In this document: piece by piece, positions 1 to 64,000 of the stretch
Position numbering within the stretch: position 1 is the stretch's first letter
Layout: every line of letters starts with the position of its first letter
Assembly (NCBI GenBank): GCA_035906255.1
Contig: JAMIFM010000011.1
Coordinates: forward strand, 39,607-103,606
Direction of reading: 5' to 3'
Origin: Bacteroidia bacterium
GTDB lineage: Bacteria > Bacteroidota > Bacteroidia > UBA8524
DNA: 64,000 nt
Notes under the pieces: model-generated
Seen by the model: the letters and a program-made list of their open reading frames with translations, nothing else
Told to the model about the DNA's origin: nothing
The model's database searches: none
Made by a program: the position numbers and the translations under genes

Positions 1-1338
1 ATGTTGATAGTGAAACCCAATGCTACCGAACTGGTGCGCGGGTTTATTCCCTCAATACCCAATAGCAGTGCCTTATACATTGCAATAGGTATTATAGGAG
101 CTACGGTAATGCCGCATAACCTCTATCTTCATTCGTCGTTAGTGCAAACCCGAAGGTTTAACCGTGCCGACGGCGGATTGAAAAAAGCCATACGTTTCAA
201 CTTTATCGATTCGGCCGTAGCACTTAATCTTGCCCTGTTTGTAAATGCGGCCATCCTTATTTTGGCTGCTGCCGCCTTTTACAAACGCGGTCTGCACGAT
301 GTGGCCGAAATACAAGATGCCCACCTGTTGCTAACCAACATCTTTGGTACGGCAGCCCCTGCCCTGTTTGCCATTGCACTGATCGCCGCAGGACAAAGTA
401 GTACCATTACAGGTACATTGGCCGGACAAATTGTAATGGAAGGGTATTTAAATCTTCGTATCCGTCCATGGTTGCGTCGTATTCTTACCCGTTTAATAGC
501 CATTGCACCTGCTGTTTTTACTATTACATATTTTGGTGAAGAAGAACTGGGTAAATTACTTATACTTAGCCAAGTAATACTTAGCTTACAATTGGGTTTT
601 GCCATTATTCCCCTTATACATTTTGTGAGCGATAAAGCCAAAATGGGCGAGTTTGTAATCAAGCCTTGGGTAAAAGTTTCTGCATGGATAGCTGCGGCAA
701 TAATTGTGGGACTGAACGTAAAATTGGTAATTAATGAACTTAACGGCTGGATTGATAATGCAGGAAGCAATGCTGTTTACATTTATCTGTTTGTAATTCC
801 CATTGTAGTTGCAGCGGGCATTTTACTGTTATACATCACCTTTAGTCCCTTATTTAAAACCTCAAAAACGCTTAAGGCTACCGTACCGCACGGAAAAGCC
901 CTTGAATTGGGCGAGCTGATGCTGAAACACTATAAAAACATTGCAGTTACTATTGATTTCTCTGAAATGGATAAAATTGCCATAGAAAATGCTATTTCGC
1001 AAGGGGGTAAAACAGGTTCTTATACACTGATACATATTGTTGAAAGCGCGGGTGCAAGTGTAATGGGTGAAGACATTGAAGATTTTGAAACAGCAGAGGA
1101 TATGAATAACCTTACCAGCTACCAAAACCATTTGAAAGCATTGGGATACAATACCGAAGTACAAATTGGCTACGGTAACCCTGCAAAAGCCATTTCGGAA
1201 ATTGTAAATAATTCTGCTGCTGACTTAATTGTAATGGGCGGTCACGGCCACAAAACATTTAAAGACCTTTTGTTTGGGGCTACGGTTGATACTGTAAGGC
1301 ATAACGTCAAAATCCCTGTGTTGGTGGTGAGGAAGTAA
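1..1338 (+). CDS. mntH: NRAMP-family divalent metal (Mn2+/Fe2+) transporter with a C-terminal universal stress protein (UspA) domain. 5' end truncated by the window edge.
   Basis: The ORF is open from base 1. The translation shows the typical Nramp TM segments and the consensus MPHNLYLHS motif. The last ~140 aa (KNIAVTIDFS...LIVMGGHGH...VPVLVV) match the Usp fold with a G-x2-G-x9-G(S/T)-like ATP-binding stretch. Confidence 0.85.
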   Translation: MLIVKPNATELVRGFIPSIPNSSALYIAIGIIGATVMPHNLYLHSSLVQTRRFNRADGGLKKAIRFNFIDSAVALNLALFVNAAILILAAAAFYKRGLHDVAEIQDAHLLLTNIFGTAAPALFAIALIAAGQSSTITGTLAGQIVMEGYLNLRIRPWLRRILTRLIAIAPAVFTITYFGEEELGKLLILSQVILSLQLGFAIIPLIHFVSDKAKMGEFVIKPWVKVSAWIAAAIIVGLNVKLVINELNGWIDNAGSNAVYIYLFVIPIVVAAGILLLYITFSPLFKTSKTLKATVPHGKALELGELMLKHYKNIAVTIDFSEMDKIAIENAISQGGKTGSYTLIHIVESAGASVMGEDIEDFETAEDMNNLTSYQNHLKALGYNTEVQIGYGNPAKAISEIVNNSAADLIVMGGHGHKTFKDLLFGATVDTVRHNVKIPVLVVRK

Positions 1339-1342
1339 ATAC

Positions 1343-1990
1343 TCCATCTGTCCTTCTGAGCGCAGCGAGGAATCTTTATTACAATTGTGTTAACAAAACG
1401 GGATAAGATACTTCCTTCGTCAGCATGACAATACTCCTAAATCCCCTGTGGGGACTTGCTCTTCCCCATGATTACGAGGTCTCCCGAAGCAATCCGTTGA
1501 TATAATAAATACTAAAAAACTGTTGACCATTGACGGTCGACTGTTGACCTGCAAACAGATTACCACGTCATCGTGCCTCCTCCTCGCAATGACGATAGTT
1601 AAGCGAGTGCGGTAAACAACATTTAACTCACCCCAAACAATACACCCTTGCCTGATAATCCAACACTTTCCCTCTCTTTGTAAGAGAGGGGCGAATATCA
1701 GAAAGTCGGCCAAAACAAAAATCGGGGGTGAGTCAAACAGCCCATAAATTCTATTTCGACAAGCTCTGTTCAAGTCCTAAAAGGGAACTTCACCAACGAC
1801 GGGCAAGTGCGGCTGCTATCCTGAGAATGCCGAAGGGTGTAGCTGTTTCCCTCCTTGGGTGGTTAGTGGGCTGGTAAGGAGGGACTAAGGGAGGTGTCAA
1901 ACAGATTGCTTCAAAACCCAAAAGCAGTTTTTCGCAATTACGATAGTTGAGCAAGTGCGGAGCAGTCCTGAGCTTGCCGAAGGGTGTGGC
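1343..1990 (+). repeat. Complete copy of the mosaic intergenic repeat element, modules G-A-B-C-D-E-F, about 650 bp.
   Basis: Shares long near-identical segments with 51325-51915 (same module order), and in reverse complement with 16170-16556, 30456-31290 and 43538-44200. Contains perfect hairpins, for example cccctctctttgtaagagagggg and tccctcctt(N17)aaggaggga. No long ORF. Confidence 0.8.
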
Positions 1991-2002
1991 CGGTTATCTG
2001 AA

Positions 2003-3700
2003 TTAAGATGATTGCGTTTCTTCTTTCTTAAATGCTTGTATCAATACGGCAAACGTAAATACCAGTACGCAGCCGATAAGGTTGAGCCACAAGAAAGATG
2101 TTAAGTCTGTAAGCCATGCGGCAATTACAAACACTTCGCCCAATAGGGCGGCATAAAACACCGCCGTGCCTCTTACGTTCTTAGCAAAAAAGGCAGTGAT
2201 GAAAATGCCCAGTATCACTCCATAAAACAACGAACCGAGAATGTTTACAGCTTCTATCAAATTGCCCAATTTGCCCGCGTATAAGGCCACAATCATACAA
2301 AATACACCCCATGCAACCGTTGCCCATCGCGAAGCATTTAAATAGCGGCGGTCGCTGCCGTTTTTGTGGGTAAACCGTTTGTAAAAATCTACTATATAGG
2401 TGGATGCCAAAGAGTTTAGTCCGCTTGCGGTTGAACCCATTGCAGCTAAAAAGATGATAGCTATCAACAATCCTACCATCCCTGTGGGCAAATAGCGGGT
2501 TACAAACCCTAAAAACACATAGTTACTGTCGTTTTTGTCGGCCAATGGGTTGTGAGCACTGATTATCCTTATAGCAGAATCTCGCACATCATTGGCTTTA
2601 GCATCCGATTGCTGCAAAGCCGCTCGCATTTCGCCTATTTTTACCTCGTTTTCAGTATGTATTGCCTCCACTAAACCGTCAACGTATTGGCGACGTTCGG
2701 CATAGGTATTTTGGTACTGCTGCTCTTGTTCTTTAAATTGTTGGGCATATTTGCTGCTCTCAACTGCATTTACTTCTACACTGTTAAAAAACACAGGCGG
2801 GGTATTAAACTGGTAAAAGGCAAAAACCAACACGCCAATCAGCAGAATAAAGAATTGCATGGGAATTTTCACCAACCCGTTCATTACCAACCCTAAACGA
2901 CTTTGGCTAACGGAACTCCCTGTAAGATAACGACCTACCTGCGACTGGTCGGTACCGAAATACGAAAGCTGCAAGAAAAATCCGCCAATAATACCCGACC
3001 AGATGTTGTAACGGTTGTTTAAGTCGAAAGTAGTATCAATGGCATTCATCCTACCCATTTTACCTGCAATGTGCAATGCATCAGTAAAACCTACTCCTTC
3101 AGGCAACATATAAACCACCATAAAAGCAGCCATAAACAACCCCGAAAAGATGATTATCATTTGGAACATTTGGGTGTATGAAACGGCTTTTGTGCCGCCA
3201 TAAACTGTATATAGTATCACAACACCCCCCATAATAAAGGTGGTGTAAATAATGCTAATATTTAAGATACTTGATAGAATAATGGCCGGAGCATAAATGG
3301 TAATACCTGTTGAAAGTCCGCGTTGCAGTAGAAATAAAAACGCCGTGAGGGCGCGGGTTTTAACATCAAAGCGGTTTTCGAGGTATTCGTATGCGGTATA
3401 AACGTTCAGGTTTTTAAAAATGGGAATAAATACCGCGCATATCAAAATCATGGCCAGCGGCAATCCAAAATAAAACTGCACAAAACGCAATCCATCAGCA
3501 TACCCCAAACCGGGTGCTGATAAAAAGGTAATGGCACTTGCCTGTGTAGCCATTACAGATAAACCTACGTGATACCAAGGTAATTGCTTATCGGCCAGTA
3601 AATACCCTTCAATATTGCGCATACCTCTGCTTTTCCACATTCCGTAAAGGGCTATGAAAAGCAACGTTCCGCCTAATACCGTCCAATCAATCCAGCTCAT
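2003..3700 (-). CDS. Sodium:solute symporter (SSS) family transporter with a ~90 aa hydrophilic central insertion.
   Basis: 565 aa multi-TM protein starting MSWIDWTVLGGTLLFIALYG. Has the SSS signature region and 13 or more hydrophobic segments. A charged coiled-coil-like insert (KYAQQFKEQEQQYQ...DVRDSAI) sits between TM blocks. Confidence 0.8.
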   Translation of the reverse strand: MSWIDWTVLGGTLLFIALYGMWKSRGMRNIEGYLLADKQLPWYHVGLSVMATQASAITFLSAPGLGYADGLRFVQFYFGLPLAMILICAVFIPIFKNLNVYTAYEYLENRFDVKTRALTAFLFLLQRGLSTGITIYAPAIILSSILNISIIYTTFIMGGVVILYTVYGGTKAVSYTQMFQMIIIFSGLFMAAFMVVYMLPEGVGFTDALHIAGKMGRMNAIDTTFDLNNRYNIWSGIIGGFFLQLSYFGTDQSQVGRYLTGSSVSQSRLGLVMNGLVKIPMQFFILLIGVLVFAFYQFNTPPVFFNSVEVNAVESSKYAQQFKEQEQQYQNTYAERRQYVDGLVEAIHTENEVKIGEMRAALQQSDAKANDVRDSAIRIISAHNPLADKNDSNYVFLGFVTRYLPTGMVGLLIAIIFLAAMGSTASGLNSLASTYIVDFYKRFTHKNGSDRRYLNASRWATVAWGVFCMIVALYAGKLGNLIEAVNILGSLFYGVILGIFITAFFAKNVRGTAVFYAALLGEVFVIAAWLTDLTSFLWLNLIGCVLVFTFAVLIQAFKKEETQSS

Positions 3701-3818
3701 TCAAAATACTTGGTAAGCAAATAAAACAAAACCATTAGCGCTGCCAATGTGCCTGCCACCAAAGCATACACATAACCCCATGTTTTAAAGAACGGTGGTT
3801 TTTCTTGGTTATTCTGCA

Positions 3819-6332
3819 TTATTTGTTTTGGGGAAGACTTAATAAATTCACAAATAAGCGGTAAGCACCGGGTACACCGTCGGGCAATTCTCTAAAAAAC
3901 GAAAGTCCGGTATATACAAAGTTTCCTTTGCCGTATGGAGCAATAATCAAACTGCCTGTTTGTGCTTCTTCGTTAGGGTCGGCCATTTCAAGCACGTGTA
4001 TAAAATTTTCACTCAATTCGGTAGCAAAGTAAATACCGCGTTCTTGCACCCAACCTTCAAAATCAGCATCGCCAATCTTATTAGGATAAGTTAGCGCGGG
4101 ATGTTCAGGGTTCGGAAACTTAACCGAAGCTGTTTCATCAGTAACCCTATTACGTGAAATGGTAAAATCATAAGGACCTATTTTGCCTGCAAATGGCCCT
4201 ACCCTGCTGTTGGTGTTATATTGCACAATAAAATTACCGCCGTTGTTTATATACTCATTAATACGGCTATTAAGCTGCAATAAACGAGCGTTGGTATTGT
4301 AGGCGCGTATTCCCGTTACAATTGCTCCGTATTTACTTAAATCATCGTTGGCAAGCATATCATCAGTAAGCTCAACTACTTTGTAACCTATTAAACGTAA
4401 GCTATTGGCCACCTCATCACCCGCACCGGGTATGTAACCAACAGTAATGTTTGTTCTTTGCAAAGGAATACTCACCAATTTGGCTTCGGCATCACTTAAT
4501 GTAAACTGATAAGGAATATGGTCGTACTGCACCCGTTGTATGGCTTTGTTGTAGGTTTTCCCGTCTATTTTTAATGAAGCAATAACACTACTATTCACAC
4601 TGTTGGGTGTGGCTCGCAATATAGCTTCTAATACCTGCTCCTCACCTTTATTCGCAATAGTAAACGAAGCATTTTTTAAGGTGATTTGCCATCCTGCGGG
4701 TATCTCTGCTTTTAAAGTCCCCTGTACGTTATTCTTATTGGCTTTTACAATAAACTTAACAGTTTGTGGTGTAGTATCACCAAACACATACGATTGTTCA
4801 GCAATATTTACCGTAGCAGGCGGTAACACCTCCAACGGACGGTACACCTCACCTTTTACAGGGTCGGTATATTTATAAATTACAGGTTGTTTCAAAGCCA
4901 ACTCAAGCCCTGCAACATTCACATAAAAAGTAACGAATATTGACCCGCCGTTTTCAGGTTTGCCACGTAATAATTGATTGTTAACAGCATAAAGTCCCAA
5001 TGTATGACTGTCTTTTAACCAATAAGGGGTTGAAAATGCTGTATTTGCCGATAATTTTTCGGTGTGTGAATATGAGAACAGTTTAGGAAAATACTCCCCT
5101 TTTTTATTGATTGCGGAAAGCTGGTTAATAACGGTGTCGGTTTGCCCAAAATAATTTACTTTTTTAAGCTCTACTGCAATACTACTGTTTACTACCCACT
5201 GGGCATTGACAGACAGGTTTTCCCCCGGTATAGCAACATAATCAGTTGCCCCCGCCTCAATCCATATTCCGGCGCAAACCAATATCAAGTTTTCGGTTTC
5301 CTGCAATTTTTGGGCTTTCCAATACCGTAAAGCAGCATCGGTTTCGTCTAATTGTTGCAAGGTTTTATACAGCTCTGTCAATCCGTTTACGGATAGCTCA
5401 GGTGACATGGGCTTGTAATCGGCTATTATTTTATCAATTTGTTTCTGTATTTTTTTAGTTCCTGTCAATCTTGCCCACGTTTGATCGATACCTTCAAACA
5501 AATCACGGCTTACAGAGTCTCCTTTTATTTGCTGAAAGAACTCGATTACCTCGCCCCTGCCCCTTGCTGAGCCAAATCCTTGGCTTTTATGATTAGAGCG
5601 GCTGTCGGCGGCTATTTCCCCATATCCTTTACCCAACAACGGATTATACAGCCCCACATTAATTTGCATTTGCTCGGGTGCAGTAGTATTAGTAGTACCA
5701 AAATTATATGAGTTCCAAAACACGCGCTTGGCTTGCCATATTTGCACGTATTGCAGTTGTTCAGGGAAACGGGTAGGGTCGGCGGCGGCATCAAATGCTT
5801 CTTCGGCCAATATAGCAGAGGCTGTATGATGTCCATGACCGCCTCGTCCGTCGGTGGGAAAACGGCAAATAATCACATCAGGTCTAAAATTACGTATTAC
5901 CCACACCACATCAGCCAGTATGCTGTCTTTGTTCCAAAATCCAAAGGTTTCTTGCGGGTTTTTGCTATAGCCAAAATCATTAGCACGGGTAAAAAACTGT
6001 TCCGCCCCGTCGGTGCGACGTGCTGCCAATAACTCTTGGGTACGTATTAGCCCCAATTGCTCTCCCAACTCTTTACCAATCAGGTTTTGGCCACCATCAC
6101 CCCTTGTAAGCGAAAGATAGCCTGTTCGCAATTTTCGCTCGTTGGCCAAATAGGCCAGCAAACGGGTGTTCTCATCGTCAGGGTGTGCAGCAACGTATAA
6201 AACCGAGCCAACGGTGTTTAACTTGTTTAATTTTTGTAGTATTTCTGCTGAGTTGTACTGGGGCGAGTTTTGCGCCTTTACACATACACTGATAAGCAGA
6301 GTGAAGTATATAAAAAAAGTGCTACGTTTCAT
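3819..6332 (-). CDS. PIG-L/LmbE family N-acetylglucosaminyl deacetylase. Large multidomain protein with a signal peptide.
   Basis: The N-terminal VAAHPDDEN...HGHH motifs are typical of PIG-L/LmbE zinc deacetylases. 837 aa. The C-terminal region resembles a ThuA/GATase1-like fold (inference). Signal peptide MKRSTFFIYFTLLISVCVKA. Confidence 0.75.
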   Translation of the reverse strand: MKRSTFFIYFTLLISVCVKAQNSPQYNSAEILQKLNKLNTVGSVLYVAAHPDDENTRLLAYLANERKLRTGYLSLTRGDGGQNLIGKELGEQLGLIRTQELLAARRTDGAEQFFTRANDFGYSKNPQETFGFWNKDSILADVVWVIRNFRPDVIICRFPTDGRGGHGHHTASAILAEEAFDAAADPTRFPEQLQYVQIWQAKRVFWNSYNFGTTNTTAPEQMQINVGLYNPLLGKGYGEIAADSRSNHKSQGFGSARGRGEVIEFFQQIKGDSVSRDLFEGIDQTWARLTGTKKIQKQIDKIIADYKPMSPELSVNGLTELYKTLQQLDETDAALRYWKAQKLQETENLILVCAGIWIEAGATDYVAIPGENLSVNAQWVVNSSIAVELKKVNYFGQTDTVINQLSAINKKGEYFPKLFSYSHTEKLSANTAFSTPYWLKDSHTLGLYAVNNQLLRGKPENGGSIFVTFYVNVAGLELALKQPVIYKYTDPVKGEVYRPLEVLPPATVNIAEQSYVFGDTTPQTVKFIVKANKNNVQGTLKAEIPAGWQITLKNASFTIANKGEEQVLEAILRATPNSVNSSVIASLKIDGKTYNKAIQRVQYDHIPYQFTLSDAEAKLVSIPLQRTNITVGYIPGAGDEVANSLRLIGYKVVELTDDMLANDDLSKYGAIVTGIRAYNTNARLLQLNSRINEYINNGGNFIVQYNTNSRVGPFAGKIGPYDFTISRNRVTDETASVKFPNPEHPALTYPNKIGDADFEGWVQERGIYFATELSENFIHVLEMADPNEEAQTGSLIIAPYGKGNFVYTGLSFFRELPDGVPGAYRLFVNLLSLPQNK

Positions 6333-6539
6333 TGTTGTAACAGCAAATGTATTGATTTAAGGTTCTGTTGTAAATTATTTTGATACAAAGCCAATTATTG
6401 CTCACAAATCAGGCCAAAAATCAACATTACTTTTAGTTACAAACTTGTAAGCTAACTGGATTTTTTTTTAGTAAGTAAAAAATATTGTACATTTACGAGC
6501 GATTGTTCGTTTTATAAATAGCTAATTTCTTGTTGTAAT

Positions 6540-6917
6540 ATGAGGGAACTTATTACAAGAACTGAGACCATCACTCTTGATGAGTCGGGAATTGTTAGGT
6601 GCATCGTTCACAAAGATGCTTATATGGAATTAGAGGATGCCATTGAAAATGTTAAAGCAGTTGAAACTTTAACAAACGGCAAACCCATCCCTGTGTATGT
6701 TGATATCAGGTTATCAAAAGGCTCCTCAAAAGAAGCGAGGGCATATTTGGCCGGCTTTGAGGTTGCTGATGTACAGGTGGCTTGCGGCCTTCTTGTAGAT
6801 TCAATGTTATCTCAATTAATTGGTAATTTTTTTCTGGGACTTAATAAAACAAAGTTTCCTGTTAAACTTTTTAAAGACGAAGAAAAAGCAATGGAGTGGC
6901 TTAAAACATATTTATAG
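6540..6917 (+). CDS. Small STAS/SpoIIAA-like (DUF3478-type) protein, a putative partner-switching or sensor module for the downstream kinase.
   Basis: 125 aa. The stop TAG at 6915-6917 directly abuts the ATG of the histidine kinase. The fold call rests on the alternating beta/alpha pattern and the C-terminal ...KLFKDEEKAMEWLK motif typical of that family (recollection, not a search). Confidence 0.45.
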   Translation: MRELITRTETITLDESGIVRCIVHKDAYMELEDAIENVKAVETLTNGKPIPVYVDIRLSKGSSKEARAYLAGFEVADVQVACGLLVDSMLSQLIGNFFLGLNKTKFPVKLFKDEEKAMEWLKTYL

Positions 6918-7790
6918 ATGGAAATATTAGTTGAGAGGAAAAGGATTAATGAATTAATAGAAATGATAGGGGCTATGGCAAGTCTTGATTTCTCAAAGCG
7001 GATTGCTACCGAAATTACCGACCAGCCTATTGACGTAATGGCATACGGACTAAATATGCTAAGTGAAGAATTGGAAGCCAATATGGTTAGAAAATCAATG
7101 TTGGAAGAAACCAACCGCAATTTGGAACGGTTTGGTTTTACAGTGGCACATGATATAAAATCACCGCTAAGTTCTGCATATACCTTAACCACACTTATAG
7201 AAGATGAGTTGGAGGGGATTGAAAATCAAACCTTAAAAAACTACATCCAACTGCTTAAGGGAATAAATGAACAAACCCGCGAAATGGTAAATGGTATCTT
7301 GGATTACTCAAGAACCAATTACAACAACATGAAGAAAGAAGATGTAGATTTAAAAAGCCTTCTGGGTCAAATAAAACAAGAATACAGCGTTAACGAATCT
7401 ATACATATCACGTTTTCTGATAACCTGCCGATAGTAAATTATAACGCCTTTGCATTGAAACAGATTTTGGGTAACCTTATAAACAATGCTGTGAAACATA
7501 ACGATAAACCTCAATGTAAACTTGAAATACAACATATTGATAGGGAAACTTTTTATGAAATCTCCGTTACCGATAACGGACCGGGTATTTCTATAACTGA
7601 TAAAGAAAAGGTGTTTGATTTGTTTGAAAACCTTAGGAGTGATAAAGAAAACAGTCATGGTGTAGGCCTATCAATAGTAAAAAAATTGGTTACTCAGGCC
7701 AATGGCTCAGTATGGGTGGATACCAATAATAAAAGTGGGGCAAAATTTGTATTCACCATTGATAAACCTTCTGTTGCCATTGGTGTTTAA
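6918..7790 (+). CDS. Cytoplasmic sensor histidine kinase (HisKA + HATPase_c) with no TM or obvious sensor domain.
   Basis: H-box at VAHDIKSPL. N box (NLINNAVKHN), G1 (VTDNGPGI) and G2 (GVGLSIVKKL) are present. N-terminal ~60 aa are coiled-coil. No hydrophobic segments. Confidence 0.85.
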   Translation: MEILVERKRINELIEMIGAMASLDFSKRIATEITDQPIDVMAYGLNMLSEELEANMVRKSMLEETNRNLERFGFTVAHDIKSPLSSAYTLTTLIEDELEGIENQTLKNYIQLLKGINEQTREMVNGILDYSRTNYNNMKKEDVDLKSLLGQIKQEYSVNESIHITFSDNLPIVNYNAFALKQILGNLINNAVKHNDKPQCKLEIQHIDRETFYEISVTDNGPGISITDKEKVFDLFENLRSDKENSHGVGLSIVKKLVTQANGSVWVDTNNKSGAKFVFTIDKPSVAIGV

Positions 7791-7829
7791 TCCTATTTGT
7801 TAAACACTACTTATCATTAGCCTCAAAGC

Positions 7830-7838
7830 GTATCTTTG
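7830..7838 (+). promoter_or_regulatory. Candidate Bacteroidetes sigma-A -7 element (TAnnTTTG) immediately upstream of the ddl-like gene. Implies a very short or leaderless 5' UTR.
   Basis: The sequence gcgTATCTTTGcgcc ends about 5 nt before ATG 7843. Matches the established Bacteroidetes -7 consensus TAnnTTTG. No computed scan was done. Confidence 0.3.
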
Positions 7839-7842
7839 CGCC

Positions 7843-10518
7843 GTGATAAAAGTTGGCATATTTTTCGGCGGAGCTTCTCGCGAAAGAGAAGTATCGTTTT
7901 CAGGCGGCAGAACCGTGTATGATAACCTTAATAAGTTATTGTTTGCACCTGTTCCGTTGTTTGTGGATAGCTTTAATACCATTATTCTTTTAAACAAAGA
8001 ACTGATATACAAAGGCAGTATCCGAGATTTTTACCCACCCGTACAATACCTGCCCGAAACACAGCATAATTTTCAAGTATATATCGAAAGTTTAGAAGCC
8101 GATGTTAAAAACGGTAACATAAACTACGAGGAGATGATAGGTCGTATTGGCCGCAAAGTGAATATTGACGAGTTACCACAACTGATTGATATAGCTTTTT
8201 TGGCTTTGCACGGCAGCTATGGCGAAGACGGCACTATACAGGGTTTGCTTGAATGGTTAAAAATTCCCTACACCGGTTCGGGCATTTTACCTTCGGCAAT
8301 AGGTATTAGTAAGGCAATACAAAAACAGTTTTTGCAGGCAGGTGGGTTTGATACCCCAAATTACACGCTGGTAACCCGCAACCAATGGGAAGAAAACCGT
8401 TTAGTTAATACACTTTCGCTTACCTATCCGTTGGTAGTGAAACCTGCCAACCAAGGTTCATCATTGGGAGTTAGTGTAGTAAAAACAGCAGACGAATTAG
8501 CGGCGGCTATTGATAAAGCCTTCTTTAATATTACTGTTACTGCATACGAATGGAATCAATTAAACACACTTCAAAAAATTGAATATGTGCGTTCTGTGTG
8601 CGACATACGCGAAGGATTAGGACTACCGCTATTGTTTAATAATAAGCAGATTAACCTGCCCGACGAGGTATTAAATACTTTCGAACAGGAATTGCAAAAT
8701 GCACCCCATGTTAACTTACAGGCACTGCAAAATGAAAGTGAGGTATTGATAGAGGAGTTTGTAAAAGGTCGTGAATTTTCATGTATTGTTATCAGAGGGC
8801 TGGATGGAAAACCTGTTGCCTTGCCTCCTACCGAAATTGTAAAAGGACAAGAGGTGTTTGATTACCGCTCTAAATACCTGCCCGGATTATCGCGTAAAGT
8901 AACCCCGATTGATTTGCCCGAAGCTCAAATAGAGGCTATTCGTCAAAAAGCACAGCAGCTATACAGCTATTTCAGGTTTAATACTTATGCCCGATTGGAT
9001 GGCTTTATTACTACAGAAGGTAAAATCTTCTTAAACGACCCTAATACCACCTCAGGCATGATGCCCTCGTCATTTTTCTTCCATCAGGCAGCAGAAATAG
9101 GGTTAAACCCCTCACAGTTCCTTACTTATATACTTTATACCAGCTTGAAAGAACGTATTGAAACCAGCATGGAAAACTTCCATTACAAGGCTGTTTTTAA
9201 TCGTTTAGAAACCGAGCTTTCAAATACCGCAAACCAAGCCCAAGAAAAGAAACGCATTGCTGTGGTTATGGGCGGTTATTCTACCGAGCGACATATCTCT
9301 ATGGAGAGCGGACGCAATATTTATGAAAAACTTTCATCATCGCCCAAATACACCCCCGTTCCTGTGTTTTTAACAGGCAGTGACGAATCTTACCAAATGT
9401 ATCTTGTTCCGGTAAGCATGATGCTGAAAGACAATGCCGATGATATTGCCGAGAAGGTGAAAAACTATCACCCCAACCCCTACCTGCAAAAGATTGCCGA
9501 TGAATGCCTGCCTGTTTTGCAGCGTTTCGGTAACGGACAAAAGCACGATGCAACACCTCATTTAATTGGGTTTGAACAATTGGCACAATTAGCCGACGGT
9601 GTATTTATTGCCTTGCACGGAAGACCGGGAGAAGACGGCAACTTGCAAGTACAGCTTGAAAAAGTAGGTTTGCCTTATAACGGTTCAGGGTATTACAGCT
9701 CACAAATCACCATTAATAAGTACGATACTGCTGAATTATTGGCCGCTAACGGATTTTCGGTAGCACCGCACGTATTGGCCAAAAAAGAAGACTGGGCAAC
9801 TGACAGCGCAGCGTTTTATGATAAAATACTGTCGGTTACAGGGCTGCCGATGATTGCAAAACCTGCCGACGACGGGTGTAGCAGTGCGGTGAAAAAGATA
9901 AAAACCCGCGAGGAACTGGATGCTTTTGCCCGTTTGATGTTTAGGGAAACCGAAACCCGTGAGCCTGAATTGGAACAACGATTAAAATTATTACCCAAAG
10001 AGGAGTTTCCGCGTAAAAGTTATTTCTTGGCCGAAAAGTTCATTGACAAATCGGATGCTAAAATATTTTTAGAAGTTACCGGCGGTTTGCTTACCCACCG
10101 GACAGAAAACGGTGGAATACGCTATGAAATGTTTGAACCCAGCGAAACACTGGCCGAAAAAGAAATCCTTTCGCTTGAGGAAAAGTTTTTGGCAGGACAG
10201 GGGCAAAACATTACCCCTGCGCGTTATTCAAAAGAGCCTGTTGAAGACCGCTATATTGCCGATGCGGTGAAAACCGAGTTGGAAAAGGCGGCAAAATTGT
10301 TGAATATTGAAGGCTACGCGCGGATAGATGCTTTTGTAAAAGTACACCACAACAACCAAGTGGAAGTAATATTTATAGAGGTTAATTCGTTGCCCGGTAT
10401 GACCCCCGCTACTTGCATCTTTCATCAAAGTGCATTAAACGGGTATATGCCTTATGATTTTATTGATAAAATATTACAATACGGTTTCACCAAAAACAAT
10501 GCACAGCAAGCAAACTGA
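7843..10518 (+). CDS. ddl: Tandem-duplicated D-alanine--D-alanine ligase-like protein (two complete ATP-grasp Ddl modules in one 891 aa polypeptide).
   Basis: Both halves carry Ddl hallmarks. Module 1 has GGxSxExEVS, HGxxGEDGxxQGLLE and an ATP-grasp core (LVVKPANQGSSLGVSVV, EEFVKGREFSC). Module 2 has RIAVVMGGYSTERHISMESG, LHGRPGEDGNLQ, MIAKPADDGCSSAV and the C-terminal EVNSLPGMT. Module 1 has unusually long inserts. Confidence 0.75.
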   Translation: MIKVGIFFGGASREREVSFSGGRTVYDNLNKLLFAPVPLFVDSFNTIILLNKELIYKGSIRDFYPPVQYLPETQHNFQVYIESLEADVKNGNINYEEMIGRIGRKVNIDELPQLIDIAFLALHGSYGEDGTIQGLLEWLKIPYTGSGILPSAIGISKAIQKQFLQAGGFDTPNYTLVTRNQWEENRLVNTLSLTYPLVVKPANQGSSLGVSVVKTADELAAAIDKAFFNITVTAYEWNQLNTLQKIEYVRSVCDIREGLGLPLLFNNKQINLPDEVLNTFEQELQNAPHVNLQALQNESEVLIEEFVKGREFSCIVIRGLDGKPVALPPTEIVKGQEVFDYRSKYLPGLSRKVTPIDLPEAQIEAIRQKAQQLYSYFRFNTYARLDGFITTEGKIFLNDPNTTSGMMPSSFFFHQAAEIGLNPSQFLTYILYTSLKERIETSMENFHYKAVFNRLETELSNTANQAQEKKRIAVVMGGYSTERHISMESGRNIYEKLSSSPKYTPVPVFLTGSDESYQMYLVPVSMMLKDNADDIAEKVKNYHPNPYLQKIADECLPVLQRFGNGQKHDATPHLIGFEQLAQLADGVFIALHGRPGEDGNLQVQLEKVGLPYNGSGYYSSQITINKYDTAELLAANGFSVAPHVLAKKEDWATDSAAFYDKILSVTGLPMIAKPADDGCSSAVKKIKTREELDAFARLMFRETETREPELEQRLKLLPKEEFPRKSYFLAEKFIDKSDAKIFLEVTGGLLTHRTENGGIRYEMFEPSETLAEKEILSLEEKFLAGQGQNITPARYSKEPVEDRYIADAVKTELEKAAKLLNIEGYARIDAFVKVHHNNQVEVIFIEVNSLPGMTPATCIFHQSALNGYMPYDFIDKILQYGFTKNNAQQAN

Positions 10519-11288
10519 TGGCAAATAAATTCGTTACGGGCTTTTTACATTCAAAATGGTGGGCAAAACTGCTTATAGGCATTGCATCGGTATTACTATT
10601 CTTGCTGGTAATAAATTGGTTGTTGAAATTTATCACCAATCACGGGCAAAGTTTACCCGTGCCTAAAGTAAAGGGATTGGTTTTTGACGAAGCTACCCGT
10701 TTGCTGGATGAAAAAGATTTGCGTTATGTGGTGTTTGATTCGGTGTATGTACCAAAAGCCAAACCCAACCAAGTGGTTGACCAAAACCCGGCTGAGGGTA
10801 CCAAAGTGAAGAAAAACCGCATTGTGTACCTTACCATAAATGCACGACCCGTACCTATTGTGAAGGTACCCGATATTTTGGATATTGGCCTGCGTGAAGC
10901 AGTAAGCAAACTTACTGCCGAAGGTTTGGAAGTGGGCGAAATTACCACCCGTGCCGATTTATCAGTAAACAGGGTATTGGGTATTAGCATCAATGGTAAA
11001 AAAATAAAAGCGGGTGATGCGATTGAAAAGGGAAGTAAGATTGATTTGGTGATAAGCAAAGGCGAGGACGCGAGTGACAAGAATATTGTGATGCCCGATC
11101 TTGCAGGATTAACTTTAGACGAAGCCACAATAGAATTGAGCCTTTTAGGGTTAAATATAGGTGCGGTATCGTACGATAAAAACGTTACCGATAAAATAAC
11201 GTCCAAAATATACCGCCAAACCCCCGATGCGGGTAGAGGTGCCTATATTGGGCAGGAAATTGATTTGTTTTTAAAGCAAAGCGACTAA
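10518..11288 (+). CDS. Membrane-anchored protein with three PASTA domains.
   Basis: Its ATG overlaps the ddl TGA (cTGATGg). N-terminal TM (WAKLLIGIASVLLFLLVINWLL) is followed by three ~65 aa repeats with a PASTA-like pattern (VPxLxGLxxxEAxxxLxxxGL...). 256 aa. Confidence 0.7.
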   Translation: MANKFVTGFLHSKWWAKLLIGIASVLLFLLVINWLLKFITNHGQSLPVPKVKGLVFDEATRLLDEKDLRYVVFDSVYVPKAKPNQVVDQNPAEGTKVKKNRIVYLTINARPVPIVKVPDILDIGLREAVSKLTAEGLEVGEITTRADLSVNRVLGISINGKKIKAGDAIEKGSKIDLVISKGEDASDKNIVMPDLAGLTLDEATIELSLLGLNIGAVSYDKNVTDKITSKIYRQTPDAGRGAYIGQEIDLFLKQSD

Positions 11289-11290
11289 TA

Positions 11291-13171
11291 ATGTTTAAAA
11301 AGCTATCGGGCGCAATAGCCCTTATATGTATTGGTTTTGGTGTAAATGCTCAGCTAAATGAGGAGATGTTGGTTCCCCTTACGGCAAACCCTGCACTAAA
11401 ACAGCAATTGCAACACAAAAATTCAAACTCAACCTTTATACGCAAAAGCGGTATTAAAGACACCTTGCTACTGCCTTTTTTTGAGGATTTTTCTAAAGGT
11501 GAAGTATTTCCTGATGAAAACCGCTGGACGAACCGGCTGGCCTATGTAAATACGGATTTTCCTGTAAAAGCACCCAGTATAGGTGTGGCTACTTTAGACG
11601 CACTTGACAGTACAGGTCGCCCTTATTTAAACATTCGGGCTGATTTACACGGCCCTTGTGATACCCTTACCTCACAACCTATTGATATTTCGGCCTACAG
11701 CAGTGGAAACAATATCTTCCTGAGCTTTTTTTATCAGGCACAGGGTTTAAGTTTTCAATCGTTACAAGGCAAAGACTCTTTAATCCTTCAATTTAAAAAT
11801 AACTTAGGATTTTGGTACACCGTATGGTCAACACCCGGTATAGCATTAGCTGATTTTAAACCTGTGTTGCTAAAATTAGAAGCCACTGAATATTTCCATG
11901 CAGGTTTCCAGTTCCGTTTTATTAATTATCAAAGCTATATAGGCGGTGTGGGTCAATGGCACCTTGATTATATATACATGGAACGTAATCGTACCGCAGC
12001 CGACAGTGTTTTTGCCGATGTGGCGGTTTCACAAAAACCAATGTCGTTTTTGAAAGAATACCAAGAAATGCCTTTTGACCAATTCAAAGGGTTTGAATCA
12101 TTGGAAGTTACCGATAGCACAAGAGGATATTTAAGCAATTTATTTGACCAAGGCCGTACGGTTGACGTTTTTAACCGCCAAGTATATGATGATGCAGGGA
12201 ATTTGGTAATTAACCAACCCGGTAGCGGTTTTTCTATTGACCCGTTCAGCGAAAAAGGGTTCGGGGTTGCCTCTAATTACAACGTTGTTGCCCGTACCGA
12301 AGATACTGTAACCTATACGGCTTCTGAGTTTTTAAAAATTACGGGAGCAAATTTCAGGATTGCAAACGATTCAGTTAGCCGTAAACTCACGTTTGCCAAT
12401 TATTATGCTTACGACGACGGTACTGCTGAAACAGGCTACGGACTAAAGCGCGGTTCGGGCAAAATAGCCTATCGTTTCAGACTTAACAAACCCGATAGTT
12501 TGCGCGCTATCTCGGTGTACTATTTTCAGGCTGAAGACACCGTTAAACGTGCATTTAACCTTGCTGTTTGGGAAAGTATTTCTCCTAACGGCTCTAATGA
12601 AAAACTATTATATACTAAGCTGGTAAATTACCCCAGCTATACCGACTCAATAAACGGTTACCATACCTATGTTTTAGACAGTGCTATTGCCGTGAGCGGT
12701 GAGTTTTATATCGGTTGGGTACAAACCACTACTTTCCATCTTAATGTAGGCTGGGATCGTAATTTTACCCGCGACCGTAAAGCAATAGCCAGCCCTGATT
12801 TGTATTTTAATACTACAGGTAAGTGGTATCTTTCTGAAATACCCGGCACGTTGATGATGCGTCCGCACGTAGGTAAAAACTTCATACAAGACACCACTTT
12901 GGTAAGTGTGAAGCCCTTGAGTTCTTTAAACCGCAACACCGTTAATGTGTATCCCAACCCCGCTTCAACTGAAATTTCGGTAGATATAGCCCAACAAGAT
13001 ATATACACCTACTCTATTACTGACATAGCAGGAAAAACTATTAACACAGGGGTTATAAACACTTTTGAAACAAATACACTGCCTATCAGTATATTGCCAA
13101 ACGGATTATATTTTTTAACTTTACATAATCCTAATACAGGATTTTACACGACTAAATTCATAAAACAGTAA
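11291..13171 (+). CDS. Secreted T9SS cargo protein (C-terminal Por secretion tail) of unknown function.
   Basis: Signal peptide is present. The C-terminal ~80 aa (VNVYPNPAS...LPNGLYFLTLHNPNTGFYTTKFIKQ) match the T9SS type A CTD. Starts 3 nt after the PASTA gene stop. Confidence 0.75.
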   Translation: MFKKLSGAIALICIGFGVNAQLNEEMLVPLTANPALKQQLQHKNSNSTFIRKSGIKDTLLLPFFEDFSKGEVFPDENRWTNRLAYVNTDFPVKAPSIGVATLDALDSTGRPYLNIRADLHGPCDTLTSQPIDISAYSSGNNIFLSFFYQAQGLSFQSLQGKDSLILQFKNNLGFWYTVWSTPGIALADFKPVLLKLEATEYFHAGFQFRFINYQSYIGGVGQWHLDYIYMERNRTAADSVFADVAVSQKPMSFLKEYQEMPFDQFKGFESLEVTDSTRGYLSNLFDQGRTVDVFNRQVYDDAGNLVINQPGSGFSIDPFSEKGFGVASNYNVVARTEDTVTYTASEFLKITGANFRIANDSVSRKLTFANYYAYDDGTAETGYGLKRGSGKIAYRFRLNKPDSLRAISVYYFQAEDTVKRAFNLAVWESISPNGSNEKLLYTKLVNYPSYTDSINGYHTYVLDSAIAVSGEFYIGWVQTTTFHLNVGWDRNFTRDRKAIASPDLYFNTTGKWYLSEIPGTLMMRPHVGKNFIQDTTLVSVKPLSSLNRNTVNVYPNPASTEISVDIAQQDIYTYSITDIAGKTINTGVINTFETNTLPISILPNGLYFLTLHNPNTGFYTTKFIKQ

Positions 13172-13179
13172 ACAATTAT

Positions 13180-13491
13180 ATGGACATTACCTCCGAAGAA
13201 TTAAAAACGCGCATGGATAATGGTGAAGACCTTATCGTAATTGATGTGCGTGAGCCTCACGAATACGAAGAATTTAACATTGGCGGTCGCCTTATTCCAT
13301 TGGGTACATTGCCTACAGTGGTTGATGAGTTGGAAGACCTTAAAGGCGAAGAAATAATAGTACACTGCCGCAGCGGTGCCCGCAGCGGACAAGCAAAAGC
13401 ATACCTTGGTTCGATTGGTTTTACAAACGTTCGCAATTTGCTGGGCGGTGTAATGGACTGGCAGGCCAAGTATGGCGCAACCATGAAATAA
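13180..13491 (+). CDS. Single-domain rhodanese-like sulfurtransferase.
   Basis: 103 aa. Active-site loop CRSGARS. Typical rhodanese fold length. Confidence 0.85.
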   Translation: MDITSEELKTRMDNGEDLIVIDVREPHEYEEFNIGGRLIPLGTLPTVVDELEDLKGEEIIVHCRSGARSGQAKAYLGSIGFTNVRNLLGGVMDWQAKYGATMK

Positions 13492-13511
13492 GATTAAGAT
13501 TTAAACTTTAT

Positions 13512-13548
13512 AAACTAAAAAAGCCCCAAAACGGGGCTTTTTTAGTTT
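13512..13548. terminator. Bidirectional rho-independent terminator: 15-bp perfect palindrome aaactaaaaagcccc-aaaa-ggggctttttagttt.
   Basis: GC-rich stem flanked by A-runs and T-runs on both strands. Lies between convergent rhodanese and CapA-region genes. An identical copy is at 25716-25750. Confidence 0.6.
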
Positions 13549-13555
13549 ATGTGCC

Positions 13556-13612
13556 TTTCGACTTACCATCTTGAGCCTGCCGAAAGAGCCTTGAGCTTGT
13601 CGAAAGGCTTAT
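13556..13612 (+). repeat. Two tandem degenerate copies of the F-module of the mosaic repeat (ccttgagcctgccgaaagag / ccttgagcttgtcgaaagg).
   Basis: Matches ...ccatcttgagcctgccgaagggtg at 51880-51910 and cctgagcttgccgaaggg at 1968-1986. Confidence 0.45.
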
Positions 13613-13613
13613 A

Positions 13614-14687
13614 TCATTTCTTTTTCACTACTTCTCCGTCATCACTTATTAATAGCGGTGTTTCAGGAAAATCGACTTTTGTAAGTTCTTGTATTAGCTT
13701 CAATGCCCATTGTTTTTCGATATCTACAACGGGTATGCCCTCTCCTATTTGTTTAATCGGTGTGATTTTAGCTCTTATAAAATTGCCTTTGGTATCGGTA
13801 GTTACTTTTACTATAGGAGCCACACCACTTTCGGCAGTCAGGCTAAAACGGTCATAAGTGGCAAAATTGCCCAAACTGTAGCAAATCAAGCGGTTGTTAT
13901 ACAACTCCATTGCGCGGGTCACGTGCGGCCCATGCCCAAATACAATATCAGCCCCCGCATCAATCACCGCATGGCTAAACTCGTACACATTCCCCCTGTT
14001 TTCACCAATAAACATTTCGGTATCGCGGGTTACGTGCTGTCGGTCACGGCCTTCCCCACCCCCGTGAAACGATACAATCAACACATCACACATACTATCC
14101 AAAGCGGCTACAATCACTTTAGCCCCTTCAATATCTTTAATACTTACCGTACCGCTATTGGGTGCAAATGCCGCTAACCCATACTTTATACCGTCTTTTT
14201 CTATTACTGTGGTTGGGCAGCTTAGCAAGCCTGCATATTGCAGCCCGCATTCTTCAAGAGTATTCATGGTAATTTCACGGCCTTCGGCACCAAAATCACC
14301 ACTGTGGTTGTTGGCAATGCTCAATAAATCAAAACCTGCATCTTTATAATATTTTGCATAATGCAAGGGCGAACGGAAAGCATAACACACTTTTGGGTTG
14401 CTGCATTTCTTTACTTTACCCTTATTGCCCGCTAACGTACCCTCAAGGTTACCAAAAGTAATATCAGCATCCTGCAAAATAGCCCTTACACTATCCAACA
14501 GGTTTTTACCGTCGTTCGGGGGTAAATGTTTTTCGCTGGGGTAATTTGTCCCCAACATCATATCACCCACACCAATAATCGTTAACACACGCAACGAAGT
14601 ATCATGCGATGCCGGATATGTTTCTACTTGTGCTGTGGCTTTAAATACAGATAATGCGATGTATAACGATGTTATTATGTATTTCAT
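13614..14687 (-). CDS. CapA/PGA_cap family metallophosphatase-like protein, secreted.
   Basis: Signal peptide is present. Motifs GVGDMMLG, ...NLEG..., NNHSGDFG and GHGPHV are typical of CapA (YwtB) family calcineurin-like phosphoesterases. Start overlaps the upstream MerR gene stop by 4 nt. Confidence 0.7.
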   Translation of the reverse strand: MKYIITSLYIALSVFKATAQVETYPASHDTSLRVLTIIGVGDMMLGTNYPSEKHLPPNDGKNLLDSVRAILQDADITFGNLEGTLAGNKGKVKKCSNPKVCYAFRSPLHYAKYYKDAGFDLLSIANNHSGDFGAEGREITMNTLEECGLQYAGLLSCPTTVIEKDGIKYGLAAFAPNSGTVSIKDIEGAKVIVAALDSMCDVLIVSFHGGGEGRDRQHVTRDTEMFIGENRGNVYEFSHAVIDAGADIVFGHGPHVTRAMELYNNRLICYSLGNFATYDRFSLTAESGVAPIVKVTTDTKGNFIRAKITPIKQIGEGIPVVDIEKQWALKLIQELTKVDFPETPLLISDDGEVVKKK

Positions 14688-15034
14688 TTGGCTTCTTTGT
14701 CCAGTATGTCTTTTATATCTGTTAACAGATTGCGTATTTTATACAGGCTGTCAATAATCTCCACTTTCTTTGTCCCTTGTCCCTTATCCAGTTTTAGTTT
14801 TTCATTAGCCCCTTGTAATGTATAGCCTTGTTCCTTCACCAAGTGATATATCAGGCGCAAATTAGCCACATCATCACGGGTAAACTGGCGATTTCCCTTA
14901 CTATTCTTTTTAGGCCGCAATACATCAAACTCCTTTTCCCAAAAGCGGATGAGCGAAGCATTCACATTCAGCATGGCCGAAACCTCACTGATAGAATAGT
15001 ACATTTTGTCGGGGTTTTCTTCTTCGGGCAGCAT
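14684..15034 (-). CDS. MerR-family HTH transcriptional regulator (small, 116 aa).
   Basis: N-terminal YYSISEVSAMLNVNASLIRFWEKEF is a MerR-type HTH. Coiled-coil C-terminus. Its start overlaps the M23 gene stop by 1 nt. Confidence 0.7.
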   Translation of the reverse strand: MLPEEENPDKMYYSISEVSAMLNVNASLIRFWEKEFDVLRPKKNSKGNRQFTRDDVANLRLIYHLVKEQGYTLQGANEKLKLDKGQGTKKVEIIDSLYKIRNLLTDIKDILDKEAK

Positions 15035-16002
15035 CAGTCAAATGATTGGTTATTGGCCGCAGCCAGTTCTTTAATACGTTCGTAATCTTCGGGCGACAAA
15101 TCGTTATAGTAAAAGTGTACGGGATTTACCTTATCCCCGTTTTTAATAATCTCGTAATGCAAGTGCGGGGCGGTTGACAAACCCGATGAACCAACGGTTC
15201 CGATACGTTGCCCCCTGCTGATGGTTTGGCCTTGCTTGGCTTCTACCTTCGTCATGTGGGCATATAAACTCTCATAGCCGTATCCGTGATTAATAATCAC
15301 GTGATAGCCGTACCCTTCATTATACCCTGCAAAAGTAACCGTGCCGTTTCCTGTGGCATAAATAGGAGTTCCTTTACTGGCTGTGAAATCCATGCCCGAG
15401 TGCATTTTAACTGTTTTATAAATAGGATGGATACGATAACCGAAACCCGAAGCCACACGGGTAAGTTCTTTGTTTGAAATGGGCTGTATGGCGGGTATGC
15501 TTGCCAACATATCCTGCTTGCGTTTGGCACGTTCTAAAATATCATCAAACGAGGCTGATTGAACTTTCATTTTTGAAGCAAGATTGGTTAGCTTCACTTT
15601 CATCCGCTCCATATTATCTTCTTCGTCCAATCCCACCTTATTCTTATACCGTTCAAAAATACTTCGCGGGTCTTTAGTACTGTCTTGAATCAGGGGAGCT
15701 TCAAACACTACACGGTATATTTCCTCGTCGCGTTTATTCAATTGGTCTAATGAGGCCGATAACTCATCCACCGTTTTTTCATACAACGATACCTGTAACC
15801 TGTATTCGTCAAGCCTGTCTTCAAGTATTTTTTCTTTGGGTGAACTGAAATAGGTATATGCCACAGCCATGATGATAGCTCCTAACACGGCTGATGCACT
15901 TAAAAAACCAAATACACGCAACGCCATTTTGCCCCAACTGGTATGGGCAATTTCATAAGTAAGACTGTGCGGATCGAAAAAGTACTTGGTCTTTTTTGCC
16001 AT
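15034..16002 (-). CDS. M23 family metallopeptidase (LytM-like) with an N-terminal TM anchor and coiled coil.
   Basis: HxxxD and HxH motifs (HSGMDF ... APHLHYE) of M23 peptidases. N-terminal hydrophobic segment. Confidence 0.85.
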   Translation of the reverse strand: MAKKTKYFFDPHSLTYEIAHTSWGKMALRVFGFLSASAVLGAIIMAVAYTYFSSPKEKILEDRLDEYRLQVSLYEKTVDELSASLDQLNKRDEEIYRVVFEAPLIQDSTKDPRSIFERYKNKVGLDEEDNMERMKVKLTNLASKMKVQSASFDDILERAKRKQDMLASIPAIQPISNKELTRVASGFGYRIHPIYKTVKMHSGMDFTASKGTPIYATGNGTVTFAGYNEGYGYHVIINHGYGYESLYAHMTKVEAKQGQTISRGQRIGTVGSSGLSTAPHLHYEIIKNGDKVNPVHFYYNDLSPEDYERIKELAAANNQSFD

Positions 16003-16169
16003 TGTGTGTGTATGGTTTTAGAAGGATAAAAACTGCAGCAACATTTGTGCCTGCCTTCTACATCCAAACTTCAACTTGTAGCGAAGGTAAGAATTTGCGG
16101 GGAGATATGCTTAGCTAAATCCTACGTTGCTGTCAGTCAACAATTACGAATTATTGGTAATTTGTTGCT

Positions 16170-16556
16170 TGTATGTAAGCCCCCCCTCTCCTAAGAGAAA
16201 CACAAAGGGTATATTATGCCAACCGCACCCTTCTGCAAGCTCAGGAGAACTGCCCCGCACTTGCTCAACTATCGTCATTGCGAGGAGGCCGTCTTCGGCT
16301 GACGTGGCAATCTGTTTGCAGCCCACCGTCAATGGTCAACAGTTTTTTAGTATTTAGATTTTAGTGTTTATACCAACGGATTGCTTCGGGAAGACCCTCG
16401 CAATGACGGGGAAGAGCAAGTCCCCACAGGGGATTTAGGGGTATTGTCATGCTGACGTAGGAAGCATTTTTGCGCAACGGGGTAACACAATTGTTATAAG
16501 GTTCTTCGCTGCGCTCAGAAGGACAGTATGGGTTCTTCGGCAAGTTCAGAATACAA
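16170..16556 (-). repeat. Partial mosaic repeat in reverse orientation (F', B', A', G' modules; C, D and E absent).
   Basis: Reverse complement of the segments in 1343-1990, for example caacggattgcttcgggaagaccctcgcaatgacggggaagagcaagtccccacaggggatttagg. Overlaps the spurious ORFs 16127-16357, 16144-16332 and 16361-16543. Confidence 0.75.
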
Positions 16557-16610
16557 AAAAGCCCTTACACAGAGTGCGCAAGGGCTCTTATTCTATAACA
16601 GAAAGGGATA

Positions 16611-18239
16611 TTATTCTTCCCCTAAAAAGTCGTAAGTGTAATCGGTGGGGGGCACAAAAGTTTCTTTAATACTGCGTTGGCTGGTCCAACGTAGCAAATT
16701 CACTTTAGCACCGGCCTTATCGTTAGTACCTGAAGCCCTTGCACCGCCAAACGGTTGCTGACCTACTACCGCACCCGTTGGCTTATCGTTAATGTAGAAG
16801 TTACCTGCGCTATCGCGTAATTTTTCAGTAGCTACAGTCAACGCATAACGGTCTTGACCCAAAATAGCACCAGTTAACGCATAGGGAGAGGTTTTATTTA
16901 CCAACTCAAGCGTTTCTTCGTACTTAGCTGCTTCGTAAACATATACGGTAAGCACAGGGCCAAAAATCTCTTCGCACATAGTAACATACATAGGGTCTTT
17001 AGCAAGCAAAACAGTAGGGTTGATAAAATACCCTTCGGTTTTGTCATAAGTACCGCCTGCAATCACTTCTACTGATGGGTCGTTTTTAGCAGCATCAATA
17101 TACCCTGCAATTTTATCAAACGACTTTTCATCAATCACCGCGTTTACAAAATTGCGGAAATCTTCAACAGGCCCTACCTTCAGGCTGTTTACTGTTGTCG
17201 CAAACTTATCTTTAATCTTTGCCCACAAAGTGTCAGGGATATAAGCACGCGAAGCCGCCGAGCATTTTTGCCCTTGGTATTCAAACGCACCACGCACCAA
17301 TGCAGTAATTACAACATCAGGAGTAGCACTTTCGTGCACCATCACAAAATCTTTACCGCCTGTTTCACCAACAATGCGGGGATAGGTTTTGTATTTACTG
17401 ATATTAGTACCTATGGTTTTCCAGATGTTTTGGAAAACTCCGGTTGAACCTGTAAAGTGTATGCCTGCAAAATCAGGATGGTTAAATACTACCTCACCCA
17501 TGCTTGGGCCATCCACATACACCAAGTTAATCACACCATCGGGCACACCTGCATCACGGAAAATCTCCATCAGTACATTAGCACTGTATATTTGTGTGTT
17601 GCTGGGTTTCCATACTACCACGTTACCCATCATAGCGGCACTTGTTGGCAGGTTACCCGCAATAGCAGTAAAATTAAAAGGGGTAAGAGCAAAAACAAAG
17701 CCTTCCAGCGGCCTGTACTCCAAACGGTTCCAAATACCGCGCGATGATATAGGTTGTTCAGTATATATTTCAGTCATAAACTGAACATTGAAACGCAAAA
17801 AGTCGATAATCTCACACGCAGAATCAATCTCAGCCTGATACGCATTCTTGCTTTGGCCAAGCATAGTTGCAGCATTTAATTTAGCACGGTAAGGGCCTGC
17901 AATTAAATCCGCCGCTTTTAAAAATATAGCCGCACGTTGTTCCCAAGGCATATTAGCCCAAGCAGTGCGGGCAGCCAATGCAGCATCAATAGCCTGTTGC
18001 ACGTGGGTTTTGTCCCCTTCATGAAAAACACCCAACAAATGTTTAGTGTCGTGCGGCGGACGTAATTCTTTGGTATTTCCGCTGCGTACTTCTTTACCAC
18101 CGATATACATGGGTATATCTGCTTGTGTGGCACGGGCATCGGCCAATGCTTTTTTCAATTGGGCTTTTTCCTTGCTGCCTGGAGCGTAGTTAAGTACAGG
18201 CTCATTAACGGCTACTGGAACTTTAAAAAATCCGTTCAT
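16611..18239 (-). CDS. pruA: L-glutamate gamma-semialdehyde (1-pyrroline-5-carboxylate) dehydrogenase.
   Basis: 542 aa aldehyde dehydrogenase. Catalytic Cys region EYQGQKCSAASR and Glu motif IVGETGGKDF. Length and N-terminal extension typical of the PruA/RocA type. Confidence 0.85.
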   Translation of the reverse strand: MNGFFKVPVAVNEPVLNYAPGSKEKAQLKKALADARATQADIPMYIGGKEVRSGNTKELRPPHDTKHLLGVFHEGDKTHVQQAIDAALAARTAWANMPWEQRAAIFLKAADLIAGPYRAKLNAATMLGQSKNAYQAEIDSACEIIDFLRFNVQFMTEIYTEQPISSRGIWNRLEYRPLEGFVFALTPFNFTAIAGNLPTSAAMMGNVVVWKPSNTQIYSANVLMEIFRDAGVPDGVINLVYVDGPSMGEVVFNHPDFAGIHFTGSTGVFQNIWKTIGTNISKYKTYPRIVGETGGKDFVMVHESATPDVVITALVRGAFEYQGQKCSAASRAYIPDTLWAKIKDKFATTVNSLKVGPVEDFRNFVNAVIDEKSFDKIAGYIDAAKNDPSVEVIAGGTYDKTEGYFINPTVLLAKDPMYVTMCEEIFGPVLTVYVYEAAKYEETLELVNKTSPYALTGAILGQDRYALTVATEKLRDSAGNFYINDKPTGAVVGQQPFGGARASGTNDKAGAKVNLLRWTSQRSIKETFVPPTDYTYDFLGEE

Positions 18240-18450
18240 ATAAAATTATCTGTTTATCAATTACTTATTGCTAATACCCTAAAATAAAAGTGCCGCAAAG
18301 ATAGAAATTTGGGCTTTGTAGTCGCACTTCTTTTATCAAATGATATGCCACATAGTTGTAATGTTCTTAACAAAAAAGCAACGTACTTTTGGTCTAAAAC
18401 GTCTTGTGTTTAGATGGATAAAAAACTAATCTTGTAAACAATACTCAAAC

Positions 18451-19140
18451 ATGAAAAACACTTTACTTTTTGCATTAGTACTTTCGATAGGATTGTTTTC
18501 TTGCAGCCCGATAGAAGAATCACCCGAGCCTAAAAACACCGACACAACCCAAAGCGGGGGCGGCGGTACAGGAGGAGGAGGAACCGGCGGCGGTGGTGGT
18601 GGTGGTGGCGGAGGCCCTGTGCAACCTAATTTAACAACAGGATCTACCATTCAATTCTGGGGCTTGCTTGACGGTAGCCTTGAAACCTATACAGCAGGTG
18701 GTGGTTCAACTGGGCCTGCAAGCGGAAAAGATAGTACATTGGGACCTGATAGTACTACAGCATCATACGCCGGCGGGTTATTAAACACGTTAGATATGTC
18801 GGGTATATTTGCTACAGTGGGCACTCTTAAATATCCCAACGGCAGTGTACCTTCTGAAGCCGAATTTTTGGCCATGTTTGCACCCGGTAACCGCACATTG
18901 GCTGCCAAAATAGCTGAAGTAACTTACAGAACATCAATGGGTGGTGTATGGAGTACTACGGCAGGCGACCAAACAGGCAGCACTTTCCAAATTACCGAGG
19001 CTACCTCAACGGGCACAGCGGGCGCACCTAAAGTAAAAGCAGTTATTAAATTTACTTGCAAGGTGTATAACACATCAAACACTGCACAAAGCAAAACCAT
19101 TACACAGGGTATTTTGGTTGCTGAGTTTTCAGGCAAATAA
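18451..19140 (+). CDS. Hypothetical lipoprotein with an N-terminal poly-Gly/Thr low-complexity tract.
   Basis: Lipoprotein signal MKNTLLFALVLSIGLFSCS. GGGGTGGGGTGGGGGGGGGGP tract encoded by a (GGN)n repeat at 18556-18615. Followed by a strong terminator. Confidence 0.55.
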   Translation: MKNTLLFALVLSIGLFSCSPIEESPEPKNTDTTQSGGGGTGGGGTGGGGGGGGGGPVQPNLTTGSTIQFWGLLDGSLETYTAGGGSTGPASGKDSTLGPDSTTASYAGGLLNTLDMSGIFATVGTLKYPNGSVPSEAEFLAMFAPGNRTLAAKIAEVTYRTSMGGVWSTTAGDQTGSTFQITEATSTGTAGAPKVKAVIKFTCKVYNTSNTAQSKTITQGILVAEFSGK

Positions 19141-19159
19141 TCGTTAATTGATTTATAAA

Positions 19160-19197
19160 TAAAAAAGACTGCTCTTTAAGGGCAGTCTTTTTTATTT
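19160..19197 (+). terminator. Rho-independent terminator (aaaaaagactgccc-ttaaagag-cagtctttttt).
   Basis: 11-bp stem plus T-run immediately after the 18451-19140 stop. Confidence 0.6.
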
Positions 19198-19425
19198 ATA
19201 TGCGTAGCTTCATTTAATACTCTGCAATTAAATACGACCAAGCTACTTTTATAGCAACATTGCAGGGATTAGTATATATTTTTTTGAAAGCTCTTAAACG
19301 CTGCGTAAATTAGAATATGAATCAGCTTTTACGTAAGTAAACGACGTTTCTTTTGAATTTGCAAACGTCTCCCATTCCACCTTAAGCCTAAAGCCTGCCT
19401 TTACTAAATAAGGCGGGCTTTTTTG

Positions 19426-20100
19426 TTAAAACAACTTCCAAATATCCAGCTTGGGTGCGGCGGCTGTAATTTTAACGGGCACTTTTTGCACAGGATGCAC
19501 AAAAGTTAGTTCGCGGGCGTGTAAGCAAATGCTGCCGTCTGAATTGGCCTCAGGATATCCGTATTTTAAATCGCCCACAATAGGCCCGATGGCCGTAGAA
19601 AGCTGCACCCGTATTTGGTGCGGACGGCCTGTAAGCGGGGTAACTTTTAATAAATAATACCCGGCACGTTCACCAATTAATTCAAAATCAAGTTCGGCAC
19701 GTTTGCTGCCCGGCACTTCGCGCAGGTGTGCCCTTGTGCGGTTTTGGTCGTGGTCTTTCACCAGCCAGTGTATCAACTTACCTTTCTCGTTGTGGGGTTT
19801 GTGTTTCAATATTGCCCAATAGGTTTTGTTCAAATCACGTTCCCTAAACTTCTCGTTCATACGCTCCAGCGCTTTGCTGGTACGTGCAAACAAACACACG
19901 CCCGATACAGGCCTGTCTATACGGTGTATCACACCCAAAAACACATCCCCGGGTTTGCCGTATTTATCTTTTATGTATGTCTTTATTTGGTCGGGCATGG
20001 CCTCGTCGCCGGTTTTATCGGCTTGCACCAACTGCCCTGCGGGTTTATTTACCGCTATTAAATGATTGTCTTCGAAAAGAACTGGAAATGAAAGGTTCAA
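19426..20100 (-). CDS. RluA-family pseudouridine synthase.
   Basis: Catalytic motif HRIDRPVSGV (HRLD-type) and KTYWAIL. 224 aa. Confidence 0.85.
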   Translation of the reverse strand: MNLSFPVLFEDNHLIAVNKPAGQLVQADKTGDEAMPDQIKTYIKDKYGKPGDVFLGVIHRIDRPVSGVCLFARTSKALERMNEKFRERDLNKTYWAILKHKPHNEKGKLIHWLVKDHDQNRTRAHLREVPGSKRAELDFELIGERAGYYLLKVTPLTGRPHQIRVQLSTAIGPIVGDLKYGYPEANSDGSICLHARELTFVHPVQKVPVKITAAAPKLDIWKLF

Positions 20101-20102
20101 AA

Positions 20103-21164
20103 TTATTGTTTGCTAATTTTGCAAAGGTAGGTGGTTTTGTCGGTTTCTATCCGTATTAAATAAACCCCTTGCGGTATAGCACCTGCCAAAACAATCAAAT
20201 CACCATTATCTAATACGTATTTTGCCGTAGTAGCCTGCCCCAAAATATTTTGTATTAAAACAGCCTTAATATGTTCTCTTATTCCTGAAAAAGTAATGTT
20301 TTCACCCATAGGATTAGGAAAACCCGCAATATCTTTAACGGCCATGCCACTTACCCCAACTGATATTGTTGTGGGTATAACAGCACAATCAAAAGCCTCT
20401 CCTGAAAACTCACGTCTGTAATAACCTAAATTCCCGTTTCCGCAAAAAGGGGTAATGCCATACGCTCCTGCTGCTGCAATATTTACAACGTTTGAAGTAT
20501 CAAAGTTTTTTAACCTAAAAAAGAACGACGAATTAAACCCCATGCCCTTAATAAAAAGGGTACTGTCAAAAACATCAAAAGCTAATCCCGCAGGTTCTTT
20601 CCCATAAAAAGTAAGTACCTCAAGGCTATCGTTTGAAACAGACGGTCTCAAAACCTTCATCTGATTTTTTACCACCAAAAATCTAAAGTTACCGGGTTTG
20701 TAATGCTCGCTAAAAATAGTGTCTTCTTTTTTCCAGTTATTATCAAACACCAAATATTCTTTGCCTGATTTTAAGATTGAATCTTCTATTCCAAACACAG
20801 GCCTGTAAGTTTGGTTGTTCTCAAAGCGCACAAACAGTTTTGAGCCTTCCTCCCTCAAAACACCTATTTTATTACTAAAACCATACCTGTCGTTCAAGGT
20901 ATAAGGTTGCGCCGTGTGTGTTGATGAGTGACCTTTATAGTTTTTAAGTGCTGCACGGTTTTGGTATAAGTTTTTGTACTGCTTCCCTGCTATTACAGTA
21001 TCGCCTTGCATTACATAATCACTAAATAAAATTACCCCACCGTCAACATCACCACTTGTGCTACCTTCGCGCCAATAGGCAACACTATCAGGAAAAACAC
21101 CCGATGTTTGTGAAAACCCACATACCACAATAAAAAACAAGGGAATTAAAAACAGATTTTTCAT
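20103..21164 (-). CDS. Secreted hypothetical protein with a T9SS C-terminal sorting domain.
   Basis: Signal peptide. C-terminal ...GFPNPMGENITF...GVYLIRIETDKTTYLCKISKQ is CTD-like. Ends 3 nt upstream of the rluA start (operon). Confidence 0.6.
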   Translation of the reverse strand: MKNLFLIPLFFIVVCGFSQTSGVFPDSVAYWREGSTSGDVDGGVILFSDYVMQGDTVIAGKQYKNLYQNRAALKNYKGHSSTHTAQPYTLNDRYGFSNKIGVLREEGSKLFVRFENNQTYRPVFGIEDSILKSGKEYLVFDNNWKKEDTIFSEHYKPGNFRFLVVKNQMKVLRPSVSNDSLEVLTFYGKEPAGLAFDVFDSTLFIKGMGFNSSFFFRLKNFDTSNVVNIAAAGAYGITPFCGNGNLGYYRREFSGEAFDCAVIPTTISVGVSGMAVKDIAGFPNPMGENITFSGIREHIKAVLIQNILGQATTAKYVLDNGDLIVLAGAIPQGVYLIRIETDKTTYLCKISKQ

Positions 21165-21259
21165 ACGTATTATTCAGCATAAGCAATTGCCATACTCCTG
21201 TTGTCAAGTTACAACTACTATTTCAAAAAATCCCTATTATTGAGTTACAAAACCAAACT

Positions 21260-22033
21260 ATGCAAGAATTAGAACACCGTAAACGCACCCTCCTGTTCCT
21301 TATTTTGGGCTCGTTTTTTATATGCAACGCCTTGCTGGCCGAGTTCATTGGCGTTAAAATATTTTCGCTCGAAGGTACTTTGGGCATTAAACCTTTTGGC
21401 ATTAATCTGCTGGGCTATACGTTGAATATGGATTTAACCGCAGGGGTACTGCCCTGGCCTTTTGTGTTTATTATGACGGATATTATTAATGAGTATTTTG
21501 GTAAACGCGGGGTACGTACCTTTAGCTACATTGCCGCAGCCCTTATAGGCTATGCTTTTTTGATTATTTACGGGGTGATACATCTTACACCCGCATCGTG
21601 GTGGATAGAACAAAAATTGGTTGACGGCACTGTGGTAAATATGCAAACTGCTTTTGCTCAAATATTCGGGCAGGGAATGAATATTATCATAGGTTCACTA
21701 ACTGCTTTTATGTTGGGTCAGTTGGTAGATGTTTCAGTGTTCCACTTTTTAAAGAAACGCACGGGCGAAAAGGCCTTGTGGGTGCGTAGCACTGGTTCAA
21801 CATTGGTATCGCAGCTTATTGACAGTTACGTAGTGTTGTTTATTGCTTTTTATATAGGCGGCGATTGGAGCATTGGGCAAATAGCCGCAGTGGGCACCAA
21901 CAACTATATTTATAAATTTACCGTTGCGCTATTAATCACACCGTTACTCTATGTAATTCATGCGTTGGTTGACAGGTATTTGGGTAAAGAGCTTTCAGAA
22001 AAGCTTCGCCACGATGCCCATCAGGCATATTGA
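21260..22033 (+). CDS. Queuosine-precursor transporter (YhhQ/DUF165, VUT family) membrane protein.
   Basis: 257 aa, 6-7 TM. Conserved YhhQ-like blocks (PFVFIMTDIINEYFG, SQLIDSYVVLFIAFYIG). Confidence 0.65.
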   Translation: MQELEHRKRTLLFLILGSFFICNALLAEFIGVKIFSLEGTLGIKPFGINLLGYTLNMDLTAGVLPWPFVFIMTDIINEYFGKRGVRTFSYIAAALIGYAFLIIYGVIHLTPASWWIEQKLVDGTVVNMQTAFAQIFGQGMNIIIGSLTAFMLGQLVDVSVFHFLKKRTGEKALWVRSTGSTLVSQLIDSYVVLFIAFYIGGDWSIGQIAAVGTNNYIYKFTVALLITPLLYVIHALVDRYLGKELSEKLRHDAHQAY

Positions 22034-22308
22034 TACACTGGGTACAAAACCCGACAAATATCAAAGAGTTCTATTAACAGCGACAGGTTTTATACCTGTC
22101 CTACCGACGGACATAAAGTCCGCCTCTTTTGCAGTATTTATTCAGAATGGTTTTAAACCATTCTGAATGCTACTTTTAATTGGTATGAATTTTATATTCA
22201 GCATACTCTTGCCACTTTTAGTAATACTGTGAAGATTTATTCCATACGGTGCTTATAATGTTTAAACACGCTTTTATACATTTGCGTTGCAACTTTCGTA
22301 TTATGATA

Positions 22309-22692
22309 AACCCTTTTACCATCGGCGATAAGAAATACTTTTCAAAAATTGTAGCGGCTAATGAAACTGCTACGTTTGACAGCGGACAGGTGCATCCTGT
22401 ATATGCCACTTTTGCATTGGGCAAAGATGCCGAATGGGCTTGCCGTTTGTTTGTATTGGAAATTAAAGAGGCCGATGAAGAGGGTATTGGTACGTTTTTA
22501 ACGGTTATGCACCACTCACCTGCATTGGTGGGTAGTGAGGTGGTTTTTGAAGCCGAAGTGGTAAAAATTGAGAAGAACGAAGTGGTTTGCAAATACACTG
22601 CCCGTGTAGGCGAACGTATTGTGGCAACGGGCGAAACCGGCCAAAAAATACTTAAAAAGGAAAAAGTAGAACGTTTGTTTGCTGCTTTATAA
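22309..22692 (+). CDS. Hotdog-fold thioesterase family protein.
   Basis: Listed ORF is 22249-22692. The internal Met at 22309 (MINPF) is the likely start. Hotdog central-helix region HPVYATFALGKDAEWACR. Confidence 0.55.
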   Translation, partial: NPFTIGDKKYFSKIVAANETATFDSGQVHPVYATFALGKDAEWACRLFVLEIKEADEEGIGTFLTVMHHSPALVGSEVVFEAEVVKIEKNEVVCKYTARVGERIVATGETGQKILKKEKVERLFAAL

Positions 22693-23024
22693 ACCTTTTT
22701 TGATGAGGATACCTCCATCTTTCATAAAAGAGATTACCTCAATACTCTGACTTTAGTTAAGTAACTATAAAACTGCCGCGAAGACACGAAGGCGCAAAAC
22801 ATTTGTTCTTAGAGCCTTTGTGGCAACATATATCCGTTTAAAAACACCGATTATCATTTTAACTTTTGGTAACCTTTTAATAGTGTAGGATTCAATCCGC
22901 TAACTATCCATTTCAAATATCCTATTGATAATCAGCTATTAATTGTTTTTCATATCCCTCATTTATCCACAAATCTCAAAAAAAACTTGCTTAGCATCAT
23001 TCGTTAAGTTTATATTATAAACAA

Positions 23025-24089
23025 ATGTTTGATGGAAAAATAAACAATTATCACCACGGACGTGGGGCGCAAATCAACACAGCCAATAAATACCTCGCAT
23101 CACAATTGGTGCAGGAGCATTACGAGGGGCTGGACGAAGATTTACCCACACAGCACGTAACCGAGTTTTTTCACGAGTATCCCAAAAAGATTGTGAACAG
23201 ACCCGAAAGCCCTGATATGCCTGCCATGTACTCAGTAAACCCATATCAAGGGTGCGAGCATGGCTGTATTTATTGCTATGCCCGCAATGCACATGAGTAT
23301 TGGGGATTTTCAGGCGGAATTGATTTTGAAACCAAAATAATGGTGAAACCCCACGCCCCTGCCCTGCTGCTACAAACGTTTGAAAACCCCAACTGGCGAC
23401 CTGATGTGATTATGCTAAGCGGCAATACCGATTGCTACCAACCTGCCGAACGGAAATACAGGCTAACCCGCCAAATGCTTGAAATATGCCTGAAATACAA
23501 AAACCCCGTAGGTATTATTACTAAAAACGCATTAGTACTTAGAGATACTGATATACTGGCCGAAATGGCCAAACAACGGCTGGTAAGTGTGCACGTGAGC
23601 CTTACCACCCTAAACGAGCCCTTGCGCCAAACTATGGAACCCCGAACTGTGACGGGCAAACAACGCCTGCGGGTAATTGAAAAACTTACCGAAGCAGGCG
23701 TGCCCGTGGGGGTAATGACGGCCCCGATAATACCGGGGCTTAACAGTGCCGAAATTCCCACACTTATTGAAGAGGCAGCTAATGCAGGTGCACTGGGCGC
23801 AGGCTACACCATTGTGCGCCTAAACGGGATAATTGCACCGCTGTTTACCGATTGGGTGCATAAAAATTTTCCCGACAGGGCGAATAAAGTTTTGAAGCTG
23901 ATTAAACAATGCCACGCAGGTAAACTAAACGACAGCCGTTTTGGTACCCGTATGCGCGGCGACGGGAATGTAGCCGACAGTATTGCACAAATGCACGCGG
24001 TAGCCAAGCGTAAATTTATGGCAGGCCGTACCTTCCCTGAGCTTGATGTTAGCTCCTTCCAACGTCCCGGCCAGTTAAAATTACTATAA
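23025..24089 (+). CDS. Radical SAM protein, PA0069/SplB-like (DNA-repair-photolyase-like) family.
   Basis: CxxxCxxC cluster motif CEHGCIYC. 354 aa. TIM-barrel-length body. Strong similarity of the motif context (NPYQGCxHxCxYCYAR) to the PA0069 family. Confidence 0.8.
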   Translation: MFDGKINNYHHGRGAQINTANKYLASQLVQEHYEGLDEDLPTQHVTEFFHEYPKKIVNRPESPDMPAMYSVNPYQGCEHGCIYCYARNAHEYWGFSGGIDFETKIMVKPHAPALLLQTFENPNWRPDVIMLSGNTDCYQPAERKYRLTRQMLEICLKYKNPVGIITKNALVLRDTDILAEMAKQRLVSVHVSLTTLNEPLRQTMEPRTVTGKQRLRVIEKLTEAGVPVGVMTAPIIPGLNSAEIPTLIEEAANAGALGAGYTIVRLNGIIAPLFTDWVHKNFPDRANKVLKLIKQCHAGKLNDSRFGTRMRGDGNVADSIAQMHAVAKRKFMAGRTFPELDVSSFQRPGQLKLL

Positions 24090-24111
24090 CCACCTACCCT
24101 ATCAATTGCAA

Positions 24112-24152
24112 ACACCCCGCCCCTTTGTGATACTTTGGGCGGGGTTATTTTT
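24112..24152. terminator. Bidirectional terminator (caccccgcccc...ggggcggggttatttttt) between convergent genes.
   Basis: GC-rich inverted repeat with a T-run. Sits between the radical SAM stop and the 24157-25614 stop. Confidence 0.55.
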
Positions 24153-24156
24153 TACC

Positions 24157-25614
24157 CTAAAACTGACCGAAGTTTTTAAACGTTTCTATCGTAGGGTCTT
24201 TTTTAAATTTAATGGTGTAGCACAACCCTGCATATATGGAGGGATTATACATCCTTCGGTTAAAAAAAGTAAAAATATTATCGGTGCCTGCAAAAAACGG
24301 CCCTGCCTGTATAAACCCGCCCATAGTAACTGTGCTGGTTCGGGGCACTACACGCAAAGGTATCCCGTAAGTAATGTTCTCCATTTCTTTTCTCAACAAG
24401 GCATTAATAGCCGTTGGGGCATAAAAGTTTTCGGCTCTTTTTGCACTCCGTAAATTTTGTGCATAGCTGATATTAATAAACCACTGCGTGTTTATCCTGT
24501 AATCACCCGTAAGCATTAATACAGCAGGCAGATTTAACACTGTATTTTTTTGTTCAGAAAGTACCCGCTCGTTTTTCTTCAACTCTTTTTGATATTCTTC
24601 AGGGGTTGGAATCTTTCGCAAATCAAACGACGATTGGGCTTCGAGCACCCTGTCCTTTGTATGCTTGCCCGATAACTCTACCCTTCCCCAATCCAGCAAA
24701 GCCACTCCAATACGGTAATCGTATTTTATCAAATCCCGCTGCCTGAAATTTTTATTCCTGCCCTTTGGGTTCAAAACCGTATAGCGCTTACGAAACCTAT
24801 ATGGGCGGTGCTCATACACTATTCCCGCATCAAACCCCATGCCTGTACCTGCTGATGCAGTACCCAACATAAATGAGGCAGGGTTTTGCGTTAATCCGTT
24901 TATATCGGTATTTATCATGCGGTAACGAGATAAAATATTTAACTCAGTAGCTGAAACATTTGCCTCAAATTGTGCTATATTAAATATGTATGCAAAGCGT
25001 GCAGTGATTTGCTTAGCAGTAATACCCACCTTCACCCTCGCTTCCCGTCTGTCATACACCACCATAGAAAGCCCAGCGGCAACTTCGCGATACCCCAGCA
25101 CCCGTATATCGGTTTTATAATCTGTTCCTTGCGGAACATACGGCGATTTCCTATCCATAAAAATGGGTAAAACATTATCCGCTACTTCAACCACATTGCC
25201 TGTTACCCGTTCGCGGGCATATATAAATGCGGCTATTTTAGGTGTAATATTAAATTTAACCGACGGTAATAATACCTGTGTATTCAAATAAAAAGAAGGG
25301 TTTGTACGCTTTTTGGGTGCCACCTCAAAATATGGCGGTGAGTGATGGGGCTGTCCGTCGCGTTTGGATTGCAGGGTTGCAATTTGATACAGCGAGTATT
25401 TTAATTTTGAATGAACTAAATTATTTTCAAGCGTAAGCCCTGCCCCTGCAAGGTTTATACTTAAATAATCGGTACTACCCGCAGCCAATGCCGGATTACT
25501 TAGTGTGCCATAAATACCTGCCGTATTTGTTTGGCCATAGTTTGTAAGATTTTGAGAAAATAATAATCGTGACAGGAGCATAGTTCCTATAAACAGTAGT
25601 GCCTTCATAATCAA
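24157..25614 (-). CDS. Hypothetical outer-membrane beta-barrel-like protein.
   Basis: Signal peptide. Alternating amphipathic strands. Terminal aromatic residue (…FKNFGQF). No recognisable catalytic motifs. Confidence 0.45.
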   Translation of the reverse strand: MIMKALLFIGTMLLSRLLFSQNLTNYGQTNTAGIYGTLSNPALAAGSTDYLSINLAGAGLTLENNLVHSKLKYSLYQIATLQSKRDGQPHHSPPYFEVAPKKRTNPSFYLNTQVLLPSVKFNITPKIAAFIYARERVTGNVVEVADNVLPIFMDRKSPYVPQGTDYKTDIRVLGYREVAAGLSMVVYDRREARVKVGITAKQITARFAYIFNIAQFEANVSATELNILSRYRMINTDINGLTQNPASFMLGTASAGTGMGFDAGIVYEHRPYRFRKRYTVLNPKGRNKNFRQRDLIKYDYRIGVALLDWGRVELSGKHTKDRVLEAQSSFDLRKIPTPEEYQKELKKNERVLSEQKNTVLNLPAVLMLTGDYRINTQWFINISYAQNLRSAKRAENFYAPTAINALLRKEMENITYGIPLRVVPRTSTVTMGGFIQAGPFFAGTDNIFTFFNRRMYNPSIYAGLCYTIKFKKDPTIETFKNFGQF

Positions 25615-25715
25615 TCCCCCCTTTAATATAGAGATGAAAGAAGCGGCATAAACGCTGCACTGCCTTATAATTTTATAGAAAACGGAAAAAATAGTTTTTT
25701 CTGTAGAGTTATTAA

Positions 25716-25750
25716 ACTAAAAAGCCCCAAAACGGGGCTTTTTAGTTTAA
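25716..25750. terminator. Second identical copy of the palindromic terminator aaactaaaaagcccc-aaaa-ggggctttttagttt.
   Basis: Identical over about 35 nt to 13512-13548. Directly downstream of the panB stop. Confidence 0.6.
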
Positions 25751-26631
25751 TAACTTTCTTTATCATTGGGAAAATCTCCCAGCTTAATATCTTCGATATA
25801 TCGCTCAGTGGCTACCTTAATATCGTCGTACAAATTCATGTAACGGCGCAAAAAACGTGGGCTAAACTCGCGGGTTATGCCCAGCATATCATGGCTCACC
25901 AGCACTTGCCCGTCAACATGGGGGCCTGCACCTATGCCAATAACAGGTATTTTTACATTTTGTGCTACCGTCTGTGCAAGTTTTGCAGGTATTTTCTCAA
26001 GCACAATAGCAAAGCATCCTGCTTCTGCCAGTAAATTGGCATCTTGAACCAATTTAGCGGCCTCAGCTTCTTCTTTGGCACGTACTTCAAATGTTCCGAA
26101 TTTATAAATAGACTGGGGTGTTAAGCCCAAGTGTCCCATTACGGGCACACCTGCTGAAAGAATACGCCTTACCGATTCTAAAATCTCTTCACCACCTTCT
26201 AATTTAATAGCGTGCGCTCCCGCTTCTTTCATAATACGGATGGCACTGTTTAATGCCTCTTTGCTATTACCCTGATAAGAACCGAAAGGCAAATCAACTA
26301 CTACCAACGCACGGAAAACAGCTCTAACAACCGATGCCGCATGGTATATCATTTGGTCGAGAGTAATAGGCAAGGTGGTCATGTGTCCTGCCATTACATT
26401 TGATGCTGAATCACCTACCAACAACACATCAATTTTTGCTTCATCAAAAATTTTTGCCATGCTGTAATCGTAAGCGGTGAGCATACTTATCTTCTCACCC
26501 CGCTCCTTCATCTCCTGCAACACGTGGGTGGTTACCCTTGTTATTTCTTTGTATTTGTTGGTAGTCATAAAGAGTACAAATATACGGCTATCCCATTCAG
26601 TAATATCAGCTAAGATTTTTGCTATTAGCAA
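25747..26631 (-). CDS. panB: 3-methyl-2-oxobutanoate hydroxymethyltransferase.
   Basis: [15 protein letters not shown] and the [10 protein letters not shown]-equivalent region ([13 protein letters not shown]) are PanB signatures. The true start is probably the internal Met at about 26566 (MTTNKYKEI). Confidence 0.9.
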
Positions 26632-26672
26632 AGCAACACTTCACTAATAACAAATAACCCATAACTAATTGC

Positions 26673-27641
26673 TTAGGCTTCCATCATTTCCAATGCCTTC
26701 TTAGCACCCAAGTAGCGCTCGGCATCAAGGGCAGCCATACAGCCAGTTCCCGCAGCGGTAATCGCTTGACGGTACACTTTATCTTGGGCATCACCACAGG
26801 CAAATACACCTTCAATGTTGGTGCGGGTGCTGCCGGGCACAGTTTTAATATACCCTTGTTCGTCTAAATCAATAAAGTCTTTAAATATGTCGGTGTTAGG
26901 TGTATGCCCTATCGCCACAAAGAAACCGTCAATTTTCAGTTCGCGTTTTTCACCGGTAACATTGTTTACCACAATGGCCGATTCAACCACTTGTTGCCCC
27001 ACAATCTCTTCGGTTTCGGTATTAAATAACACTTCAATATTAGGGGTATTCATCACACGGTGTTGCATGGCCTTGCTGGCACGGAAATGGTCTTTACGCA
27101 CCAACATATACACTTTGTTACATATTTTGGCAAGGTAGCTGGCCTCTTCGCAAGCAGTATCACCTGCCCCTACTATTACCACATCTTTTCCGCGATAGAA
27201 AAATCCGTCGCACACGGCGCAGGCACTCACCCCGCCACCCATGTTTTTAAGGTGTTCTTCGCTGGGCAATCCTAACCACTTGGCCGATGCTCCTGTGGCA
27301 ATAATCACGCTTTCGGCCAAAATGGTTTTGTTATTATCTACCACTACTTTGCGGGGATATACTGAAAAATCAACCGAGGTAGCCATACCAAAACGTATAT
27401 CAGCACCCAAACGTGTTGCTTGTTGCTTAAACAACTCCATCATGTGCGGGCCTTCAACACCTGTTGGAAAACCGGGGTAATTTTCAACCTCGGTAGTGAT
27501 GGTAAGCTGACCACCGGGCTGCATCCCTTCATACATTACGGGTTTCATATCAGCGCGGGCAGCATATATGGCCGCAGTATAACCGGCGGGGCCTGAACCT
27601 ATGATAAGGCATTCTACGTGTTCTATATTTTCAGTACTCAT
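26673..27641 (-). CDS. trxB: Thioredoxin-disulfide reductase.
   Basis: FAD site GSGPAG. Redox-active CAVCD. NADPH site GAGDTACEEA. 322 aa. Confidence 0.9.
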   Translation of the reverse strand: MSTENIEHVECLIIGSGPAGYTAAIYAARADMKPVMYEGMQPGGQLTITTEVENYPGFPTGVEGPHMMELFKQQATRLGADIRFGMATSVDFSVYPRKVVVDNNKTILAESVIIATGASAKWLGLPSEEHLKNMGGGVSACAVCDGFFYRGKDVVIVGAGDTACEEASYLAKICNKVYMLVRKDHFRASKAMQHRVMNTPNIEVLFNTETEEIVGQQVVESAIVVNNVTGEKRELKIDGFFVAIGHTPNTDIFKDFIDLDEQGYIKTVPGSTRTNIEGVFACGDAQDKVYRQAITAAGTGCMAALDAERYLGAKKALEMMEA

Positions 27642-27765
27642 ATCCTAAACTACTACAATATTATTTTGGCAAAGATGGGCAAATTTCTTACCAAGCGGTT
27701 AATATTCCAACTTTGTGAAGCAAAAATCCCTTTTTGTGCCATTCGGGTAAACTAATAATGCCTTT

Positions 27766-28332
27766 TTGACGCTTATATTTGTTTTCTTATTTAACTTATG
27801 TATGACAACTACCACTACTGAAACTAAAAAACCCAATATATTCTTGCAGTTTTTGAAAAAAAATTTCCTGACGGTTTTTCTTGTGTTGGCTTTGTTAGGG
27901 GTGTATTTATGGGGAAGTTTTAAGACTAAACGTATTGCCCGTGAACACGAAACCGAAACGGTGAGGTTAATTGAGATGTATAATCATAAGATTGACAGTG
28001 TTACCCTTTCAAATACAATGCTTTCGGTAAAAGCTTTCGGGTGGGCAGTGCGTGGTGAGCTGATGCGGGGAAATATGGAAAATATAGACCTGTTGTTTAG
28101 CAATTTTGTGAAAGAGGCCAACATTGAGCAAATTGACCTTGTGAGCCCCGCAACGATTAATGTTGTTAAATCAACCAATAAAAAAGATGAAGGAATGGCT
28201 ATAACCAATCCCGCTATATTGGGTACTGACAAACAAATTACCCAACCGGCCGATAAAGGTTATAAAATTATCAACCCGATAATGGGGCTTGATACTAAAA
28301 TAGGAATACTGGTGATTACAGTTAGTAAATAA
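27766..28332 (+). CDS. Hypothetical membrane-anchored protein.
   Basis: Single N-terminal TM (FLTVFLVLALLGVYLW). No motifs. The start may be the internal Met at about 27805. Confidence 0.4.
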   Translation: MTLIFVFLFNLCMTTTTTETKKPNIFLQFLKKNFLTVFLVLALLGVYLWGSFKTKRIAREHETETVRLIEMYNHKIDSVTLSNTMLSVKAFGWAVRGELMRGNMENIDLLFSNFVKEANIEQIDLVSPATINVVKSTNKKDEGMAITNPAILGTDKQITQPADKGYKIINPIMGLDTKIGILVITVSK

Positions 28333-28336
28333 CCGT

Positions 28337-30352
28337 TTATTCTTTTATAAACTTTTGGGTGTAACTACCCTTGTTATCTACTGCTTGAATAATGTATAGC
28401 CCTGCGGGCAACGCCTGCAAAACCAACTCATTTGTATTTTGGGTAGATAATACTTTACGGCCTTCGGCATTAAAAACAATAATCCTGTTATATACTTCTC
28501 CGGTTCCGATAGTTATTGCTTCTTTTGCAGGATTAGGATATACAGCCAATGTGTTTGTTTTATTTGCTTGAATGCCCGTTACCACACTTTCAATAGGCAA
28601 ACGCCATACGCCTGCCCCTGAGCCTGCAAACAAAAACGAATCGCTTTGGTGAAATACATTTACCACCAAACCCTCGATGTTTTTGATATAGTTCCATTGC
28701 ATTGATGCGGTATCCCTGAACATAAACCCTGATGTAGTTGAAGCATACATACGGTTTTGTGTGAGCGACAACGAGTTGGCAAACGTAACTCCACCCAAAT
28801 AATAATGGCGAGGCCATACTAATCCATCTTCAGAAATATGGGTATCAATTCCAATTTTCAGCCAAAGTGTACCGTTTACCCTGCGGATAAAGAACACCTC
28901 ACGCCGCGGAATATTGGCAGGATTAACAATCGTAAACGAAAACCCATCGTTATCCGATGAGTAAATACCGCCCGTAGTACCTGCATACACAATTCCGTTA
29001 TCAAAATACAAATCGGTATAATCATAAGGGATAATATTATCGGCATATTTCACCCACACTTGCCCTCGGTTTGGGCTGCGGTATATACCGCCTTTGGTAA
29101 GTGCAAACAGTTGATTACCGATTTTTAACAACCGTAAAATGTTTTTATTACCCAGTCCGTTATTTGACGGTTCCCATAAAAGGTTATTACCTGCCACATA
29201 CACCCCACCTGTATCAGTACCCACAATCAACTTATCGGGATAGGTAGTAAACGAATTAATAACAGGCCACCCAACGTTGCCCACCTCTGTCCAATTATCA
29301 GCCGTCTTTTCAGTACGAAACAGCTTACCAAATGCCGTTGTATATACATACCCGTTTTGCTCCTCAAGATTAGTGATAGTGCCTGTAAGCAATTCATTGT
29401 TCATCGGTTTCCAAGTAATAGCAGCAATGCTACCCCTCAGCAACCCGTGTTTTTGAGTACCCGCAAACTTAATGGCCGCAGGTGTACTAAGAGCTGCATT
29501 CACAGTCATAGCCGAGTCCGTATTAAACTCCCAATCCAGCATCCAAGTTCGCCCTGTATCAAAGCTCTCATACAATCTATACGTATTATATGCAATCAAC
29601 ATCCCATTATGGGCGGTGATGCCTGTAATGTTTTTCACCGTAGTATCAACCGTCCAGTTGTTACCGTTATTTCTCGACACCCAAATACTGCCCCCTGCTA
29701 AAAACAAAGTACTATCAATAATCTCCAACTGAGCGCACTGACTGCAACTGCCTGCAACGCTCACATTTTGCCAGCTTTGCCCCCCATCGTCCGATTTAAA
29801 CAACCCTGCATTATAAGTCAATGCCCAAAACCTTGTGCCGTCGGTTTCCAAGTCCAACACATTGTTATCCAACATTCCGTTGTTGGCTTTCCCCCAACTT
29901 TGACCGTTATCGGTTGAGCGAAATACGCCGTAACTGGAAGTAGCAGCCATTAATACCCCATTGGCCGAAGCAAAAGAGGTGATGGGTTTTTCAATAGGCA
30001 GTCCGCTGTTTATAGCCGTCCAACTGTTGCCCTTATCGGTTGATTTATATACGCCCCGTAATGTAGTAGCCACCAATAACCCGTTGTGATAGCTGAGCGA
30101 ATAAATGGTAAAGGTATTCACTCCGTTGTTAGTGGCTTCCCACGGTGAAAAAGGCTGGTTTGATGCCCTGAAAATCCCGCTGTTTGCCGTACCAATCCAC
30201 ACAACGGTATCGTTGGTGGCAATGCAGGTAACTGTGCCCGCCGGACCATAAAAATCAGGTACAGGGCCTTTCATTCGTTGCCACTGCGCATTTGCAAAAG
30301 TGCTTACCAAACAAAACAGCAGCAAAGCATATAAACGGTATAGGTGTTGCAT
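28337..30352 (-). CDS. BNR/Asp-box repeat beta-propeller protein (sortilin/Ycf48-like) with a T9SS C-terminal domain.
   Basis: Six or more S-x-D-x-G-x-(T/S)-W repeats (STDKGNSWT, STDNGQSWG, SDDGGQSWQ, SRNNGNNWT, SFDTGRTWM, SPNRGQVWV). Signal peptide. C-terminal VYPNPA...GLYIIQAVDNKGSYTQKFIKE. Confidence 0.75.
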   Translation of the reverse strand: MQHLYRLYALLLFCLVSTFANAQWQRMKGPVPDFYGPAGTVTCIATNDTVVWIGTANSGIFRASNQPFSPWEATNNGVNTFTIYSLSYHNGLLVATTLRGVYKSTDKGNSWTAINSGLPIEKPITSFASANGVLMAATSSYGVFRSTDNGQSWGKANNGMLDNNVLDLETDGTRFWALTYNAGLFKSDDGGQSWQNVSVAGSCSQCAQLEIIDSTLFLAGGSIWVSRNNGNNWTVDTTVKNITGITAHNGMLIAYNTYRLYESFDTGRTWMLDWEFNTDSAMTVNAALSTPAAIKFAGTQKHGLLRGSIAAITWKPMNNELLTGTITNLEEQNGYVYTTAFGKLFRTEKTADNWTEVGNVGWPVINSFTTYPDKLIVGTDTGGVYVAGNNLLWEPSNNGLGNKNILRLLKIGNQLFALTKGGIYRSPNRGQVWVKYADNIIPYDYTDLYFDNGIVYAGTTGGIYSSDNDGFSFTIVNPANIPRREVFFIRRVNGTLWLKIGIDTHISEDGLVWPRHYYLGGVTFANSLSLTQNRMYASTTSGFMFRDTASMQWNYIKNIEGLVVNVFHQSDSFLFAGSGAGVWRLPIESVVTGIQANKTNTLAVYPNPAKEAITIGTGEVYNRIIVFNAEGRKVLSTQNTNELVLQALPAGLYIIQAVDNKGSYTQKFIKE

Positions 30353-30455
30353 GGGTCAGTAAAAATAAGGCTTTTACCTATAAGACAGTTAATACGCTCA
30401 AAAAGCTGTACCCGTTTTATTTTTTTACAATCGATTACCAAACCGCCCTTCTTAT

Positions 30456-31290
30456 CGCACCCTTCGACAAACTCTATCCTTAAACAGGCTCAGGATGGCA
30501 GCCGCACTGCTACGTTGTTGGTGGAGTTCCCTTTAGGGATTGAACAGAGCTTGTTGAAATAGAATTTAGGGGCTGTTTGACTCACCCCTGATTTTTGTTT
30601 TGGTCGATTTTCTGATATTCGCCCCTCTCTTACAAAGAGAGGGGAAGTGTTGGGTTATCAGACAAGGTTGATATGTTTTGGGTGAGTTAAATGTTTGTCT
30701 GCCGCACTCGCACAACTATCGTAATTGCGAAAAACCGCTTTTGGGTTTTGAAGCAATCCGTTTGACACCTCCCTTAGTCCCTCCTTACCAGCCCACTAAC
30801 CATCCAAGGAGGGAAACAGCCGCACCCTTCGGCATTCTAAGGATGGCAGCCGCACTGGTACGTTGTTGGTGAAGTTCCCTTTAGGGCTTGAACAGAGCTT
30901 GTCGAAGTATAATTTAGGGACTGTTTGACTCACCCCTGATTTTTGTTTTGGTCGACTTTCTAATATTCGCCCCTCTCGTACAAAGAGAGGGGCGAATATC
31001 AGGCAAGGTTGAGCTGTTTTGGGTGAGTTAAATGTTTGTCTGCCATACTTGCTTCACTATCGTCATTGCGAGGAAGCCTTCTTCGGCTGACGTGGTAATC
31101 TGTTTGCAGGTCAACAGTCCACCGTCAATGGTCAACAGTTTTTTAGTATTTAGATTTTAGTGTTTATACCAACGGATTGCTTCGGAAGACCTCGCAATGA
31201 CGGGGAAGAGCAAGTCCCCACAGGGGGATTTAGGAGTATTGTCATGCTGACGTAGGAAGCAGCTTATCCCGTTTTGATAACACAATTTAA
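30456..31290 (-). repeat. Extended mosaic-repeat array (about 835 bp) in reverse orientation, with a local tandem duplication of the D'-C' modules.
   Basis: 30480-30660 and 30830-31010 are near-identical (caggatggcagccgcactg...ttccctttaggg...tgactcacccctgatttttgttttggtcga...cccctctc(g/t)tacaaagagagggg). They are followed by B', A' and G' fragments. Overlaps the spurious ORFs 30678-30872 and 30344-30562. Confidence 0.8.
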
Positions 31291-31396
31291 CCGCTCTTAA
31301 TCATTACTTTCCAACCGAAGGGTTGAGCCTGTTTGGTATAAAATACGGCACCACTACCCCAAAAAACCGATAATTTAGCGAAAAAAATTTACCACG

Positions 31397-31915
31397 TTGA
31401 AACCCCTGCTTGCTATTATAACTGCTGTTTTTGTAGTTTACGGCTGTACCGATAAGCTTCCGTTGCTCGAAATTAACGCTACGGCAAAGGTTACTGACGG
31501 TAATGCTATCCACAACCTTATACAAACAGGAACATACACCCCGCTTACGGATAGTGCTCAACTGGCTAAGTATCTTAGTGAGGTTGAAACTGCCGATGCC
31601 TTGCAAAACAGTCTTACCAAAACATACAGTTTGTATAAAGATGTGGGCACGATGGACGGCTTTTTGGTAAGGGTATTATTGCTTACTCAAAACAAAAACG
31701 GTAAGGAGTGCTATACCTACGAATTGCGCAGTTATGATAAAGCAGGTAAACTGATTGATGTATTTGAGTTTGCGGTGTGGGACGGTAACGCCAAGCGTTA
31801 TTGCTCATCAACGCTTAGCAAGCAATGGATTATTAACCGTACTTGTGATACTACAAAAGATGTGTGGCAATTAATAAACAACGGGCATTTTGTGGCTTCG
31901 TCCTATAACAAATAA
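31397..31915 (+). CDS. Hypothetical lipoprotein (TTG start as called in the ORF track).
   Basis: Lipobox AVFVVYGC. 172 aa. No motifs. Confidence 0.45.
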   Translation: MKPLLAIITAVFVVYGCTDKLPLLEINATAKVTDGNAIHNLIQTGTYTPLTDSAQLAKYLSEVETADALQNSLTKTYSLYKDVGTMDGFLVRVLLLTQNKNGKECYTYELRSYDKAGKLIDVFEFAVWDGNAKRYCSSTLSKQWIINRTCDTTKDVWQLINNGHFVASSYNK

Positions 31916-32005
31916 TCTTTTATCGAAGGTTTGAGGGCATATACAGATAATTTTTTCGCTCCTCGAGGTTAATTTTTCACTTTTGAAAGTGTAATTAGTT
32001 ACCCA

Positions 32006-33244
32006 TTGAACTTTAAAGATACTTTAAATCTCTCGCTTGACTCGATAAAGATAAACAAGCTGCGCACCGTAATTACCGCACTTATTATTGCTATCGGTAT
32101 TATGGCCTTAGTGGGTATTTTATCTTCTATTGATGCCATGAAGGTGTACTTAACCAAAAGTTTCTCAGAAATGGGGGCTAATACCTTTAGCATCAAAAAC
32201 AGGGGCGGTAACTTTAAAATGGGTGGCCCCGGCAAGCGTATCAATTACCGCAAAATATCGTATGAAGAAGCCGTTGATTTCAGGCAGGCTTATAACTTCC
32301 CTTCGGCCATCGTTTCAGCATCTGTAAACGTATCGTTTGCCAGCACGGCCAAATACCAATCACGTAAAACCAATCCAAACACATTGGTTTTGGGGGTTGA
32401 TGAAAACTACTTAACTGTATCAGGCTACAAAATTTCAAAAGGCCGTAATATTACTATCGGCGATATGGAAGCCATGACCCCTGTGGCTATTATAGGCACT
32501 GATATTGTGAGCAAACTGTTTCCCAACAAAGAAAACCCTATTGATAAAGAAATATCAGTGGGCGGGGTGAAAATGCGGGTAATTGGGGTGCTTGAATCAA
32601 AAGGAAACTCAGTAGGATTTGGCGGTGGAGATAAGCTTATTTATGTGCCGCTTACATTTGCCAAATTTAGGCTGATGAATATGCCTCCCTCTTATGCCCT
32701 TTCGGTAATGGTGAACGACCCTACTATGATTGACCCTGCTATGTCTGAAGCCGAAGGTGTTTTTCGTAAAGTGCGGAAGGTAAATGCCTTTGATGATAAT
32801 AATTTCCAGTTGACGAAAAGCGACGGCTTGGCACAAGAGTTTATTCAAAACCTTAGTATGCTCACCTTTGCAGCTACTATTATTGGGGCAATTACCATTT
32901 TTGGAGCGGCCATCGGTTTAATGAATATTATGCTGGTTACAGTTACCGAGCGTACCCGCGAAATTGGCATCCGCAAATCATTAGGAGCTACCCCTGCTAT
33001 CATCCGCAAGCAATTCTTATACGAAGCCGTAACCATTTGTCAATTGGGCGGTGCAGGCGGTATTGTTTTGGGTATTTTAATAGGCAATATTATTTCGGGA
33101 GCACTGGGCGTAGGGTTTATTATGCCTTGGGCACCCATTGTGATTGCTTTAATACTTTGCACATTGGTTGGACTGGCTGCGGGCTACTACCCTGCCCAAA
33201 AAGCTGCTAAACTCGACCCTATTGAAGCTCTTAGGTTTGAATAA
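32006..33244 (+). CDS. ABC transporter permease, FtsX/MacB-like family (permease only, no adjacent ATPase).
   Basis: N-terminal TM, large periplasmic domain, then the C-terminal 3-TM FtsX bundle (RTREIGIRKSLGA motif). 412 aa. Confidence 0.8.
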   Translation: MNFKDTLNLSLDSIKINKLRTVITALIIAIGIMALVGILSSIDAMKVYLTKSFSEMGANTFSIKNRGGNFKMGGPGKRINYRKISYEEAVDFRQAYNFPSAIVSASVNVSFASTAKYQSRKTNPNTLVLGVDENYLTVSGYKISKGRNITIGDMEAMTPVAIIGTDIVSKLFPNKENPIDKEISVGGVKMRVIGVLESKGNSVGFGGGDKLIYVPLTFAKFRLMNMPPSYALSVMVNDPTMIDPAMSEAEGVFRKVRKVNAFDDNNFQLTKSDGLAQEFIQNLSMLTFAATIIGAITIFGAAIGLMNIMLVTVTERTREIGIRKSLGATPAIIRKQFLYEAVTICQLGGAGGIVLGILIGNIISGALGVGFIMPWAPIVIALILCTLVGLAAGYYPAQKAAKLDPIEALRFE

Positions 33245-33298
33245 CCGCTCAGCTACGCCACCTCTTTACTTTTTGATTTTTAATCACTTATTAGTTAA

Positions 33299-33460
33299 CA
33301 TCAGCATGACAATACCCCTAAATCCCCTGTGGGGACTTTACCAACGACGGGCAAGTGCGGCTGTTTCCCTCCTTGGGTGGTTAGTGGGCTGGTAAGGAGG
33401 GACTAAGGGAGGTGTCAAACGGATTGCTTCAAAACCCAAAAGCGGTTTTTCGCAATGACG
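33299..33460 (+). repeat. Short mosaic repeat copy (A fragment plus E module).
   Basis: tcagcatgacaatacccctaaatcccctgtgggg followed by ...ggctgtttccctccttgggtggttagtgggctggtaaggagggactaagggaggtgtcaaacggattgcttcaaaacccaaaagcggtttttcgcaatgacg. Overlaps the spurious ORF 33168-33395. Confidence 0.75.
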
Positions 33461-33618
33461 AAAATCGAAACACAAGCTCAAATCGAACATCGTTAAATCC
33501 TGAGATTATTTTATTTCCAAAGAAAATTGGCCTTCGAAGTACCGGCTAACTAAAACTAATCCCACTTCTTCAATAAGGAAAATCAAAATAACTTTTAAGT
33601 GTTTCAAATAATTTATAA

Positions 33619-34551
33619 TTGCAACCCAGGAGTTGCACTATGACACCAATATTTGAAGAATTTACCAAAAGTTATTTAATAGCGAAAAAAGAATCGTTTG
33701 CAAACAATGAAACTGCTAATTTATTTAGACACAAATTACCTCAACAAGTAAATCAATTAATCAATAGCAACAGTAGATACAAAATTGCTGGTTCAGTCGG
33801 AAAAGGTAATTGGGCAGACTGCCCTTGGATTGCAATTCTAGATTTGCTAATAACTGATAGCCCACAGTCAGGATATTATCCAGTATTCCTATTTCAGGCA
33901 GACATGAAGGGATTTTATTTATCTTTAAATCAAGGCGTCACTGAAATTAGAAATTACTACAAACACAACACAAAAGAGGTTTTATCTGTAAGAGCTACGG
34001 ATTTTAGGGCTAAAGTTAGTACTGATAATTCTCTTTTGAAGAAAATTGAACTTAACTCTAAAACTGAAAATGCAAAACTATATGAAGCAGGGAATATTTT
34101 TGCCAAATATTATAGCTCAAGTGAGCTCCCTGACAATAAAACCCTTTCCAATGACATACTTTATTTCTTAAACCTATACGATGAACTAATCAATAATGAT
34201 CAAAATATAAATGAAAACGACGAATTAACGGCTTATGAAAGTAAGAAACGTAAATTGCACTATCGGGTTGAAAGAAATAGATATATTTCTTTAAAAGTAA
34301 AAAAGAGAAAGGGATATACCTGTGAAGTTTGTGATTTCAACTTTACAACTAAATATGGTGCTTTAGGTAAAGACTTTATTGAAACTCATCATCTAATACC
34401 TATTTCAACACTAGAACTAGGGAAGTTCAAAGTTAATTTAGCTGATGATTTTGCTGTTTTATGTAGCAACTGTCATCGCATGATTCATAGACTACAAGAT
34501 ACAAGTAATATTAAAGCATTAAGGGCCATAGTTAAAAACAATAGAAAATAA
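33619..34551 (+). CDS. MrcB-N (DUF3578)-HNH nuclease, a type IV (modification-dependent) restriction-like protein.
   Basis: The N-terminal region has the DUF3578/MrcB_N hallmark KIAGSVGKGNWADCPWIAILD. The C-terminus is HNH (CEVCDF...ETHHLIPIS...CSNCHRMIH). The gene is visibly AT-richer than its neighbours. The true start is probably the Met at 33640. Confidence 0.65.
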   Translation: MQPRSCTMTPIFEEFTKSYLIAKKESFANNETANLFRHKLPQQVNQLINSNSRYKIAGSVGKGNWADCPWIAILDLLITDSPQSGYYPVFLFQADMKGFYLSLNQGVTEIRNYYKHNTKEVLSVRATDFRAKVSTDNSLLKKIELNSKTENAKLYEAGNIFAKYYSSSELPDNKTLSNDILYFLNLYDELINNDQNINENDELTAYESKKRKLHYRVERNRYISLKVKKRKGYTCEVCDFNFTTKYGALGKDFIETHHLIPISTLELGKFKVNLADDFAVLCSNCHRMIHRLQDTSNIKALRAIVKNNRK

Positions 34552-34935
34552 CTACCCCGCCAACTCCTCAAACAATTGATTAAGTTTCTTTTCAGGGTTG
34601 GTGCAAAGGCCGGGGTGCACTTTTGAAGTTTGCAATACCGTGCTGCGGTTGGCTGTGAGCCAACGGAACCGTGAGGGTAAATCCAGCTGGGCAATGGGGC
34701 CGCCATCTGCATCGCCGCGACAAACCTTCTCAAATCCTTGTAAATAATTTTCTACTTCCGTAGGTTCAATAACAGGGCAAAAAGCCTTTAAACGGTCGGC
34801 ATCCAGTACATAACGCATTTGTAAAAACTTATGCTTTTTGCAAAACAATATTACCCCCACATTAATAAACTCTTCGCGCTCCACACGGGGCACAATGCGT
34901 ATCACCGCATACTCAAACAAGTGGTTATCTTGCAT
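34552..34935 (-). CDS. DUF3037 domain protein.
   Basis: 127 aa. Conserved N-terminal block FEYAVIRIVPRVEREEFINVGVILF is typical of DUF3037 (recollection). Overlaps the upstream kinase gene by 11 nt. Confidence 0.55.
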   Translation of the reverse strand: MQDNHLFEYAVIRIVPRVEREEFINVGVILFCKKHKFLQMRYVLDADRLKAFCPVIEPTEVENYLQGFEKVCRGDADGGPIAQLDLPSRFRWLTANRSTVLQTSKVHPGLCTNPEKKLNQLFEELAG

Positions 34936-35755
34936 TTTCTGCCTCCTTCACAAAAATATCCGATGCCTGCAAACGTGCGGTTAAAAAACCGTTATATACC
35001 TCACGGCGGCTTTCGGCCGTTTCGTCAATAGTGTTTTCAAGCAACCACTCATCGGGTACTTGTGCCACAATTCCCCTGATGATTTCAGGGGTAAGTATCC
35101 GCCTAAACTCATCATTCACACTTTCAAGTTCAGTCGCTCGGCGCAACAACACATGGTCTTTCACTTGCACAAACGGTTTTTTAGCTTGCTCCTCCCAATT
35201 GTCCCACGAGTGGTGAAAATACAGCGATGCACCGTGGTCTATCAACCACAACTCTTTATGCCACCATAGCATATTGGTATTGCGAGCCGTGCGGTCAACA
35301 TTCGTAAGCAAACTATCCAACCACACAATTTTAGAAGACAATAACGGGTCTATCAGCGTTACCGCAGGGTCGTAGGTCATACTTCCTTGCAGGTAATGTA
35401 CGCCCAAATTCAACCCCTCACTTTTGCGCAGCAATTCTTGTATTTCCTCATCGCCTTCGGTGCGACCAAAATCCGCATCCAAATGGGCAAATACCATTTC
35501 GGGTACTTTAAAACCTAACACTCGGGCAATTTCTCCGCCTATAAAATCAGCAATCAACGATTTCACCCCCTGCCCTGCCCCTCTAAACTTAAGCACATAC
35601 AAAAAATCATCATCAGCCTCGGCAATGGCAGGCAAAGAACCGCCTTCGCGAAGCGGGGTAACGTACCGCACAACATTTACATGGCGGGGAGATGTAAGCA
35701 CTTTTGTCATCACAATAAATTTTTCATCTACAGCGTACTGTGTATGATAAGGCAA
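34925..35755 (-). CDS. HipA-like / PI3-4-kinase-superfamily atypical kinase.
   Basis: Catalytic-loop-like TNVDRTARNTN and IDHG (DFG-like) motifs spaced as in HipA/PI3K-fold kinases. 276 aa. Glycine-rich loop LKFRGAGQG. Confidence 0.5.
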   Translation of the reverse strand: MPYHTQYAVDEKFIVMTKVLTSPRHVNVVRYVTPLREGGSLPAIAEADDDFLYVLKFRGAGQGVKSLIADFIGGEIARVLGFKVPEMVFAHLDADFGRTEGDEEIQELLRKSEGLNLGVHYLQGSMTYDPAVTLIDPLLSSKIVWLDSLLTNVDRTARNTNMLWWHKELWLIDHGASLYFHHSWDNWEEQAKKPFVQVKDHVLLRRATELESVNDEFRRILTPEIIRGIVAQVPDEWLLENTIDETAESRREVYNGFLTARLQASDIFVKEAENAR

Positions 35756-35784
35756 TTTTACTATATTTTGCCCAAGTAAAAGCT

Positions 35785-36888
35785 ATGAAAACTACCCCTT
35801 TTGTTTATTTACTGCTCTTTTGCGCAACTGTAATCTTATTACCATCGTGCAAAGTAGGTCGTTTTGTGTTTTATAATTTTGCCGATTTAAACGACCATAA
35901 AAAGTTTCCGGCCCGAACCGTGGCAAACGATAGCGTGCGGTTTAAATTTCATCAGCCGCAAGTACCCAAATTTCCTAAGACGATTACTGTTAATAAGCGT
36001 GAAACGAGCTTTGATAAATTCTTAAAAGACAATAAAACGGTGGCTTTTTTGATAATTAAAGATGATTCTATCCATTATGAAAATTATTTTAGGGATTACG
36101 ATTCATCTTCTATTATCCCCTCTTTTTCGGTGGGAAAATCTATTCTTTCAGTCTTAATAGGATGTGCTGTTGATGATGGGTTGTTGAATGTTAATGACTC
36201 TGTTTTGAAATACTTACCCCAATTGCACAAAAGTTTTGAAAAGGTAACGGTGCGTGATTTGCTGCAAATGACTTCGGGGGTTGAGTTTAACGAAAGTTAC
36301 TGGAACCCGTTTGGCCATGCTGCTTCGTTTTATTATGGCAGGAATTTGTATAAGGAGTGTAAGAAGTTAAAGGTAAAAACCGCTCCTGCACAAGAATTTG
36401 AATACATAAGCGGAAATACCCAGTTATTGGGTTTGGTGCTTGAAAAGGCATTAAAGGGAAAGACCATTTCGCAATACATGGTGGAGAAGTTGTGGAAACC
36501 CTTGCAAATGGAATATAGTGGAAGCTGGAGCATTGACCGCAAAAAGGGCGGCGTGGAGAAAACATTTTGCTGTGTGAATGCCCGCGCCCGCGATTTTGCA
36601 AAAATAGGCCGTTTGTATCTTAACAAAGGAAATTGGAACGGTAAGCAAATACTTAGCCGCCAATGGGTTGAAACTTCAACAACCATTGATACTGCCAACG
36701 GCAGTGCTTGGTTTTATCAATACGGTTGGTGGCTGCCTACCAAAAACGGCGATTTTATGGCCATTGGTATTTTGGGGCAATACATTTATGTGAACCCTGC
36801 CAAAAACATGGTTATTGTGCGTATGGGCAAACAGGTGGGTAATGTGGATTGGCGTTATATTCTACCGTCGTTGGCTGAGGGGTATTAA
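35785..36888 (+). CDS. Serine hydrolase, beta-lactamase/transpeptidase-like family.
   Basis: S-x-x-K motif SVGKS, plus YxN-like and KTG-equivalent regions. Signal peptide beginning MKTTPFVYLLLF. The ORF track starts at 35740. Confidence 0.75.
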   Translation: MKTTPFVYLLLFCATVILLPSCKVGRFVFYNFADLNDHKKFPARTVANDSVRFKFHQPQVPKFPKTITVNKRETSFDKFLKDNKTVAFLIIKDDSIHYENYFRDYDSSSIIPSFSVGKSILSVLIGCAVDDGLLNVNDSVLKYLPQLHKSFEKVTVRDLLQMTSGVEFNESYWNPFGHAASFYYGRNLYKECKKLKVKTAPAQEFEYISGNTQLLGLVLEKALKGKTISQYMVEKLWKPLQMEYSGSWSIDRKKGGVEKTFCCVNARARDFAKIGRLYLNKGNWNGKQILSRQWVETSTTIDTANGSAWFYQYGWWLPTKNGDFMAIGILGQYIYVNPAKNMVIVRMGKQVGNVDWRYILPSLAEGY

Positions 36889-36947
36889 TTGGTGATTTAG
36901 TAGTTGTAATTAGGACTTGAACGGGGCGTTTAAATAGTCCTTTTTTC

Positions 36948-37100
36948 GTCAGTATGTTCAACCTTTTGTTCCCCTGTCATTCCGAGACGCAGCGAGGAAA
37001 CTTATTGCACGCGTGTTAACAAAACGCGATAAGTTGCTTCCTACGTCAGCATGACACGGCTATACGTCATTCCGAGGGTCTCTCCGAAGCAATCACACAT
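36948..37100 (+). repeat. Short mosaic repeat (G module plus degenerate A fragments).
   Basis: cctgtcattccgagacgcagcgaggaaacttattgcacgcgtgttaacaaaacgcgataagttgcttcctacgtcagcatgaca...cgtcattccgagggtctctccgaagcaatc matches the G/A modules of 1343-1440. Confidence 0.6.
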
Positions 37101-37223
37101 AAACAAAAAGAGGCTATCTTTTGAGACAGTCCCATACACTAAATGAAAACATCCCGAAAGGTTTAAATCTTTCGGGATGTTTTGCTTATAACGACAGGTT
37201 TTATTCCCGTCGTCTTAACTTTA

Positions 37224-38858
37224 TTACAAACTAAAAGTAATACCACCCATACCGTTCAGGCTATAAGTGGGATAGTTATACCAGCGTTGGTAACGTACTG
37301 ATGATATATTATTAAGCCTGATAAACAATGAAAGTGTTTTGCGGTAGCGATATTCCATACCAAAATTAAAATCGGCAAACGCTTTCAGGTTGGTAGCAGG
37401 CAAAGTAGTGTACTCACTGGTAGCAGGGCGTTGGTTCATCACAAACACATCGGCGCTAAACAATAGTTTATTACCAATATTGTAGGTGGTGTTCAGTTTC
37501 ACCTCAGCGGTGGGTAATTGCCAAGCCTTTTGCTTTGAGTCTTGCACTTTATAGTTGTAAACGTTTGCTGTAAGGTTCAAACGGATTTTTTCGCTGTATT
37601 GGTAAGCCAATTCAGCATTAAAACGGATTACGTGCGCATCAATATACAACGGCTTAAATCTGCGCAATACAGTACTATCGGCAATAAACACTGCCATATC
37701 ATTAAACTGGTTGTAAAACACGCGACCAATAAACCCAAAGTTGGCGTTAGCCTTTCCTTTTATACCCAAGTAGCCTTCAAAGCGGTTTACGGTATTGCCC
37801 ATTGCTATGCGGTTAGATAAAAACGGGTTTTCAGTGATAAAACTGCGCAGGGTGTTTTTTTGTAGTCCACCGTTAACTCCTGCGATGGCTGAGAAATATC
37901 CTTTCTCAATCTCATATTCGGCATCCACTACAGGGAATAAGTAAAACTTGGGTTTGGCAGTATCTTTATACACCGACGAGTTAACTCCTAACGTTAATTT
38001 CAGTTTATCGCCATTGGGTGTATAGCGGGGATTAAGGTGAACAAAATTACGGTTAAGACTGCCTAAACTGTCAGTATATGAACTATAGCTGTAGGCAAGA
38101 TTCACCTTTAGCAAGTCGTCCTTAATATTTGTTTTAAAAGAGGTAGTTACTGTGGCATCGTTCTCTTGAGCACCCCATTTATCAGTCAGGTTATGAAAAG
38201 CAACCGCGCCTTTAAACTGCATTTTGCTTTTGCCCCACTCTTTGCTTTCCCATCCTGTGTTCACGGCAAAGGTGTTGTACACCTGTTTCAAGCTATCATC
38301 GCTTGGCGTATAAGGAAAAGTTCTGTCGAAACCGTAAAAACGAAGTCCGTTACGCACATAATCAAAATCACCGAAAAGGGTACCTGTTTTAAAGAAACGC
38401 TTACCAAATAACGACACATTGTTATCAGAAAAGATGGCTTTATCAGGGCCGTTGGCCGAAAGATGCTTAATTGTTAGCCCGTATGCACTGTATTCGCTGC
38501 GTTTGTTGTGCAGGTATATCTCGGCCAAAGGAGAGGCATAGTTGCCAAACCCAAGCCTTATATGGTTGTTGCGTAGATTAGACGGAGTGTTTTTTCCCAT
38601 TTCCAACGCTTTGGGTATATCCAAACGCGATACTGTGCGGAATTGTATGGGGATAATTGAGTACGAAAGTTTGGGCAATGGCGCATCAGGAGCCTCGGCC
38701 ACCGGAGCGGTTTTTTCTTTTACTGCATCGGCCAAATAGGGCACGTAATCAGAAATCACTGTCACATCGCGGATAGACAGGGTTGTATCCTGTGCTTTAA
38801 CAGCCACACCCAACAAAACCAGCCCAAAAGTTGCTATATATCTGCCTGTTACTCTCAT
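37224..38858 (-). CDS. Outer-membrane beta-barrel protein (putative porin family).
   Basis: Signal peptide. Amphipathic beta strands throughout. C-terminal ...GITFSL. Confidence 0.55.
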   Translation of the reverse strand: MRVTGRYIATFGLVLLGVAVKAQDTTLSIRDVTVISDYVPYLADAVKEKTAPVAEAPDAPLPKLSYSIIPIQFRTVSRLDIPKALEMGKNTPSNLRNNHIRLGFGNYASPLAEIYLHNKRSEYSAYGLTIKHLSANGPDKAIFSDNNVSLFGKRFFKTGTLFGDFDYVRNGLRFYGFDRTFPYTPSDDSLKQVYNTFAVNTGWESKEWGKSKMQFKGAVAFHNLTDKWGAQENDATVTTSFKTNIKDDLLKVNLAYSYSSYTDSLGSLNRNFVHLNPRYTPNGDKLKLTLGVNSSVYKDTAKPKFYLFPVVDAEYEIEKGYFSAIAGVNGGLQKNTLRSFITENPFLSNRIAMGNTVNRFEGYLGIKGKANANFGFIGRVFYNQFNDMAVFIADSTVLRRFKPLYIDAHVIRFNAELAYQYSEKIRLNLTANVYNYKVQDSKQKAWQLPTAEVKLNTTYNIGNKLLFSADVFVMNQRPATSEYTTLPATNLKAFADFNFGMEYRYRKTLSLFIRLNNISSVRYQRWYNYPTYSLNGMGGITFSL

Positions 38859-38891
38859 TATAAAAACAATAACGGCAAAAATATAGCTTAA

Positions 38892-40805
38892 TTATAAGGC
38901 TCCTGCCTTAATACTATCCACCACAGAGGGGTCTAACAGGGTTGAAGTGTCTCCAAGATTAGACGTATTGCCCTCGGCCACTTTCCGCAAAATGCGGCGC
39001 ATAATTTTACCGCTACGTGTTTTAGGCAGCCCTGTAACCACTTGTATTTTATCGGGTTTGGCAAATGCACCTATAATGCGCGACACTATTTCTTTAATTT
39101 CAGTCCTTAGTTTATCCACGTCTTGCGGAGCATGGTGGCATATTACATACGCGTAAATACCCTGCCCTTTAATATCGTGAGGATAGGCCACCACTGCACT
39201 TTCTACCACCAACTCATGTTCATTAATGGCACTTTCCACCTCTCCCGTTCCTATACGGTGTCCTGAAACATTTATTACATCGTCAACACGGCCTGTAATT
39301 CGGTAATAACCGTCATCATCACGTTTACAACCGTCGCCTGTAAAGTAGTATCCCTTATATGCCGAAAAATAGGTTTGTGCATAGCGGTCGTCGTCTCCAT
39401 ATATCGTACGTGCCATGCCCGGCCAAGGAAATTTAACGCACAACACCCCCTCAACTCCGTTTCCGGTAATCTCATGCCCCTTTTCATCCAATAGCACAGG
39501 CTGTATGCCCGGCATGGGCAGTGTGGCAAATGCAGGTTTTAACGGGGTAATACCCGCCAGCGGGCTAATCATTACACCCCCTGTTTCGGTTTGCCACCAT
39601 GTATCAACAATTGGGCAACGGTTTTTACCCACGTTTTCGTTATACCAGTGCCACGCTTCCTCGTTAATAGGCTCGCCTACCGAACCCAGTACGCGTAAAC
39701 TATCCAGTTTAGTTCCATCAAACTGGCTCAATCCTGCGGTTTCTAAGGAACGTATTGCGGTTGGTGCAGTATAAAATATGGTTACTTGGTGTTTATCCAC
39801 TACTTGCCAAAACCTTGAAGGCGAAGGCCAAGTAGGTACTCCCTCAAAAAATACGGTGGTAGCTCCATTTAGTAACGGACCATATACAAGGTAGCTATGC
39901 CCCGTAATCCAACCCACGTCGGCTGTACACCAGTATATATCGCCTTCTTTGTACTGAAATACGTTTTTAAACGTGTAGGCCACGTATATCATATACCCTG
40001 CTGTGGTATGCAAAATACCTTTGGGTTTTCCTGTTGAACCTGATGTGTAAAGGATAAACAAAGGGTCTTCGGCATCCATTTCGGCAGGGGTATTTTGTGT
40101 AGATGCTTTTGCCATTTCATCGTGCCACCACAAATCGCGTCCCGCCGTCCAGTCAATGGCATCTCCGCTACGTTTAAATACTATGCAGGTGGTAACTGTG
40201 GGCGACGTTTTTAAAGCCTCGTCAACAATCGTTTTCAAGGCCACCGTTTTATCTCCGCGTTTAAAAGTGTCGGCTGTTATTACTGCCTTTGCACTACTGT
40301 CGTTCATCCTGTCGGCCAATGATTGTGCTGAGAAGCCCGCAAACACAATAGAATGCACAATACCAATTCGAGTGCAGGCCAGCATGGCTATACCTGCCTC
40401 GGGCACCATCGGCATATATAAAATAACACAATCCCCTTTTTTCAGTCCTTGTGCCAGTAGCACGTTGGCAAACCTGCATACTTCTGCATGCAGTTCACTA
40501 TAGGTGAGTGTTCGGGTAGCTTCGTCAGGGTTGTTTGGCTCCCAAATAATTGCCGTTTGATTGCTTCGGGTCTCAAGGTGACGGTCAAGAGCATTGTAAC
40601 ACAAATTGGTGCTACCCTCTTTAAACCACTCAACTTTTGGCGGGTTAAAATTCCATTCGAGAGTAGTTTCCCATGGTTTATACCAATGGAAGCTTTTTGC
40701 TATATCTGCCCAAAAACTTTCGGGATTTTCTACACTTTGTTTATAAACGGATGAGTATTCATCAAACGATTGTATCTGTGAAAGGGTATGCGAAGCATTG
40801 TTCAT
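38892..40805 (-). CDS. acs: Acetyl-coenzyme A synthetase (AMP-forming).
   Basis: 637 aa. AMP-binding motif YTSGSTGKPKG. Acs-specific N-terminal region and C-terminal lysine region (PKTRSGKIMRR). Confidence 0.9.
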   Translation of the reverse strand: MNNASHTLSQIQSFDEYSSVYKQSVENPESFWADIAKSFHWYKPWETTLEWNFNPPKVEWFKEGSTNLCYNALDRHLETRSNQTAIIWEPNNPDEATRTLTYSELHAEVCRFANVLLAQGLKKGDCVILYMPMVPEAGIAMLACTRIGIVHSIVFAGFSAQSLADRMNDSSAKAVITADTFKRGDKTVALKTIVDEALKTSPTVTTCIVFKRSGDAIDWTAGRDLWWHDEMAKASTQNTPAEMDAEDPLFILYTSGSTGKPKGILHTTAGYMIYVAYTFKNVFQYKEGDIYWCTADVGWITGHSYLVYGPLLNGATTVFFEGVPTWPSPSRFWQVVDKHQVTIFYTAPTAIRSLETAGLSQFDGTKLDSLRVLGSVGEPINEEAWHWYNENVGKNRCPIVDTWWQTETGGVMISPLAGITPLKPAFATLPMPGIQPVLLDEKGHEITGNGVEGVLCVKFPWPGMARTIYGDDDRYAQTYFSAYKGYYFTGDGCKRDDDGYYRITGRVDDVINVSGHRIGTGEVESAINEHELVVESAVVAYPHDIKGQGIYAYVICHHAPQDVDKLRTEIKEIVSRIIGAFAKPDKIQVVTGLPKTRSGKIMRRILRKVAEGNTSNLGDTSTLLDPSVVDSIKAGAL

Positions 40806-41008
40806 GTGCCCAATTTATAAAATTATTAATAAAGCCGCACCACTCTTTTAGTGGCTTTTGCAAAACTTTTATTACCTAAGACGGTGTATTGATGTTTAAA
40901 CGTTGACTTTGGAGCTTGTTTGATTTTTTGTAAGAAATTGCAGAAAGGAAAATTCTGTACAATTTTTAGAAATGGTTAAAAGGGATTTTTGCAGAAACAT
41001 TTAAAACT

Positions 41009-41536
41009 ATGAGAAAAGTGAAACTTTACATTGCCGCAAGTTTTGACGGCAAAATTGCCCGCCCCGACGGGGGTATTGACTGGCTGCCCAGCCCAACTGC
41101 CGAAGACTATGGCTACGAACCTTTTTACAACAGTATTGACGCTATTGTGATGGGATTTGCAACGTATGAAGTTTGCCTGAGTTTTGACGGCAAATGGCCG
41201 TATAACGGGAAAAAATCGTATGTGTTTACCCACAGTGCAACCAAACCGATATTAGACGTTGCCGAACGGGTGACTGAAAACCCTGCCGATTTTGTACGGA
41301 AACTTAAAGAACAGGATGGCGGTGATATTTGGCTGCTGGGCGGCGGGCAAATAAATACGTTGCTGCACGATGCCGGATTGATTGATGAATATATTATTGC
41401 TTATATTCCTGTTTTGCTGGGTGAAGGGATTGAGCTTTTTCCCGACATTAAAAAGCAAGTTAACCTAAGCATCACCCAACATAAGATATACGATAGCGGG
41501 ATAGCCATGTTTTATTTCAGCCCGAAAAAAGAATAA
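41009..41536 (+). CDS. Dihydrofolate reductase-like (RibD C-terminal domain) family protein.
   Basis: 175 aa. LYIAASFDGKIARPDG...GGGQ pattern typical of the RibD_C/YwjB family. Confidence 0.7.
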   Translation: MRKVKLYIAASFDGKIARPDGGIDWLPSPTAEDYGYEPFYNSIDAIVMGFATYEVCLSFDGKWPYNGKKSYVFTHSATKPILDVAERVTENPADFVRKLKEQDGGDIWLLGGGQINTLLHDAGLIDEYIIAYIPVLLGEGIELFPDIKKQVNLSITQHKIYDSGIAMFYFSPKKE

Positions 41537-41606
41537 AATATACAAGGGCTACAACCCCTTGAAACGGTTTTCGTTATATGTGTGTCTTATAACAAAACAG
41601 TACACT

Positions 41607-42674
41607 ATGAAACTAAGAATTACTGCAATAATTTTTTTCACCTTTTTTATCAGTGCCCTTAGGGCGCAAACCATAGTAGGGGGTATTCCAAGCCAAATAA
41701 ATGAGTTCCCTTGGATGGTGCAACTGGTAACCAACAACGGACAACATATTTGCGGTGGTTCGCTGATACGACCAAACTGGGTGCTTACCGCAGGCCATTG
41801 CGGTTTGGGCTATCAAAACATAGTACCCAAACCCACAAGGGCTATTATCAATGGTTTAAGCAGTGTATCACCCCAAGTAGGTTCGCAAACCATTAATATT
41901 GACACTATTATTATTTATCCGGGATACAGCATAACGGGGGATATTAATTCAGGGATAGATATTTCATTAATACGTTTAAAAAGCTACTCAACATACACCC
42001 CTTGTATTATAGCTACCGCAAATGATGCCGGCCTGATTGATGAAGGGCAACCTGTAACTGCAATGGGCTGGGGTTTGTTAAACGACGTTACCCACGACAC
42101 CCCCGACACTTTACAAAAGGCATCGATAAAAATGATAAGCCACACCACTTGCAAAAACTTATATTCTTTTAGCCATCAAGGGTATATCTGCGCAGGCTAT
42201 AAAAACCCTGATAAGCAAGCAGGCGCAGCATCAGGAGACAGTGGTGGTCCTTTGGTGGCTAAACGCAACGGCGAATGGGTACAAGTGGGTATTGTGAGCG
42301 GTGGAGCAGGACTTGTGACAACGGAAGAAGGTCCCGGTAGGTATGTAAATGTGGTAACCCTTAGCAAATGGATTGACTCAACAATTAGTGCCCAATCGGC
42401 TGCAAATTCTGTTCAAAGCATTTTTAACCCCTCGCCTATTAAGGTAATTGTTTCAGAAGGTAAACTGGCTTTTGAAACTCCTGCTGCCTACGAAAAACTT
42501 ACTGTGCAATTGCACGATATATCAGGCAGGCTATTGGTAGAAAAACAACTTACCAATGTTGACGAAGGCCGTTATGAAGTTGAAACAGGGACATTAACAC
42601 AAGGGATAAAAATTGTAACGTTTATAAACCCCACAGGCAACTACATATTGCAGCACAACAAGGTGGTGTTTTAA
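41607..42674 (+). CDS. Trypsin-like (S1) serine protease with a T9SS C-terminal domain.
   Basis: Catalytic triad contexts LTAGHC, D...SLIRL and GDSGGPL. CTD-like C-terminus. Signal peptide from the Met at 41607 (the ORF track starts at 41559). Confidence 0.8.
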   Translation: MKLRITAIIFFTFFISALRAQTIVGGIPSQINEFPWMVQLVTNNGQHICGGSLIRPNWVLTAGHCGLGYQNIVPKPTRAIINGLSSVSPQVGSQTINIDTIIIYPGYSITGDINSGIDISLIRLKSYSTYTPCIIATANDAGLIDEGQPVTAMGWGLLNDVTHDTPDTLQKASIKMISHTTCKNLYSFSHQGYICAGYKNPDKQAGAASGDSGGPLVAKRNGEWVQVGIVSGGAGLVTTEEGPGRYVNVVTLSKWIDSTISAQSAANSVQSIFNPSPIKVIVSEGKLAFETPAAYEKLTVQLHDISGRLLVEKQLTNVDEGRYEVETGTLTQGIKIVTFINPTGNYILQHNKVVF

Positions 42675-42801
42675 TAGCGATTTATTTACACAAAAAAAGG
42701 CGTAATGGGCAGTTGTGCCCATTACGCCTTTTATATTTTTACCATGCTGCAACGTTTGGCAAATAACTTTACCCATTAGTACCAACAAACCTATATCGTT
42801 T

Positions 42802-43521
42802 ATGAAAATACTACACAGGGTAATTATTTGTTTTGCCTTTGCTGCATTTTTATCAAGCTGCACAGTTAGCAAGCATAATGCTGCAAATTACGGAGGCTTT
42901 GCACGCCAACAAGGAGACATGGCGGGAATTGAAATAAAGCAAGACCAATATGCTGACGGCCGTCTTTTTGAAAATGAAGTCCCTACAGCGGCTATTGACA
43001 CACAAAAAATTGTGTACACTGCCCAAATGGATCTGACGGTTAAAAACCCCGATTCAGTTTCAAAACGCATTGTGCAATTGGTAAAAAACAATAACGGCTA
43101 TGTACAAACTGCCAACAACAGTTATCTGATAGTGAAGACTCCCAACAAAGGCATGGCGGATATTGTTGCAGGGATTGAAACGATGGGTAAAGTAACCTAT
43201 AAAAACATTGGTGCTGATGACATTTCTGATACTTATTACGATGCTGCCACACGGTTAGACAACCTGAATAAAACCCGCTTGCGTTACCTTGATTTATTAA
43301 ACAAAGTTCAAACCGTTGAAGAAATGCTGAAAGTAGAAAAAGAACTGGAACGTATAAACGGGGAAATTGAGTTATTGAAAGCCCGCCTTGCCCGAATGGA
43401 CAATAGCGTGCAGTATAGCACAATAACAATTTCACTTAACGAGAAAATAAAACCCGGTATTTTAAGTTACCCCTTTATTTGGCTATACAAAGGCGTTAGC
43501 TGGTTGTTTGTGAGGAATTAA
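42802..43521 (+). CDS. DUF4349-like lipoprotein.
   Basis: Lipobox LSSCT. Coiled-coil segment ELERINGEIELLKARLARMDN. C-terminal TM. Confidence 0.5.
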   Translation: MKILHRVIICFAFAAFLSSCTVSKHNAANYGGFARQQGDMAGIEIKQDQYADGRLFENEVPTAAIDTQKIVYTAQMDLTVKNPDSVSKRIVQLVKNNNGYVQTANNSYLIVKTPNKGMADIVAGIETMGKVTYKNIGADDISDTYYDAATRLDNLNKTRLRYLDLLNKVQTVEEMLKVEKELERINGEIELLKARLARMDNSVQYSTITISLNEKIKPGILSYPFIWLYKGVSWLFVRN

Positions 43522-43537
43522 TACTTCCTAAGCCTAC

Positions 43538-44200
43538 TAAAGGGTGCGGCGGTGGTTGGTAAGGAGTGATTAAATTATATTAACAAACGGGATAAGATGC
43601 TTCCTACGTCAGCATGACAATACTCCTAAATCCCCTGTGGGGACTTTACCAACGACGGGCAAGCGCGGCTGCCCTCCTGAGAATGCCGAAGGGTGCGGCT
43701 GTTTCCCTCCTTGGGTGGTTAGTGGGCTGGTAAGGAGGGACTAAGGGAGGTGTCAAACGGATTGCTTCAAAACCCGAAGATGGTTTTTCGCAATGACGAT
43801 AGTTGAGCGAGTGCGGCAGACAACATTTAACTCACCCAAAACAGCTTAACCTTGTCTGATAACCCAACACTTCCCCTCTCTTTGTAAGAGAGGGGCGAAT
43901 ATCAGAAAGTCGGCCAAAACAAAAATCAAGGGTGAGTCAAACAGCCCCTAAATTCTACTTCAACAAGCTCTGTTCAAACCCTAAAGGGAACTTTACCAAC
44001 GACGTACCATGCGGCAGATTTCCTGAGCTTGCCGAAGGATAGTGCCTGCTAAAGGGTGCGGCGGTGGTTGGTAAGGAGTGATTAAATTATATTAACAAAC
44101 GGGATAAGATGCTTCCTACGTCAGCATGACAATACACCTAAATCCCCTGTGGGGACTTGCTCTTCCCCGTTATTGCGAGGCCTATCCGAAGCAATCAGCT
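43538..44200 (+). repeat. Mosaic repeat array (G, A, E, B-end, C, D modules plus a second G-A copy), about 660 bp.
   Basis: The 60-nt block cctactaaagggtgcggcggtggttggtaaggagtgattaaattatattaacaaacgggataagatgcttcctacgtcagcatgacaata occurs twice (43538 and 44052). Internal modules are near-identical to 1343-1990 and 51325-51915. Overlaps the spurious ORF 44126-44365. Confidence 0.8.
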
Positions 44201-44252
44201 TGTGGACTGTTAACTACCTATCGGATTGTTCAAAATCAAAAGATGGTTTTAA

Positions 44253-45449
44253 CTACTCTACCCAACTTTTCCAGTAACCGGGGTCTTCAAGAGCAAGAGC
44301 CTGCTCAGTTATTTGCAGCGGGTAAAAAGGGTCTATCATCACCGCCAATTCTCTGGTTTCTTTAGCCCCTATCGATTTTTCAACCGTACCGGGGTGTGGC
44401 CCATGCGGGATGCCTTTAGGGTGCAGGGTAATCATACCGCGCTCAACGTGTTTGCGGCTCATAAAATCACCATCTACATAATACAAAATCTCATCACTAT
44501 CCACGTTGCTGTGGTTATACGGTGCAGGAACGGCTTGGGGATGGTAATCGAACAAGCGGGGGCAAAATGAACAAATAACAAAGTTGTGCCCCTCAAAAGT
44601 TTGGTGTACCGGAGGCGGTTGGTGCACACGACCGGTTATCGGCTCAAAATTATGGATTGAAAATCCGTAAGGATATACATACCCGTCCCAGCCAATAGCA
44701 TCAAACGGGTGGGTGGCATACGTATATGGCCACATCATGCCCTGCTTTTTAATCATCACCTTATAATCACCCTTCTCATCGTGGGTTTTAAGGTTCTCGG
44801 GCAGTTTAATATCGCGCTCGCAATACGGGCTGTGCTCAAGCAACTGGCCAAAATTATTGCGGTAGCGTTTTGGAGGAACTATGGGGCTAAACGATTCGGT
44901 AATAAACAAACGGTTATTCTCACCGTCAAACTCAAACTGGTAAATAGTACCGCGAGGTATCACCAAATAATCGCCGTATTCAAACGGTATTTCGCCGTAC
45001 AAGGTTTTTAATCTGCCCGTCCCCTCGTGTATAAAAATCACCTCATCCGCATCGGTATTCTTAAAAAAGTAATCGGTAGTTGATTTTTTAGGAGCCGCAC
45101 TGCTAATGTGCAAATCATTATTTACCAGCAAAGGCACACGGCTTTCAAGATAATCATCAACAGCAGGCACATTATAGGTTAAAAAACTGCGGTGCTGCAT
45201 ATTTTTAGCAACGGCCACCTTTGGCTCAACACTGTAGGGAGTGCCTATATCTTTTACCAGCGTGGGCGGATGGCAATGATATACCAATGAATATATGTTT
45301 GAGAAACCTTCGGTTGATACAAGTTCTTCTGCATACAAATTACCATCGGGTTTGCGGTACACAGTGTGACGCTTTTGGGGTATTGCACCCATTTTATAAT
45401 AAAACGGCATACCGCAAAGATATGGCATTTCGCAGTTATCATCCATCAT
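44253..45449 (-). CDS. hmgA: Homogentisate 1,2-dioxygenase.
   Basis: Cupin HmgA signature regions (HxxxE...H metal ligands, for example ...FEGHNFVICSF...). About 390 aa. The real start is probably an internal Met (MPFYYKMG). Confidence 0.8.
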   Translation of the reverse strand: MMDDNCEMPYLCGMPFYYKMGAIPQKRHTVYRKPDGNLYAEELVSTEGFSNIYSLVYHCHPPTLVKDIGTPYSVEPKVAVAKNMQHRSFLTYNVPAVDDYLESRVPLLVNNDLHISSAAPKKSTTDYFFKNTDADEVIFIHEGTGRLKTLYGEIPFEYGDYLVIPRGTIYQFEFDGENNRLFITESFSPIVPPKRYRNNFGQLLEHSPYCERDIKLPENLKTHDEKGDYKVMIKKQGMMWPYTYATHPFDAIGWDGYVYPYGFSIHNFEPITGRVHQPPPVHQTFEGHNFVICSFCPRLFDYHPQAVPAPYNHSNVDSDEILYYVDGDFMSRKHVERGMITLHPKGIPHGPHPGTVEKSIGAKETRELAVMIDPFYPLQITEQALALEDPGYWKSWVE

Positions 45450-45548
45450 TTAGCATACAACAACCAAGCGTTATTACTATTTACTGATAAATAGTTTGCA
45501 CCTGTTGGCACAATATGCAGCCCAACCAATTACCCTTATAAAAATCAA

Positions 45549-45881
45549 TTGCACATGAACCCATACCCAAGCCCGCAGGCTGCCCTTGATGATTTTAGCA
45601 GGGTGATTGACCAACTTGCTGCCGATTTACAATTGTATGCCGCCCGACAGCAGCCCAACTACACCTACATGGATAAGCAAAATATGCTGATACGCCACCT
45701 TACCGAGATATACAATGGCATTACTACCCTGCAACACTATGATGCTTGGACGGCTGTTGAAACCCGAATGCTAAGCTTTGTGCGGCAAGACGCTAACCTT
45801 TGCGGACACATGATACGCTTGCGCACAAAACCCGAAGGGAATAATTTTTCGCTGATTGGATATGACCCGTTTAACCCCTAA
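45549..45881 (+). CDS. Hypothetical small protein.
   Basis: 110 aa ORF with reasonable codon usage. No motifs. Confidence 0.35.
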   Translation: MHMNPYPSPQAALDDFSRVIDQLAADLQLYAARQQPNYTYMDKQNMLIRHLTEIYNGITTLQHYDAWTAVETRMLSFVRQDANLCGHMIRLRTKPEGNNFSLIGYDPFNP

Positions 45882-45882
45882 C

Positions 45883-45990
45883 TTATACTTCGACAAGTTC
45901 TGTACAAGTCTTAAAGGGAACTTTACGCACTACGAACGAGTGTGGTAGTTTCCTGAGCTTGCCGAAGGGTGCGGAGGAAGGCTTCGGAAA
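45883..45990 (+). repeat. Isolated D-module copy of the mosaic repeat.
   Basis: cttatacttcgacaagttctgtacaagtcttaaagggaactttacgcactacgaacgagtgtggtagtttcctgagcttgccgaagggtgcgg matches the D module (1749-1850, 51668-51760). Confidence 0.7.
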
Positions 45991-46066
45991 ATCTTAGGCT
46001 GGTTCAAGAGGAAAATTGTCCCTTTTTTACACCAAAAATACCCTGTACAGTTGCCAATTTGCAGGT

Positions 46067-47353
46067 ATGAAAAAGATACGGATTGATAACAGCCTTTTTA
46101 AACAAAACCGTGAACGGCTTTTGAATAAGATGGAAGCAAACAGCGTGGCGGTGATAAATGCCAATCTAACCTTTCCTACTAATGCCGACGGGACTTATCC
46201 TTACAAACCTAATAACGATTTGTTTTACCTGACGGGTATTGAGCAGGAAGAAACCACCCTTTTGTTGGTAAAAGAAAGTGAAACGGCTTCAAAAACCATT
46301 TTGTTTATCAAGCCTTTTGACCCGCTGTATGAAAAATGGATGGGCAAACTGCTTACCGTTGATGATGCTCAACAAATTGCCGGCATTGATGCGGTGTTGA
46401 TGAATACGGCATTTGAAAGCACTTTTAATACCCATGCCTTGCAACAGCAAACTATTTATCTGAATGCCAACGAGCATTTGCGTGCTGTGCTTGAGGTACA
46501 AGACAAGGATGCGCAATTTGGGCAATGGTGCCGTCAAAAATATCCCTCGCACACTTATAAACGCCTTGCACCCATTATCAGCAGTTTGCGAATAATAAAA
46601 AGTCCGATTGAGGCTGATTTGATGCAACAAGCTGCCGATGTTACCACACAAGGTTTTTTACGCCTGCTGCAAATGGTGAAACCCGGTGTTTGGGAATATG
46701 AAATTGAGGCTGAACTATTACACCAATACTACAAGCATGGTACTGCAACGGCCGATTATCATCCCATTATTGCCAGTGGTGCCGATAGCTGCATATTGCA
46801 CTACACCGCAAACAGCAAGCAATGCCAAGCGGGCGATGTGCTATTGGTGGATGCCGCCGCAAGATGGGCGAATTACAATGCCGACCTTACCCGAGTTATT
46901 CCCGTGAGCGGGCAGTTTACCCAACGGCAAAGGCAAGTGTACAATGCTGTACTAAGGGTTAACAAGGCTATGCAAACCCTTATGGTGACAGGGGCTTTAC
47001 TGGCCGATTTACAACAGCATTGTTTTGATTTATTACTGAAAGAATTGGTTGATTTGGGATTAGTTGCTAAAGAAGCTATACACAACCCGTCGTTGCGCAA
47101 AGAAGCCCTGCAAACCTATTGCTATCACAACTTTTCGCACCTGTTGGGATTAAGCGTACACGATGTGGGCGATATGAAACAACCTTTGCAAGCTGGCGTG
47201 GTACTTACCAACGAACCGGGTATTTATATAGCTGCCGAAAATATAGGCGTGAGGATTGAAAACAACATCTTAATTACTGAAAGCGGTAATAAAGACCTGA
47301 TGGAGAACACCCCCATTGAGGCCGAACATATAGAAGAACTGATGAACTCGTAA
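46067..47353 (+). CDS. pepP: Xaa-Pro aminopeptidase (M24B family).
   Basis: N-terminal creatinase/prolidase domain plus C-terminal pita-bread domain with metal ligands (D...D...H...E...E contexts HLLGLSVHD, TNEPGIY). The ORF track starts at 46016. Confidence 0.8.
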   Translation: MKKIRIDNSLFKQNRERLLNKMEANSVAVINANLTFPTNADGTYPYKPNNDLFYLTGIEQEETTLLLVKESETASKTILFIKPFDPLYEKWMGKLLTVDDAQQIAGIDAVLMNTAFESTFNTHALQQQTIYLNANEHLRAVLEVQDKDAQFGQWCRQKYPSHTYKRLAPIISSLRIIKSPIEADLMQQAADVTTQGFLRLLQMVKPGVWEYEIEAELLHQYYKHGTATADYHPIIASGADSCILHYTANSKQCQAGDVLLVDAAARWANYNADLTRVIPVSGQFTQRQRQVYNAVLRVNKAMQTLMVTGALLADLQQHCFDLLLKELVDLGLVAKEAIHNPSLRKEALQTYCYHNFSHLLGLSVHDVGDMKQPLQAGVVLTNEPGIYIAAENIGVRIENNILITESGNKDLMENTPIEAEHIEELMNS

Positions 47354-47360
47354 TTATCTG

Positions 47361-47783
47361 CTAAAACACCCTTTTTTCAAGCTCCTCAATCCGTTGTTTA
47401 ATAAACGGCGGAAAGGGGCTTTTCTCGTGTGTATTAAAATCAAACATCACAATCACATCCTCAGCTTCGGCAGCAATATTTCCCTCGCCGTCAAACAACC
47501 GGTGCACAATCCCGAAACTTGTGTTCTTAATAAACTCTACTCTCGATTCTATCCGCACCGTACCCGGATAAAACAACGGACGTTTAAACGCACATTTACT
47601 CTCAGCCAGCATAGGCCCTATGTTGGTTTCCGCATGATAATCCGTTATCCCCACCTGCTCCCAATAATTTACCCTTGCAGCCTGCACATACTTAAAGTAC
47701 GATACATTATTCACGTGCCCGTACACATCCATTTCGCTCCAATCAATCCGTAAATTAAGCACCACAGAAAAAACATCGTTCAT
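47361..47783 (-). CDS. Acyl-CoA thioesterase, 4HBT/YbgC-like hotdog fold.
   Basis: 140 aa. The conserved DxxGHVNN motif (DVYGHVNNVSY) of the YbgC/FadM family. Confidence 0.8.
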   Translation of the reverse strand: MNDVFSVVLNLRIDWSEMDVYGHVNNVSYFKYVQAARVNYWEQVGITDYHAETNIGPMLAESKCAFKRPLFYPGTVRIESRVEFIKNTSFGIVHRLFDGEGNIAAEAEDVIVMFDFNTHEKSPFPPFIKQRIEELEKRVF

Positions 47784-47821
47784 GCAGGCAATTTACAAAT
47801 TGTTATTTTTGATACGTTAAA

Positions 47822-48811
47822 ATGCTTCGCCAAAACCCCAATTTACGTTTACAGGTAAACACCCTTGCCATTGGTGCCCTTATTATGGTGGGTAAATTTG
47901 TGGCCTACTTTCTCACCCACTCAAACACAATACTTACCGATGCCCTCGAGAGTATTGTAAATATTGCAGCAGGTATAATGGGGGTATATAGCTTGTATTT
48001 AGCCGCCAAACCCAAAGATGCCGACCATCCGTATGGGCACGGAAAAATCGAGTTTATTTCAGCTTCGGTTGAGGGGACTTTAATTGCCGCAACAGGATTG
48101 ATGATGATAGTAAAATCAACCATCAACTTTTTTCAACCCAGCCAATTAACCAACCTCGATATTGGATTATATATCACCTCGGCAGCAGGATTACTAAACT
48201 ACTTATTGGGATGGCGTTTAGTATCACAAGGAGAAAAAACAAACTCGTTAACTCTTGTTGCCAGCGGAAAGCACCTAAAATCTGATGCCTACACTACCAT
48301 TGGCGTACTGGCAGGCTTAGCAATACTGTATTTTACAGGATTTAACTGGTTGGATAACGCCATTGCAATGGCAATGGGCGGGCTAATTGTTTATACAGGG
48401 ATTGGGATTTTGCGCCGCTCAGTAGCGGGTATTATGGACGAGGCCGATACAGGGCTGCTGGTAGATGTGATTAAAATTGTGAATGATAACCGCAGACCCG
48501 CTTGGGTAGATATACATAATATGCGGATTATTAAATACGGCAGCAGCCTGCACGTTGATTGCCACATTACCCTGCCTTGGTATTTTACCATAAAAGAAGC
48601 CCATGCAGAGGTAGAGGCCGTTGATAATTTAATAAGCAAGCACTACCCGCAAGGGGTTGAGTTTTTTATTCATACCGACGGTTGTATTGAAACGTCGTGC
48701 AAAATATGCGCGGTAGCCGACTGCAAGGTGAGGCAACACCCGTTTGAAAGCAAGATAGAATGGAGCCTTGATAATGTAATGCAAAACAAAAAGCATGGGT
48801 TAACCCCATGA
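47822..48811 (+). CDS. Cation diffusion facilitator (CDF) family metal efflux transporter.
   Basis: 6 TM followed by a cytoplasmic domain. Metal-binding motifs HSNTILTDALESIVN and HLKSDAYTT (HxxxD pairs in TM2 and TM5). Confidence 0.85.
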   Translation: MLRQNPNLRLQVNTLAIGALIMVGKFVAYFLTHSNTILTDALESIVNIAAGIMGVYSLYLAAKPKDADHPYGHGKIEFISASVEGTLIAATGLMMIVKSTINFFQPSQLTNLDIGLYITSAAGLLNYLLGWRLVSQGEKTNSLTLVASGKHLKSDAYTTIGVLAGLAILYFTGFNWLDNAIAMAMGGLIVYTGIGILRRSVAGIMDEADTGLLVDVIKIVNDNRRPAWVDIHNMRIIKYGSSLHVDCHITLPWYFTIKEAHAEVEAVDNLISKHYPQGVEFFIHTDGCIETSCKICAVADCKVRQHPFESKIEWSLDNVMQNKKHGLTP

Positions 48812-48835
48812 GCTTATACCTCCCTGTTCTTCTTA

Positions 48836-49030
48836 CCGCACCCTTTAGCAGGCACTATCCTTCGGCATTCTCAGGATGGCAGCCGCGCTTGCCCGTCGTT
48901 GGTAAAGTCCCCACAGGGGATTTAGGGGTATTGTCATGCTGAGCGATAGCGAAGCACCTTATCCCGCTTTGTGAACACAGTTGTTATAAGGTTCTTCGCT
49001 GCGCTTAGAAGGACAGAGAGGGGCGAAGTT
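48836..49030 (-). repeat. Mosaic repeat in reverse orientation (D'-end, A', G').
   Basis: cagcaggcactatccttcggcattctcaggatggcagccgcgcttgcccgtcgttggtaaagtccccacaggggatttaggggtattgtcatgctga...gttcttcgctgcgcttagaaggacag. Confidence 0.75.
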
Positions 49031-49186
49031 TCTTTTAGTGGAATTAAGAATATGTTTGCAGATGATTACAAGAGTTTATGGATAAAAAATCGTAACTTTA
49101 TATAGTTAATCGCATGGATATAAATAAAATATCTTGCATACAATAACAAGGGACGGTAATTACGTTATACCATAAAAGAACTCCTT

Positions 49187-50014
49187 TTGATAATCCGTGT
49201 ATTACTTGCTGTTTTTATACTAACACCACAACTAATTGGGGCGCAGGTAAATTTAGTGCCTAACGGTGATTTTGAAACCAATACTACAAAGAGCTTTCCG
49301 TGCAGTTGGTTGGTTGATGACGGTAATATTAACGATTATTTGTACGATTGGTTTACACCCATTGCTACTACTACAGATGTGATGAGCAACTATGCCGATA
49401 GTGATTGCTGGGCACGCACTCCTAATACGGGTGAAGGTTTTATGTTGCCGCATTCGGGCAGTGTGATGGTTGGTTTTATTAATTACTCGCCTGATGGCGG
49501 CTGCCAGCCCAATGAGTGGCATGAATACTTGAGTGTGGAACTGACACAGGCACTAACCCCGGGTAATATGTATTGCTTGGAGTTTTATGTGGCCTTGGGG
49601 GCAAACAGCCTGTATGCCACCAATAATATTGGGGCATTATTTACCGTAAACAGCCCTGAAAATAACAGTTGTACGCCCATTTTTAAGAAACCACAGGTAA
49701 ATGTATCACAAGTGGTTAAAAATACAAACCAATGGTTGCGTATAGAGTTGGGCTTTTTGGCCGATTCGGCATACAGGTATTTAACACTCGGTAATTTTTA
49801 CAGTCATGCTGAAACAATTATTGAGGAAATGAAAGAGAAACCTGCATTAACACCCGAAGGGACTCCTGTGATAACGGATGAGGATGTTGTTGTTGAATAT
49901 GAAGAAGAGGAAAGCACAGGAGTTAGTCACCTTGCATACTATTTTATTGACGATGTGAGATTATACCTATGCCCATCGGCAAAAATTACTCCTGCAAAAT
50001 CATTAGGAAACTAA
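49187..50014 (+). CDS. Hypothetical secreted protein with an N-terminal VPNGDFE-type (carbohydrate-binding-like) region and an acidic C-terminus.
   Basis: Signal peptide. The NLVPNGDFE motif is common to Bacteroidetes surface-protein N-domains. No catalytic motifs. Confidence 0.45.
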   Translation: MIIRVLLAVFILTPQLIGAQVNLVPNGDFETNTTKSFPCSWLVDDGNINDYLYDWFTPIATTTDVMSNYADSDCWARTPNTGEGFMLPHSGSVMVGFINYSPDGGCQPNEWHEYLSVELTQALTPGNMYCLEFYVALGANSLYATNNIGALFTVNSPENNSCTPIFKKPQVNVSQVVKNTNQWLRIELGFLADSAYRYLTLGNFYSHAETIIEEMKEKPALTPEGTPVITDEDVVVEYEEEESTGVSHLAYYFIDDVRLYLCPSAKITPAKSLGN

Positions 50015-50021
50015 CTACGGG

Positions 50022-50771
50022 TTAATCACCCCCTCCGCATCCTGAGCATCCGCTACAACCCGAATCGCCGTCTCCCGAACTGCCTGATGAGCCTGAATCG
50101 CTGCCAAAAGCGGCATCAAACCCACCTGTTGACCCACTGTCAAAATACCCGAAGTCCGTTCCGTAATAGGCTCCGCCGCCCGTTATTACCCCTGCGGCTT
50201 CGTTGCGTTTCAATTCATCATCAAATACCGTTAAATACTCACTGCTAAAATTAGGCAACAGTATAATGTTATTACCTAATAGTGCTCTAATTTCACCATC
50301 CTGCTTGTTTAGTTTATACTTTTCGTCTGCGTTTTTAATAACTGTATTAAGTTCAGTTGCAACATCAACTCCGGCAGGGGTATATGTATAGCCGCCTATT
50401 AAGACACGTTGCAACCAAGTGCGGTAAAAAAGACCACCTATATGAGGGGTTTGGGCTATTTGTCGCTTAAACCGTTTGGTGAGGGGCCTTATTATGGTAA
50501 TGTAATTTTTTAGTGAGGCTTGCAATCCCTCATTAAATCTAAAAGAGTTTAAAAAACTTTCTTCGTATGCAGATGCTTTGTAGTTATTGTAATTAGGCCC
50601 TGAGCTTACATACGGGTATTTTGCATTGTTTTTCTCAACCTCCACAATAGTAAGCACGCCTTTAAGCAGTAAATCCATAAAGGTGTACCGTATAAATAAT
50701 TTATGGGTGGTATTGCCTTTACTTATAATAAAACTGGTTTCAGCCGGTGTAAGTGATTTTAATAACTCCAT
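50022..50771 (-). CDS. Hypothetical protein with a C-terminal Gly/Ser/Cys-rich tail.
   Basis: 249 aa. C-terminus is ...GGGAYYGTDFGYFDSGSTGGFDAAFGSDSGSSGSSGDGDSGCSGCSGCGGGD. Separated by 4 nt from the upstream DUF1399-like gene. Confidence 0.4.
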   Translation of the reverse strand: MELLKSLTPAETSFIISKGNTTHKLFIRYTFMDLLLKGVLTIVEVEKNNAKYPYVSSGPNYNNYKASAYEESFLNSFRFNEGLQASLKNYITIIRPLTKRFKRQIAQTPHIGGLFYRTWLQRVLIGGYTYTPAGVDVATELNTVIKNADEKYKLNKQDGEIRALLGNNIILLPNFSSEYLTVFDDELKRNEAAGVITGGGAYYGTDFGYFDSGSTGGFDAAFGSDSGSSGSSGDGDSGCSGCSGCGGGD

Positions 50772-50775
50772 ACAT

Positions 50776-51279
50776 TTAGTTAGGTTTTCGTATCAGCCAA
50801 AACCTGTGCCTGTTTACACGGGTAAAATTAGTTTCTTTAAATCGGATTTTTGCAGCAGGCCAAAGGTGTGTAGGCGGTGTTTTTCCAAAATGTTTTTCAT
50901 ACTCAGCAAACGTTAGGGCATACCAATCAGTAAACTTTTCGCCTTCCGCTATTCCGCCCTCGGTAGGAGTATGGTGTATAATTTGCTGCAATATTTTAGG
51001 GCAAAATACATCCCAATACTCACGGGTATATAATAAGTGTAAATGCCATACTTGGTCTATCTCGTCGCTTGGTGTGAGTGGTTTATTACTTACACACAGC
51101 AAAAACATAAACTTTTTATATTCGTGTATAGCTTCGAGGGCAAAAGCCAAATCCCAATTGTTTTCTCTTGCCAGCCTTGCACTAAACGGAAACGCAGCAG
51201 CAGGGTTATCAGGGTCATAATCCAGCAAGCGTTGCCACAAAGGGTTCTCTGTTATCATTTTATTGAGATTATAATACAA
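50776..51279 (-). CDS. DUF1399 / GRDP (glycine-rich domain protein)-like domain protein.
   Basis: The motif DEIDQVWHLHLLYTREYWDVFC matches the DxDLIWHxHxLxPxxY...C signature I recall for DUF1399. 167 aa. Confidence 0.5.
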   Translation of the reverse strand: MYYNLNKMITENPLWQRLLDYDPDNPAAAFPFSARLARENNWDLAFALEAIHEYKKFMFLLCVSNKPLTPSDEIDQVWHLHLLYTREYWDVFCPKILQQIIHHTPTEGGIAEGEKFTDWYALTFAEYEKHFGKTPPTHLWPAAKIRFKETNFTRVNRHRFWLIRKPN

Positions 51280-51324
51280 TTTTAGAGTTTATTATTTAGA
51301 GTTTAGTTACCTGTACCGCTCCTC

Positions 51325-51915
51325 TGTCAGCATGACAATACCTCTAAATCCCCTGTGGGGACTTGCTCTTCCTCGTCATTGCGAGGTCTTCCGAAGCAAT
51401 CCGTTGGCATAAACACTAAAATCTAAATACTAAAAAACTGTTGACCATTGACGGTCGACTGCTGACCTGCGAGCAGATTGCCACGTCAGCCGAAGACGGC
51501 CTCCTCGCAATGACGATAGTTGAGCGAGTGCGGCAGACAACATTTAACTCACCCAAAACATCCCAACCTTGCTTGATAACCCAACACTTCCCCTCTCTTT
51601 GTAAGAGAGGGGCGAATGTCAGAAAGTCGACCAAAACAAAAATCAGGGGTGAGTCAAACAGCCTCCCTAAATTCTACTTCGACAAGCTCTGTTCAAGCCC
51701 TAAAGGGAACTTCAACAACGACGTACCAGTACGGCTGCCATCCTGAGAATGCCGAAGGGTGCGGCTGTTTCCCTCCTTGGGTGGTTAGTGGGCTGGTAAG
51801 GAGGGACTAAGGGAGGTGCCAAACGGATTGCTTCAAAACCCAAAAGCGGTTTTTCGCAATGACGATAGTTGAGCAAGTGCAACAGCCATCTTGAGCCTGC
51901 CGAAGGGTGCGGTTG
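51325..51915 (+). repeat. Second complete mosaic repeat copy (A-B-C-D-E-F), about 590 bp.
   Basis: Collinear and highly similar to 1400-1990. Overlaps the spurious ORFs 51416-51634, 51441-51746 and 51616-51810. Confidence 0.85.
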
Positions 51916-51926
51916 CCCTAAAAAAC

Positions 51927-51962
51927 AAAACCCGCCTTTACGGGGCGGGTTTTGCGGGTAGT
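51927..51962 (-). terminator. Rho-independent terminator for the heme-oxygenase gene (caaaacccgccccgtaaaggcgggttttg plus T-run on the minus strand).
   Basis: 12-bp GC-rich inverted repeat immediately 3' of the 52000 stop. Confidence 0.55.
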
Positions 51963-51999
51963 TTAAAAATTACACACAGCCTGTGTGCAAGGTTTTATA

Positions 52000-52596
52000 T
52001 TAGTTTGCCAATCCGCGAGATTGGATAAACATTTGTGTCATAGCATCAAAAGTAGCAGCGGCACCGGCTACCATTTTATCTTCGGCAGCGGCATCAGTAG
52101 CTACGTTTAGCAATACTTGCTGAAATGACTTCCAACGTGGGCCTACCATATCGCCGTAGCAACCGTAAAAATTAAACTCGTTTCCGGTAGCTGCCGCAAT
52201 AGTTTCGTTTTTGGCAAGCTGGCGGGCAATTACGCTACCGCCAAGTGTGCTGCCCTCAAGCACATAATAAGTACCCATAGCCGCATGAAAATCAGCTAAA
52301 TCAAGGCTAATATCATTGGTTGGATAATCAGCAGGGTTTAAACCCAATACCTCAAGGTCTTTTGCAAGAGCAGCCGTTTTTTTGCGACTGTCAAACTCAA
52401 GCCCGTCAAGGTTTTTCACTTGTGGATTTTGCTCCAAAGTTTCCTCAACCAACTTGTGGATGCGGTAGTTGTTAATTACCAATAATTTGTATTCATCAAG
52501 GGTAAGCTGACCGCTCATTATTTTGTTAGAGAAGCCCACTTCTTCAATCCTGTCGTGGTGCGGACGTGTTTCTGTTTTTAGCCTTTCGAGTATCAT
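52000..52596 (-). CDS. Heme oxygenase-like (biliverdin-producing, HemO/HugZ-unrelated canonical HO fold) protein.
   Basis: 198 aa. N-terminal LKTETRPHHDRIE and helical pattern typical of bacterial heme oxygenases. Confidence 0.65.
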   Translation of the reverse strand: MILERLKTETRPHHDRIEEVGFSNKIMSGQLTLDEYKLLVINNYRIHKLVEETLEQNPQVKNLDGLEFDSRKKTAALAKDLEVLGLNPADYPTNDISLDLADFHAAMGTYYVLEGSTLGGSVIARQLAKNETIAAATGNEFNFYGCYGDMVGPRWKSFQQVLLNVATDAAAEDKMVAGAAATFDAMTQMFIQSRGLAN

Positions 52597-52639
52597 TATT
52601 TATTTAGAATGATTTTAAACAATGCAAGTATACATACTT

Positions 52640-52772
52640 TATGACAAAAAACTGACAATATCTTAAAAAATGACATTTTTCTTTATCGAATATGACACTT
52701 CAAGAGCTTTGCAGTTTCTTTGTTGCGCTGTTTTTTGGTTGCAAACGGGCTAATTGACATTTTTATGACAAA
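52640..52772. promoter_or_regulatory. Array of six TGACA motifs, including two TGACA-N6-TGACA direct-repeat pairs, in a divergent promoter region.
   Basis: aTGACAaaaaacTGACAat (about 52642-52657), TGACAttttt (52671), TGACActtc (52693), tTGACAtttttaTGACAaag (52756-52770). Confidence 0.35.
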
Positions 52773-52838
52773 GTGGATTTTCTGCTTGTTTACCTATCCC
52801 CTGCTTTCTTGAATTAAGTTTTGTGCTACTTTTACATT

Positions 52839-53492
52839 ATGGAAACCAGTAAGCCTGCATTTAAAATTCAAAAAACACTTGCCGACCCTGTGTTTACCTC
52901 GCTGCTATTATCAAATGTGTTGCTGCTTGCCTTGTATTATACGGATAACACAAAGGCGTCAACCATTATCATCACTTATTATTTGCAAAGTGTGCTGATT
53001 GGCTTTTTTCATGTGATACGGATGGCTTCGCTAAAGAGTTTCGACCCTTCGAACTTTAGGGTAAACGGCAGGCCATTGCAAAACACCCGAAAGGCTAAGT
53101 GGGGCAGTGTTGCGTTTTTTACCCTTCATTTCGGGTTGTTTCACTTTGTGTATTTTATTTTTTTGGTTACGATGATGGATGAAATACCCGGACGGGTTGA
53201 TTTTTTGTTGTTGCTGGGCACGCTGGTGGCTATTGTTATCGGCTTGATTGTGGAAACAAGGGACGCTATTGTGTACGACCGTGCTAAGCCGCCGTTAATG
53301 GCCAATTTATTTTTTTATCCCTATTTGCGGGTAGTACCCATGCACATTTTTATTGTGCTGGGGTTTACCAATTTTAAGATTGAGACGTTTTTTTATTTTT
53401 TGCTTCTAAAAACTGCTACGGATATTGCGGGCTATTTTATCTTTTCACGAAAACTGAAACAAGCACAAAGCCCTTTAGGGCAGGGTTTCTGA
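52839..53492 (+). CDS. Hypothetical integral membrane protein (6 or more TM).
   Basis: Hydrophobic throughout. Likely start METSKPAF. No motifs. Confidence 0.45.
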   Translation: METSKPAFKIQKTLADPVFTSLLLSNVLLLALYYTDNTKASTIIITYYLQSVLIGFFHVIRMASLKSFDPSNFRVNGRPLQNTRKAKWGSVAFFTLHFGLFHFVYFIFLVTMMDEIPGRVDFLLLLGTLVAIVIGLIVETRDAIVYDRAKPPLMANLFFYPYLRVVPMHIFIVLGFTNFKIETFFYFLLLKTATDIAGYFIFSRKLKQAQSPLGQGF

Positions 53493-53497
53493 TTATT

Positions 53498-54064
53498 TTA
53501 GTCACGGTTGGGGGCTTGTGTTTCCAACTCGGCATACCACTCTTGCCCAAATTTGCGTATCAGCGCATCTTTCACAAAACGGTACACAGGCATTTTAAGT
53601 TCTTCTCCCAATGAGCATGCCGCATGGCAAATATCCCACTGGCTATAATTAACGGCTTTGTAGTGCTTGTATTTTTGCACCCTAACGGGGTATAAATGGC
53701 ACGATACGGGTTTTTTATATTCAATATCACCCGCTTTATGTGCCAGTTCAATAGCACATTGCGTTGTGCCTGTATGGTCATACACTACAAAATTACATTC
53801 GCCTGTTGGTTGGCAGGTAGTAACCGCCTCACCGTCCTCATCAATCTCATAAAAACCGTTTTCATCCAGTGCTTTTATGTATTCAGGAGTCATGTATGGT
53901 TTCACCGCTTCCAAGTTCTTTTCAATCTGCTCAATATCGTCTGCATCCAGCGGTGCGCCTCTGTCTCCCTCAACACAGCAAGCCCCTTTACACTTTTCGA
54001 GGTGGCAGGTAAAATTAGTGTCAAAAAGTTGTTCAGAAATTATAGTGTCTTGTATAATAATCAT
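53498..54064 (-). CDS. DUF3109-like Cys-rich protein.
   Basis: 188 aa. Cys clusters (CHLEKCKGACC ... CQPTGECNF ... CHAAC) as in DUF3109 family proteins. Confidence 0.5.
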   Translation of the reverse strand: MIIIQDTIISEQLFDTNFTCHLEKCKGACCVEGDRGAPLDADDIEQIEKNLEAVKPYMTPEYIKALDENGFYEIDEDGEAVTTCQPTGECNFVVYDHTGTTQCAIELAHKAGDIEYKKPVSCHLYPVRVQKYKHYKAVNYSQWDICHAACSLGEELKMPVYRFVKDALIRKFGQEWYAELETQAPNRD

Positions 54065-54138
54065 TTAAGTGGGTGATTGAACTTTTGCATAACGAATTCT
54101 TAACATATAATTTTGACCTTTGAACCAAATTTAAAGTT

Positions 54139-56847
54139 ATGAAGAGAATTTTAACGCTATTATGCCTCTTTGTGTTTGCAAAGGTAGGCTTTTCGCAAAT
54201 TGTTATCTCAGGAGTTATGGGTAACCCTGCGGGAACAGACTCTATGTACGAGTATGTTCAGCTTGTTGCAACACAAAACATCAATTTTTCTACAGACCCC
54301 CACACGGTTGTTTTTCTTAACAACGGAACAGCCACTAAAAAAGGATGGGTAAACGGTTTAACCATTTCATACGGCTTTCACCTGAATAGTGGTACTGTTA
54401 ACAAAGGTGATGTTTTTTACGTGGGCGGTTCGGGTAAAAAAATAAACGGAGGCAGTAGCTTGGATATTAGCGGCCAAACTTGGATAAAAACCCTTACACC
54501 ACATACTACTGCTGGTGATGGTTTTGGTAGTGCTAATACCAACGGCTCAGGTATTTTTGGTAACGGTGGCGCAAATGCCGACGGTGTGGGTGTGTTTGTG
54601 GGTGCATTGACTGCAAACGATTCTACTGCTGTACCTATTGATGCGATATTTATGGGTTCGGGTATAGGTACTGCTAAACCTGCAACAGCAGGTGCGGGCT
54701 ACACTGTTCCTACCAATGATAAGTACAGCAATTCACAAGGTTTGTTTGGTGAAGGTACTAATACTTTTATAGCTTCTGATATTAACTTGGCCGGTACTTA
54801 TGTGCGTTTGTCAGGAACTTTTGATGCTACAAATGATATATGGACGACCAGCCGTACTGCAACCAACTACGTTTATACTTCAGGTATTACATTAGATAGT
54901 ATTGCATCACAAATTACAGTAACTTCAACAGACCCTACAATTGTTGTAAATACCGCAGGTTTTACTAACGATTTTGGTTTAACATATCCTAACAACCCTT
55001 CATCGGCCTCTAACTTTGTGTTTGAAGGCAGCAACCTTACCGATTCATTGGAGATTATTATTAACCCTCCTTTCGAAATCCGTGTTGGTAGCAATGCGTT
55101 TGCAAGCGGTAGCATTAAAGTAGGTCATTCATCAGGTACTATTGTTACTACTGTGTTGGATGTTCGTTTCAATCCTACCTCAACAGGTGTGTTCGAAGAT
55201 TCAATCGTGTTTAGCAGCCCCGGTGCTACTGATAAAAAGGTATATGTAAAAGGTACTTCTTCAAACAACCCTGAGCTTAGCTTCAAAGTAACTTCATTTA
55301 ACGTTGATGAAGCGGTAGGTAGCATCAATCTTCAAATTAATATTGCCAATGCTAACAGTACCGCTACTACTTGCAGCCTTTCAGTTGTAGGTGGTTCGGC
55401 CACTTCCGGTTCTGATTTCACTTTCACATCACCACAGGTGATTAACTTTCCTGCTAATTCATCGGATAGCATTGTTGTAAACATTCCTATTTTTGATGAT
55501 AATATCTCTGAGGGTACTGAAACTATTTGGTTTGCGCTAAGCAATGCTACAAACGGTGCTGTGTTTGGTGCTAATGATAGTGCTTTGGTTACTATTACTG
55601 ATAATGATTACCGCAAGGTGAACATTGCTGATATAAGGGGAGTGAATGCTAACGGTGTTTCTGATTCTTTGAATAAGTTGTACGAAATCACAGGTGTTGT
55701 TTACGGACACAACCTAAGGACTGCGGGTTTCCAATTTACTTTGCGCGACCAAACTGCGGGCATCGGTATTTTTAGCCCTGCGGATGCGTTTAGTTATACT
55801 GTGGCTCAAGGAGACAGTTTAACAATACGCGGAAGGTTGTCTCAATTTAACGGTTTGGCTCAGCTTGATTTCTTGGATACCATCATTTTCCACCAATCAA
55901 ACCAACCATTAAGAACTCCTTTCTTGATTACTTCATTGAATGAAAACGGTGAATCAGAGCTTGTTCGCATGAACAACGTTACTGCTAAAACAGGTAACTG
56001 GATTTCGGGCAACCAATATGTTTATTATAACGGCGGTGCCGATTCTATTATGGTTCGTTTGGTGCCAAACACACATAAACTTATCGGTAAGCCAAAACCA
56101 ACAAAAACATTCAGTATTATTGGTATCGGCGGTCAATTTGATGCTTCATCACCTTATACCACAGGTTACCAATTGTTCCCTCGCGACAGTAACGATATTA
56201 TCATTCCTGCTGATTCACTATCAGGCTTTAACTTGCTTACTCCTGCAAACAACAGTACAGTAACAATACAAGGAGCATCAACCCAAACGTTGGATGCAAC
56301 TTGGGAGCCTCCTGTGCCTGCACAAGGTTTAAACCCTGCTACTTATACTTTTATGTTGGATGTTCCTACAGGCGACTTTACTGCTCCTTTGGCCAGCTTC
56401 CCATCAAACGTAGGCGGTAGTGCCCCTGCCCTATCACTTCCTTACTTCCAAGTTGTAGCCCTTATGAACGCGCAAGGCCTGCAAGTGGGTCAGTCTATTT
56501 CACTAAAATGGACTGTAAAAGCAACTACAGGTGGTTACAGCAAGTTTGCCAACCAACCTTTTAACATTACTTTGGTAAGGGAGCGTATGAACAGCGTTGG
56601 CAATACTGCTGCCAATCCATTGGCTGTGTATCCAAACCCTGCTAATACTGATGTTTTGGTTGAAATGCCGGAAACCATCAACACGGTGTATGTAAGCACT
56701 ATTGAAGGTAAACAAGTAATTGCGCTTAACAACGTTAATACTTTCTCAACAGGTGTTGATGTGAGCATGCTTGAAACAGGTATTTATATGTTGACTGTTG
56801 AAACTGCCTCAGGTATTTATACCCAACGTTTGGCTATACAACGCTAA
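54139..56847 (+). CDS. Large secreted T9SS cargo protein with a Calx-beta-like domain.
   Basis: Signal peptide. Calx-beta-like DDNISEGTETIWFALSNATNGA...ITDND. C-terminal CTD (AVYPNPA...GIYMLTVETASGIYTQRLAIQR). 902 aa. Confidence 0.75.
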   Translation: MKRILTLLCLFVFAKVGFSQIVISGVMGNPAGTDSMYEYVQLVATQNINFSTDPHTVVFLNNGTATKKGWVNGLTISYGFHLNSGTVNKGDVFYVGGSGKKINGGSSLDISGQTWIKTLTPHTTAGDGFGSANTNGSGIFGNGGANADGVGVFVGALTANDSTAVPIDAIFMGSGIGTAKPATAGAGYTVPTNDKYSNSQGLFGEGTNTFIASDINLAGTYVRLSGTFDATNDIWTTSRTATNYVYTSGITLDSIASQITVTSTDPTIVVNTAGFTNDFGLTYPNNPSSASNFVFEGSNLTDSLEIIINPPFEIRVGSNAFASGSIKVGHSSGTIVTTVLDVRFNPTSTGVFEDSIVFSSPGATDKKVYVKGTSSNNPELSFKVTSFNVDEAVGSINLQINIANANSTATTCSLSVVGGSATSGSDFTFTSPQVINFPANSSDSIVVNIPIFDDNISEGTETIWFALSNATNGAVFGANDSALVTITDNDYRKVNIADIRGVNANGVSDSLNKLYEITGVVYGHNLRTAGFQFTLRDQTAGIGIFSPADAFSYTVAQGDSLTIRGRLSQFNGLAQLDFLDTIIFHQSNQPLRTPFLITSLNENGESELVRMNNVTAKTGNWISGNQYVYYNGGADSIMVRLVPNTHKLIGKPKPTKTFSIIGIGGQFDASSPYTTGYQLFPRDSNDIIIPADSLSGFNLLTPANNSTVTIQGASTQTLDATWEPPVPAQGLNPATYTFMLDVPTGDFTAPLASFPSNVGGSAPALSLPYFQVVALMNAQGLQVGQSISLKWTVKATTGGYSKFANQPFNITLVRERMNSVGNTAANPLAVYPNPANTDVLVEMPETINTVYVSTIEGKQVIALNNVNTFSTGVDVSMLETGIYMLTVETASGIYTQRLAIQR

Positions 56848-56886
56848 AAGTCAATCATAACAATCTTTTTAGCACATTATTTTAAG

Positions 56887-56916
56887 AAGCCCCGCACCCT
56901 GCGGGGCTTTTTTTAT
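56887..56916 (+). terminator. Rho-independent terminator (gccccgcaccctgcggggc plus T7).
   Basis: Perfect 7-bp GC stem and T-run 40 nt after the stop. Confidence 0.65.
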
Positions 56917-57152
56917 TGTATCAACACATATTTTTATTGCATACGAAACTTTTTATTGTGAACTTTGTATTAACAATTAAGCAGATAATTAATTGTTTTC
57001 ATAGTTTGGCCCTGGGGTGTCGGGAGACACAACGGGGTTTTTTTATGCCTTTTGAAAAAAAATTTCACCAACTGTTTCATCAATCAAAAATTCCCCTATA
57101 TTTGCAGTCCTTTTTCGGAACGGCAGCAATGCCTGAAACACTGAAAAACAAT

Positions 57153-57226
57153 GGACCCGTAGCTTAATTGGATAGAGCATCTGACTACGGATCAGAAGGT
57201 TAGGGGTTCGAATCCCTTCGGGTCCA
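57153..57226 (+). tRNA. tRNA-Arg (anticodon ACG).
   Basis: Acceptor stem GGACCCG/CGGGTCC. D-arm TAGCTTAATTGGATAGAGCA. Anticodon stem-loop TCTGA-CTACGGA-TCAGA. TΨC arm GGGGTTCGAATCCCC. 74 nt. Followed by a terminator. Confidence 0.9.
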
Positions 57227-57242
57227 CAAAACAAACAACAAT

Positions 57243-57270
57243 TAAAAGCCGCAGTACGCGGCTTTTTTGT
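57243..57270 (+). terminator. Terminator after the tRNA (aaaagccgcagtacgcggctttttt).
   Basis: Inverted repeat gccgc...gcggc plus T-run. Confidence 0.6.
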
Positions 57271-57414
57271 TTTTAAGGCTTTTCTGCATCTGCTTTCCCA
57301 TCATTGCAGTTACTCATCCATACGCCGCGTTTAATCATTTGTGGTTGCTTCTATAAGTGTTGATTGCTTACTTGGGACTCTCCTATCATAAACCAATCTT
57401 TAATTCTATCATTT

Positions 57415-60400
57415 ATGAAAAAATCCTTTTTACTTTTTTTATTGACGGTTGTTTTGCAATGGACTGTGGTGTGGGCACAGCCTGAACAGCAACCCGTAAC
57501 CCTATCACCGGGAAAAACCTTTGAGAAGGTTTTTGACCGATTTGGCAACAGCTATGAGCTAAACGATATCCGTATCAGAACTCAGGTTGTGGCACCGCAT
57601 GGCAATGGCAACACAGGCAGAATTGAAAGCACAATTACCCCCGCAACATTATTATGTACCGCAGGTTATTTTGATTTGTATTTTGAGTTGGGCAGCGGTT
57701 TTGAACAAAGCACTCCTACCGAAATTGCCCGCCGCAATGTGTTGTGCCAGTTGTTTACTGACCTGTCTAATTTTATTACCCCTGTAAACCCAAGTACCAA
57801 GGTAAATATTTGGGTGAGGGACATTAACAACATTATCCCCGGCGCGTACTACACGGGTGTGCTGGGAGTTGCCAGTTCGTTTTATGTACCGCCCTCAATC
57901 AGCCCTTCATCGGCAGGGATTATTGACGGTGAAATATGGAAAACCATTAACACCGGATACGATAGTTATACTAACGTAACCTCTCCTCTTATTTCACAAA
58001 GCTCACAACCTACCTCCACAGGTTCGGGTGTGTTTTATCATGGTTTGCTGGGTTTTAACTTCAACAACTGGTCTATCAATTGGCATACCGACTTAACCAC
58101 TCCTACCTCATCAGGTTTATACGACCTTTATACAGTGGCTTTGCACGAGGCTACCCACGCCTTAGGTTTTGCGTCGCTGATTGATTACAACGGCGATTCT
58201 AAATTTGGTACTGCGTTTAATTACTACTCGCGCTATGATTTGTATTTGCAAGACCAAGCAGGTCAACCTCTTGTTACCACAGCTTCAAGTTGCAGTTTGT
58301 ACGATTATGGTTTCAACCCGCTGCTAACAGCCTCTACTTTATTATCGCCCAACCCTGCCACTTGCGGCAGCACTATACCTTATAGCGGCAGTTTAGATAA
58401 CACTACTTGCAGCACAGGGGTAGTTTTTGCAGGGGCTGTGAACCAAACTGTTTATACCCCCGATTGTTTTGAACCACCATCAAGTTTAAGTCACTTAGAA
58501 GACCAATGCTGTTCGCCATCGCCTCACCCCAACAACGAATATTATTGTATGTCAAACGCAACAGGTTCAGGGATTACGTTTATGAAACGCTACCTGAAAC
58601 CCGAAGAAAGGGGTGTTTTGTGCGATATAGGCTACAAAGTGGGCACCTACTACGGTAATACCATGTACACAGCCAATAACTACAGTTATGGCGGTAGTGC
58701 CTGCGCCGGATTGGATGTTGCGGGTGTAAATGACGGGATTTCAACAAGTGGTACATTTACTTTTTTTGTTGCAACAAGTAGTACAGTAAACATAAACGGT
58801 ATTGACTTATTGGGTAACGATTACAATGCCGATGAGTTTGAATGCCTTGAGGTAATGAACGGCTTGGGTACTGTAAGCCTTACCAACGGTAACAGTTCGG
58901 CTACGGTAACGTTTACCGCAGGCGGTTCAACAGGGATTGCGTTGTTGCGCTATATCCCCGTAAATACCACTACCGGTAACAGGGGTAACATTACATACTC
59001 GTACGTGTATGTGTATAACGGCAGTTGCATACCTACTGCTTGTAATATGGTAATGAACGGCGGCTTTGAAAGCGGTTCTAATTGCGGACAACAAAACTAT
59101 TGTTGCCCTGCTGACAACCCAGTAATTGATTGTTGGGACATCATAGATTGGTCGGCAGATTATTTTGTGCGTGGTTGTACTCCTCCTTCAAACACTGATC
59201 TTACGGTTCCCACTGGGAGTATGTACGGACCAGTTCCAACTGACAGTTGGGACAATGGTGCAGGCGGAAATGACAAATTTATTGGAATGTGGGCAGGTGC
59301 AGGATTTTCAGGCTTTGGCTTAGAATCTGAACAAACCATGCTTTCTACCCCTATCCTGCCAAACACAACATATACATTAAGTTTTTGGGCTAAAGCAGTG
59401 TCAAACAGCATAATATGGGACGGAAATGCTACAGTTATGTTTAGAGGTGATGTAGGCCCTGTAGCCGGAGTTGGTTTCTTACCATCGTTTAACTACGGCG
59501 ACTACCTTACCGAAGCAGTTGTAATTGATGACGATCAATGGCACTTTTATTCTATACAATTCACTCATACAGGTACACAACCGCTTAACAATCTTTTAGT
59601 GGCTAACGCTACACTGCACCCAACTATTAATACATATTTATTTTTAGACGACGTTGTTCTTACACCAACAACTACGGCAGCGGTATTCCAACCACCATCG
59701 GGAGATTTGTGTCGCAAAATATCTAAAATTGATAACCTTGCTGATTATGTATTCCCCACCCCTCCTCCGGGAGCTTCATTCTCAGGCCCCGGTGTAAGTT
59801 TCAGCGGCGGTATCTATTCATTCACTGCCCCAAGTGACGGGTTGTTTACCATTCTTTACACTTACACCAATAACTTAGGCTGCGTAATTACCATCCCCGC
59901 ACAGATTAATGCCTCTATTAATCCTCCTCCGGTAATTTCAATGTACTCTACCATTGCCTTGGGCGAATTATTTACCTACGATTCTCGCATTGGCAACGGT
60001 ATTGAGGGGTATTATACCGGTTCCGGCCACATTATGGCGGGTGTAAAATACAACACCCCTTCCAGCGGTATTACTGTACCATCGCCTTTGGTTATCAAAG
60101 AACATTATAATGGAATTGGCGGCGGCCCTACGGCATTTAACAGGGCGTATCAATACATCGACCCTATAAGCGGTAACCCATTAGAAGTAAACGACAGCAG
60201 GATTGTAGAGATAAAAGACGGTTCGGGCTATATATGTGTCTCATCGTTTAAAGTAAGGCGCACTACTGTACCTTGGCTAAACAGTTATGTATGTGGTGTT
60301 TTGTATATGGAACTTGATAAGAACGGTAACGTAATGTTTACCCAAAAATACACCATTGCCCCTATGGTGGGCGGTGTACCGTTGGGTGTTACTGATTTAA

Positions 60401-61692
60401 CAGTTACAGCAGTAAAACAATTAACAGCTACAAGCCCTGCGGTAGATGAGTTTGTAATAACAGGACAAGTGAAAGAGGGTGAAGAAACCCAAATATTTGT
60501 ATTGCCTGTTGACCGCATGGGTAACATGAAGTGGGGCGGTGGTATGCTATACGATATGCCCGGCACCCCCCCAAGCACACAAGAAATGCCTACCGATATT
60601 ATTGAAAATCCGTTTGGTATGGTAGGCCCGTTCACAAGGTTGCACATAGTGGGCCATGTAGAAATTTTGGGTAGCGGAAGCAGCCGTGATGCTTTTGTAC
60701 TAACGGTTGATGAAACTGCGGGTGGAACAATGAACTTTCAAGTGTATGATTTTAGCGGAAAATTTGATGCATTTACCAACATTATACCGCTTGATTACCG
60801 TAACAAACCCGGATTTGCCGTTAGCGGATACTCACACAGCAACGCATTTAACATTGGTGAAATGCTGGCCATGAAGTTTGACGTGAACATGGTACCTGAG
60901 TGGAGCTATACCTACGACGATGCTGATATGCCCGGTAATGTGCAAGAAGCGTATGGTATTACTGATATTATGGATTGCAAAACAGGTGATTATAAACTGG
61001 CTATAGCCGGAAGCCGTAACGGTTTTGGTGTAAGAGATGCTGTTCAGATATACCTTGATAATGACGGTACACCTATAAATGGCATGAATATTTCTGACTT
61101 GGGCGGCGATGAATATGCTGTAAGCGTAGATAACATACCTACCGGACGCGTTACTTTATTTAACCACTACGCCGATGTTTTCCCTGTCGAAAATCATTAC
61201 CTTCTATTCGGTTGCTTCTCAGCACACCACGAAGTGGTTCAAAACCCTGCTCCCTACACAGTATCTTATCCTGCTATAAACTTTACACCTCCGTTTGTGC
61301 AAGAAACTTCTTGGTTAACAAGTGTTAAAGACTTTACCAAAACCTTGCTTTGCTTGGCGCAACCATCTATTGGCCAAAACAACAAAGGAAACGAAGTTGA
61401 AACCTTTAATTATCCTGCGTATAAAGCCATGCCTGATATTGGCGGCAGCACTGCAAACACAGGCATTAGCGTATCACCCAACCCCGTTAGCAAAACACTA
61501 ACCATACAGGTGGATAATATTGCCAATGCCACGGTATTGATTAAAAGCGTACAAGGCGTTTTGGTAGGCCGTGCCCAACCTATGGGCAACAACCAATACA
61601 CCTTTGATACTACCCCGCTTGCATCAGGAATGTATTTTGTAGAGGTGGTGAATGAAAACACCCGCAAAACTGTGAAGTTTATCAAACAGTAA
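57415..61692 (+). CDS. Giant secreted zincin-like metalloprotease-domain protein with a T9SS C-terminal domain.
   Basis: Signal peptide from the Met at 57415 (the ORF track starts at 57364). HExxH motif VALHEATHALGF. C-terminal CTD (...GMYFVEVVNENTRKTVKFIKQ). About 1425 aa. Confidence 0.7.
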   Translation: MKKSFLLFLLTVVLQWTVVWAQPEQQPVTLSPGKTFEKVFDRFGNSYELNDIRIRTQVVAPHGNGNTGRIESTITPATLLCTAGYFDLYFELGSGFEQSTPTEIARRNVLCQLFTDLSNFITPVNPSTKVNIWVRDINNIIPGAYYTGVLGVASSFYVPPSISPSSAGIIDGEIWKTINTGYDSYTNVTSPLISQSSQPTSTGSGVFYHGLLGFNFNNWSINWHTDLTTPTSSGLYDLYTVALHEATHALGFASLIDYNGDSKFGTAFNYYSRYDLYLQDQAGQPLVTTASSCSLYDYGFNPLLTASTLLSPNPATCGSTIPYSGSLDNTTCSTGVVFAGAVNQTVYTPDCFEPPSSLSHLEDQCCSPSPHPNNEYYCMSNATGSGITFMKRYLKPEERGVLCDIGYKVGTYYGNTMYTANNYSYGGSACAGLDVAGVNDGISTSGTFTFFVATSSTVNINGIDLLGNDYNADEFECLEVMNGLGTVSLTNGNSSATVTFTAGGSTGIALLRYIPVNTTTGNRGNITYSYVYVYNGSCIPTACNMVMNGGFESGSNCGQQNYCCPADNPVIDCWDIIDWSADYFVRGCTPPSNTDLTVPTGSMYGPVPTDSWDNGAGGNDKFIGMWAGAGFSGFGLESEQTMLSTPILPNTTYTLSFWAKAVSNSIIWDGNATVMFRGDVGPVAGVGFLPSFNYGDYLTEAVVIDDDQWHFYSIQFTHTGTQPLNNLLVANATLHPTINTYLFLDDVVLTPTTTAAVFQPPSGDLCRKISKIDNLADYVFPTPPPGASFSGPGVSFSGGIYSFTAPSDGLFTILYTYTNNLGCVITIPAQINASINPPPVISMYSTIALGELFTYDSRIGNGIEGYYTGSGHIMAGVKYNTPSSGITVPSPLVIKEHYNGIGGGPTAFNRAYQYIDPISGNPLEVNDSRIVEIKDGSGYICVSSFKVRRTTVPWLNSYVCGVLYMELDKNGNVMFTQKYTIAPMVGGVPLGVTDLTVTAVKQLTATSPAVDEFVITGQVKEGEETQIFVLPVDRMGNMKWGGGMLYDMPGTPPSTQEMPTDIIENPFGMVGPFTRLHIVGHVEILGSGSSRDAFVLTVDETAGGTMNFQVYDFSGKFDAFTNIIPLDYRNKPGFAVSGYSHSNAFNIGEMLAMKFDVNMVPEWSYTYDDADMPGNVQEAYGITDIMDCKTGDYKLAIAGSRNGFGVRDAVQIYLDNDGTPINGMNISDLGGDEYAVSVDNIPTGRVTLFNHYADVFPVENHYLLFGCFSAHHEVVQNPAPYTVSYPAINFTPPFVQETSWLTSVKDFTKTLLCLAQPSIGQNNKGNEVETFNYPAYKAMPDIGGSTANTGISVSPNPVSKTLTIQVDNIANATVLIKSVQGVLVGRAQPMGNNQYTFDTTPLASGMYFVEVVNENTRKTVKFIKQ

Positions 61693-61711
61693 TAGTTGAA
61701 GTACCCCTATA

Positions 61712-61748
61712 AAAAAGCCCGCTGAGAGTTCTCAGCGGGCTTTTTTAT
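61712..61748. terminator. Bidirectional terminator (aaaaaagcccgctgagagttctcagcgggctttttt) between convergent giant genes.
   Basis: 12-bp perfect inverted repeat with A-runs and T-runs on both sides. Confidence 0.65.
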
Positions 61749-61763
61749 TAGTTTCCGTATGTT

Positions 61764-64000
61764 TTAATTTACGGCAAAGCGCAACAATTTTTCATCTTTG
61801 CCTGCCTTTACTTTTAACAAATACATCCCTTTTGACAGTTGTGATACATCCACAGGTAAAGCATAGTTATTACCTGCCATTACAGGGTTTAATTGCATAA
61901 ATTCTCTGCCTGCAATATCCATTATTGTTACACTGATTTCAGCAACTTGTAAAAGCTCTAAATCAATAGTTAACAACCCGTTTGTTGGGTTAGGATAAAC
62001 AGAAACCTTACCCCCGTTGGCAAACTCTTCAACACCTACAAAAATAGTAAGTGGTGCTGCTAACGATATTGTGCTGCAACCATTCAGTTGAACCAAGCAA
62101 CGGTATTGGAAACCCGTAAGTGCTGCGGTAGTATTGGTAATGGTTAACGTATTGGTTTGTACGCCTGAATAAGGTGCCGCGTTACTAAGAGCCGCAAAAG
62201 TGCTTGTACCTGCATCACCTTCCCATTGGTAACTTGCACCCGCATTGGGAGAAACAACGCTGAATACGGCATCTTTACCGCTATGAACGCCCACCGCCAC
62301 AGGCTGTGTGGTAACAGATGGCAACGGCTTCATCAAAATGCTTACAGGTGTCGATATTTCTTTGCAGTTATCGGTATTGGTTACCAGCACATAATAACTA
62401 CCTGTGTTTTTAACCACCAGTTCAGTAGCTTGTGCTGTATTAATAGCCACACTGTCTTTATACCACAAATAGGTTAGTCCAGTGCCAGTATTAGCGGTAA
62501 GAGTGGCACTGTCGCCGTCGCAAAAATCAGTTTTATTGGCAATGGCAGTGGCCGCAGGCTTAGTATTTATTGCTATTGAAACCGAATCGTCAGTAGAAGT
62601 ACAACTGCCTATAATTACATAGGCTTTGTAAACGCCTGCTTTTGCAGTGGTAACATTGGTAAGCAACGGGTTGGTAGCCGATGAGGTAAACCCGTCAGGC
62701 CCTTGCCAAGCAAACACAGCCCCTGCAACTGAATTTCCTATTAAATGTAACGAGTCTCCCTCGCAAAGCACATTACCTGCTGCCGAACTAACCACTGGCG
62801 GTATTGGCGGCGGGTAGATGTATAAATGCGCGGTATCATACCCCGATTTACAAAAGGCATCTTCTACATACACTGTATAATTGCCCCTGAACGTGGTATC
62901 AAGATTGGTGAACCTGAACGATTGTGAACTGCTGCTAAATCCGTTAGCACCCGTCCACACATAAGAAACACCGGGTGAAGATGAAGCGGCATTAAAATCA
63001 ACACTATCGCCCACACATTTTGAGCTGATAGCATCGGCCACAGGCGTTTCAGGTGTTTTATATACTTTTACAATCGTATTTGATGCTGATGAAACACACC
63101 CGCCTATACCCGCACTCACCATATACATACCGTTTATGGTAGTATCGGCATTGGTAAAAACAGTATCGGGTTTGTTATCCAAATAGCCGTTCGGCCCCGC
63201 CCAAAAGTAACTTTGCCCCGGCACGGTATCTACCCACATCCGCAGTGGGTTTCCACTGCAAACAGGCCCGTCGTTATATACTTTTGGCACATCAGGTACT
63301 GCATTCAGTTTCTTAGTAGTACTGTGCGAACACCCTTTAGTCCAGCCGTAAATAGTGTCTTTCAAAGTTACATCATACGCCATACGGTTATTATAAGTAT
63401 GGTTACCGTTTATGCTGTAATACATACCTGTTGTGTCGCCGTATTCCCACATATAGCAAAACTGCGGAATGTTAAAGTATGCGTAGCGGTTGTAAAAAGG
63501 GCTTGCTACCACCCCTGATGAGGTATTAATAAAATCAATCGCATTCCCCCCCCTGTTACACTCAGAAATGGTAAAATCAGCTTTTAGGTTATAACTCACA
63601 TGGGGTTGTAAAATAAAATCGGCATCAAAAGCAATACCTCCCACATTTATGTTGTATGCCCGTAGGTAATTAGCTCCAATCCTCACTGAACTAAGCCATT
63701 CTTTACGCCCGTTGGGTGTAGTGGCAGCATAGTCATTTGCTAACACAGACACATTGGTAGAGCTTGTGTTCTCAACCGTTAGCACATAAGGTACAGTAAT
63801 AGTAATGGGCGAAGCAAACGTAACGGTTTTTTTAAGCGCAGTTAACTGACCGTTGCCAAATGTTGAATCTACATTAATGGTAATTGAACGCAAGGGTGCA
63901 CCGGTTGGCAATGAATCGGATGCTGATGCCCTGTAAATATTACAAGTAAGCGTAACTACCGCATTGGTACCCGTACTTTGCCACGCATAAAAATCAAACC
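61764..64000 (-). CDS. Giant T9SS cargo protein with repeated Ig-like/PKD-like domains. 5' end lies beyond the window.
   Basis: The minus-strand frame stays open from 63911 to the window edge, so the TTG at 63911 is internal. C-terminal CTD (...GMYLLKVKAGKDEKLLRFAVN). Repeated ~90 aa Cys-containing beta-rich modules. Confidence 0.7.
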   Translation of the reverse strand, partial: FDFYAWQSTGTNAVVTLTCNIYRASASDSLPTGAPLRSITINVDSTFGNGQLTALKKTVTFASPITITVPYVLTVENTSSTNVSVLANDYAATTPNGRKEWLSSVRIGANYLRAYNINVGGIAFDADFILQPHVSYNLKADFTISECNRGGNAIDFINTSSGVVASPFYNRYAYFNIPQFCYMWEYGDTTGMYYSINGNHTYNNRMAYDVTLKDTIYGWTKGCSHSTTKKLNAVPDVPKVYNDGPVCSGNPLRMWVDTVPGQSYFWAGPNGYLDNKPDTVFTNADTTINGMYMVSAGIGGCVSSASNTIVKVYKTPETPVADAISSKCVGDSVDFNAASSSPGVSYVWTGANGFSSSSQSFRFTNLDTTFRGNYTVYVEDAFCKSGYDTAHLYIYPPPIPPVVSSAAGNVLCEGDSLHLIGNSVAGAVFAWQGPDGFTSSATNPLLTNVTTAKAGVYKAYVIIGSCTSTDDSVSIAINTKPAATAIANKTDFCDGDSATLTANTGTGLTYLWYKDSVAINTAQATELVVKNTGSYYVLVTNTDNCKEISTPVSILMKPLPSVTTQPVAVGVHSGKDAVFSVVSPNAGASYQWEGDAGTSTFAALSNAAPYSGVQTNTLTITNTTAALTGFQYRCLVQLNGCSTISLAAPLTIFVGVEEFANGGKVSVYPNPTNGLLTIDLELLQVAEISVTIMDIAGREFMQLNPVMAGNNYALPVDVSQLSKGMYLLKVKAGKDEKLLRFAVN

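Follow-up and report, generated by a model that had tools for sequence, protein, structure and literature searches.

Ten intergenic loci carry one repeat family

The 64,000-nucleotide stretch of Bacteroidia DNA analysed here (the window) carries hairpin-rich repeats between its genes, which raises the question of what kind of element they are and how their copies came to differ. A first-pass annotation had listed ten loci and described seven equivalent modules, always in the same order. By self-BLAST of the whole window, 3,898 nt were repetitive, and about 3.6 to 3.7 kb (5.7 to 5.9%) belonged to this family, in line with the earlier figure of roughly 6%. The ten loci are real and intergenic, lie in both orientations, and have common sequence blocks at 78 to 99% identity (Table 1); no module of the family was matched in the window outside them. 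The two copies regarded as complete (1331-2000 and 51301-51930) were 87.4% identical over 594 nt, 30696-31287 matched them at 87 to 91% identity, and the partial copies did so at 78 to 99%. The stem-loops quoted earlier (cccctctctt-tgta-agagagggg, tccctcctt-N17-aaggaggga, cccc-tgt-gggg, and gccg-aaga-cggc) were all found, as was the cctgag..gccgaaggg motif. The copies contain an ORF of 117 aa (1420-1773, minus strand) and one of 101 aa (51441-51746), neither of which had a Pfam match or a homologue among 5.8 billion proteins.

The proposed fixed order did not hold. At 43532-44196, E precedes C-D, an order unlike that of c1 and c51 (Table 1); the array at 30448-31296 contains a second T-C-D-A'-c block, and other orders occur in related genomes. 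The locus at 13556-13612 is genuine but holds only two small (c)-type hairpins. Rather than seven equivalent modules, the family is better described as small tagged hairpins and the segments lying between them.

The arrays are built around small tagged hairpins

The tagged hairpin carries CGTC or TGTC as an unpaired tag on its 5' side. Its outer stem of 5 bp opens A-T, T-A and leads through an internal loop of tandem G.A (GA facing GA or GAA) to an inner stem of 2 to 7 bp; a short tail follows, and there are three flavours (a, b, and c). HH dimers, with their tags outside, enclose conserved spacers (module G, b-Bsp-b', and b...b''), and between the dimers lie segments C, D, and E, which are longer and lineage-specific, along with another small dispersed hairpin, A. 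We built a covariance model, R1, from 24 IMG/VR hairpins on unrelated environmental contigs, none of them from this clade. R1 gave 17 matches at E<1 in the window, every one inside the ten arrays, and 11 matches in 27 kb of sister genomes, while 86.7 kb of other Bacteroidota gave nothing below E=1.3. In 88 unique loop segments that the search pattern did not constrain, the inner stem averaged 2.39 contiguous pairs, compared with 0.67 +/- 0.09 in shuffled segments. In alignment A3, 98.4% of cells paired versus 84.3% after shuffling, a value reached by 0 of 500 shuffles, and compensatory changes were seen at three pairs. The (c) flavour was not detected by R1; its AGTC-AT tag in L184 and the common GAG..CGAA core suggest that it belongs to the same hairpin family.

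Table 1. Arrays, hairpins, and segments of the repeat family in the window
Feature	Position	Strand	R1 bits	R1 E	Details
Array c1	1343..1990	+			648 bp; G A b Bsp b' T C D c E b'' T c; between convergent Nramp-Usp and SSF genes
Mini-array c13	13556..13612	+			two tandem (c)-type hairpins; directly beyond a bidirectional terminator
Array c16	16214..16556	-			(c-like) G A b Bsp(short) b' T c; downstream of Aldedh gene terminator; BLAST match 16214-16531
Array c30	30448..31296	-			849 bp; G(3' part) A b Bsp b' C D A' c E b'' T C D A' c*; divergent intergenic region
Array c33	33298..33461	+			A c(5' part) E b''; terminus exactly the tag ...cgcaatgacg; BLAST match 33298-33461
Array c36	36974..37100	+			diverged G (HH dimer), then solitary b hairpin; between two convergent terminators; BLAST match 36974-37056
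Array c43	43532..44196	+			G A c E b'' T C D A' c* G A b; BLAST match 43532-44196
Array c45	45875..45990	+			D(3' half) A' c; BLAST match 45875-45974
Array c48	48829..49017	-			G A c (c* tail); BLAST match 48829-49017
Array c51	51320..51921	+			602 bp; truncated G remnant, A b Bsp b' T C D A' c E b'' T c; downstream of heme-oxygenase terminator
Hairpin (a)	1349..1376	+	17.1	0.061	TGTC tag, left arm of G
Hairpin (b)	1471..1495	+	12.6	0.75	decayed tag catg
Hairpin (b')	1556..1594	-	17.9	0.039	CGTC tag; right partner in b-Bsp-b' HH dimer
Hairpin (b'')	1902..1942	-	19.9	0.013	20-nt loop with small hairpin of its own inside
Hairpin (b')	16273..16314	+	23.6	0.0017
Hairpin (b)	16377..16408	-	33.4	7e-6
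Hairpin (a)	16498..16525	-	15.8	0.12
Hairpin (b'')	30720..30760	+	18.8	0.024
Hairpin (b')	31061..31102	+	17.6	0.046
Hairpin (b)	31173..31202	-	33.2	8e-6
Hairpin (b'')	33420..33460	-	26.9	2.8e-4
Hairpin (a) variant	36975..37003	+	11.6	1.3	TGTCATTCCGAG..GGAA; also by sequence
Hairpin (b)	37065..37096	+	24.1	0.0013	solitary
Hairpin (b'')	43758..43798	-	26.9	2.8e-4
Hairpin (b)	44168..44198	+	24.9	8e-4	array c43 stops at its 3' end
Hairpin (a')	48932..48965	+	8.8	6	right arm of G; weak match; also by sequence
Hairpin (a)	48988..49015	-	8.8	6	left arm of G; weak match; also by sequence
Hairpin (b)	51374..51403	+	33.2	8e-6
Hairpin (b')	51474..51515	-	23.6	0.0017	gccg-aaga-cggc hairpin within loop
Hairpin (b'')	51824..51864	-	26.9	2.8e-4
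(c)-type hairpin	1816..1841	+			..tCCTGAGaatgCCGAAGGgtg; regex and sequence
(c)-type hairpin	1963..1988	+
(c)-type hairpin	13566..13591	+
(c)-type hairpin	13589..13607	+			ccttgagcttgtcgaaagg; sequence
(c)-type hairpin	16224..16249	-
(c)/(a)-like hairpin	16529..16554	-			attcTGAACTTGCCGAAGAAc
(c)-type hairpin	30473..30498	-			interrupted (c*)
(c)-type hairpin	30821..30846	-
(c)-type hairpin	43672..43697	+
(c)-type hairpin	44018..44043	+			c* form tcct..agga
(c)-type hairpin	45948..45973	+
(c)-type hairpin	48854..48879	-			c* form
(c)-type hairpin	51738..51763	+
(c)-type hairpin	51886..51911	+
Module A hairpin	1437..1457	+			ctaaatCCCCtgtGGGGactt; opposite strand CCCC-N3-GGGG-ATTTA-GGGG
Module A hairpin	16418..16438	-
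Module A hairpin	31212..31233	-
Module A hairpin	33318..33338	+
Module A hairpin	43626..43646	+
Module A hairpin	44138..44158	+
Module A hairpin	48905..48925	-
Module A hairpin	51344..51364	+
Segment C central hairpin	1670..1691	+			ccctctcttTGTAagagagggg
Segment C hairpin	30622..30643	-
Segment C hairpin	30970..30991	-
Segment C hairpin	43874..43895	+
Segment C hairpin	51591..51612	+
Segment E	1846..1901	+			tCCCTCCTT-N17-AAGGAGGG-acta-AGGGAGG
Segment E	30761..30816	-
Segment E	33364..33419	+
Segment E	43702..43757	+
Segment E	51768..51823	+

Folding is equally strong on both strands

The composites or their modules could form a structured RNA family, transcribed and selected as RNA; they might act as sRNAs, stabilise 3' UTRs, or serve as terminators or insulators between genes. 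Consistent with this, the fold was far more stable than that of shuffled sequences (z about -5.9), 7 of 9 arrays were oriented as the upstream gene, and six adjoin stop codons that lack a recognisable terminator; small hairpins on phage contigs lie 15 to 30 nt upstream of start codons, and Di Nocera et al. argued that many REPs are transcribed (PMC3733652). However, the reverse strand was equally foldable (z = -5.3), and there was no excess of G.U over A.C (13 G.T versus 9 A.C single mismatches). The Rfam comparison proposed earlier gave nothing for the array sequence at gathering score or at E<=1. Furthermore, the modules are shuffled in order within and between genomes, two arrays are antisense to both neighbours, and four are separated from the adjacent gene by its intrinsic terminator. 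Given these observations, and copies in both orientations, we regard a structured RNA family as very unlikely and find no positive support for the sRNA role suggested by the first-pass annotation.

Array content differs between related genomes

The comparison covered 64 kb of this genome, one short contig from another strain of the species, and a few tens of kb from four further related lineages. The five related lineages carried arrays at the same intergenic sites with differing content, and content differed already in a 96.6%-identical strain. Array c1 differed from the syntenic array in L002, the site orthologous to c13 in L002 held the same hairpin type in opposite orientation, and the site orthologous to c48 was occupied by arrays of other content in L309, L184, L304, and L306-308. 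All three synteny-block ends observed fell at arrays (three breakpoints only). Copies of E-b'' were 95 to 99% identical within the window versus 75 to 92% between genomes; copies of one genome thus resemble each other more than copies across genomes. Segment boundaries coincided with hairpin ends or with the short direct repeats GGGRACTT and GTGCGGC.

One explanation of these composites is that the blocks are nested MITEs, that is, non-autonomous cut-and-paste transposons with terminal inverted repeats, mobilised by the DDE transposase of an IS elsewhere in the genome and combined by insertion of one MITE into another. Inverted repeats of 11 to 13 nt bound b-Bsp-b' (for example, CGTCATTGCGAGG...CCTCGCAATGACG around Bsp) and G, the blocks are found alone, combined, and in both orientations, copies are 87 to 99% alike, as after recent spread, and assemblies break within arrays. 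Nevertheless, no target-site duplication surrounded any array or the b-Bsp-b' unit. The apparent terminal repeats are complete self-folding hairpins that also stand singly (36, 43b, L002, and L184), and the same hairpins, as solitary 27-nt units, occur on hundreds of unrelated contigs. No ORF of the window had a transposase domain, an HUH-motif regex over 1.9 Mb of hairpin-bearing loci recovered no transposase, and Di Nocera et al. found this REP class without an associated transposase (PMC3733652). Nested non-autonomous elements were the nearest of the roles suggested earlier, although neither a target-site duplication nor a cognate transposase was found, and we consider the MITE reading highly doubtful.

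Alternatively, the arrays may have no dedicated mobility and be old fixtures of particular intergenic sites. They would then change only when local slippage occurs, when microhomology causes a deletion or duplication, or when one array converts another, perhaps with some DNA taken up from relatives. The c48 site is filled in every lineage examinable, down to 75% nucleotide identity; junctions recur at short direct repeats (GTC as well as the two above); and the homogenised copies within a genome and the lack of a transposase in the window also fit, as does the recombination that Bentley et al. proposed for NIMEs (PMC1797815). However, this leaves unexplained the presence of 25- to 30-nt hairpins at at least 10 sites in 64 kb, the same hairpins in unrelated phyla and phage contigs, and, on the side of c51, arrays at junctions with three distinct neighbouring genes. 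We therefore judge this explanation unlikely.

The reading that we favour, at a probability of roughly 60%, treats the ten loci as REP-type hairpins assembled into mosaic arrays, a Bacteroidota counterpart of NIMEs and BIMEs, with recombination-driven turnover. Such turnover would proceed at the DNA level by hairpin- and microhomology-mediated recombination. The hairpins would extrude in single-stranded or cruciform DNA and may serve as points of cutting and rejoining or of replication template switching; a segment between two of them could then undergo duplication, loss, or inversion, or be relocated to another site with such hairpins. Either a trans-acting enzyme whose gene lies elsewhere or host recombination by itself may be responsible. 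A Y1/HUH TnpA_REP-like protein, of which a Bacteroidetes-specific subclass exists, and an IS110-type recombinase, as for dRS3, are the candidates. Because a mobilising enzyme was not found, we infer the steps beyond the marking of junctions by hairpins. Among the lineages compared there was also no clean pair of filled and empty sites that would demonstrate transposition as such. We consider it most likely that the arrays ride as selfish or neutral passengers in the gaps beyond terminators, with genome rearrangement and perhaps altered mRNA 3' ends as side effects.

Comparison with known repeat systems

The window hairpin fits most of the defining features of the CGTC-tagged REP superfamily, a link based on the published text description and on common host taxa. 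These REPs, reported from Bacteroidetes, alpha-proteobacteria, and other phyla, have a CGTC/TGTC tag, AT-first stems, a short tail, and no flanking transposase; HH dimers with conserved 20- to 100-bp spacers predominate, and the genes on either side are unidirectional or convergent (Di Nocera, De Gregorio & Rocco 2013, BMC Genomics 14:522; PMC3733652). The window hairpins are alike in tag, A-T/T-A stem start, short unpaired tail, HH dimers, spacers, gene context, and absence of an adjacent transposase. The consensus (a)/(b) hairpins also occur in Novosphingobium (one megaplasmid with at least 40 places), Methylobacterium, cyanobacteria (hairpin (a) on plasmids), and Granulicella. In contrast to the uninterrupted 8- to 9-bp stem and 4- to 5-nt loops of CGTC REPs, the window stem is 5 bp followed by a GA/GA(A) loop and an inner stem of 2 to 3 bp, and b' and b'' have loops of about 20 nt with a hairpin of their own inside. 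Most window copies are, moreover, clustered into large arrays, which were called rare outside Neisseria and Wolbachia (PMC3733652).

The array architecture is closely foreshadowed by that of the Neisseria intergenic mosaic elements (NIMEs), in which dRS3 hairpins, classed as CGTC-1, flank RS elements (Parkhill 2000; Bentley 2007, PMC1797815). As in NIMEs, small inverted-repeat hairpins, higher in G+C than the intervening segments, are spaced by many families of repeated segments of 19 to 214 bp, and the arrays are syntenic yet vary in number and length between genomes and are associated with recombination and rearrangement. They differ in phylum (Bacteroidota, not Neisseria), in segments without sequence in common with RS elements, in the lack of a regular G+C wave, and in hairpin sequence (ATTGC..GCAAT or ATTCT..AGAAT, not the ATTCCC-N8-GGGAAT of dRS3); L304 carries a dRS3-like copy. 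The claim that the family is undescribed holds for the longer segments and not for the small hairpins, which fit most features of published CGTC REPs, and the array architecture has the NIME precedent. Bsp, C, D, and E were unmatched in Rfam, GenBank phages, PLSDB plasmids, and IMG/VR. A 21-mer of module A was absent from GTDB species genomes.

The earlier comparison with E. coli BIMEs was right in kind: at the loci, REP-type hairpins form mosaic clusters in which other repeated segments alternate with them. Like E. coli REP/BIME and Pseudomonas REPIN-RAYT elements, the window repeats are small, intergenic, extragenic palindromes with a 5' tetranucleotide, arranged in mosaic clusters with inverted doublets able to form one long hairpin. 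Unlike them, they have a tag other than GTAG and much longer passenger segments; no RAYT gene flanked by the window repeats was seen, and BIME linker types and IHF and gyrase sites were absent as sequence from the arrays. Elhai et al. (2008, Genome Res) reportedly described cyanobacterial small dispersed repeats and nested MITEs (Nezha MITEs); hairpins of about 21 to 27 nt within other repeats, in nested mosaics, would be a further likeness, to be taken as a lead only. Given their resemblance to the mosaic arrays that Neisseria and E. coli carry, these arrays belong to a known kind of repeat, of which they are a real and unusually dense new example rather than a new kind.

Ten intergenic arrays share a set of blocks

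Comparison of the whole window with itself by BLAST returned 3,898 nt of repeated intervals, of which approximately 3.6 to 3.7 kb (~6% of the window) belonged to the array family and the remainder to a few terminator-like hairpins. The repeat family described in the first-pass annotation is real and its density striking, and every stem-loop quoted there was found in the sequence. All ten loci are intergenic; we refer to them as c1 to c51 according to their kb position. The two arrays regarded as complete, c1 and c51, were 87.4% identical over 594 nt (BLAST), and a third copy within c30 was 87 to 91% identical to both. Partial copies matched pieces of c1 and c51 at 78 to 99% identity, with E-values down to 1e-100. 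Block strings, obtained by side-by-side reading of the copies and by mapping reference pieces back onto the window, are listed in the table. The modules had been thought to keep a fixed order; block order is not fixed, because E-b'' precedes C-D in c43 and an extra C-D block is present in c30. Open reading frames of 117 and 101 amino acids run through the copies, and a protein-coding remnant was rejected on the grounds that the array ORFs had neither a Pfam domain nor a homologue among 5.8 billion proteins. Near-identical bidirectional terminator hairpins (aaaaagccccaaaacggggcttttt), located behind two unrelated genes, are outside the repeat family.

Positions and content of arrays and other features. 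Positions refer to the window unless a contig is named; for arrays other than c1 and c51 they are those of the copies matched to c1 and c51. c*, interrupted c.
Feature	Position	Blocks or content
c1	1343-1990	G A b Bsp b' T C D c E b'' T c
c13		pair of c-type hairpins
c16	16214-16531	G A b Bsp b' T c
c30	30696-31287, minus strand	G A b Bsp b' C D A' c E b'' T C D A' c*
c33	33298-33461	A c(5') E b''
c36	36974-37056	G' b
c43	43532-44196	G A c E b'' T C D A' c* G A b
c45	45875-45974	D(3') A' c
c48	48829-49017	G A c
c51	51320-51921	as c1 minus most of G
Terminator hairpins	13512-13548, 25707-25755	aaaaagccccaaaacggggcttttt
Fusion protein	1-1338	Nramp transporter + universal stress protein domain
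Ligase-like protein	7843-10518	891 aa, two D-Ala-D-Ala ligase modules
Gene cluster	33619-35755	McrB-N-like protein, DUF3037, HipA-like kinase
tRNA gene	57153-57227	tRNA-Arg
IMG/VR tagged hairpins (examples)	L156:4231-4258, L159:3832-3859, L097:8244-9165, L163:9401-9494, L068:2695-2818	
IMG/VR nested hairpin (examples)	L027:7062-7093, L038:5455-5486	GCGAG-GAGCGAAGCGAC-GAAGC
C-run/G-run motif	L038:3285-3305; L058, L137, L138	also window modules A, E
dRS3-type hairpin	L304:7817-7843	cgtcATTCCCGC-gcgg-GCGGAAAT
Further array in MAG GCA_053551035.1	L306:11059-11191	C, D, A'

The genes of the window are ordinary Bacteroidota chromosomal genes, several type IX secretion (T9SS) cargo proteins among them, and the host is a T9SS-bearing member of the phylum. 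No transposase, integrase or recombinase was detected by Pfam domain in the ~49 ORFs of the 64-kb window, which likewise contained no RAYT gene flanked by REPs (REPtron), and the tRNA-Arg gene is its only RNA gene. Four arrays lie between convergent genes, five between tandem genes and one between divergent genes; two are antisense to both neighbouring genes, and four are located past the adjacent gene's intrinsic terminator. Cumulative GC skew declines steadily from position 1 to 64000, the plus strand being C-rich, so that the window covers a single replichore. The gene cluster directly after c33 may be a defence or toxin-antitoxin islet, and the fusion and ligase-like proteins listed in the table are both unusual fusions.

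A tagged hairpin marks the block boundaries

One small hairpin, in three flavours, recurs at nearly every block boundary: (a) TGTC-(A/C)TTCT-GA-GCGCAGC-GA-AGAA, (b) CGTC-ATTGC-GA-GG tctt CC-GAA-GCAAT-CC and (c) (A/T)G(T/C)C-ATCCT-GA-G..TGC-CGA-AGGGT. It is composed of a 5-bp stem, a 2x2 or 2x3 G.A internal loop, an inner stem of 2 to 7 bp and a loop of 3 to 6 nt (~20 nt in b' and b''), giving nine stacked positions when the G.A pairs are counted. The 5' tag is CGTC in b, b' and b'' and TGTC in a and a'; that of c is AGTC in the related lineage L184, and the window copies have the decayed forms TGCC or CCCT. The A5-U and U6-A pairs were found in 40 to 41 of 41 distinct aligned hairpins, and in the window copies of (a) the stem start is mutated to CT..AAC. 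Tails in the window read CCG, CAG or CAC in (b) and CTT in (a), and those of environmental copies CCA, CTC or CCC. Reading the GAG...CGAA core as a hammerhead ribozyme or a kink-turn was rejected by inspection, the CUGANGA box and the 3-nt bulge being missing.

The hairpins form dimers of two inverted copies with the tags outside (HH dimers) around conserved spacers. Module G consists of two (a)-type hairpins arranged TGTC...GACA around a spacer of ~30 nt, and b-Bsp-b' of two (b) hairpins arranged CGTC...GACG around a conserved, AT-rich spacer, Bsp, of 71 nt; b'' is a further inverted (b) hairpin, the loop of which has grown to 20 nt and holds a small hairpin of its own. The other segments between tagged hairpins are E (56 nt) and T-C-D-A' (~200 nt). 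Partial copies stop exactly at hairpin ends (c33 at ...cgcaatgacg, c43 and c36 at ...cgaagcaatc), and further junctions fall at one of two short direct repeats, GGGRACTT at the end of A and A' and GTGCGGC at the end of T and c. The hexamer GTGCGG occurs 55 times in the window, 19 of them inside arrays and all 19 in the array sense orientation. G+C content is 52% in the hairpins, 47% in the rest of the arrays and 42% in the window; its profile has a deep trough in Bsp only and no regular wave.

These features resemble a published superfamily. Di Nocera, De Gregorio and Rocco (2013) defined REPs with an unpaired 5' CGTC (variants TGTC and CCTC), a stem of 8 to 9 bp starting A-T, T-A, a loop of 4 to 5 nt with other sizes as exceptions, and an unpaired 3-nt tail of consensus CCA (PMC3733652). 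Such REPs are mostly HH dimers with conserved spacers of 20 to 100 bp, lie mostly between unidirectional and convergent genes, and occur without an associated transposase in five phyla including Bacteroidetes, Novosphingobium aromaticivorans being among the listed hosts (PMC3733652). The window hairpins share the CGTC or TGTC tag, the A-T, T-A stem start, the HH dimers with conserved spacers, the setting between unidirectional or convergent genes and, within the 64-kb window, the lack of a transposase flanked by the repeats; they differ in having a conserved tandem G.A loop within the stem and, in some copies, a long loop. Judged by the text description and the host taxa, the tagged hairpin appears to be a variant of the CGTC-tagged REP.

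The palindromy belongs to DNA

Compared with shuffled sequences, the c51 fold gave z = -5.9 for RNA of the plus strand, -5.3 for RNA of the minus strand and -5.1 for DNA. Single mismatches in the outer stem were G.T in 13 cases vs A.C in 9; on these counts, and given that both strands fold alike, strand-specific (RNA) selection was rejected. Nine tagged hairpins were found on each strand with R1, a covariance model of the hairpin, showing no strand bias, and an orientation bias relative to replication was rejected on the same count. Structured sRNAs had been among the roles suggested for the repeats, and an Rfam check of the repeat loci matched no known family: the window yielded only the tRNA-Arg at the gathering score, c51 gave terminator-like noise outside the array at E<=1, and 11 hairpin-bearing loci and one tandem hairpin array gave nothing relevant. 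With no Rfam match, equal folding of both strands and a 9:9 distribution of tagged hairpins, it is very unlikely that the arrays constitute an RNA family. There is no sign of selection on one transcribed strand, and the palindromy belongs to the DNA.

The hairpin occurs in environmental contigs and plasmids of distant phyla

Exact-pattern scans of IMG/VR found GTCATTGCGAG-N4-16-GAAGCAATC in at least 120 contigs, GTCNTTCTGAGCGCAGCGAAGAA in 36 and the (c) core in only 2. The tagged hairpin was found in more than 150 IMG/VR contigs, frequently immediately 5' of phage genes, and takes three forms there: a solitary unit of ~27 nt, often 15 to 30 nt upstream of a phage gene start; inverted doublets, like module G, between structural genes; and tandem arrays with a 33-nt period. 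In a test that used only the part of the hairpin left free by the search pattern, the inner stem averaged 2.39 contiguous pairs in 88 unique segments vs 0.67 ± 0.09 in shuffled segments, and many different inner-stem sequences are in use.

The R1 model was trained on 24 environmental (IMG/VR) hairpins only. It gave 17 matches with E<1 in the window, all within the ten loci, and 11 in 27 kb from two sister genomes, and its best match in 86.7 kb of other Bacteroidota had E=1.3, these E-values being rough because calibration was shortened. R1 also detects the (a) flavour, although the TTCT/AGAA stem is absent from the training set. In the R1-fitted alignment, which is biased towards structure by the fitting, 98.4% of cells pair vs 84.3% after shuffling, with compensatory changes at three pairs. 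In BLAST searches of PLSDB, the (b) consensus was found in Novosphingobium (at least 40 places in one megaplasmid; also N. aromaticivorans), Methylobacterium, Methylosinus, Legionella and cyanobacteria, and the (a) consensus in cyanobacteria and Granulicella. Literature searches for the hairpin sequence, or for peptides encoded by it, returned primers only or nothing.

Module A (AAGT-CCCC-N3-4-GGGG-ATTTA-GGGG on the opposite strand) is dispersed in at least 120 IMG/VR contigs (pattern scan); many of these matches represent one orthologous prophage site, and 18 AGT-prefixed copies lie in 14 contexts. No match to a 21-mer of module A was found among the GTDB species genomes. Pattern scans of IMG/VR found neither the E core nor the C core, and a known plasmid or phage sequence was rejected for c51, which had no BLAST match in PLSDB and GenBank phages. 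By these searches, the long segments are specific to this uncultured clade and the small hairpins are cosmopolitan. The abundance of these hairpins in environmental phage contigs hints at how one palindrome family could have spread to distant phyla.

Two further motifs were seen. A nested IMG/VR hairpin contains the GA/GA(A) internal loop twice, and its commonest loop includes GCGAAGC, the sequence of an exceptionally stable DNA mini-hairpin. In a second small motif, a C-run is followed after a loop by a G-run, then by (A/C)T(T/A)A and another G-run (e.g., CCCCCTTTAGAAAAGGGGGACTAAGGGGG); its 5' arm could pair with either G-run, and it is the type to which modules A and E both belong.

Array sites are conserved and their content varies

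Relatives were obtained via flanking proteins and one metagenome pattern scan. At the c1 site, contig L002 (gene nucleotide identity 81%) carries an array of 327 bp (G b A c E' b'' T c) vs one of 648 bp in the window; at the c13 site it has the same hairpin type in the opposite orientation. Every lineage in which the c48 site could be examined (L309, L184, L304 and L306-308; 97% to 75% identity) has an array there, each with its own content, and in L304 a dRS3-type hairpin stands exactly at the position of b'' in the window. Content varies even between near-identical strains: in L309, 96.6% identical to the window, module A is missing at the start of the c51 array. Copies of E-b'' are 95 to 99% identical within the window and 75 to 92% identical to copies in other genomes, which indicates amplification or homogenisation inside each genome. 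The further array in L306 lies ~3 kb past the c48-orthologous array, and the long segments are thus shared down to ~75% gene nucleotide identity. L002 (CALRQL020000015.1) belongs to a public MAG titled 'Agrobacterium sp. 719_389'; given its identity to the window and collinearity over 12 kb, the bin looks mislabelled or contaminated.

The arrays are associated with breaks in synteny. All three observable ends of syntenic blocks fall at arrays (L002 at c1; L184 at c48 and c51); arrays fill ~10 of ~48 intergenic regions, so that the chance of this is roughly 0.01, with n=3 only. The c51-side array has three different neighbour genes in three lineages, is missing where the (presumably ancestral) M28 peptidase neighbour is kept, and has its edge inside a truncated hairpin. 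Short-read assemblies also end within arrays, which are therefore relevant to binning and assembly and as rearrangement hot spots.

A clean pair of filled and empty sites for a single hairpin was not found among the relatives, junction sequences differing on both sides. No direct repeat flanks c1, c33, c36, c48, c51 or the b-Bsp-b' units; this lack of a target-site duplication at the array and b-Bsp-b' flanks examined distinguishes them from MITEs, and with no transposase, and no autonomous IS having the same terminal inverted repeats, in the window either, it is highly improbable that the arrays are nested MITEs.

Proposed mechanism

We favour a REP/NIME-type reading of the arrays, with a probability of roughly 0.6. 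The hairpins would be points of DNA breakage and rejoining, or of replication template switching, and through either the DNA between two hairpins could be duplicated, lost, inverted or copied elsewhere, copied segments landing in other hairpin-bearing sites. A Y1/HUH TnpA_REP-like protein is a candidate enzyme, given that one TnpA_REP subclass, 2.6, is specific to Bacteroidetes and has atypical REP structures (PMC6006769); another candidate is a recombinase of the IS110 type, by analogy with dRS3 and the filamentous phages of Neisseria (PMC1797815). Host recombination alone may instead be the agent. A rival reading, recombination only and no dedicated mobility, we consider unlikely.

A transposase beside the hairpins in phage contigs was sought and rejected, the ORFs between inverted hairpins being phage structural or spurious, and a regular-expression search for the HUH-Y1 signature in 1.9 Mb of hairpin-bearing loci gave one, implausible, match. 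It is improbable that the tagged hairpin and the A-type CCCC/GGGG/GGGG hairpin form a still-active, cross-phylum mini mobile element carried by phages; if they did, this clade would be a natural system for finding the enzyme that mobilises these 'orphan' CGTC REPs. To our knowledge, CGTC REPs have never been linked to a transposase. The clade pairs dense arrays with array differences between 96.6%-identical strains and is therefore a good lineage in which to seek the mechanism.

Comparison with known repeat systems

The BIME-like comparison made in the first-pass annotation was apt, the loci being of the REP-array kind. The tag, CGTC or TGTC, differs from the GTAG of the REPs in BIMEs and REPIN/RAYT systems. 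'Undescribed' applies to the lineage-specific long segments and not to the kind of element: the arrays are a lineage-specific example of a REP array built from a CGTC-tagged REP variant.

The arrangement is NIME-like. NIMEs consist of dRS3 inverted repeats of 20 bp on either side of RS elements, which are 50 to 150 bp long and fall into more than 100 families; their arrays keep their chromosomal position between genomes but differ in repeat number and length, are linked to recombination and, as of 2007, were unseen outside Neisseria (Bentley et al. 2007; PMC1797815). In both systems hairpins flank repeated segments (~19 to 214 bp in NIMEs) of several families, arranged as arrays at syntenic positions whose content differs among related genomes, as at the c1 and c48 sites. 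The hairpins themselves differ, dRS3 being ATTCCC-N8-GGGAAT and those of the window ATTGC..GCAAT or (A/C)TTCT..AGAA; among the relatives, a dRS3-like cgtcATTCCCGCgcggGCGGAAAT was found only in L304, at the b'' position. The regular G+C wave of NIMEs, with peaks at hairpins and troughs in segments, was not seen in the window arrays. NIMEs are Neisseria-restricted and a phage recombinase integrates at their hairpin, whereas the host here is a member of the Bacteroidota. In published descriptions, NIME-type arrays are a Neisseria peculiarity and CGTC REPs seldom cluster. In this uncultured Bacteroidota clade such arrays occupy ~6% of a 64-kb chromosomal stretch. The finding extends NIME-like arrays to this phylum and links the CGTC REP family to phage contigs.

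What the first reader, a model, noticed from the sequence alone, without database searches (positions are those of the whole stretch)
7843..10518. Tandem-duplicated D-Ala-D-Ala ligase (two full Ddl modules fused, 891 aa) with long inserts in module 1
Both halves carry the Ddl N-domain and central-domain motifs and a full ATP-grasp C-domain. Module 1 is interrupted by long insertions (about 70 aa after the first beta-alpha unit, about 40 aa in the central domain). Module 2 is more canonical and ends with EVNSLPGMT. A covalently fused double Ddl is not the textbook form, which is a homodimer of about 300-360 aa subunits. One module could be degenerate or regulatory. Alternatively the modules could have different substrate specificity (D-Ala-D-Ala versus D-Ala-D-Ser/Lac/other) and feed a modified peptidoglycan or another D-amino-acid dipeptide. 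The gene sits immediately downstream of a two-component sensor pair.
Basis: partly seen in the sequence, partly recalled or inferred. Interest (0 to 1): 0.6.

Follow-up and report, generated by a model that had tools for sequence, protein, structure and literature searches.

The report
Two-module fused D-Ala-D-Ala ligase
[quoted passage not shown] The design is conserved in three bacterial phyla and I found no study of it; the second copy may make a different product.

Summary
Window 7843-10518 (+) is one uninterrupted 891-aa ORF with two complete Ddl modules. It is not a frameshift: hundreds of genomes carry the same single ORF.

The tandem form belongs to an old, widespread family.
- About 890 aa in Bacteroidota (Hymenobacter, Pontibacter and many MAGs).
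- About 780 aa in Patescibacteria.
- About 740 aa in Dependentiae.

Both modules keep every ATP, Mg and catalytic residue, so neither is degenerate. They differ by fixed substitutions at the substrate site.
- Module 1 is "Y-type": S150 and Y216 kept, but E270 is D.
- Module 2 is "F-type": S150C, Y216F, S281T.

In lactic acid bacteria, Y versus F at this position separates dipeptide from depsipeptide ligases.

The upstream histidine kinase is incidental.

The real partner is the downstream TM+PASTA gene. It is adjacent in 52 of 71 loci and fused in some relatives. Some of those fusions have lost all catalytic residues.

AlphaFold predicts a compact two-module body (pTM 0.89).

Best reading: a covalent heterodimeric housekeeping Ddl with two non-redundant active sites. 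The product of module 2 is unknown. This is a new variant of a known kind.

The parts
7843..10518 (+). Tandem Ddl gene, 891 aa, GTG start, TGA stop
   Evidence: Full-length homologues.
7843..9165 (+). Module 1 (aa 1-441), the Y-type Ddl. Residues, with DdlB numbering in brackets: E14(E15), H123(H63), K157(K97), K200(K144), S206(S150), S207(S151), E304(E180), E311(E187), K344(K215), Y345(Y216), R384(R255), D386(D257), D399(E270), N401(N272), G405(G276), S410(S281), F411(L282).
7969..8154 (+). N-domain insert of module 1 (about aa 43-104). Mean pairwise identity 54% across the family, measured over aa 43-110.
8524..8730 (+). Central-domain insert of module 1 (aa 228-296). Predicted as a small alpha/beta subdomain, block-mean pLDDT 84-95 (mostly above 90). 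Present only in the Bacteroidota type.
9166..9249 (+). Inter-module linker (aa 442-469), mostly one long helix (446-468). Poorly conserved, 24% identity.
9250..10515 (+). Module 2 (aa 470-891), the F-type Ddl-like module. Residues, with DdlB numbering in brackets: E482(E15), H592(H63), K626(K97), K673(K144), C679(S150), S680(S151), E731(E180), E744(E187), K781(K215), F782(Y216), R827(R255), D829(D257), E846(E270), N848(N272), G852(G276), T857(S281), C858(L282).
9367..9552 (+). N-domain insert of module 2 (about aa 509-570), at the same position as the insert of module 1
10518..11288 (+). Downstream partner gene: N-terminal TM helix plus 3 PASTA domains, 256 aa. Its ATG overlaps the ddl stop codon (TGATG).
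   Evidence: Adjacent in 52 of 71 loci. Fused to tandem Ddl in P0123, P0124 and P0126.
11291..13171 (+). 626-aa protein with a T9SS C-terminal sorting domain. Next gene in the cluster; function unknown.
   Evidence: Syntenic in 48 of 80 loci.
13180..13491 (+). Single-domain rhodanese, 103 aa, last gene of the tight cluster
   Evidence: Syntenic in 21 of 80 loci. Also follows the dead Ddl-PASTA fusion in L089.
7831..7838 (+). TATCTTTG, a match to the Bacteroidota -7 promoter motif TAnnTTTG, 4 nt before the GTG. A possible own promoter with a very short leader.
   Evidence: Read directly from the sequence. The motif consensus is from my own knowledge. Not tested.

Best explanation
The gene encodes this lineage's D-alanine-D-alanine ligase in a covalent "heterodimer" form. 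Two diverged Ddl modules are joined by a helical linker and pack into one compact body, which stands in for the usual homodimer of 300-360-aa subunits.

- **Module 1.** It keeps the canonical D-Ala site (the E15/S150/Y216 triad). It most likely makes D-Ala-D-Ala for MurF.
- **Module 2.** It keeps every ATP, Mg and catalytic residue, so it is most likely an active ATP-grasp ligase too. Its lid and substrate pocket are fixed as C150/F216/T281. That is the Phe-type configuration found in natural depsipeptide ligases and in the E. coli Y216F and S150A gain-of-function mutants. I therefore infer a second, non-redundant activity: D-Ala-D-X with altered or relaxed choice of second substrate. D-lactate is the leading candidate.
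- **Partner.** The enzyme works with the downstream membrane protein (TM helix plus three periplasmic PASTA domains). That protein probably tethers it to, or couples it with, the site and state of peptidoglycan synthesis.

Shown here: the architecture, residue conservation, distribution, synteny and fusions. Inferred: the pseudo-dimer geometry, activity of both sites, the product of module 2, and the role of PASTA.
For: **Architecture and conservation**
- Two full Ddl modules sit in one ORF.
- More than 120 full-length homologues have at least 55% identity.
- Tandem relatives extend down to about 31% identity.
They include Hymenobacter, Pontibacter, Solirubrum and Rhodocytophaga.
- The tandem form also occurs in Patescibacteria and Dependentiae. 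Some of these contigs are 1.1-1.6 Mb long.

**Active-site residues**
- In 211 tandem proteins sampled from the three groups, these positions are identical in both modules: E15, H63, K97, K144, S151, E180, E187, K215, R255, D257, N272.
- Fixed differences between modules are S150 S/C, D211 D/S, Y216 Y/F, E270 D/E, P275 S/P and S281 S/T.
- Both modules are equally conserved.
- Module 2 is orthologous across phyla. Window module 2 scores 197 and 226 bits against CPR and TM6 module 2, but 123 bits against its own module 1.

**Evidence that catalysis is selected for**
- Loss of catalysis is visible when it happens. PASTA-fused relatives P0173, P0176, P0179, P0180, P0196 and P0240 have lost these residues in both modules. 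Their retention here therefore reflects selection.
- In one AT-rich organism the two module types are kept as separate, unlinked genes.

**Pathway and partner links**
- A tandem-Ddl-MurF fusion, P0260, ties the family to the D-Ala-D-Ala to MurF step.
- AlphaFold gives pLDDT 87.7 and pTM 0.89 for the window protein, and pTM 0.85 for the insert-less TM6 type.
- The Y versus F rule for dipeptide versus depsipeptide comes from PMC5996685.
- PASTA linkage.
Against: - No enzymology exists for any member.
- Y216F DdlB still makes D-Ala-D-Ala (my own knowledge of Park, Lin & Walsh 1996). So F782 does not prove a different product.
- Van-type models score far below their cut-offs: 54 against 775 for VanA, and 72.5 against 550 for the D-Ala-D-Lac model.
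- No D-lactate dehydrogenase, VanH or VanX-like gene was found among the 30 window ORFs scanned.
- Module 1 itself deviates at a metal ligand (E270D), so "module 1 = fully canonical" is not strict.
- I could not obtain model coordinates, so the pseudo-dimer geometry rests on pTM alone.
- I could not check whether these genomes carry another ddl.
- The fixed differences are no more concentrated at active-site positions than conserved columns are in general (4 of 8 against 11 of 24).
- PASTA is absent from 19 of 71 loci.
Confidence: 0.5

Rival explanations
1. Plain covalent homodimer. Both modules are ordinary D-Ala-D-Ala ligases. The fusion only fixes stoichiometry and stability, and the C150/F216/T281 changes are tolerated variants with no change of product.
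For: - All catalytic residues are present in both modules.
- E. coli Y216F retains dipeptide synthesis (own knowledge). The PDB entry 1IOW for that mutant is the best sequence match of module 2.
- No D-lactate or Van accessory genes lie nearby.
- The whole protein passes the Ddl subfamily cut-offs.
Against: - The differences are fixed and practically invariant over three phyla. Neutral variants would drift.
- Streamlined CPR and TM6 lineages, represented by contigs of 1.1-1.6 Mb, keep both modules.
- A split lineage keeps both types as separate genes.
- Both points argue against redundancy.
Confidence: 0.27
2. Module 2 is a regulatory or sensor module rather than a product-forming enzyme. It binds ATP and D-Ala or D-Ala-D-Ala and controls module 1, or it serves as the docking platform for the PASTA membrane protein.
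For: - Tight genetic coupling and repeated fusion with TM+PASTA.
- Catalytically dead tandem-Ddl-PASTA proteins exist in the same kind of locus. The scaffold therefore has a use without catalysis.
- Module 2 lacks the S150/Y216 hydrogen-bond partners.
Against: - The metal ligands (D257, E270, N272) and the catalytic K215 and R255 are fully retained in module 2 in all three phyla.
- In the dead relatives exactly these residues decay. That is the pattern expected once catalysis is not needed.
Confidence: 0.15
3. Artefact: a sequencing frameshift or assembly join of two adjacent ddl genes.
For: None found.
Against: - One uninterrupted ORF.
- The same single ORF is present in all 80 fetched genomes and in 120 or more clustered proteins from independent sources.
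- The linker region is present in all of them.
Confidence: 0.01

Closest known systems
Canonical D-alanine-D-alanine ligase (E. coli DdlB, PDB 2DLN/1IOV; DdlA; TIGR01205 / NF002378)
   Same: - Same three-domain ATP-grasp fold. Foldseek TM-scores are 0.72-0.89 normalised to the targets.
- Same ATP, Mg and catalytic residues in both modules.
- Module 1 keeps the E15/S150/Y216 triad.
   Different: - One 891-aa chain with two diverged modules, instead of a homodimer of 300-360-aa subunits.
- Module 1 has D at E270 and F at L282.
- Module 2 has C150, F216, T281 and C282.
- Extra inserts are present: about 62 aa in each N-domain and 69 aa in the central domain of module 1.
Phe-type D-Ala-D-lactate ligases of lactic acid bacteria (Leuconostoc LmDdl2, PDB 1EHI) and the E. 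coli DdlB Y216F/S150A mutants
   Same: Module 2 has Phe at the Tyr216 position, and the Ser150 hydroxyl is absent. PMC5996685 states that Phe versus Tyr at this site determines depsipeptide versus dipeptide activity.
   Different: - Module 2 is not closely related to these enzymes. 1EHI is only a weak match of module 2 (E 2.4e-14, against 1.5e-21 for E. coli DdlB).
- It is always paired with a Tyr-type module.
- No evidence of D-lactate supply genes was found.
VanA/VanB (D-Ala-D-Lac) and VanC/VanG (D-Ala-D-Ser) resistance ligases
   Same: Ddl-family enzymes with an altered omega-loop residue that redirects choice of the second substrate.
   Different: - Scores are far below the curated cut-offs.
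- No His244-type residue is present.
- No Arg at the L282 position. That is the VanC/VanG hallmark, from my own knowledge; module 2 has C, V or A there.
- No van operon context.
MurC-Ddl bifunctional protein of Chlamydia (NF011171 / PRK14573)
   Same: A precedent for Ddl as part of a fusion protein in the peptidoglycan precursor pathway. Some pipelines (JGI) mis-name the tandem Ddl as "UDP-N-acetylmuramate--alanine ligase".
   Different: The window protein has no Mur ligase domain. It scores 175.7 bits against a cut-off of 1015. The fusion partner here is a second Ddl.
Carbamoyl-phosphate synthetase large subunit (CarB): an internal duplication of two ATP-grasp modules
   Same: Two homologous ATP-grasp modules in one chain. 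Both are catalytic and each is specialised for a different step (my own knowledge). This is the best-known analogy for the mechanism proposed here.
   Different: CarB belongs to an unrelated ATP-grasp subfamily. Its two sites act in sequence on one pathway intermediate through a tunnel. No such coupling is indicated for Ddl.
PknB/Stk1 PASTA Ser/Thr kinases
   Same: - The downstream protein matches only the TM+PASTA half of the Stk1 model (positions 333-561 of 563).
- In fused relatives the tandem Ddl occupies the cytoplasmic position that the kinase domain has in PknB.
   Different: There is no kinase domain. The cytoplasmic module is a metabolic ligase, or in some relatives its dead derivative.

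Membership tests
D-alanine-D-alanine ligase (EC 6.3.2.4; PF01820 + PF07478; TIGR01205 / NF002378) | Recognised by the family HMMs above their curated cut-offs | tested here: met
   - Whole protein: 378.2 bits against 243 (NF002378) and 376.6 against 245.65 (TIGR01205).
- Pfam N-domain 158.9 bits and C-domain 204.2 bits.
- Each half alone falls below the subfamily cut-offs: module 1 scores 236.6 and 233.1 (marginal), module 2 scores 149-150.
D-alanine-D-alanine ligase | ATP and Mg ligands: K97, K144, E180, E187, D257, E270, N272 | tested here: met
   All are present in both modules and near-invariant in 337-438 tandem proteins. The one exception is that module 1 always has D at E270.
D-alanine-D-alanine ligase | Catalytic K215 and R255, and the oxyanion residue G276 | tested here: met
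   K344, R384 and G405 in module 1. K781, R827 and G852 in module 2.
D-alanine-D-alanine ligase | D-Ala1 hydrogen-bond triad E15 / S150 / Y216 | tested here: inconclusive
   Met in module 1 (E14, S206, Y345). Not met in module 2 (E482, C679, F782). The module 2 pattern is invariant across three phyla.
D-alanine-D-alanine ligase | Homodimer of subunits of about 300-360 aa | tested here: not met
   A single 891-aa chain of two 25%-identical modules. It is predicted as one compact body, pTM 0.89.
D-alanine-D-alanine ligase | Forms D-Ala-D-Ala from two D-Ala plus ATP | not testable with these tools
   Needs an enzyme assay. The indirect support is the tandem-Ddl-MurF fusion P0260.
D-Ala-D-lactate ligases (VanA-type NCBIfam models; Phe-type LAB Ddl) | Scores above the curated model cut-offs | tested here: not met
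   Module 2 scores 72.5 against 550 (NF000206) and 54.3 against 775 (VanA).
D-Ala-D-lactate ligases (Phe-type LAB Ddl) | Phe instead of Tyr at the active-site lid position (DdlB 216) | tested here: met
   F782 in module 2, 100% conserved. The rule is taken from PMC5996685.
D-Ala-D-lactate / Van systems | Companion genes for D-lactate supply or D-Ala-D-Ala removal (VanH-like dehydrogenase, VanX dipeptidase) | tested here: not met
   None among the 30 window ORFs scanned with Pfam. The rest of the genome was not available.
D-Ala-D-serine ligases (VanC/E/G/L/N) | Model cut-offs, and Phe at position 216 together with Arg at the DdlB L282 position | tested here: not met
   VanG model: 97.7 bits against 495 for module 2. 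Position 282 is C, V or A, never R. The Arg hallmark is from my own knowledge.
MurC-Ddl bifunctional enzyme (NF011171) | Mur ligase domains fused to Ddl | tested here: not met
   No Mur ligase Pfam hit. Score 175.7 against 1015.

The most novel reading that the evidence does not exclude
The tandem Ddl and the TM+PASTA protein form a trans-membrane device. It links the state of the periplasmic wall, read by the PASTA domains, to the cytoplasmic supply of the stem-peptide terminus. The two active sites make two different termini: D-Ala-D-Ala from the Tyr-type site, and D-Ala-D-X (for example D-lactate) from the Phe-type site. The catalytically dead Ddl-PASTA fusions would be the signalling or scaffolding half of this device, retained after the chemistry was lost.
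Probability: 0.15. Interest if true: 0.85.

Novelty: new variant of a known kind. Interest (0 to 1): 0.6.

Why it matters
Ddl is an essential, heavily studied antibiotic target (D-cycloserine; vancomycin resistance). It is taught as a homodimer with one kind of active site. Here a large part of Bacteroidota, several Patescibacteria lineages and Dependentiae use a heterotypic tandem instead. It pairs a Tyr-type and a Phe-type site, and the pairing has been fixed since before these groups diverged or exchanged the gene.

If the Phe-type site makes a different terminus, many environmental bacteria would have dual-terminus peptidoglycan precursors. That bears on intrinsic glycopeptide insensitivity, on substrate choice by MurF and the PBPs, and on D-cycloserine action.

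The recurrent coupling to PASTA proteins, and the dead derivatives, suggest a previously unnoticed link between wall sensing and precursor synthesis.

Practically, annotation pipelines call these proteins plain "D-alanine--D-alanine ligase", "hypothetical protein" or even MurC. No curated model separates them.

Tried and rejected
- **Frameshift or chimera.** Rejected. The same single ORF is present in all 80 fetched genomes.
- **Functional link to the upstream "two-component pair".** Rejected. The genes are a STAS-like DUF7793 protein plus a soluble histidine kinase, with no response regulator. They are syntenic in only 2-3 of 80 loci.
- **"Module 2 more canonical" and "one module degenerate".** Rejected.
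- **Van-type or MurC-Ddl membership.** Rejected on scores and hallmark residues.
- **Enrichment of fixed differences at active-site positions.** p is about 0.001 against all positions, but there is no enrichment against conserved columns (4 of 8 against 11 of 24). I do not use this as an argument.
- **D-lactate or Van accessory genes in the window.** None found.
- **Sigma-70 promoter and terminator scan of 6300-13800.** Fewer promoter-like sites than in shuffles, so uninformative for Bacteroidota.
- **Literature.** Five full-text searches found no description of a tandem or double Ddl. This is absence in the held library only.
- **A second canonical ddl in the same genome.** This could not be tested. 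None of the 88 loci has a second Ddl-like ORF.
Full report
**1.

The window has one uninterrupted ORF at 7843..10518 on the + strand. It starts with GTG and encodes 891 aa.
- Pfam finds the Ddl N-terminal domain twice and the Ddl C-terminal ATP-grasp domain in four stretches (E 1e-46 and 2e-60).
- The NCBIfam Ddl subfamily models score 377-378 bits, above their cut-offs of 243-246.
- The two halves align with each other end to end: 25% identity, E 3e-35.
- The N-terminus MIKVGIFFGG matches the N-termini of homologues, so the GTG start is correct.
- No other Ddl-like ORF is present in the 64-kb window.

**2.

I aligned both modules to E. coli DdlB. My reference sequence is 306/306 identical to PDB 2DLN/1IOV.
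- Module 1 has an N-domain insert of about 62 aa (roughly residues 43-104).
- Module 1 also has a 69-aa insert at residues 228-296, not about 40 aa.
- Module 2 has the same N-domain insert (about residues 509-570) and several short inserts.
- Module 1 is the more canonical half by score: 233 bits against 150 on TIGR01205 when each half is scanned alone.
- The upstream genes are a DUF7793/SpoIIAA-like protein (6540-6917) and a 290-aa soluble HisKA+HATPase kinase (6918-7790). There is no response regulator.

**3. It is not an artefact, and it is not rare**

- The protein search returned more than 120 full-length proteins of 886-913 aa (886-903 apart from P0005, P0086 and P0120) at 55-95% identity, from Bacteroidota genomes and metagenomes.
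- The exhaustive representative search found tandem proteins down to about 31% identity.
571 matches were confirmed.
- The best 80 loci include cultured Pontibacter, Hymenobacter, Solirubrum and Rhodocytophaga. They also include many Bacteroidia, Chitinophagales and Saprospiraceae MAGs.
- Each of the 80 loci has a single ORF containing both modules, and no second Ddl-like ORF.
- The closest records are mislabelled: 94-95% identity to an "Agrobacterium" MAG and an "Oscillatoria amoena" assembly. The window's many T9SS-tail proteins and a SusE-like domain point to Bacteroidota.

**4. The family spans three phylum-level groups**

- Shorter tandem proteins of about 760-840 aa, without the Bacteroidota inserts, belong to Patescibacteria: Gracilibacteria, Peregrinibacteria and Moranbacteria.
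- Those of about 725-825 aa (mostly about 740) belong to Dependentiae/Babeliales.
- Several sit on contigs of 1.1-1.6 Mb.
- HMMs built from window-family module 1 and module 2 show that the C-terminal module of every type is module-2-like over its full length (220-256 bits, against 57-85 for the module-1 HMM).
- BLAST bit scores agree. Window module 2 scores 197 and 179 against Patescibacteria module 2, 226 against Dependentiae module 2, and only 123 against its own module 1.
- So the pairing of module types predates the split of these groups, or it was transferred as a unit.

**5. Active-site anatomy**

I sampled 211 tandem proteins from the three groups.

Positions conserved and identical in both modules:
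- G10, G11, E15, S19, H63, G64, E68, G70
- K97, K144, G149, S151, E180, E187
- K215, R255, D257, N272

This is the whole set of ATP, Mg and catalytic residues.

Positions conserved but different between the modules:

| DdlB position | Module 1 | Module 2 |
|---|---|---|
| S150 | S | C |
| A191 | I | G |
| I201 | T | S |
| D211 | D | S |
| Y216 | Y | F |
| E270 | D | E |
| P275 | S | P |
| S281 | S | T |

In the window protein:
- Module 1 reads E14, S206, K344, Y345, R384, D386, D399, N401, S410, F411.
- Module 2 reads E482, C679, K781, F782, R827, D829, E846, N848, T857, C858.

Both modules are about equally conserved within the Bacteroidota family (60% against 62.5% mean pairwise identity). 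The N-domain inserts are well conserved (51-54%), the central insert less so (36%), and the linker poorly (24%).

Half of the fixed differences fall on my pre-listed active-site residues. So do 11 of 24 identically conserved columns, so this is not an extra enrichment.

**6. What loss of catalysis looks like in this family**

Long relatives of 1,100-1,285 aa are tandem Ddl fused through a TM segment to PASTA domains.
- P0123, P0124 and P0126 keep all motifs.
- P0164, P0170 and P0174 are partly eroded.
- P0173, P0176, P0179, P0180, P0196, P0199 and P0240 still align over both modules but have replaced essentially all catalytic positions.
- The P0173 gene is followed by a rhodanese gene, as in the window cluster.

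This contrast argues that the intact residue set of module 2 in the window protein is maintained by selection for catalysis. It also shows that the tandem scaffold plus PASTA has some use beyond chemistry.

**7. Both module types are kept when separated**

In one very AT-rich organism a module-1-type protein (P0213, 432 aa) and a module-2-type protein (P0215, 402 aa) are encoded by separate, unlinked genes.
- Both come from the same sample.
- GC content is 20.5% and 26%, and the tetranucleotide correlation is 0.99.
- That they come from the same organism is likely but not proven.

**8. Genomic context**

- The ddl stop codon overlaps the ATG of the next gene (TGATG at 10516-10520).
- That gene encodes a 256-aa protein with an N-terminal TM helix and three PASTA domains.
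- It matches only the TM+PASTA half of the Stk1/PknB model.
- A PASTA gene lies directly downstream in 52 of 71 loci that have enough sequence.
- A 626-aa T9SS-tail protein follows in 48 of 80 loci, and a rhodanese in 21 of 80.
- The upstream kinase is present in only 3 loci.
- One Patescibacteria relative (P0260) is tandem Ddl fused to MurF. This ties the family to the D-Ala-D-Ala to MurF step.
- A TATCTTTG match to the Bacteroidota -7 box lies 4 nt before the GTG (the consensus is from my own knowledge).

**9. Structure**

- AlphaFold2 with a 99-sequence alignment gives mean pLDDT 87.7 and pTM 0.89.
- Low confidence is confined mainly to the two lid (omega) loops, around residues 340-350 and 775-790.
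- The canonical C-terminal helix of module 1 is followed by one long linker helix (446-468) that leads straight into strand 1 of module 2.
- The 228-296 insert is predicted as a small, confident alpha/beta subdomain.
- The insert-less Dependentiae protein gives pLDDT 88.9 and pTM 0.85.
- Such pTM values for 750-890 residues imply a fixed packing of the two modules. I infer a pseudo-dimer like the Ddl homodimer, but I could not check this because coordinates are not returned.
- The top 50 Foldseek PDB matches listed are all Ddl or Van ligases, with target-normalised TM-scores of 0.71-0.89.

**10. Interpretation**

The most economical reading is a covalent heterodimeric Ddl with two catalytically competent but non-equivalent sites.
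- E. coli Y216F and S150A mutants gain D-Ala-D-lactate synthesis (my own knowledge: Park, Lin & Walsh 1996).
- Module 2 naturally combines F216 with C150.
- I therefore favour a second, non-redundant activity for module 2, of the form D-Ala-D-X.
- The rivals are a plain fused dimer and a regulatory module 2. My confidences are 0.5, 0.27 and 0.15.

Evidence against my preferred reading:
- Y216F DdlB still makes D-Ala-D-Ala.
- Van-type models score far below their cut-offs.
- No D-lactate or Van accessory genes were found in the window.
- Module 1 itself has E270D.

**11. Novelty**

- No curated NCBIfam model separates this architecture.
- Source annotations range from "D-alanine--D-alanine ligase" to "hypothetical protein" and "UDP-N-acetylmuramate--alanine ligase".
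- Five full-text searches found no description of it.
- It is a new variant of a known enzyme kind, not a new kind.
- Interest is moderate to high. The target is classical, the distribution is large, and the hypothesis can be tested directly.

Noticed in passing
L089:816-4457 (P0173); also P0176, P0179, P0180, P0196, P0199, P0240; graded forms P0164, P0170, P0174: Proteins of about 1,200 aa that are tandem Ddl + TM + PASTA fusions. They align over both modules but have lost essentially all catalytic residues in both. The P0173 gene is followed by a rhodanese gene, like the window cluster. They look like pseudo-enzyme derivatives of the same locus.
   Followed up: partly
L081:6001-7209 (P0215) and L084:5613-6911 (P0213): In a very AT-rich organism (20-26% GC) the module-2-type and module-1-type Ddl are separate, unlinked genes. 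An alanine racemase gene lies about 4 kb from the module-1-type gene.
   Followed up: partly
P0260 / P0272 (1,262 aa, Logan contigs): A tandem Ddl of the Patescibacteria type fused at its C-terminus to a complete MurF-like Mur ligase (Mur_ligase_M and Mur_ligase_C domains).
   Followed up: partly
window 11291-13171 and 13180-13491: A 626-aa protein with only a T9SS sorting tail recognisable, and a 103-aa rhodanese, follow the PASTA gene with 2-nt and 8-nt gaps. They are syntenic with tandem ddl in 48 and 21 of 80 loci. Their link to the ligase is unexplained.
   Followed up: partly
window 6540-7790: A DUF7793/SpoIIAA-like (STAS-like) gene ends one base before the start of a soluble HisKA+HATPase kinase gene (6917/6918). 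This is a partner-switching-like pair rather than a kinase/response-regulator pair. It is not conserved next to ddl.
   Followed up: partly
window 7831-7838: TATCTTTG, a match to the Bacteroidota -7 promoter motif, lies 4 nt upstream of the GTG start. It suggests a separate promoter and an almost leaderless transcript.
   Followed up: no
L001, P0001 and several other loci: Public records that carry this Bacteroidota-type gene are labelled Agrobacterium sp., Oscillatoria amoena, Bifidobacteriaceae, Synechococcus or Saccharibacteria. These are likely mis-binned or contaminated assemblies. JGI names many tandem Ddls "UDP-N-acetylmuramate--alanine ligase".
   Followed up: no
window 28337-30352, 54139-56847, 57364-61692, 61764-63911: Four further large proteins with T9SS C-terminal sorting domains. 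One has Calx-beta and SusE-like domains, and one has CHU_C-associated Ig domains. This is consistent with a Bacteroidota origin.
   Followed up: no
window 13614-14687 and 15034-16002 (- strand): A PGA_cap (CapA-like) protein and a Peptidase_M23 protein lie just downstream of the cluster on the opposite strand. Both are envelope-related. The CapA-like gene is syntenic in only 2 of 80 loci; synteny of the M23 gene was not tested.
   Followed up: partly

Follow-up and report, generated by a model that had tools for sequence, protein, structure and literature searches.

Results

A PASTA gene between a double D-Ala-D-Ala ligase and a T9SS cargo gene

The window, by which we mean the whole 64,000-nucleotide stretch of Bacteroidia DNA that was analysed, contains a tight cluster of four co-directional genes, the second of which encodes a small membrane protein with PASTA domains. 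The features of the cluster are as follows.

7843 to 10518, + strand: double D-Ala-D-Ala ligase (ddl2x), 891 aa, modules at aa 1 to 445 and 471 to 891; first gene of the cluster (Pfam, structure matches)
10516 to 10520, + strand: TGATG junction, in which the ddl2x stop TGA (10516 to 10518) and the PASTA ATG (10518 to 10520) have one base in common (sequence)
10518 to 11288, + strand: PASTA-only bitopic membrane protein, 256 aa (open reading frame, Pfam, NCBIfam, homologue start, AF2, Foldseek)
11291 to 13171, + strand: T9SS type-A CTD protein, 626 aa; carries a signal peptide as well as jelly-roll beta-sandwich domains (Por_Secre_tail, E=6e-10)
13180 to 13491, + strand: single-domain rhodanese, 103 aa, last gene of the tight cluster here (Pfam Rhodanese, E=1.2e-15)

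The junctions ddl2x/PASTA, PASTA/T9SS and T9SS/rhodanese measure -1, 2 and 8 nt, respectively, the last lying between the T9SS gene end at 13171 and the rhodanese start at 13180. The letters at the first boundary read ...AAC TGA TGG..., in line with the TGATG overlap described by an earlier, sequence-only reading of this DNA; the start that it gave, 10516, is however the first base of the ddl stop, and the PASTA gene begins at the ATG at 10518, a start backed by homologues that open with MA(N/S/K)KF. The same reading correctly placed a T9SS cargo gene and then a rhodanese downstream, but the gap that it put at 3 nt is 2 nt, since the PASTA stop TAA occupies 11286 to 11288 and the next ATG lies at 11291. 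In the window lineage, the double Ddl, the PASTA protein, the T9SS jelly-roll protein and the rhodanese would thus appear, from the sequence, to be made from one transcript. Promoter and terminator scans of positions 7400 to 13900, together with a search for the Bacteroidota-type -33/-7 pattern, gave counts at or below shuffle expectation, and Rfam and tRNA scans of the window gave no match near the PASTA locus. A 160-aa open reading frame on the opposite strand (10724 to 11206) was rejected as a shadow of the PASTA reading frame.

Domains, topology and conserved residues of the PASTA protein

Along the 256-aa protein, the following parts can be distinguished.

10518 to 10568, + strand: predicted cytoplasmic N-terminal tail, aa 1 to 17, basic (three Lys, no acidic residue); weakly conserved (mean column conservation, 0.38)
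10569 to 10625, + strand: single transmembrane helix, aa 18 to 36 (Kyte-Doolittle mean of 2.7 over 19 residues; AF2 helix at aa 14 to 40)
10635 to 10646, + strand: juxtamembrane T-x-H-G motif (T40, H42, G43) on the periplasmic face (alignment)
10659 to 10853, + strand: PASTA domain 1, aa 48 to 112 (Pfam, 48.1 bits alone; conservation, 0.61; mean net charge, +2.2)
10854 to 11066, + strand: PASTA domain 2, aa 113 to 183 (Pfam, 33.8 bits alone; AF2 secondary structure)
11088 to 11279, + strand: PASTA domain 3, aa 191 to 254, acidic (Pfam, 34.9 bits alone; mean net charge, -3.5)

Pfam PASTA (PF03793) matches the protein in three stretches at E=6.8e-29 (100.1 bits, with a cut-off of 23.2), and each repeat scanned singly exceeds the cut-off. 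The Pfam scan found no other family in the protein, neither Pkinase nor a transpeptidase domain, and Pfam and NCBIfam together found no catalytic or output domain. The NCBIfam PASTA-kinase model NF033483 (563 positions) aligned only at positions 333 to 561 (102 bits versus a cut-off of 450), that is, over the transmembrane and PASTA part, leaving the kinase part unmatched. In the AF2 model (mean pLDDT, 88.9), the protein folds into three helix-plus-strands units, which by AF2 and Foldseek have the character of PASTA units (about 65 to 70 aa, one helix plus strands, arranged as beads on a string). A pTM of only 0.47 leaves the geometry between the domains undefined. The top Foldseek matches are all PASTA structures, led at E ~3e-12 by two kinase ectodomains, those of S. 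aureus PrkC/Stk1 (3py9, 3m9g) and M. tuberculosis PknB (5e12). Internal alignment of the repeats is uneven, with z=6.5 for repeats 2 and 3 and weak values (z=2.0 and 3.3) for repeat 1 against the others. Because raw self-similarity is by itself insufficient as proof, we base the three-repeat call on profile and fold, both of which bear out the earlier description of a PASTA-only protein with a transmembrane anchor, three repeats and neither a kinase nor a transpeptidase domain.

The single hydrophobic stretch is preceded by three Lys and no acidic residue; the N terminus is therefore predicted to be cytoplasmic and the PASTA domains periplasmic, outside the cytoplasmic membrane. In an alignment of 32 family members, the most distant being 29% identical, T40 and H42 never vary and G43 is present in at least 90%, with two exceptions; in a Marinilabiliaceae member, H42 is replaced by Gln. 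K98 and R101, in PASTA domain 1, are further family-specific invariants among these 32 members. Domain 1 has the highest conservation of the three and is the most basic. Domain 3 is missing in the 207-aa Flavobacterium orthologues, and the protein of locus L006 has two PASTA domains.

Relation to PASTA kinases, PBPs and SPOR proteins

Nearly all work on PASTA domains concerns Gram-positive kinases and PBPs. The Gram-positive PASTA kinases (Stk1/PrkC, 3py9 and 3m9g; PknB, 5e12 and 2kui; NF033483) likewise have a single transmembrane helix followed by three to four external PASTA domains, and they are the best matches to the window protein in structure and in sequence, our family profile reaching E=7e-19 against the PASTA region of S. 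aureus Stk1 (3py9). The kinase model NF033483 aligns from the transmembrane helix to the C terminus. However, where these kinases carry an N-terminal kinase of about 330 residues, the window protein has 17 residues; its host is a two-membrane bacterium, in which the PASTA domains are predicted to be periplasmic; and T-x-H-G, K98 and R101 are specific to the Bacteroidota family. The genes also differ in their neighbours, which are ddl, a T9SS cargo gene and rluD in Bacteroidota, while for Firmicutes PASTA kinases the known arrangement is a phosphatase-kinase operon.

The alignment of the NCBIfam kinase model to the transmembrane and PASTA part might suggest a decayed PASTA Ser/Thr kinase, a functionless remnant retained by chance. 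We find this scarcely credible, since thousands of family members are intact and full length, the family-specific residues are invariant, conservation extends to the start and the gene order, and upstream there is no trace of a kinase domain, the ddl2x reading frame reaching the PASTA start codon. Neither a kinase-bearing orthologue with the same neighbours in basal Bacteroidota nor relaxed selection (dN/dS near 1) was seen in this analysis.

The PASTA domains of class B PBPs (S. pneumoniae PBP2x, 1qme and 5oau; S. aureus PBP1, 7o4c) have a common fold with those of the window protein (Foldseek E, 2e-6 to 1e-4). These enzymes possess a transpeptidase domain, whereas the 256-aa window protein has none, and they carry two PASTA domains at the far end of the enzyme, whereas the window protein has three directly after its membrane anchor. 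A third comparison concerns the bitopic SPOR proteins of Proteobacteria (FtsN, DedD and DamX), which combine a short cytoplasmic tail, one transmembrane helix and one or more periplasmic wall-binding domains with no enzyme domain. Here the likeness is an analogy of layout only, the wall-binding fold being unrelated and no homology being detected; the SPOR layout is a possible model for how the PASTA protein works.

A very large family of PASTA-only proteins in Bacteroidota

At E<=1e-30, the family profile retrieved 3,421 representative clusters (50% identity), with many matches being full length (250 to 300 aa), and a second profile, of Flavobacterium, Marinilabiliaceae and Reichenbachiella members, retrieved 2,467 proteins at E<=1e-10. 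Databases (NCBI, UniRef, JGI) already give these proteins names such as "PASTA domain-containing protein" and "beta-lactam-binding protein with PASTA domain." The architecture is hence not the unusual one that it had seemed from the sequence of the window: judged by profile matches, the PASTA-only protein is one of very many such proteins in Bacteroidota, a family that carries annotations but has gone unstudied. In literature searches combining PASTA with Bacteroidetes, Bacteroidota or Bacteroides, ddl, T9SS, divisome, stand-alone and COG2815, we found no paper on this family.

Within it, the window's gene is an ordinary member. Its product has the family layout (bitopic with a predicted N-in topology, T-x-(H/Q)-G after the transmembrane helix, two or three PASTA domains, 200 to 300 aa); the gene directly downstream encodes a T9SS jelly-roll cargo protein (~630 aa), a place that rluD takes in other members; and ddl, which across the family is frequent but not defining, lies in the neighbourhood. 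Annotated Bacteroidota PASTA proteins such as those of Flavobacterium aquatile (207 aa) and Reichenbachiella faecimaris (285 aa) are 37 to 40% identical to the window protein and resemble it in the transmembrane helix, T-x-H-G and PASTA layout, with ddl, T9SS cargo or rluD genes as neighbours. The window lineage differs from these relatives in its doubled Ddl, whose gene lies upstream on the same strand and overlaps PASTA, other lineages having a single ddl in divergent orientation, and in a rhodanese gene that stands where they have rluD. The Flavobacterium proteins differ from the window protein in their two PASTA domains and the absence of an adjacent cargo gene. One candidate (P0053, locus L011; 25% identity) had an unrelated neighbourhood and was excluded from the family counts.

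The JGI and NCBI names raise the alternative that the protein binds beta-lactams or acts as a decoy for them, as some automatic annotations would have it. The name was reportedly inherited from one PBP2x crystal contact. It traces to the 2002 description of the PASTA domain (cited in PMC5706477). For the Bacteroidota family it is an inherited label, and the gene looks like a housekeeping gene, present phylum-wide, with rluD and ddl rather than resistance genes for company; we consider such a role very improbable.

A real but loose association with ddl

The product of the first cluster gene is a Ddl fusion in which Pfam finds Dala_Dala_lig_N in two stretches and Dala_Dala_lig_C in four; its two halves are 25% identical to each other, and each matches solved Ddl structures. 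The fusion also precedes PASTA in loci L001 to L004, L013 and L015, including lineages whose PASTA proteins are only 37 to 39% identical to the window's, and it is only with the doubled Ddl, in these loci and the window, that ddl is immediately upstream and co-directional. The junction is TGATG in L001 and the equivalent TAATG in L002 to L004, with gaps of 13 and 35 nt in L013 and L015, so that the 1-nt overlap is retained only within the close family of the window. Elsewhere, ddl is divergent from PASTA (L006, L010, L081, L090, L096) or follows rluD, two genes downstream of PASTA (among others, L005, L024, L030, L047, L065).

Our neighbourhood survey comprised 80 metagenome loci, of which the 19 with full flanks formed the basis of the ddl count. 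In 7 of these 19, ddl lies within 5 kb of PASTA. Overall, four different arrangements place ddl next to PASTA or at most 5 kb away, against an expectation for a random single-copy gene of well under 1%. The association is therefore real but loose: ddl does stand beside or near PASTA in distant Bacteroidota, as the conservation of the pairing proposed earlier would require, but tight co-directional coupling is confined to lineages with the double Ddl, position and strand being variable elsewhere. The conserved cluster contains no PBP, SEDS or Mur gene apart from ddl.

These data bear on the proposal, made from the window alone, that the protein is a dedicated precursor sensor or scaffold with a functional tie to D-Ala-D-Ala synthesis, for instance through contact with Ddl or MurF. 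The overlapping stop and start codons in the window and its closest loci, the presence of ddl2x before PASTA genes of low identity to the window's and the enrichment of ddl elsewhere favor it, and the genomic link to ddl holds. However, Ddl is a cytoplasmic enzyme, and a direct tie of the PASTA protein to cytoplasmic D-Ala-D-Ala synthesis is hard to picture because only its 17 weakly conserved residues face the cytoplasm. Sensing fares no better, given that a signalling output domain is absent, and ddl is close in just over a third of the fully flanked loci. We judge this proposal improbable.

The downstream T9SS cargo gene is the most constant partner

The T9SS neighbour, previously taken as incidental, turned out to be the tightest partner. 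A T9SS cargo gene lies directly 3' of PASTA in 57 of 63 metagenome loci, which fall into 48 clusters when grouped at 70% identity and into 19 when grouped at 50%; the gap from PASTA stop to cargo start has a median of -4 nt and is <=30 nt in 59 of 64 cases. Homology among the cargo proteins covers the whole body, beyond the CTD (26 to 32% identity over ~630 aa; E, 2e-47 to 3e-85), and the PASTA-cargo pair is retained in loci without ddl (L012, L014, L016). Thus, the most constant gene partner of PASTA is the downstream T9SS cargo gene, not ddl. The AF2 model of the window's cargo protein is all-beta (pLDDT, 82.6), with Foldseek matches to reelin repeats and GH2 sugar-binding domains. When eight cargo homologues, forms of 934 to 960 aa among them, were scanned with Pfam and NCBIfam, only the CTD and one sub-threshold Reelin_subrepeat-B match came up.

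The gene after the cargo gene is usually rluD. In 5 of the 63 metagenome loci, and in Flavobacterium and Marinilabiliaceae, rluD lies directly downstream of PASTA with no cargo gene. The window's cluster has no rluD orthologue, and the rhodanese occupies an equivalent position in L001 to L004 and L013. An RluA-family gene at about 19430 to 20097 on the minus strand was set aside as a paralogue (24 to 26% identity), not the rluD orthologue. Taken together, ddl, PASTA, T9SS cargo and rluD are best read, from gene order, as a putative phylum-wide housekeeping cluster.

Discussion

We propose that the PASTA protein, while not an enzyme, takes part in envelope assembly as a periplasmic adaptor or positioning factor by binding peptidoglycan or lipid II, a reading to which we assign a probability of about 0.5. 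It would be an inner-membrane protein with the N terminus inside, its 17-residue tail in the cytoplasm and its three PASTA domains strung like beads into the periplasm. Like their counterparts in PASTA kinases and class B PBPs, these domains may recognize peptidoglycan stem peptides that are not crosslinked, or else lipid II, while the membrane helix and the conserved T-x-H-G motif on the periplasmic face could hold a partner within the membrane. Such a protein would help to assemble the envelope as an adaptor or positioning factor and would not be a sensor with its own output. The analysis shows domain content, predicted topology, fold, family size, conserved gene order and tight coupling to the T9SS cargo gene; from these we infer ligand, adaptor role, partners and co-transcription. 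Counting against the adaptor reading, the strongest genomic partners are the T9SS cargo gene and rluD, neither of which encodes a peptidoglycan enzyme. Moreover, binding of muropeptides, lipid II or beta-lactams is not universal even in known PASTA domains (PMC11044567).

The constancy of the cargo gene suggests another role, in which the PASTA protein works with the downstream T9SS jelly-roll protein, either as a wall-anchored periplasmic escort or holding site before export or as the inner part of one envelope-spanning assembly whose outer part is the cargo. The PASTA domains could bind the cargo or tether it to peptidoglycan. The frequency of the pair, its short gaps, the full-length homology of the cargo proteins and the survival of the pair in the absence of ddl all speak for such a role. 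However, Flavobacterium, Marinilabiliaceae and 5 of the 63 loci keep PASTA with rluD and no cargo gene, which implies that the PASTA protein has a function for which no adjacent cargo gene is required. Furthermore, we know of no PASTA domain that acts in secretion, and a literature search for "PASTA domain" together with "type IX secretion" returned nothing relevant. We therefore hold the cargo-linked role as a tentative and rather unlikely alternative to the adaptor reading. With similarly low expectation, PASTA anchor and T9SS jelly-roll protein might form a phylum-wide two-gene module, in which the inner-membrane partner, by binding peptidoglycan or lipid II, escorts, holds or positions a specific surface protein, or in which the two together link the wall to the outer surface. 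Were this so, PASTA domains would have a role in two-membrane envelope architecture that is unknown from Gram-positive work.

The kinase-less, membrane-anchored form of PASTA is a core-like Bacteroidota gene that has invariant motifs peculiar to it and belongs to a conserved gene cluster. To our knowledge, Bacteroidota lack the proteobacterial regulators FtsN and LpoA/B. Should the PASTA protein bind wall precursors, Bacteroidota wall synthesis would have in it an accessory factor that had been missing; should it act for its T9SS neighbour instead, wall and surface-protein export would be linked through it.

A stand-alone triple-PASTA protein

The PASTA-only protein gene and its neighbors lie in the window as follows:

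7843..10518 (+), double D-Ala-D-Ala ligase (ddl) gene, 891 aa, two complete Ddl modules
10518..11288 (+), PASTA-only protein gene, ORF of 256 aa
11291..13171 (+), cargo gene, T9SS type-A C-terminal sorting domain (CTD; E=6e-10)

The ddl/PASTA junction reads AAC TGA TGG in the sequence, the TGA stop and the ATG start sharing one base, in agreement with the overlap proposed in the sequence-only reading. The start given there, 10516, is the first base of the upstream stop codon (true start, 10518). The PASTA stop codon TAA occupies 11286-11288 and the next ATG lies at 11291, leaving a gap of 2 nt, not 3 nt as first reported; a rhodanese gene (103 aa) begins 8 nt past the cargo gene.

In the Pfam search that had been proposed as a check, PASTA (PF03793) was the sole family matched, in three stretches (E=6.8e-29, 100.1 bits versus a cut-off of 23.2), and each repeat scanned singly exceeded the cut-off (48.1, 33.8, and 34.9 bits). 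The tail before the single hydrophobic stretch (aa 18-36) carries three lysines and no acidic residue, which predicts an internal N terminus and periplasmic PASTA domains. The AlphaFold2 model (32 homologues; mean pLDDT, 88.9) consists of a long N-terminal helix followed by three helix-plus-strands units. Among solved structures it most resembles the kinase PASTA ectodomains of PrkC/Stk1 from S. aureus and PknB from M. tuberculosis (E about 3e-12), which the family sequence profile also retrieves from the PDB (7e-19); the PASTA domains of PBP1 and PBP2x rank next. The repeats, the fold matches, and the predicted transmembrane (TM) helix thus confirm the stand-alone triple-PASTA membrane protein initially described, as does the lack of any kinase or transpeptidase family match in the Pfam and NCBIfam scans. 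Only positions 333-561 of the NCBIfam PASTA-kinase model (TM helix and PASTA region) align, at 102 bits versus a cut-off of 450. Tests for the defining catalytic domains came back negative, so we reject identity as a PASTA kinase (Pfam and NCBIfam) or as a PBP (Pfam). The protein belongs to the PASTA domain superfamily, within the annotated Bacteroidota "PASTA domain-containing protein" group.

Family size, naming, and conservation

A first search returned 58 relatives, all PASTA-only and nearly all of 180-300 aa. When 1.84 billion representative proteins were searched with a profile, 32,683 matched at E<=0.001, of which 3,421 reached E<=1e-30; dozens of full-length matches of 250-300 aa are among the best 150. 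A profile built from Flavobacterium, Marinilabiliaceae, and Reichenbachiella members gave 2,467 proteins at E<=1e-10, many named "PASTA domain-containing protein" in NCBI/UniRef. Since matches number in the thousands and many are already named, the PASTA-only architecture represents a large annotated family and no rarity. The literature searched, with most subscription journals outside its scope, held no paper on the Bacteroidota PASTA-only family; the window gene is a further member of a known, uncharacterized family, ordinary for its phylum. Matches P0179-P0204 are giants of 1,000-3,400 aa in which the three-PASTA profile aligns in up to 21 separate stretches, i.e., very long PASTA arrays.

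JGI names many members "beta-lactam-binding protein with PASTA domain"; beta-lactam binding is, in our judgment, very improbable. JGI also labels many kinase-less members "eukaryotic-like serine/threonine-protein kinase," an error that has spread from true kinases through their PASTA region. That the protein is the remnant of a dead kinase is scarcely credible.

Across 32 aligned members, T40 and H42, just past the TM helix, are invariant down to 29% identity, and G43 is kept in at least 90%; the H42 position is Gln in one Bacteroidales-type member. K98 and R101 in PASTA 1 are invariant in the same 32 and are specific to the Bacteroidota PASTA-only family; the Q-x-P and G-x-x-V positions are generic PASTA consensus. 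PASTA 1 is basic and the most conserved of the three, and PASTA 3 is acidic and absent in Flavobacterium, giving a charge gradient along the ectodomain (window 10659-11279; mean net charges across the family alignment of +2.2, +1.4, and -3.5 for PASTA 1 to 3, the last being distal).

Gene neighborhood

Gene order at the window and homologous loci (locus; order; spacing or remark)
Window and L001-L004 (Bacteroidia MAGs); double ddl, PASTA, T9SS cargo, rhodanese; 1-nt stop/start overlap
L013 (PASTA 39% identical to window); double ddl (909 aa), PASTA, cargo, rhodanese; 13-nt gap
L015 (PASTA 37% identical to window); double ddl (898 aa), PASTA, cargo; 35-nt gap
L010 (Reichenbachiella); opposite-strand ddl, then PASTA, cargo
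L012; PASTA, cargo; no ddl
L014, L016; PASTA, cargo, rluD
L006 (Flavobacterium aquatile); divergent ddl, then PASTA, rluD
L005 (a Marinilabiliaceae MAG); PASTA, rluD, ddl

Neighbors were scored by tblastn at 80 metagenome loci (48 clusters at 70% identity, 19 at 50%) whose PASTA proteins are 32-46% identical to that of the window. Where at least 400 nt was available downstream, the gene immediately following PASTA was the cargo gene in 57 of 63 loci, rluD in 5, and another in 1; among the 36 loci whose downstream sequence reached 3.5 kb or more, 27 had rluD within 3 kb. Between PASTA stop and cargo start the median gap is -4 nt, and 59/64 loci have a gap of <=30 nt, as measured by a first-ATG rule under which some starts may be over-extended. 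These counts and gaps define a conserved ddl/PASTA/T9SS cargo/rluD cluster, with PASTA and cargo as its tight core and ddl as a frequent but movable member. The ddl-PASTA pairing of the sequence-only reading therefore holds in part: ddl does lie near PASTA in other Bacteroidota, but within 5 kb in only 7 of 19 fully flanked loci, on either side and either strand. Lineage specific in the window are the same-strand doubled Ddl upstream with its 1-nt overlap and the rhodanese where others carry rluD. No rluD orthologue occurs in the ddl/PASTA/cargo cluster of this lineage; an RluA-family pseudouridine synthase paralogue at about 19430-20097 (-) is only 24-26% identical to the PASTA/cargo-linked rluD of other Bacteroidota.

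Compared with solved Ddl structures, each of the two Ddl modules (about 420 aa; 25% identical to one another) has an insert. Canonical Ddl is matched more closely by the N half (3r23, E=5e-42) than by the C half (1iow, E=3e-21). The fusion is old, since it recurs (898-909 aa) at L013 and L015, where the PASTA protein shares just 37-39% identity with that of the window. Farther upstream, a 125-aa ORF (6540..6917, +) directly precedes a putative histidine-kinase-like ORF of 290 aa (6918..7790, +) with no obvious membrane segment; the pair is 68-70% identical in L001 and was not detected beside the cluster in L002-L004.

L001 (contig CALRQL020000015.1) shares 94% identity with the window over the whole cluster but is assigned to an "Agrobacterium sp." MAG; mis-binning of a Bacteroidota contig is the likeliest cause. 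A copy of the PASTA protein at 94% identity (P0011, 292 aa) inside a eukaryote proteome set suggests contamination or eukaryotic-host association. At L011, a distant PASTA-only protein (P0053, 255 aa, 25% identity) lies near opposite-strand def, fmt, and rsmB, which in Firmicutes border the PASTA kinase operon; a kinase-less PASTA protein may have arisen separately here.

The cargo and a possible adaptor role

The cargo comprises a signal peptide, a body without any known family, and the CTD, its sole named domain in family scans. Its AlphaFold2 model (pLDDT, 82.6) is all-beta and resembles, with low TM-scores, reelin repeats and the jelly-roll sugar-binding domains of GH2 enzymes and galactose oxidase; Reelin_subrepeat-B matched one homologue, below threshold. 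Invariant residues fall in motifs at aa 62-67, 373-380, and around 489-491, and no catalytic domain is apparent. Family members have about 620-650 aa, or about 930-960 aa in longer forms; the search gave 3,143 matches, some of which may rest on the CTD alone. We read the cargo as a surface protein with carbohydrate-binding-like domains. Given the tight PASTA-cargo core, the main rival to the model below is that the cargo is the PASTA protein's real partner; we give it a minor share of the probability. Against a strict dependence, Flavobacterium and others retain a PASTA gene that has no cargo gene beside it.

In kinases and PBPs, un-crosslinked muropeptides or lipid II serve as PASTA ligands, and the domains position their proteins at wall-synthesis sites (PMC5706477); such binding is not universal (PMC11044567). 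With 17 poorly conserved cytoplasmic residues and no output domain, the PASTA protein cannot signal alone, and its holding the cytoplasmic Ddl is implausible. The observation of the sequence-only reading stands and its interpretation is supported in part; the Ddl-centered sensor or scaffold proposed there is quite unlikely. The conserved features are found in T-x-H-G, at the periplasmic membrane face, and in PASTA 1, the basic domain nearest the membrane. Layout, fold, predicted topology, conservation, and gene order are established here; as the simplest mechanism we infer a non-enzymatic adaptor (probability of about 0.5). Close to the membrane it would bind either a precursor of the wall or nascent glycan, and it would hold a partner located in the membrane or periplasm. 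A similar layout, by analogy only, is seen in FtsN and DedD, which are SPOR-domain proteins. At the level of the family, the lead is untouched and testable: a PASTA anchor that lacks a kinase, in tight coupling with a conserved T9SS surface protein and with ddl and rluD nearby.
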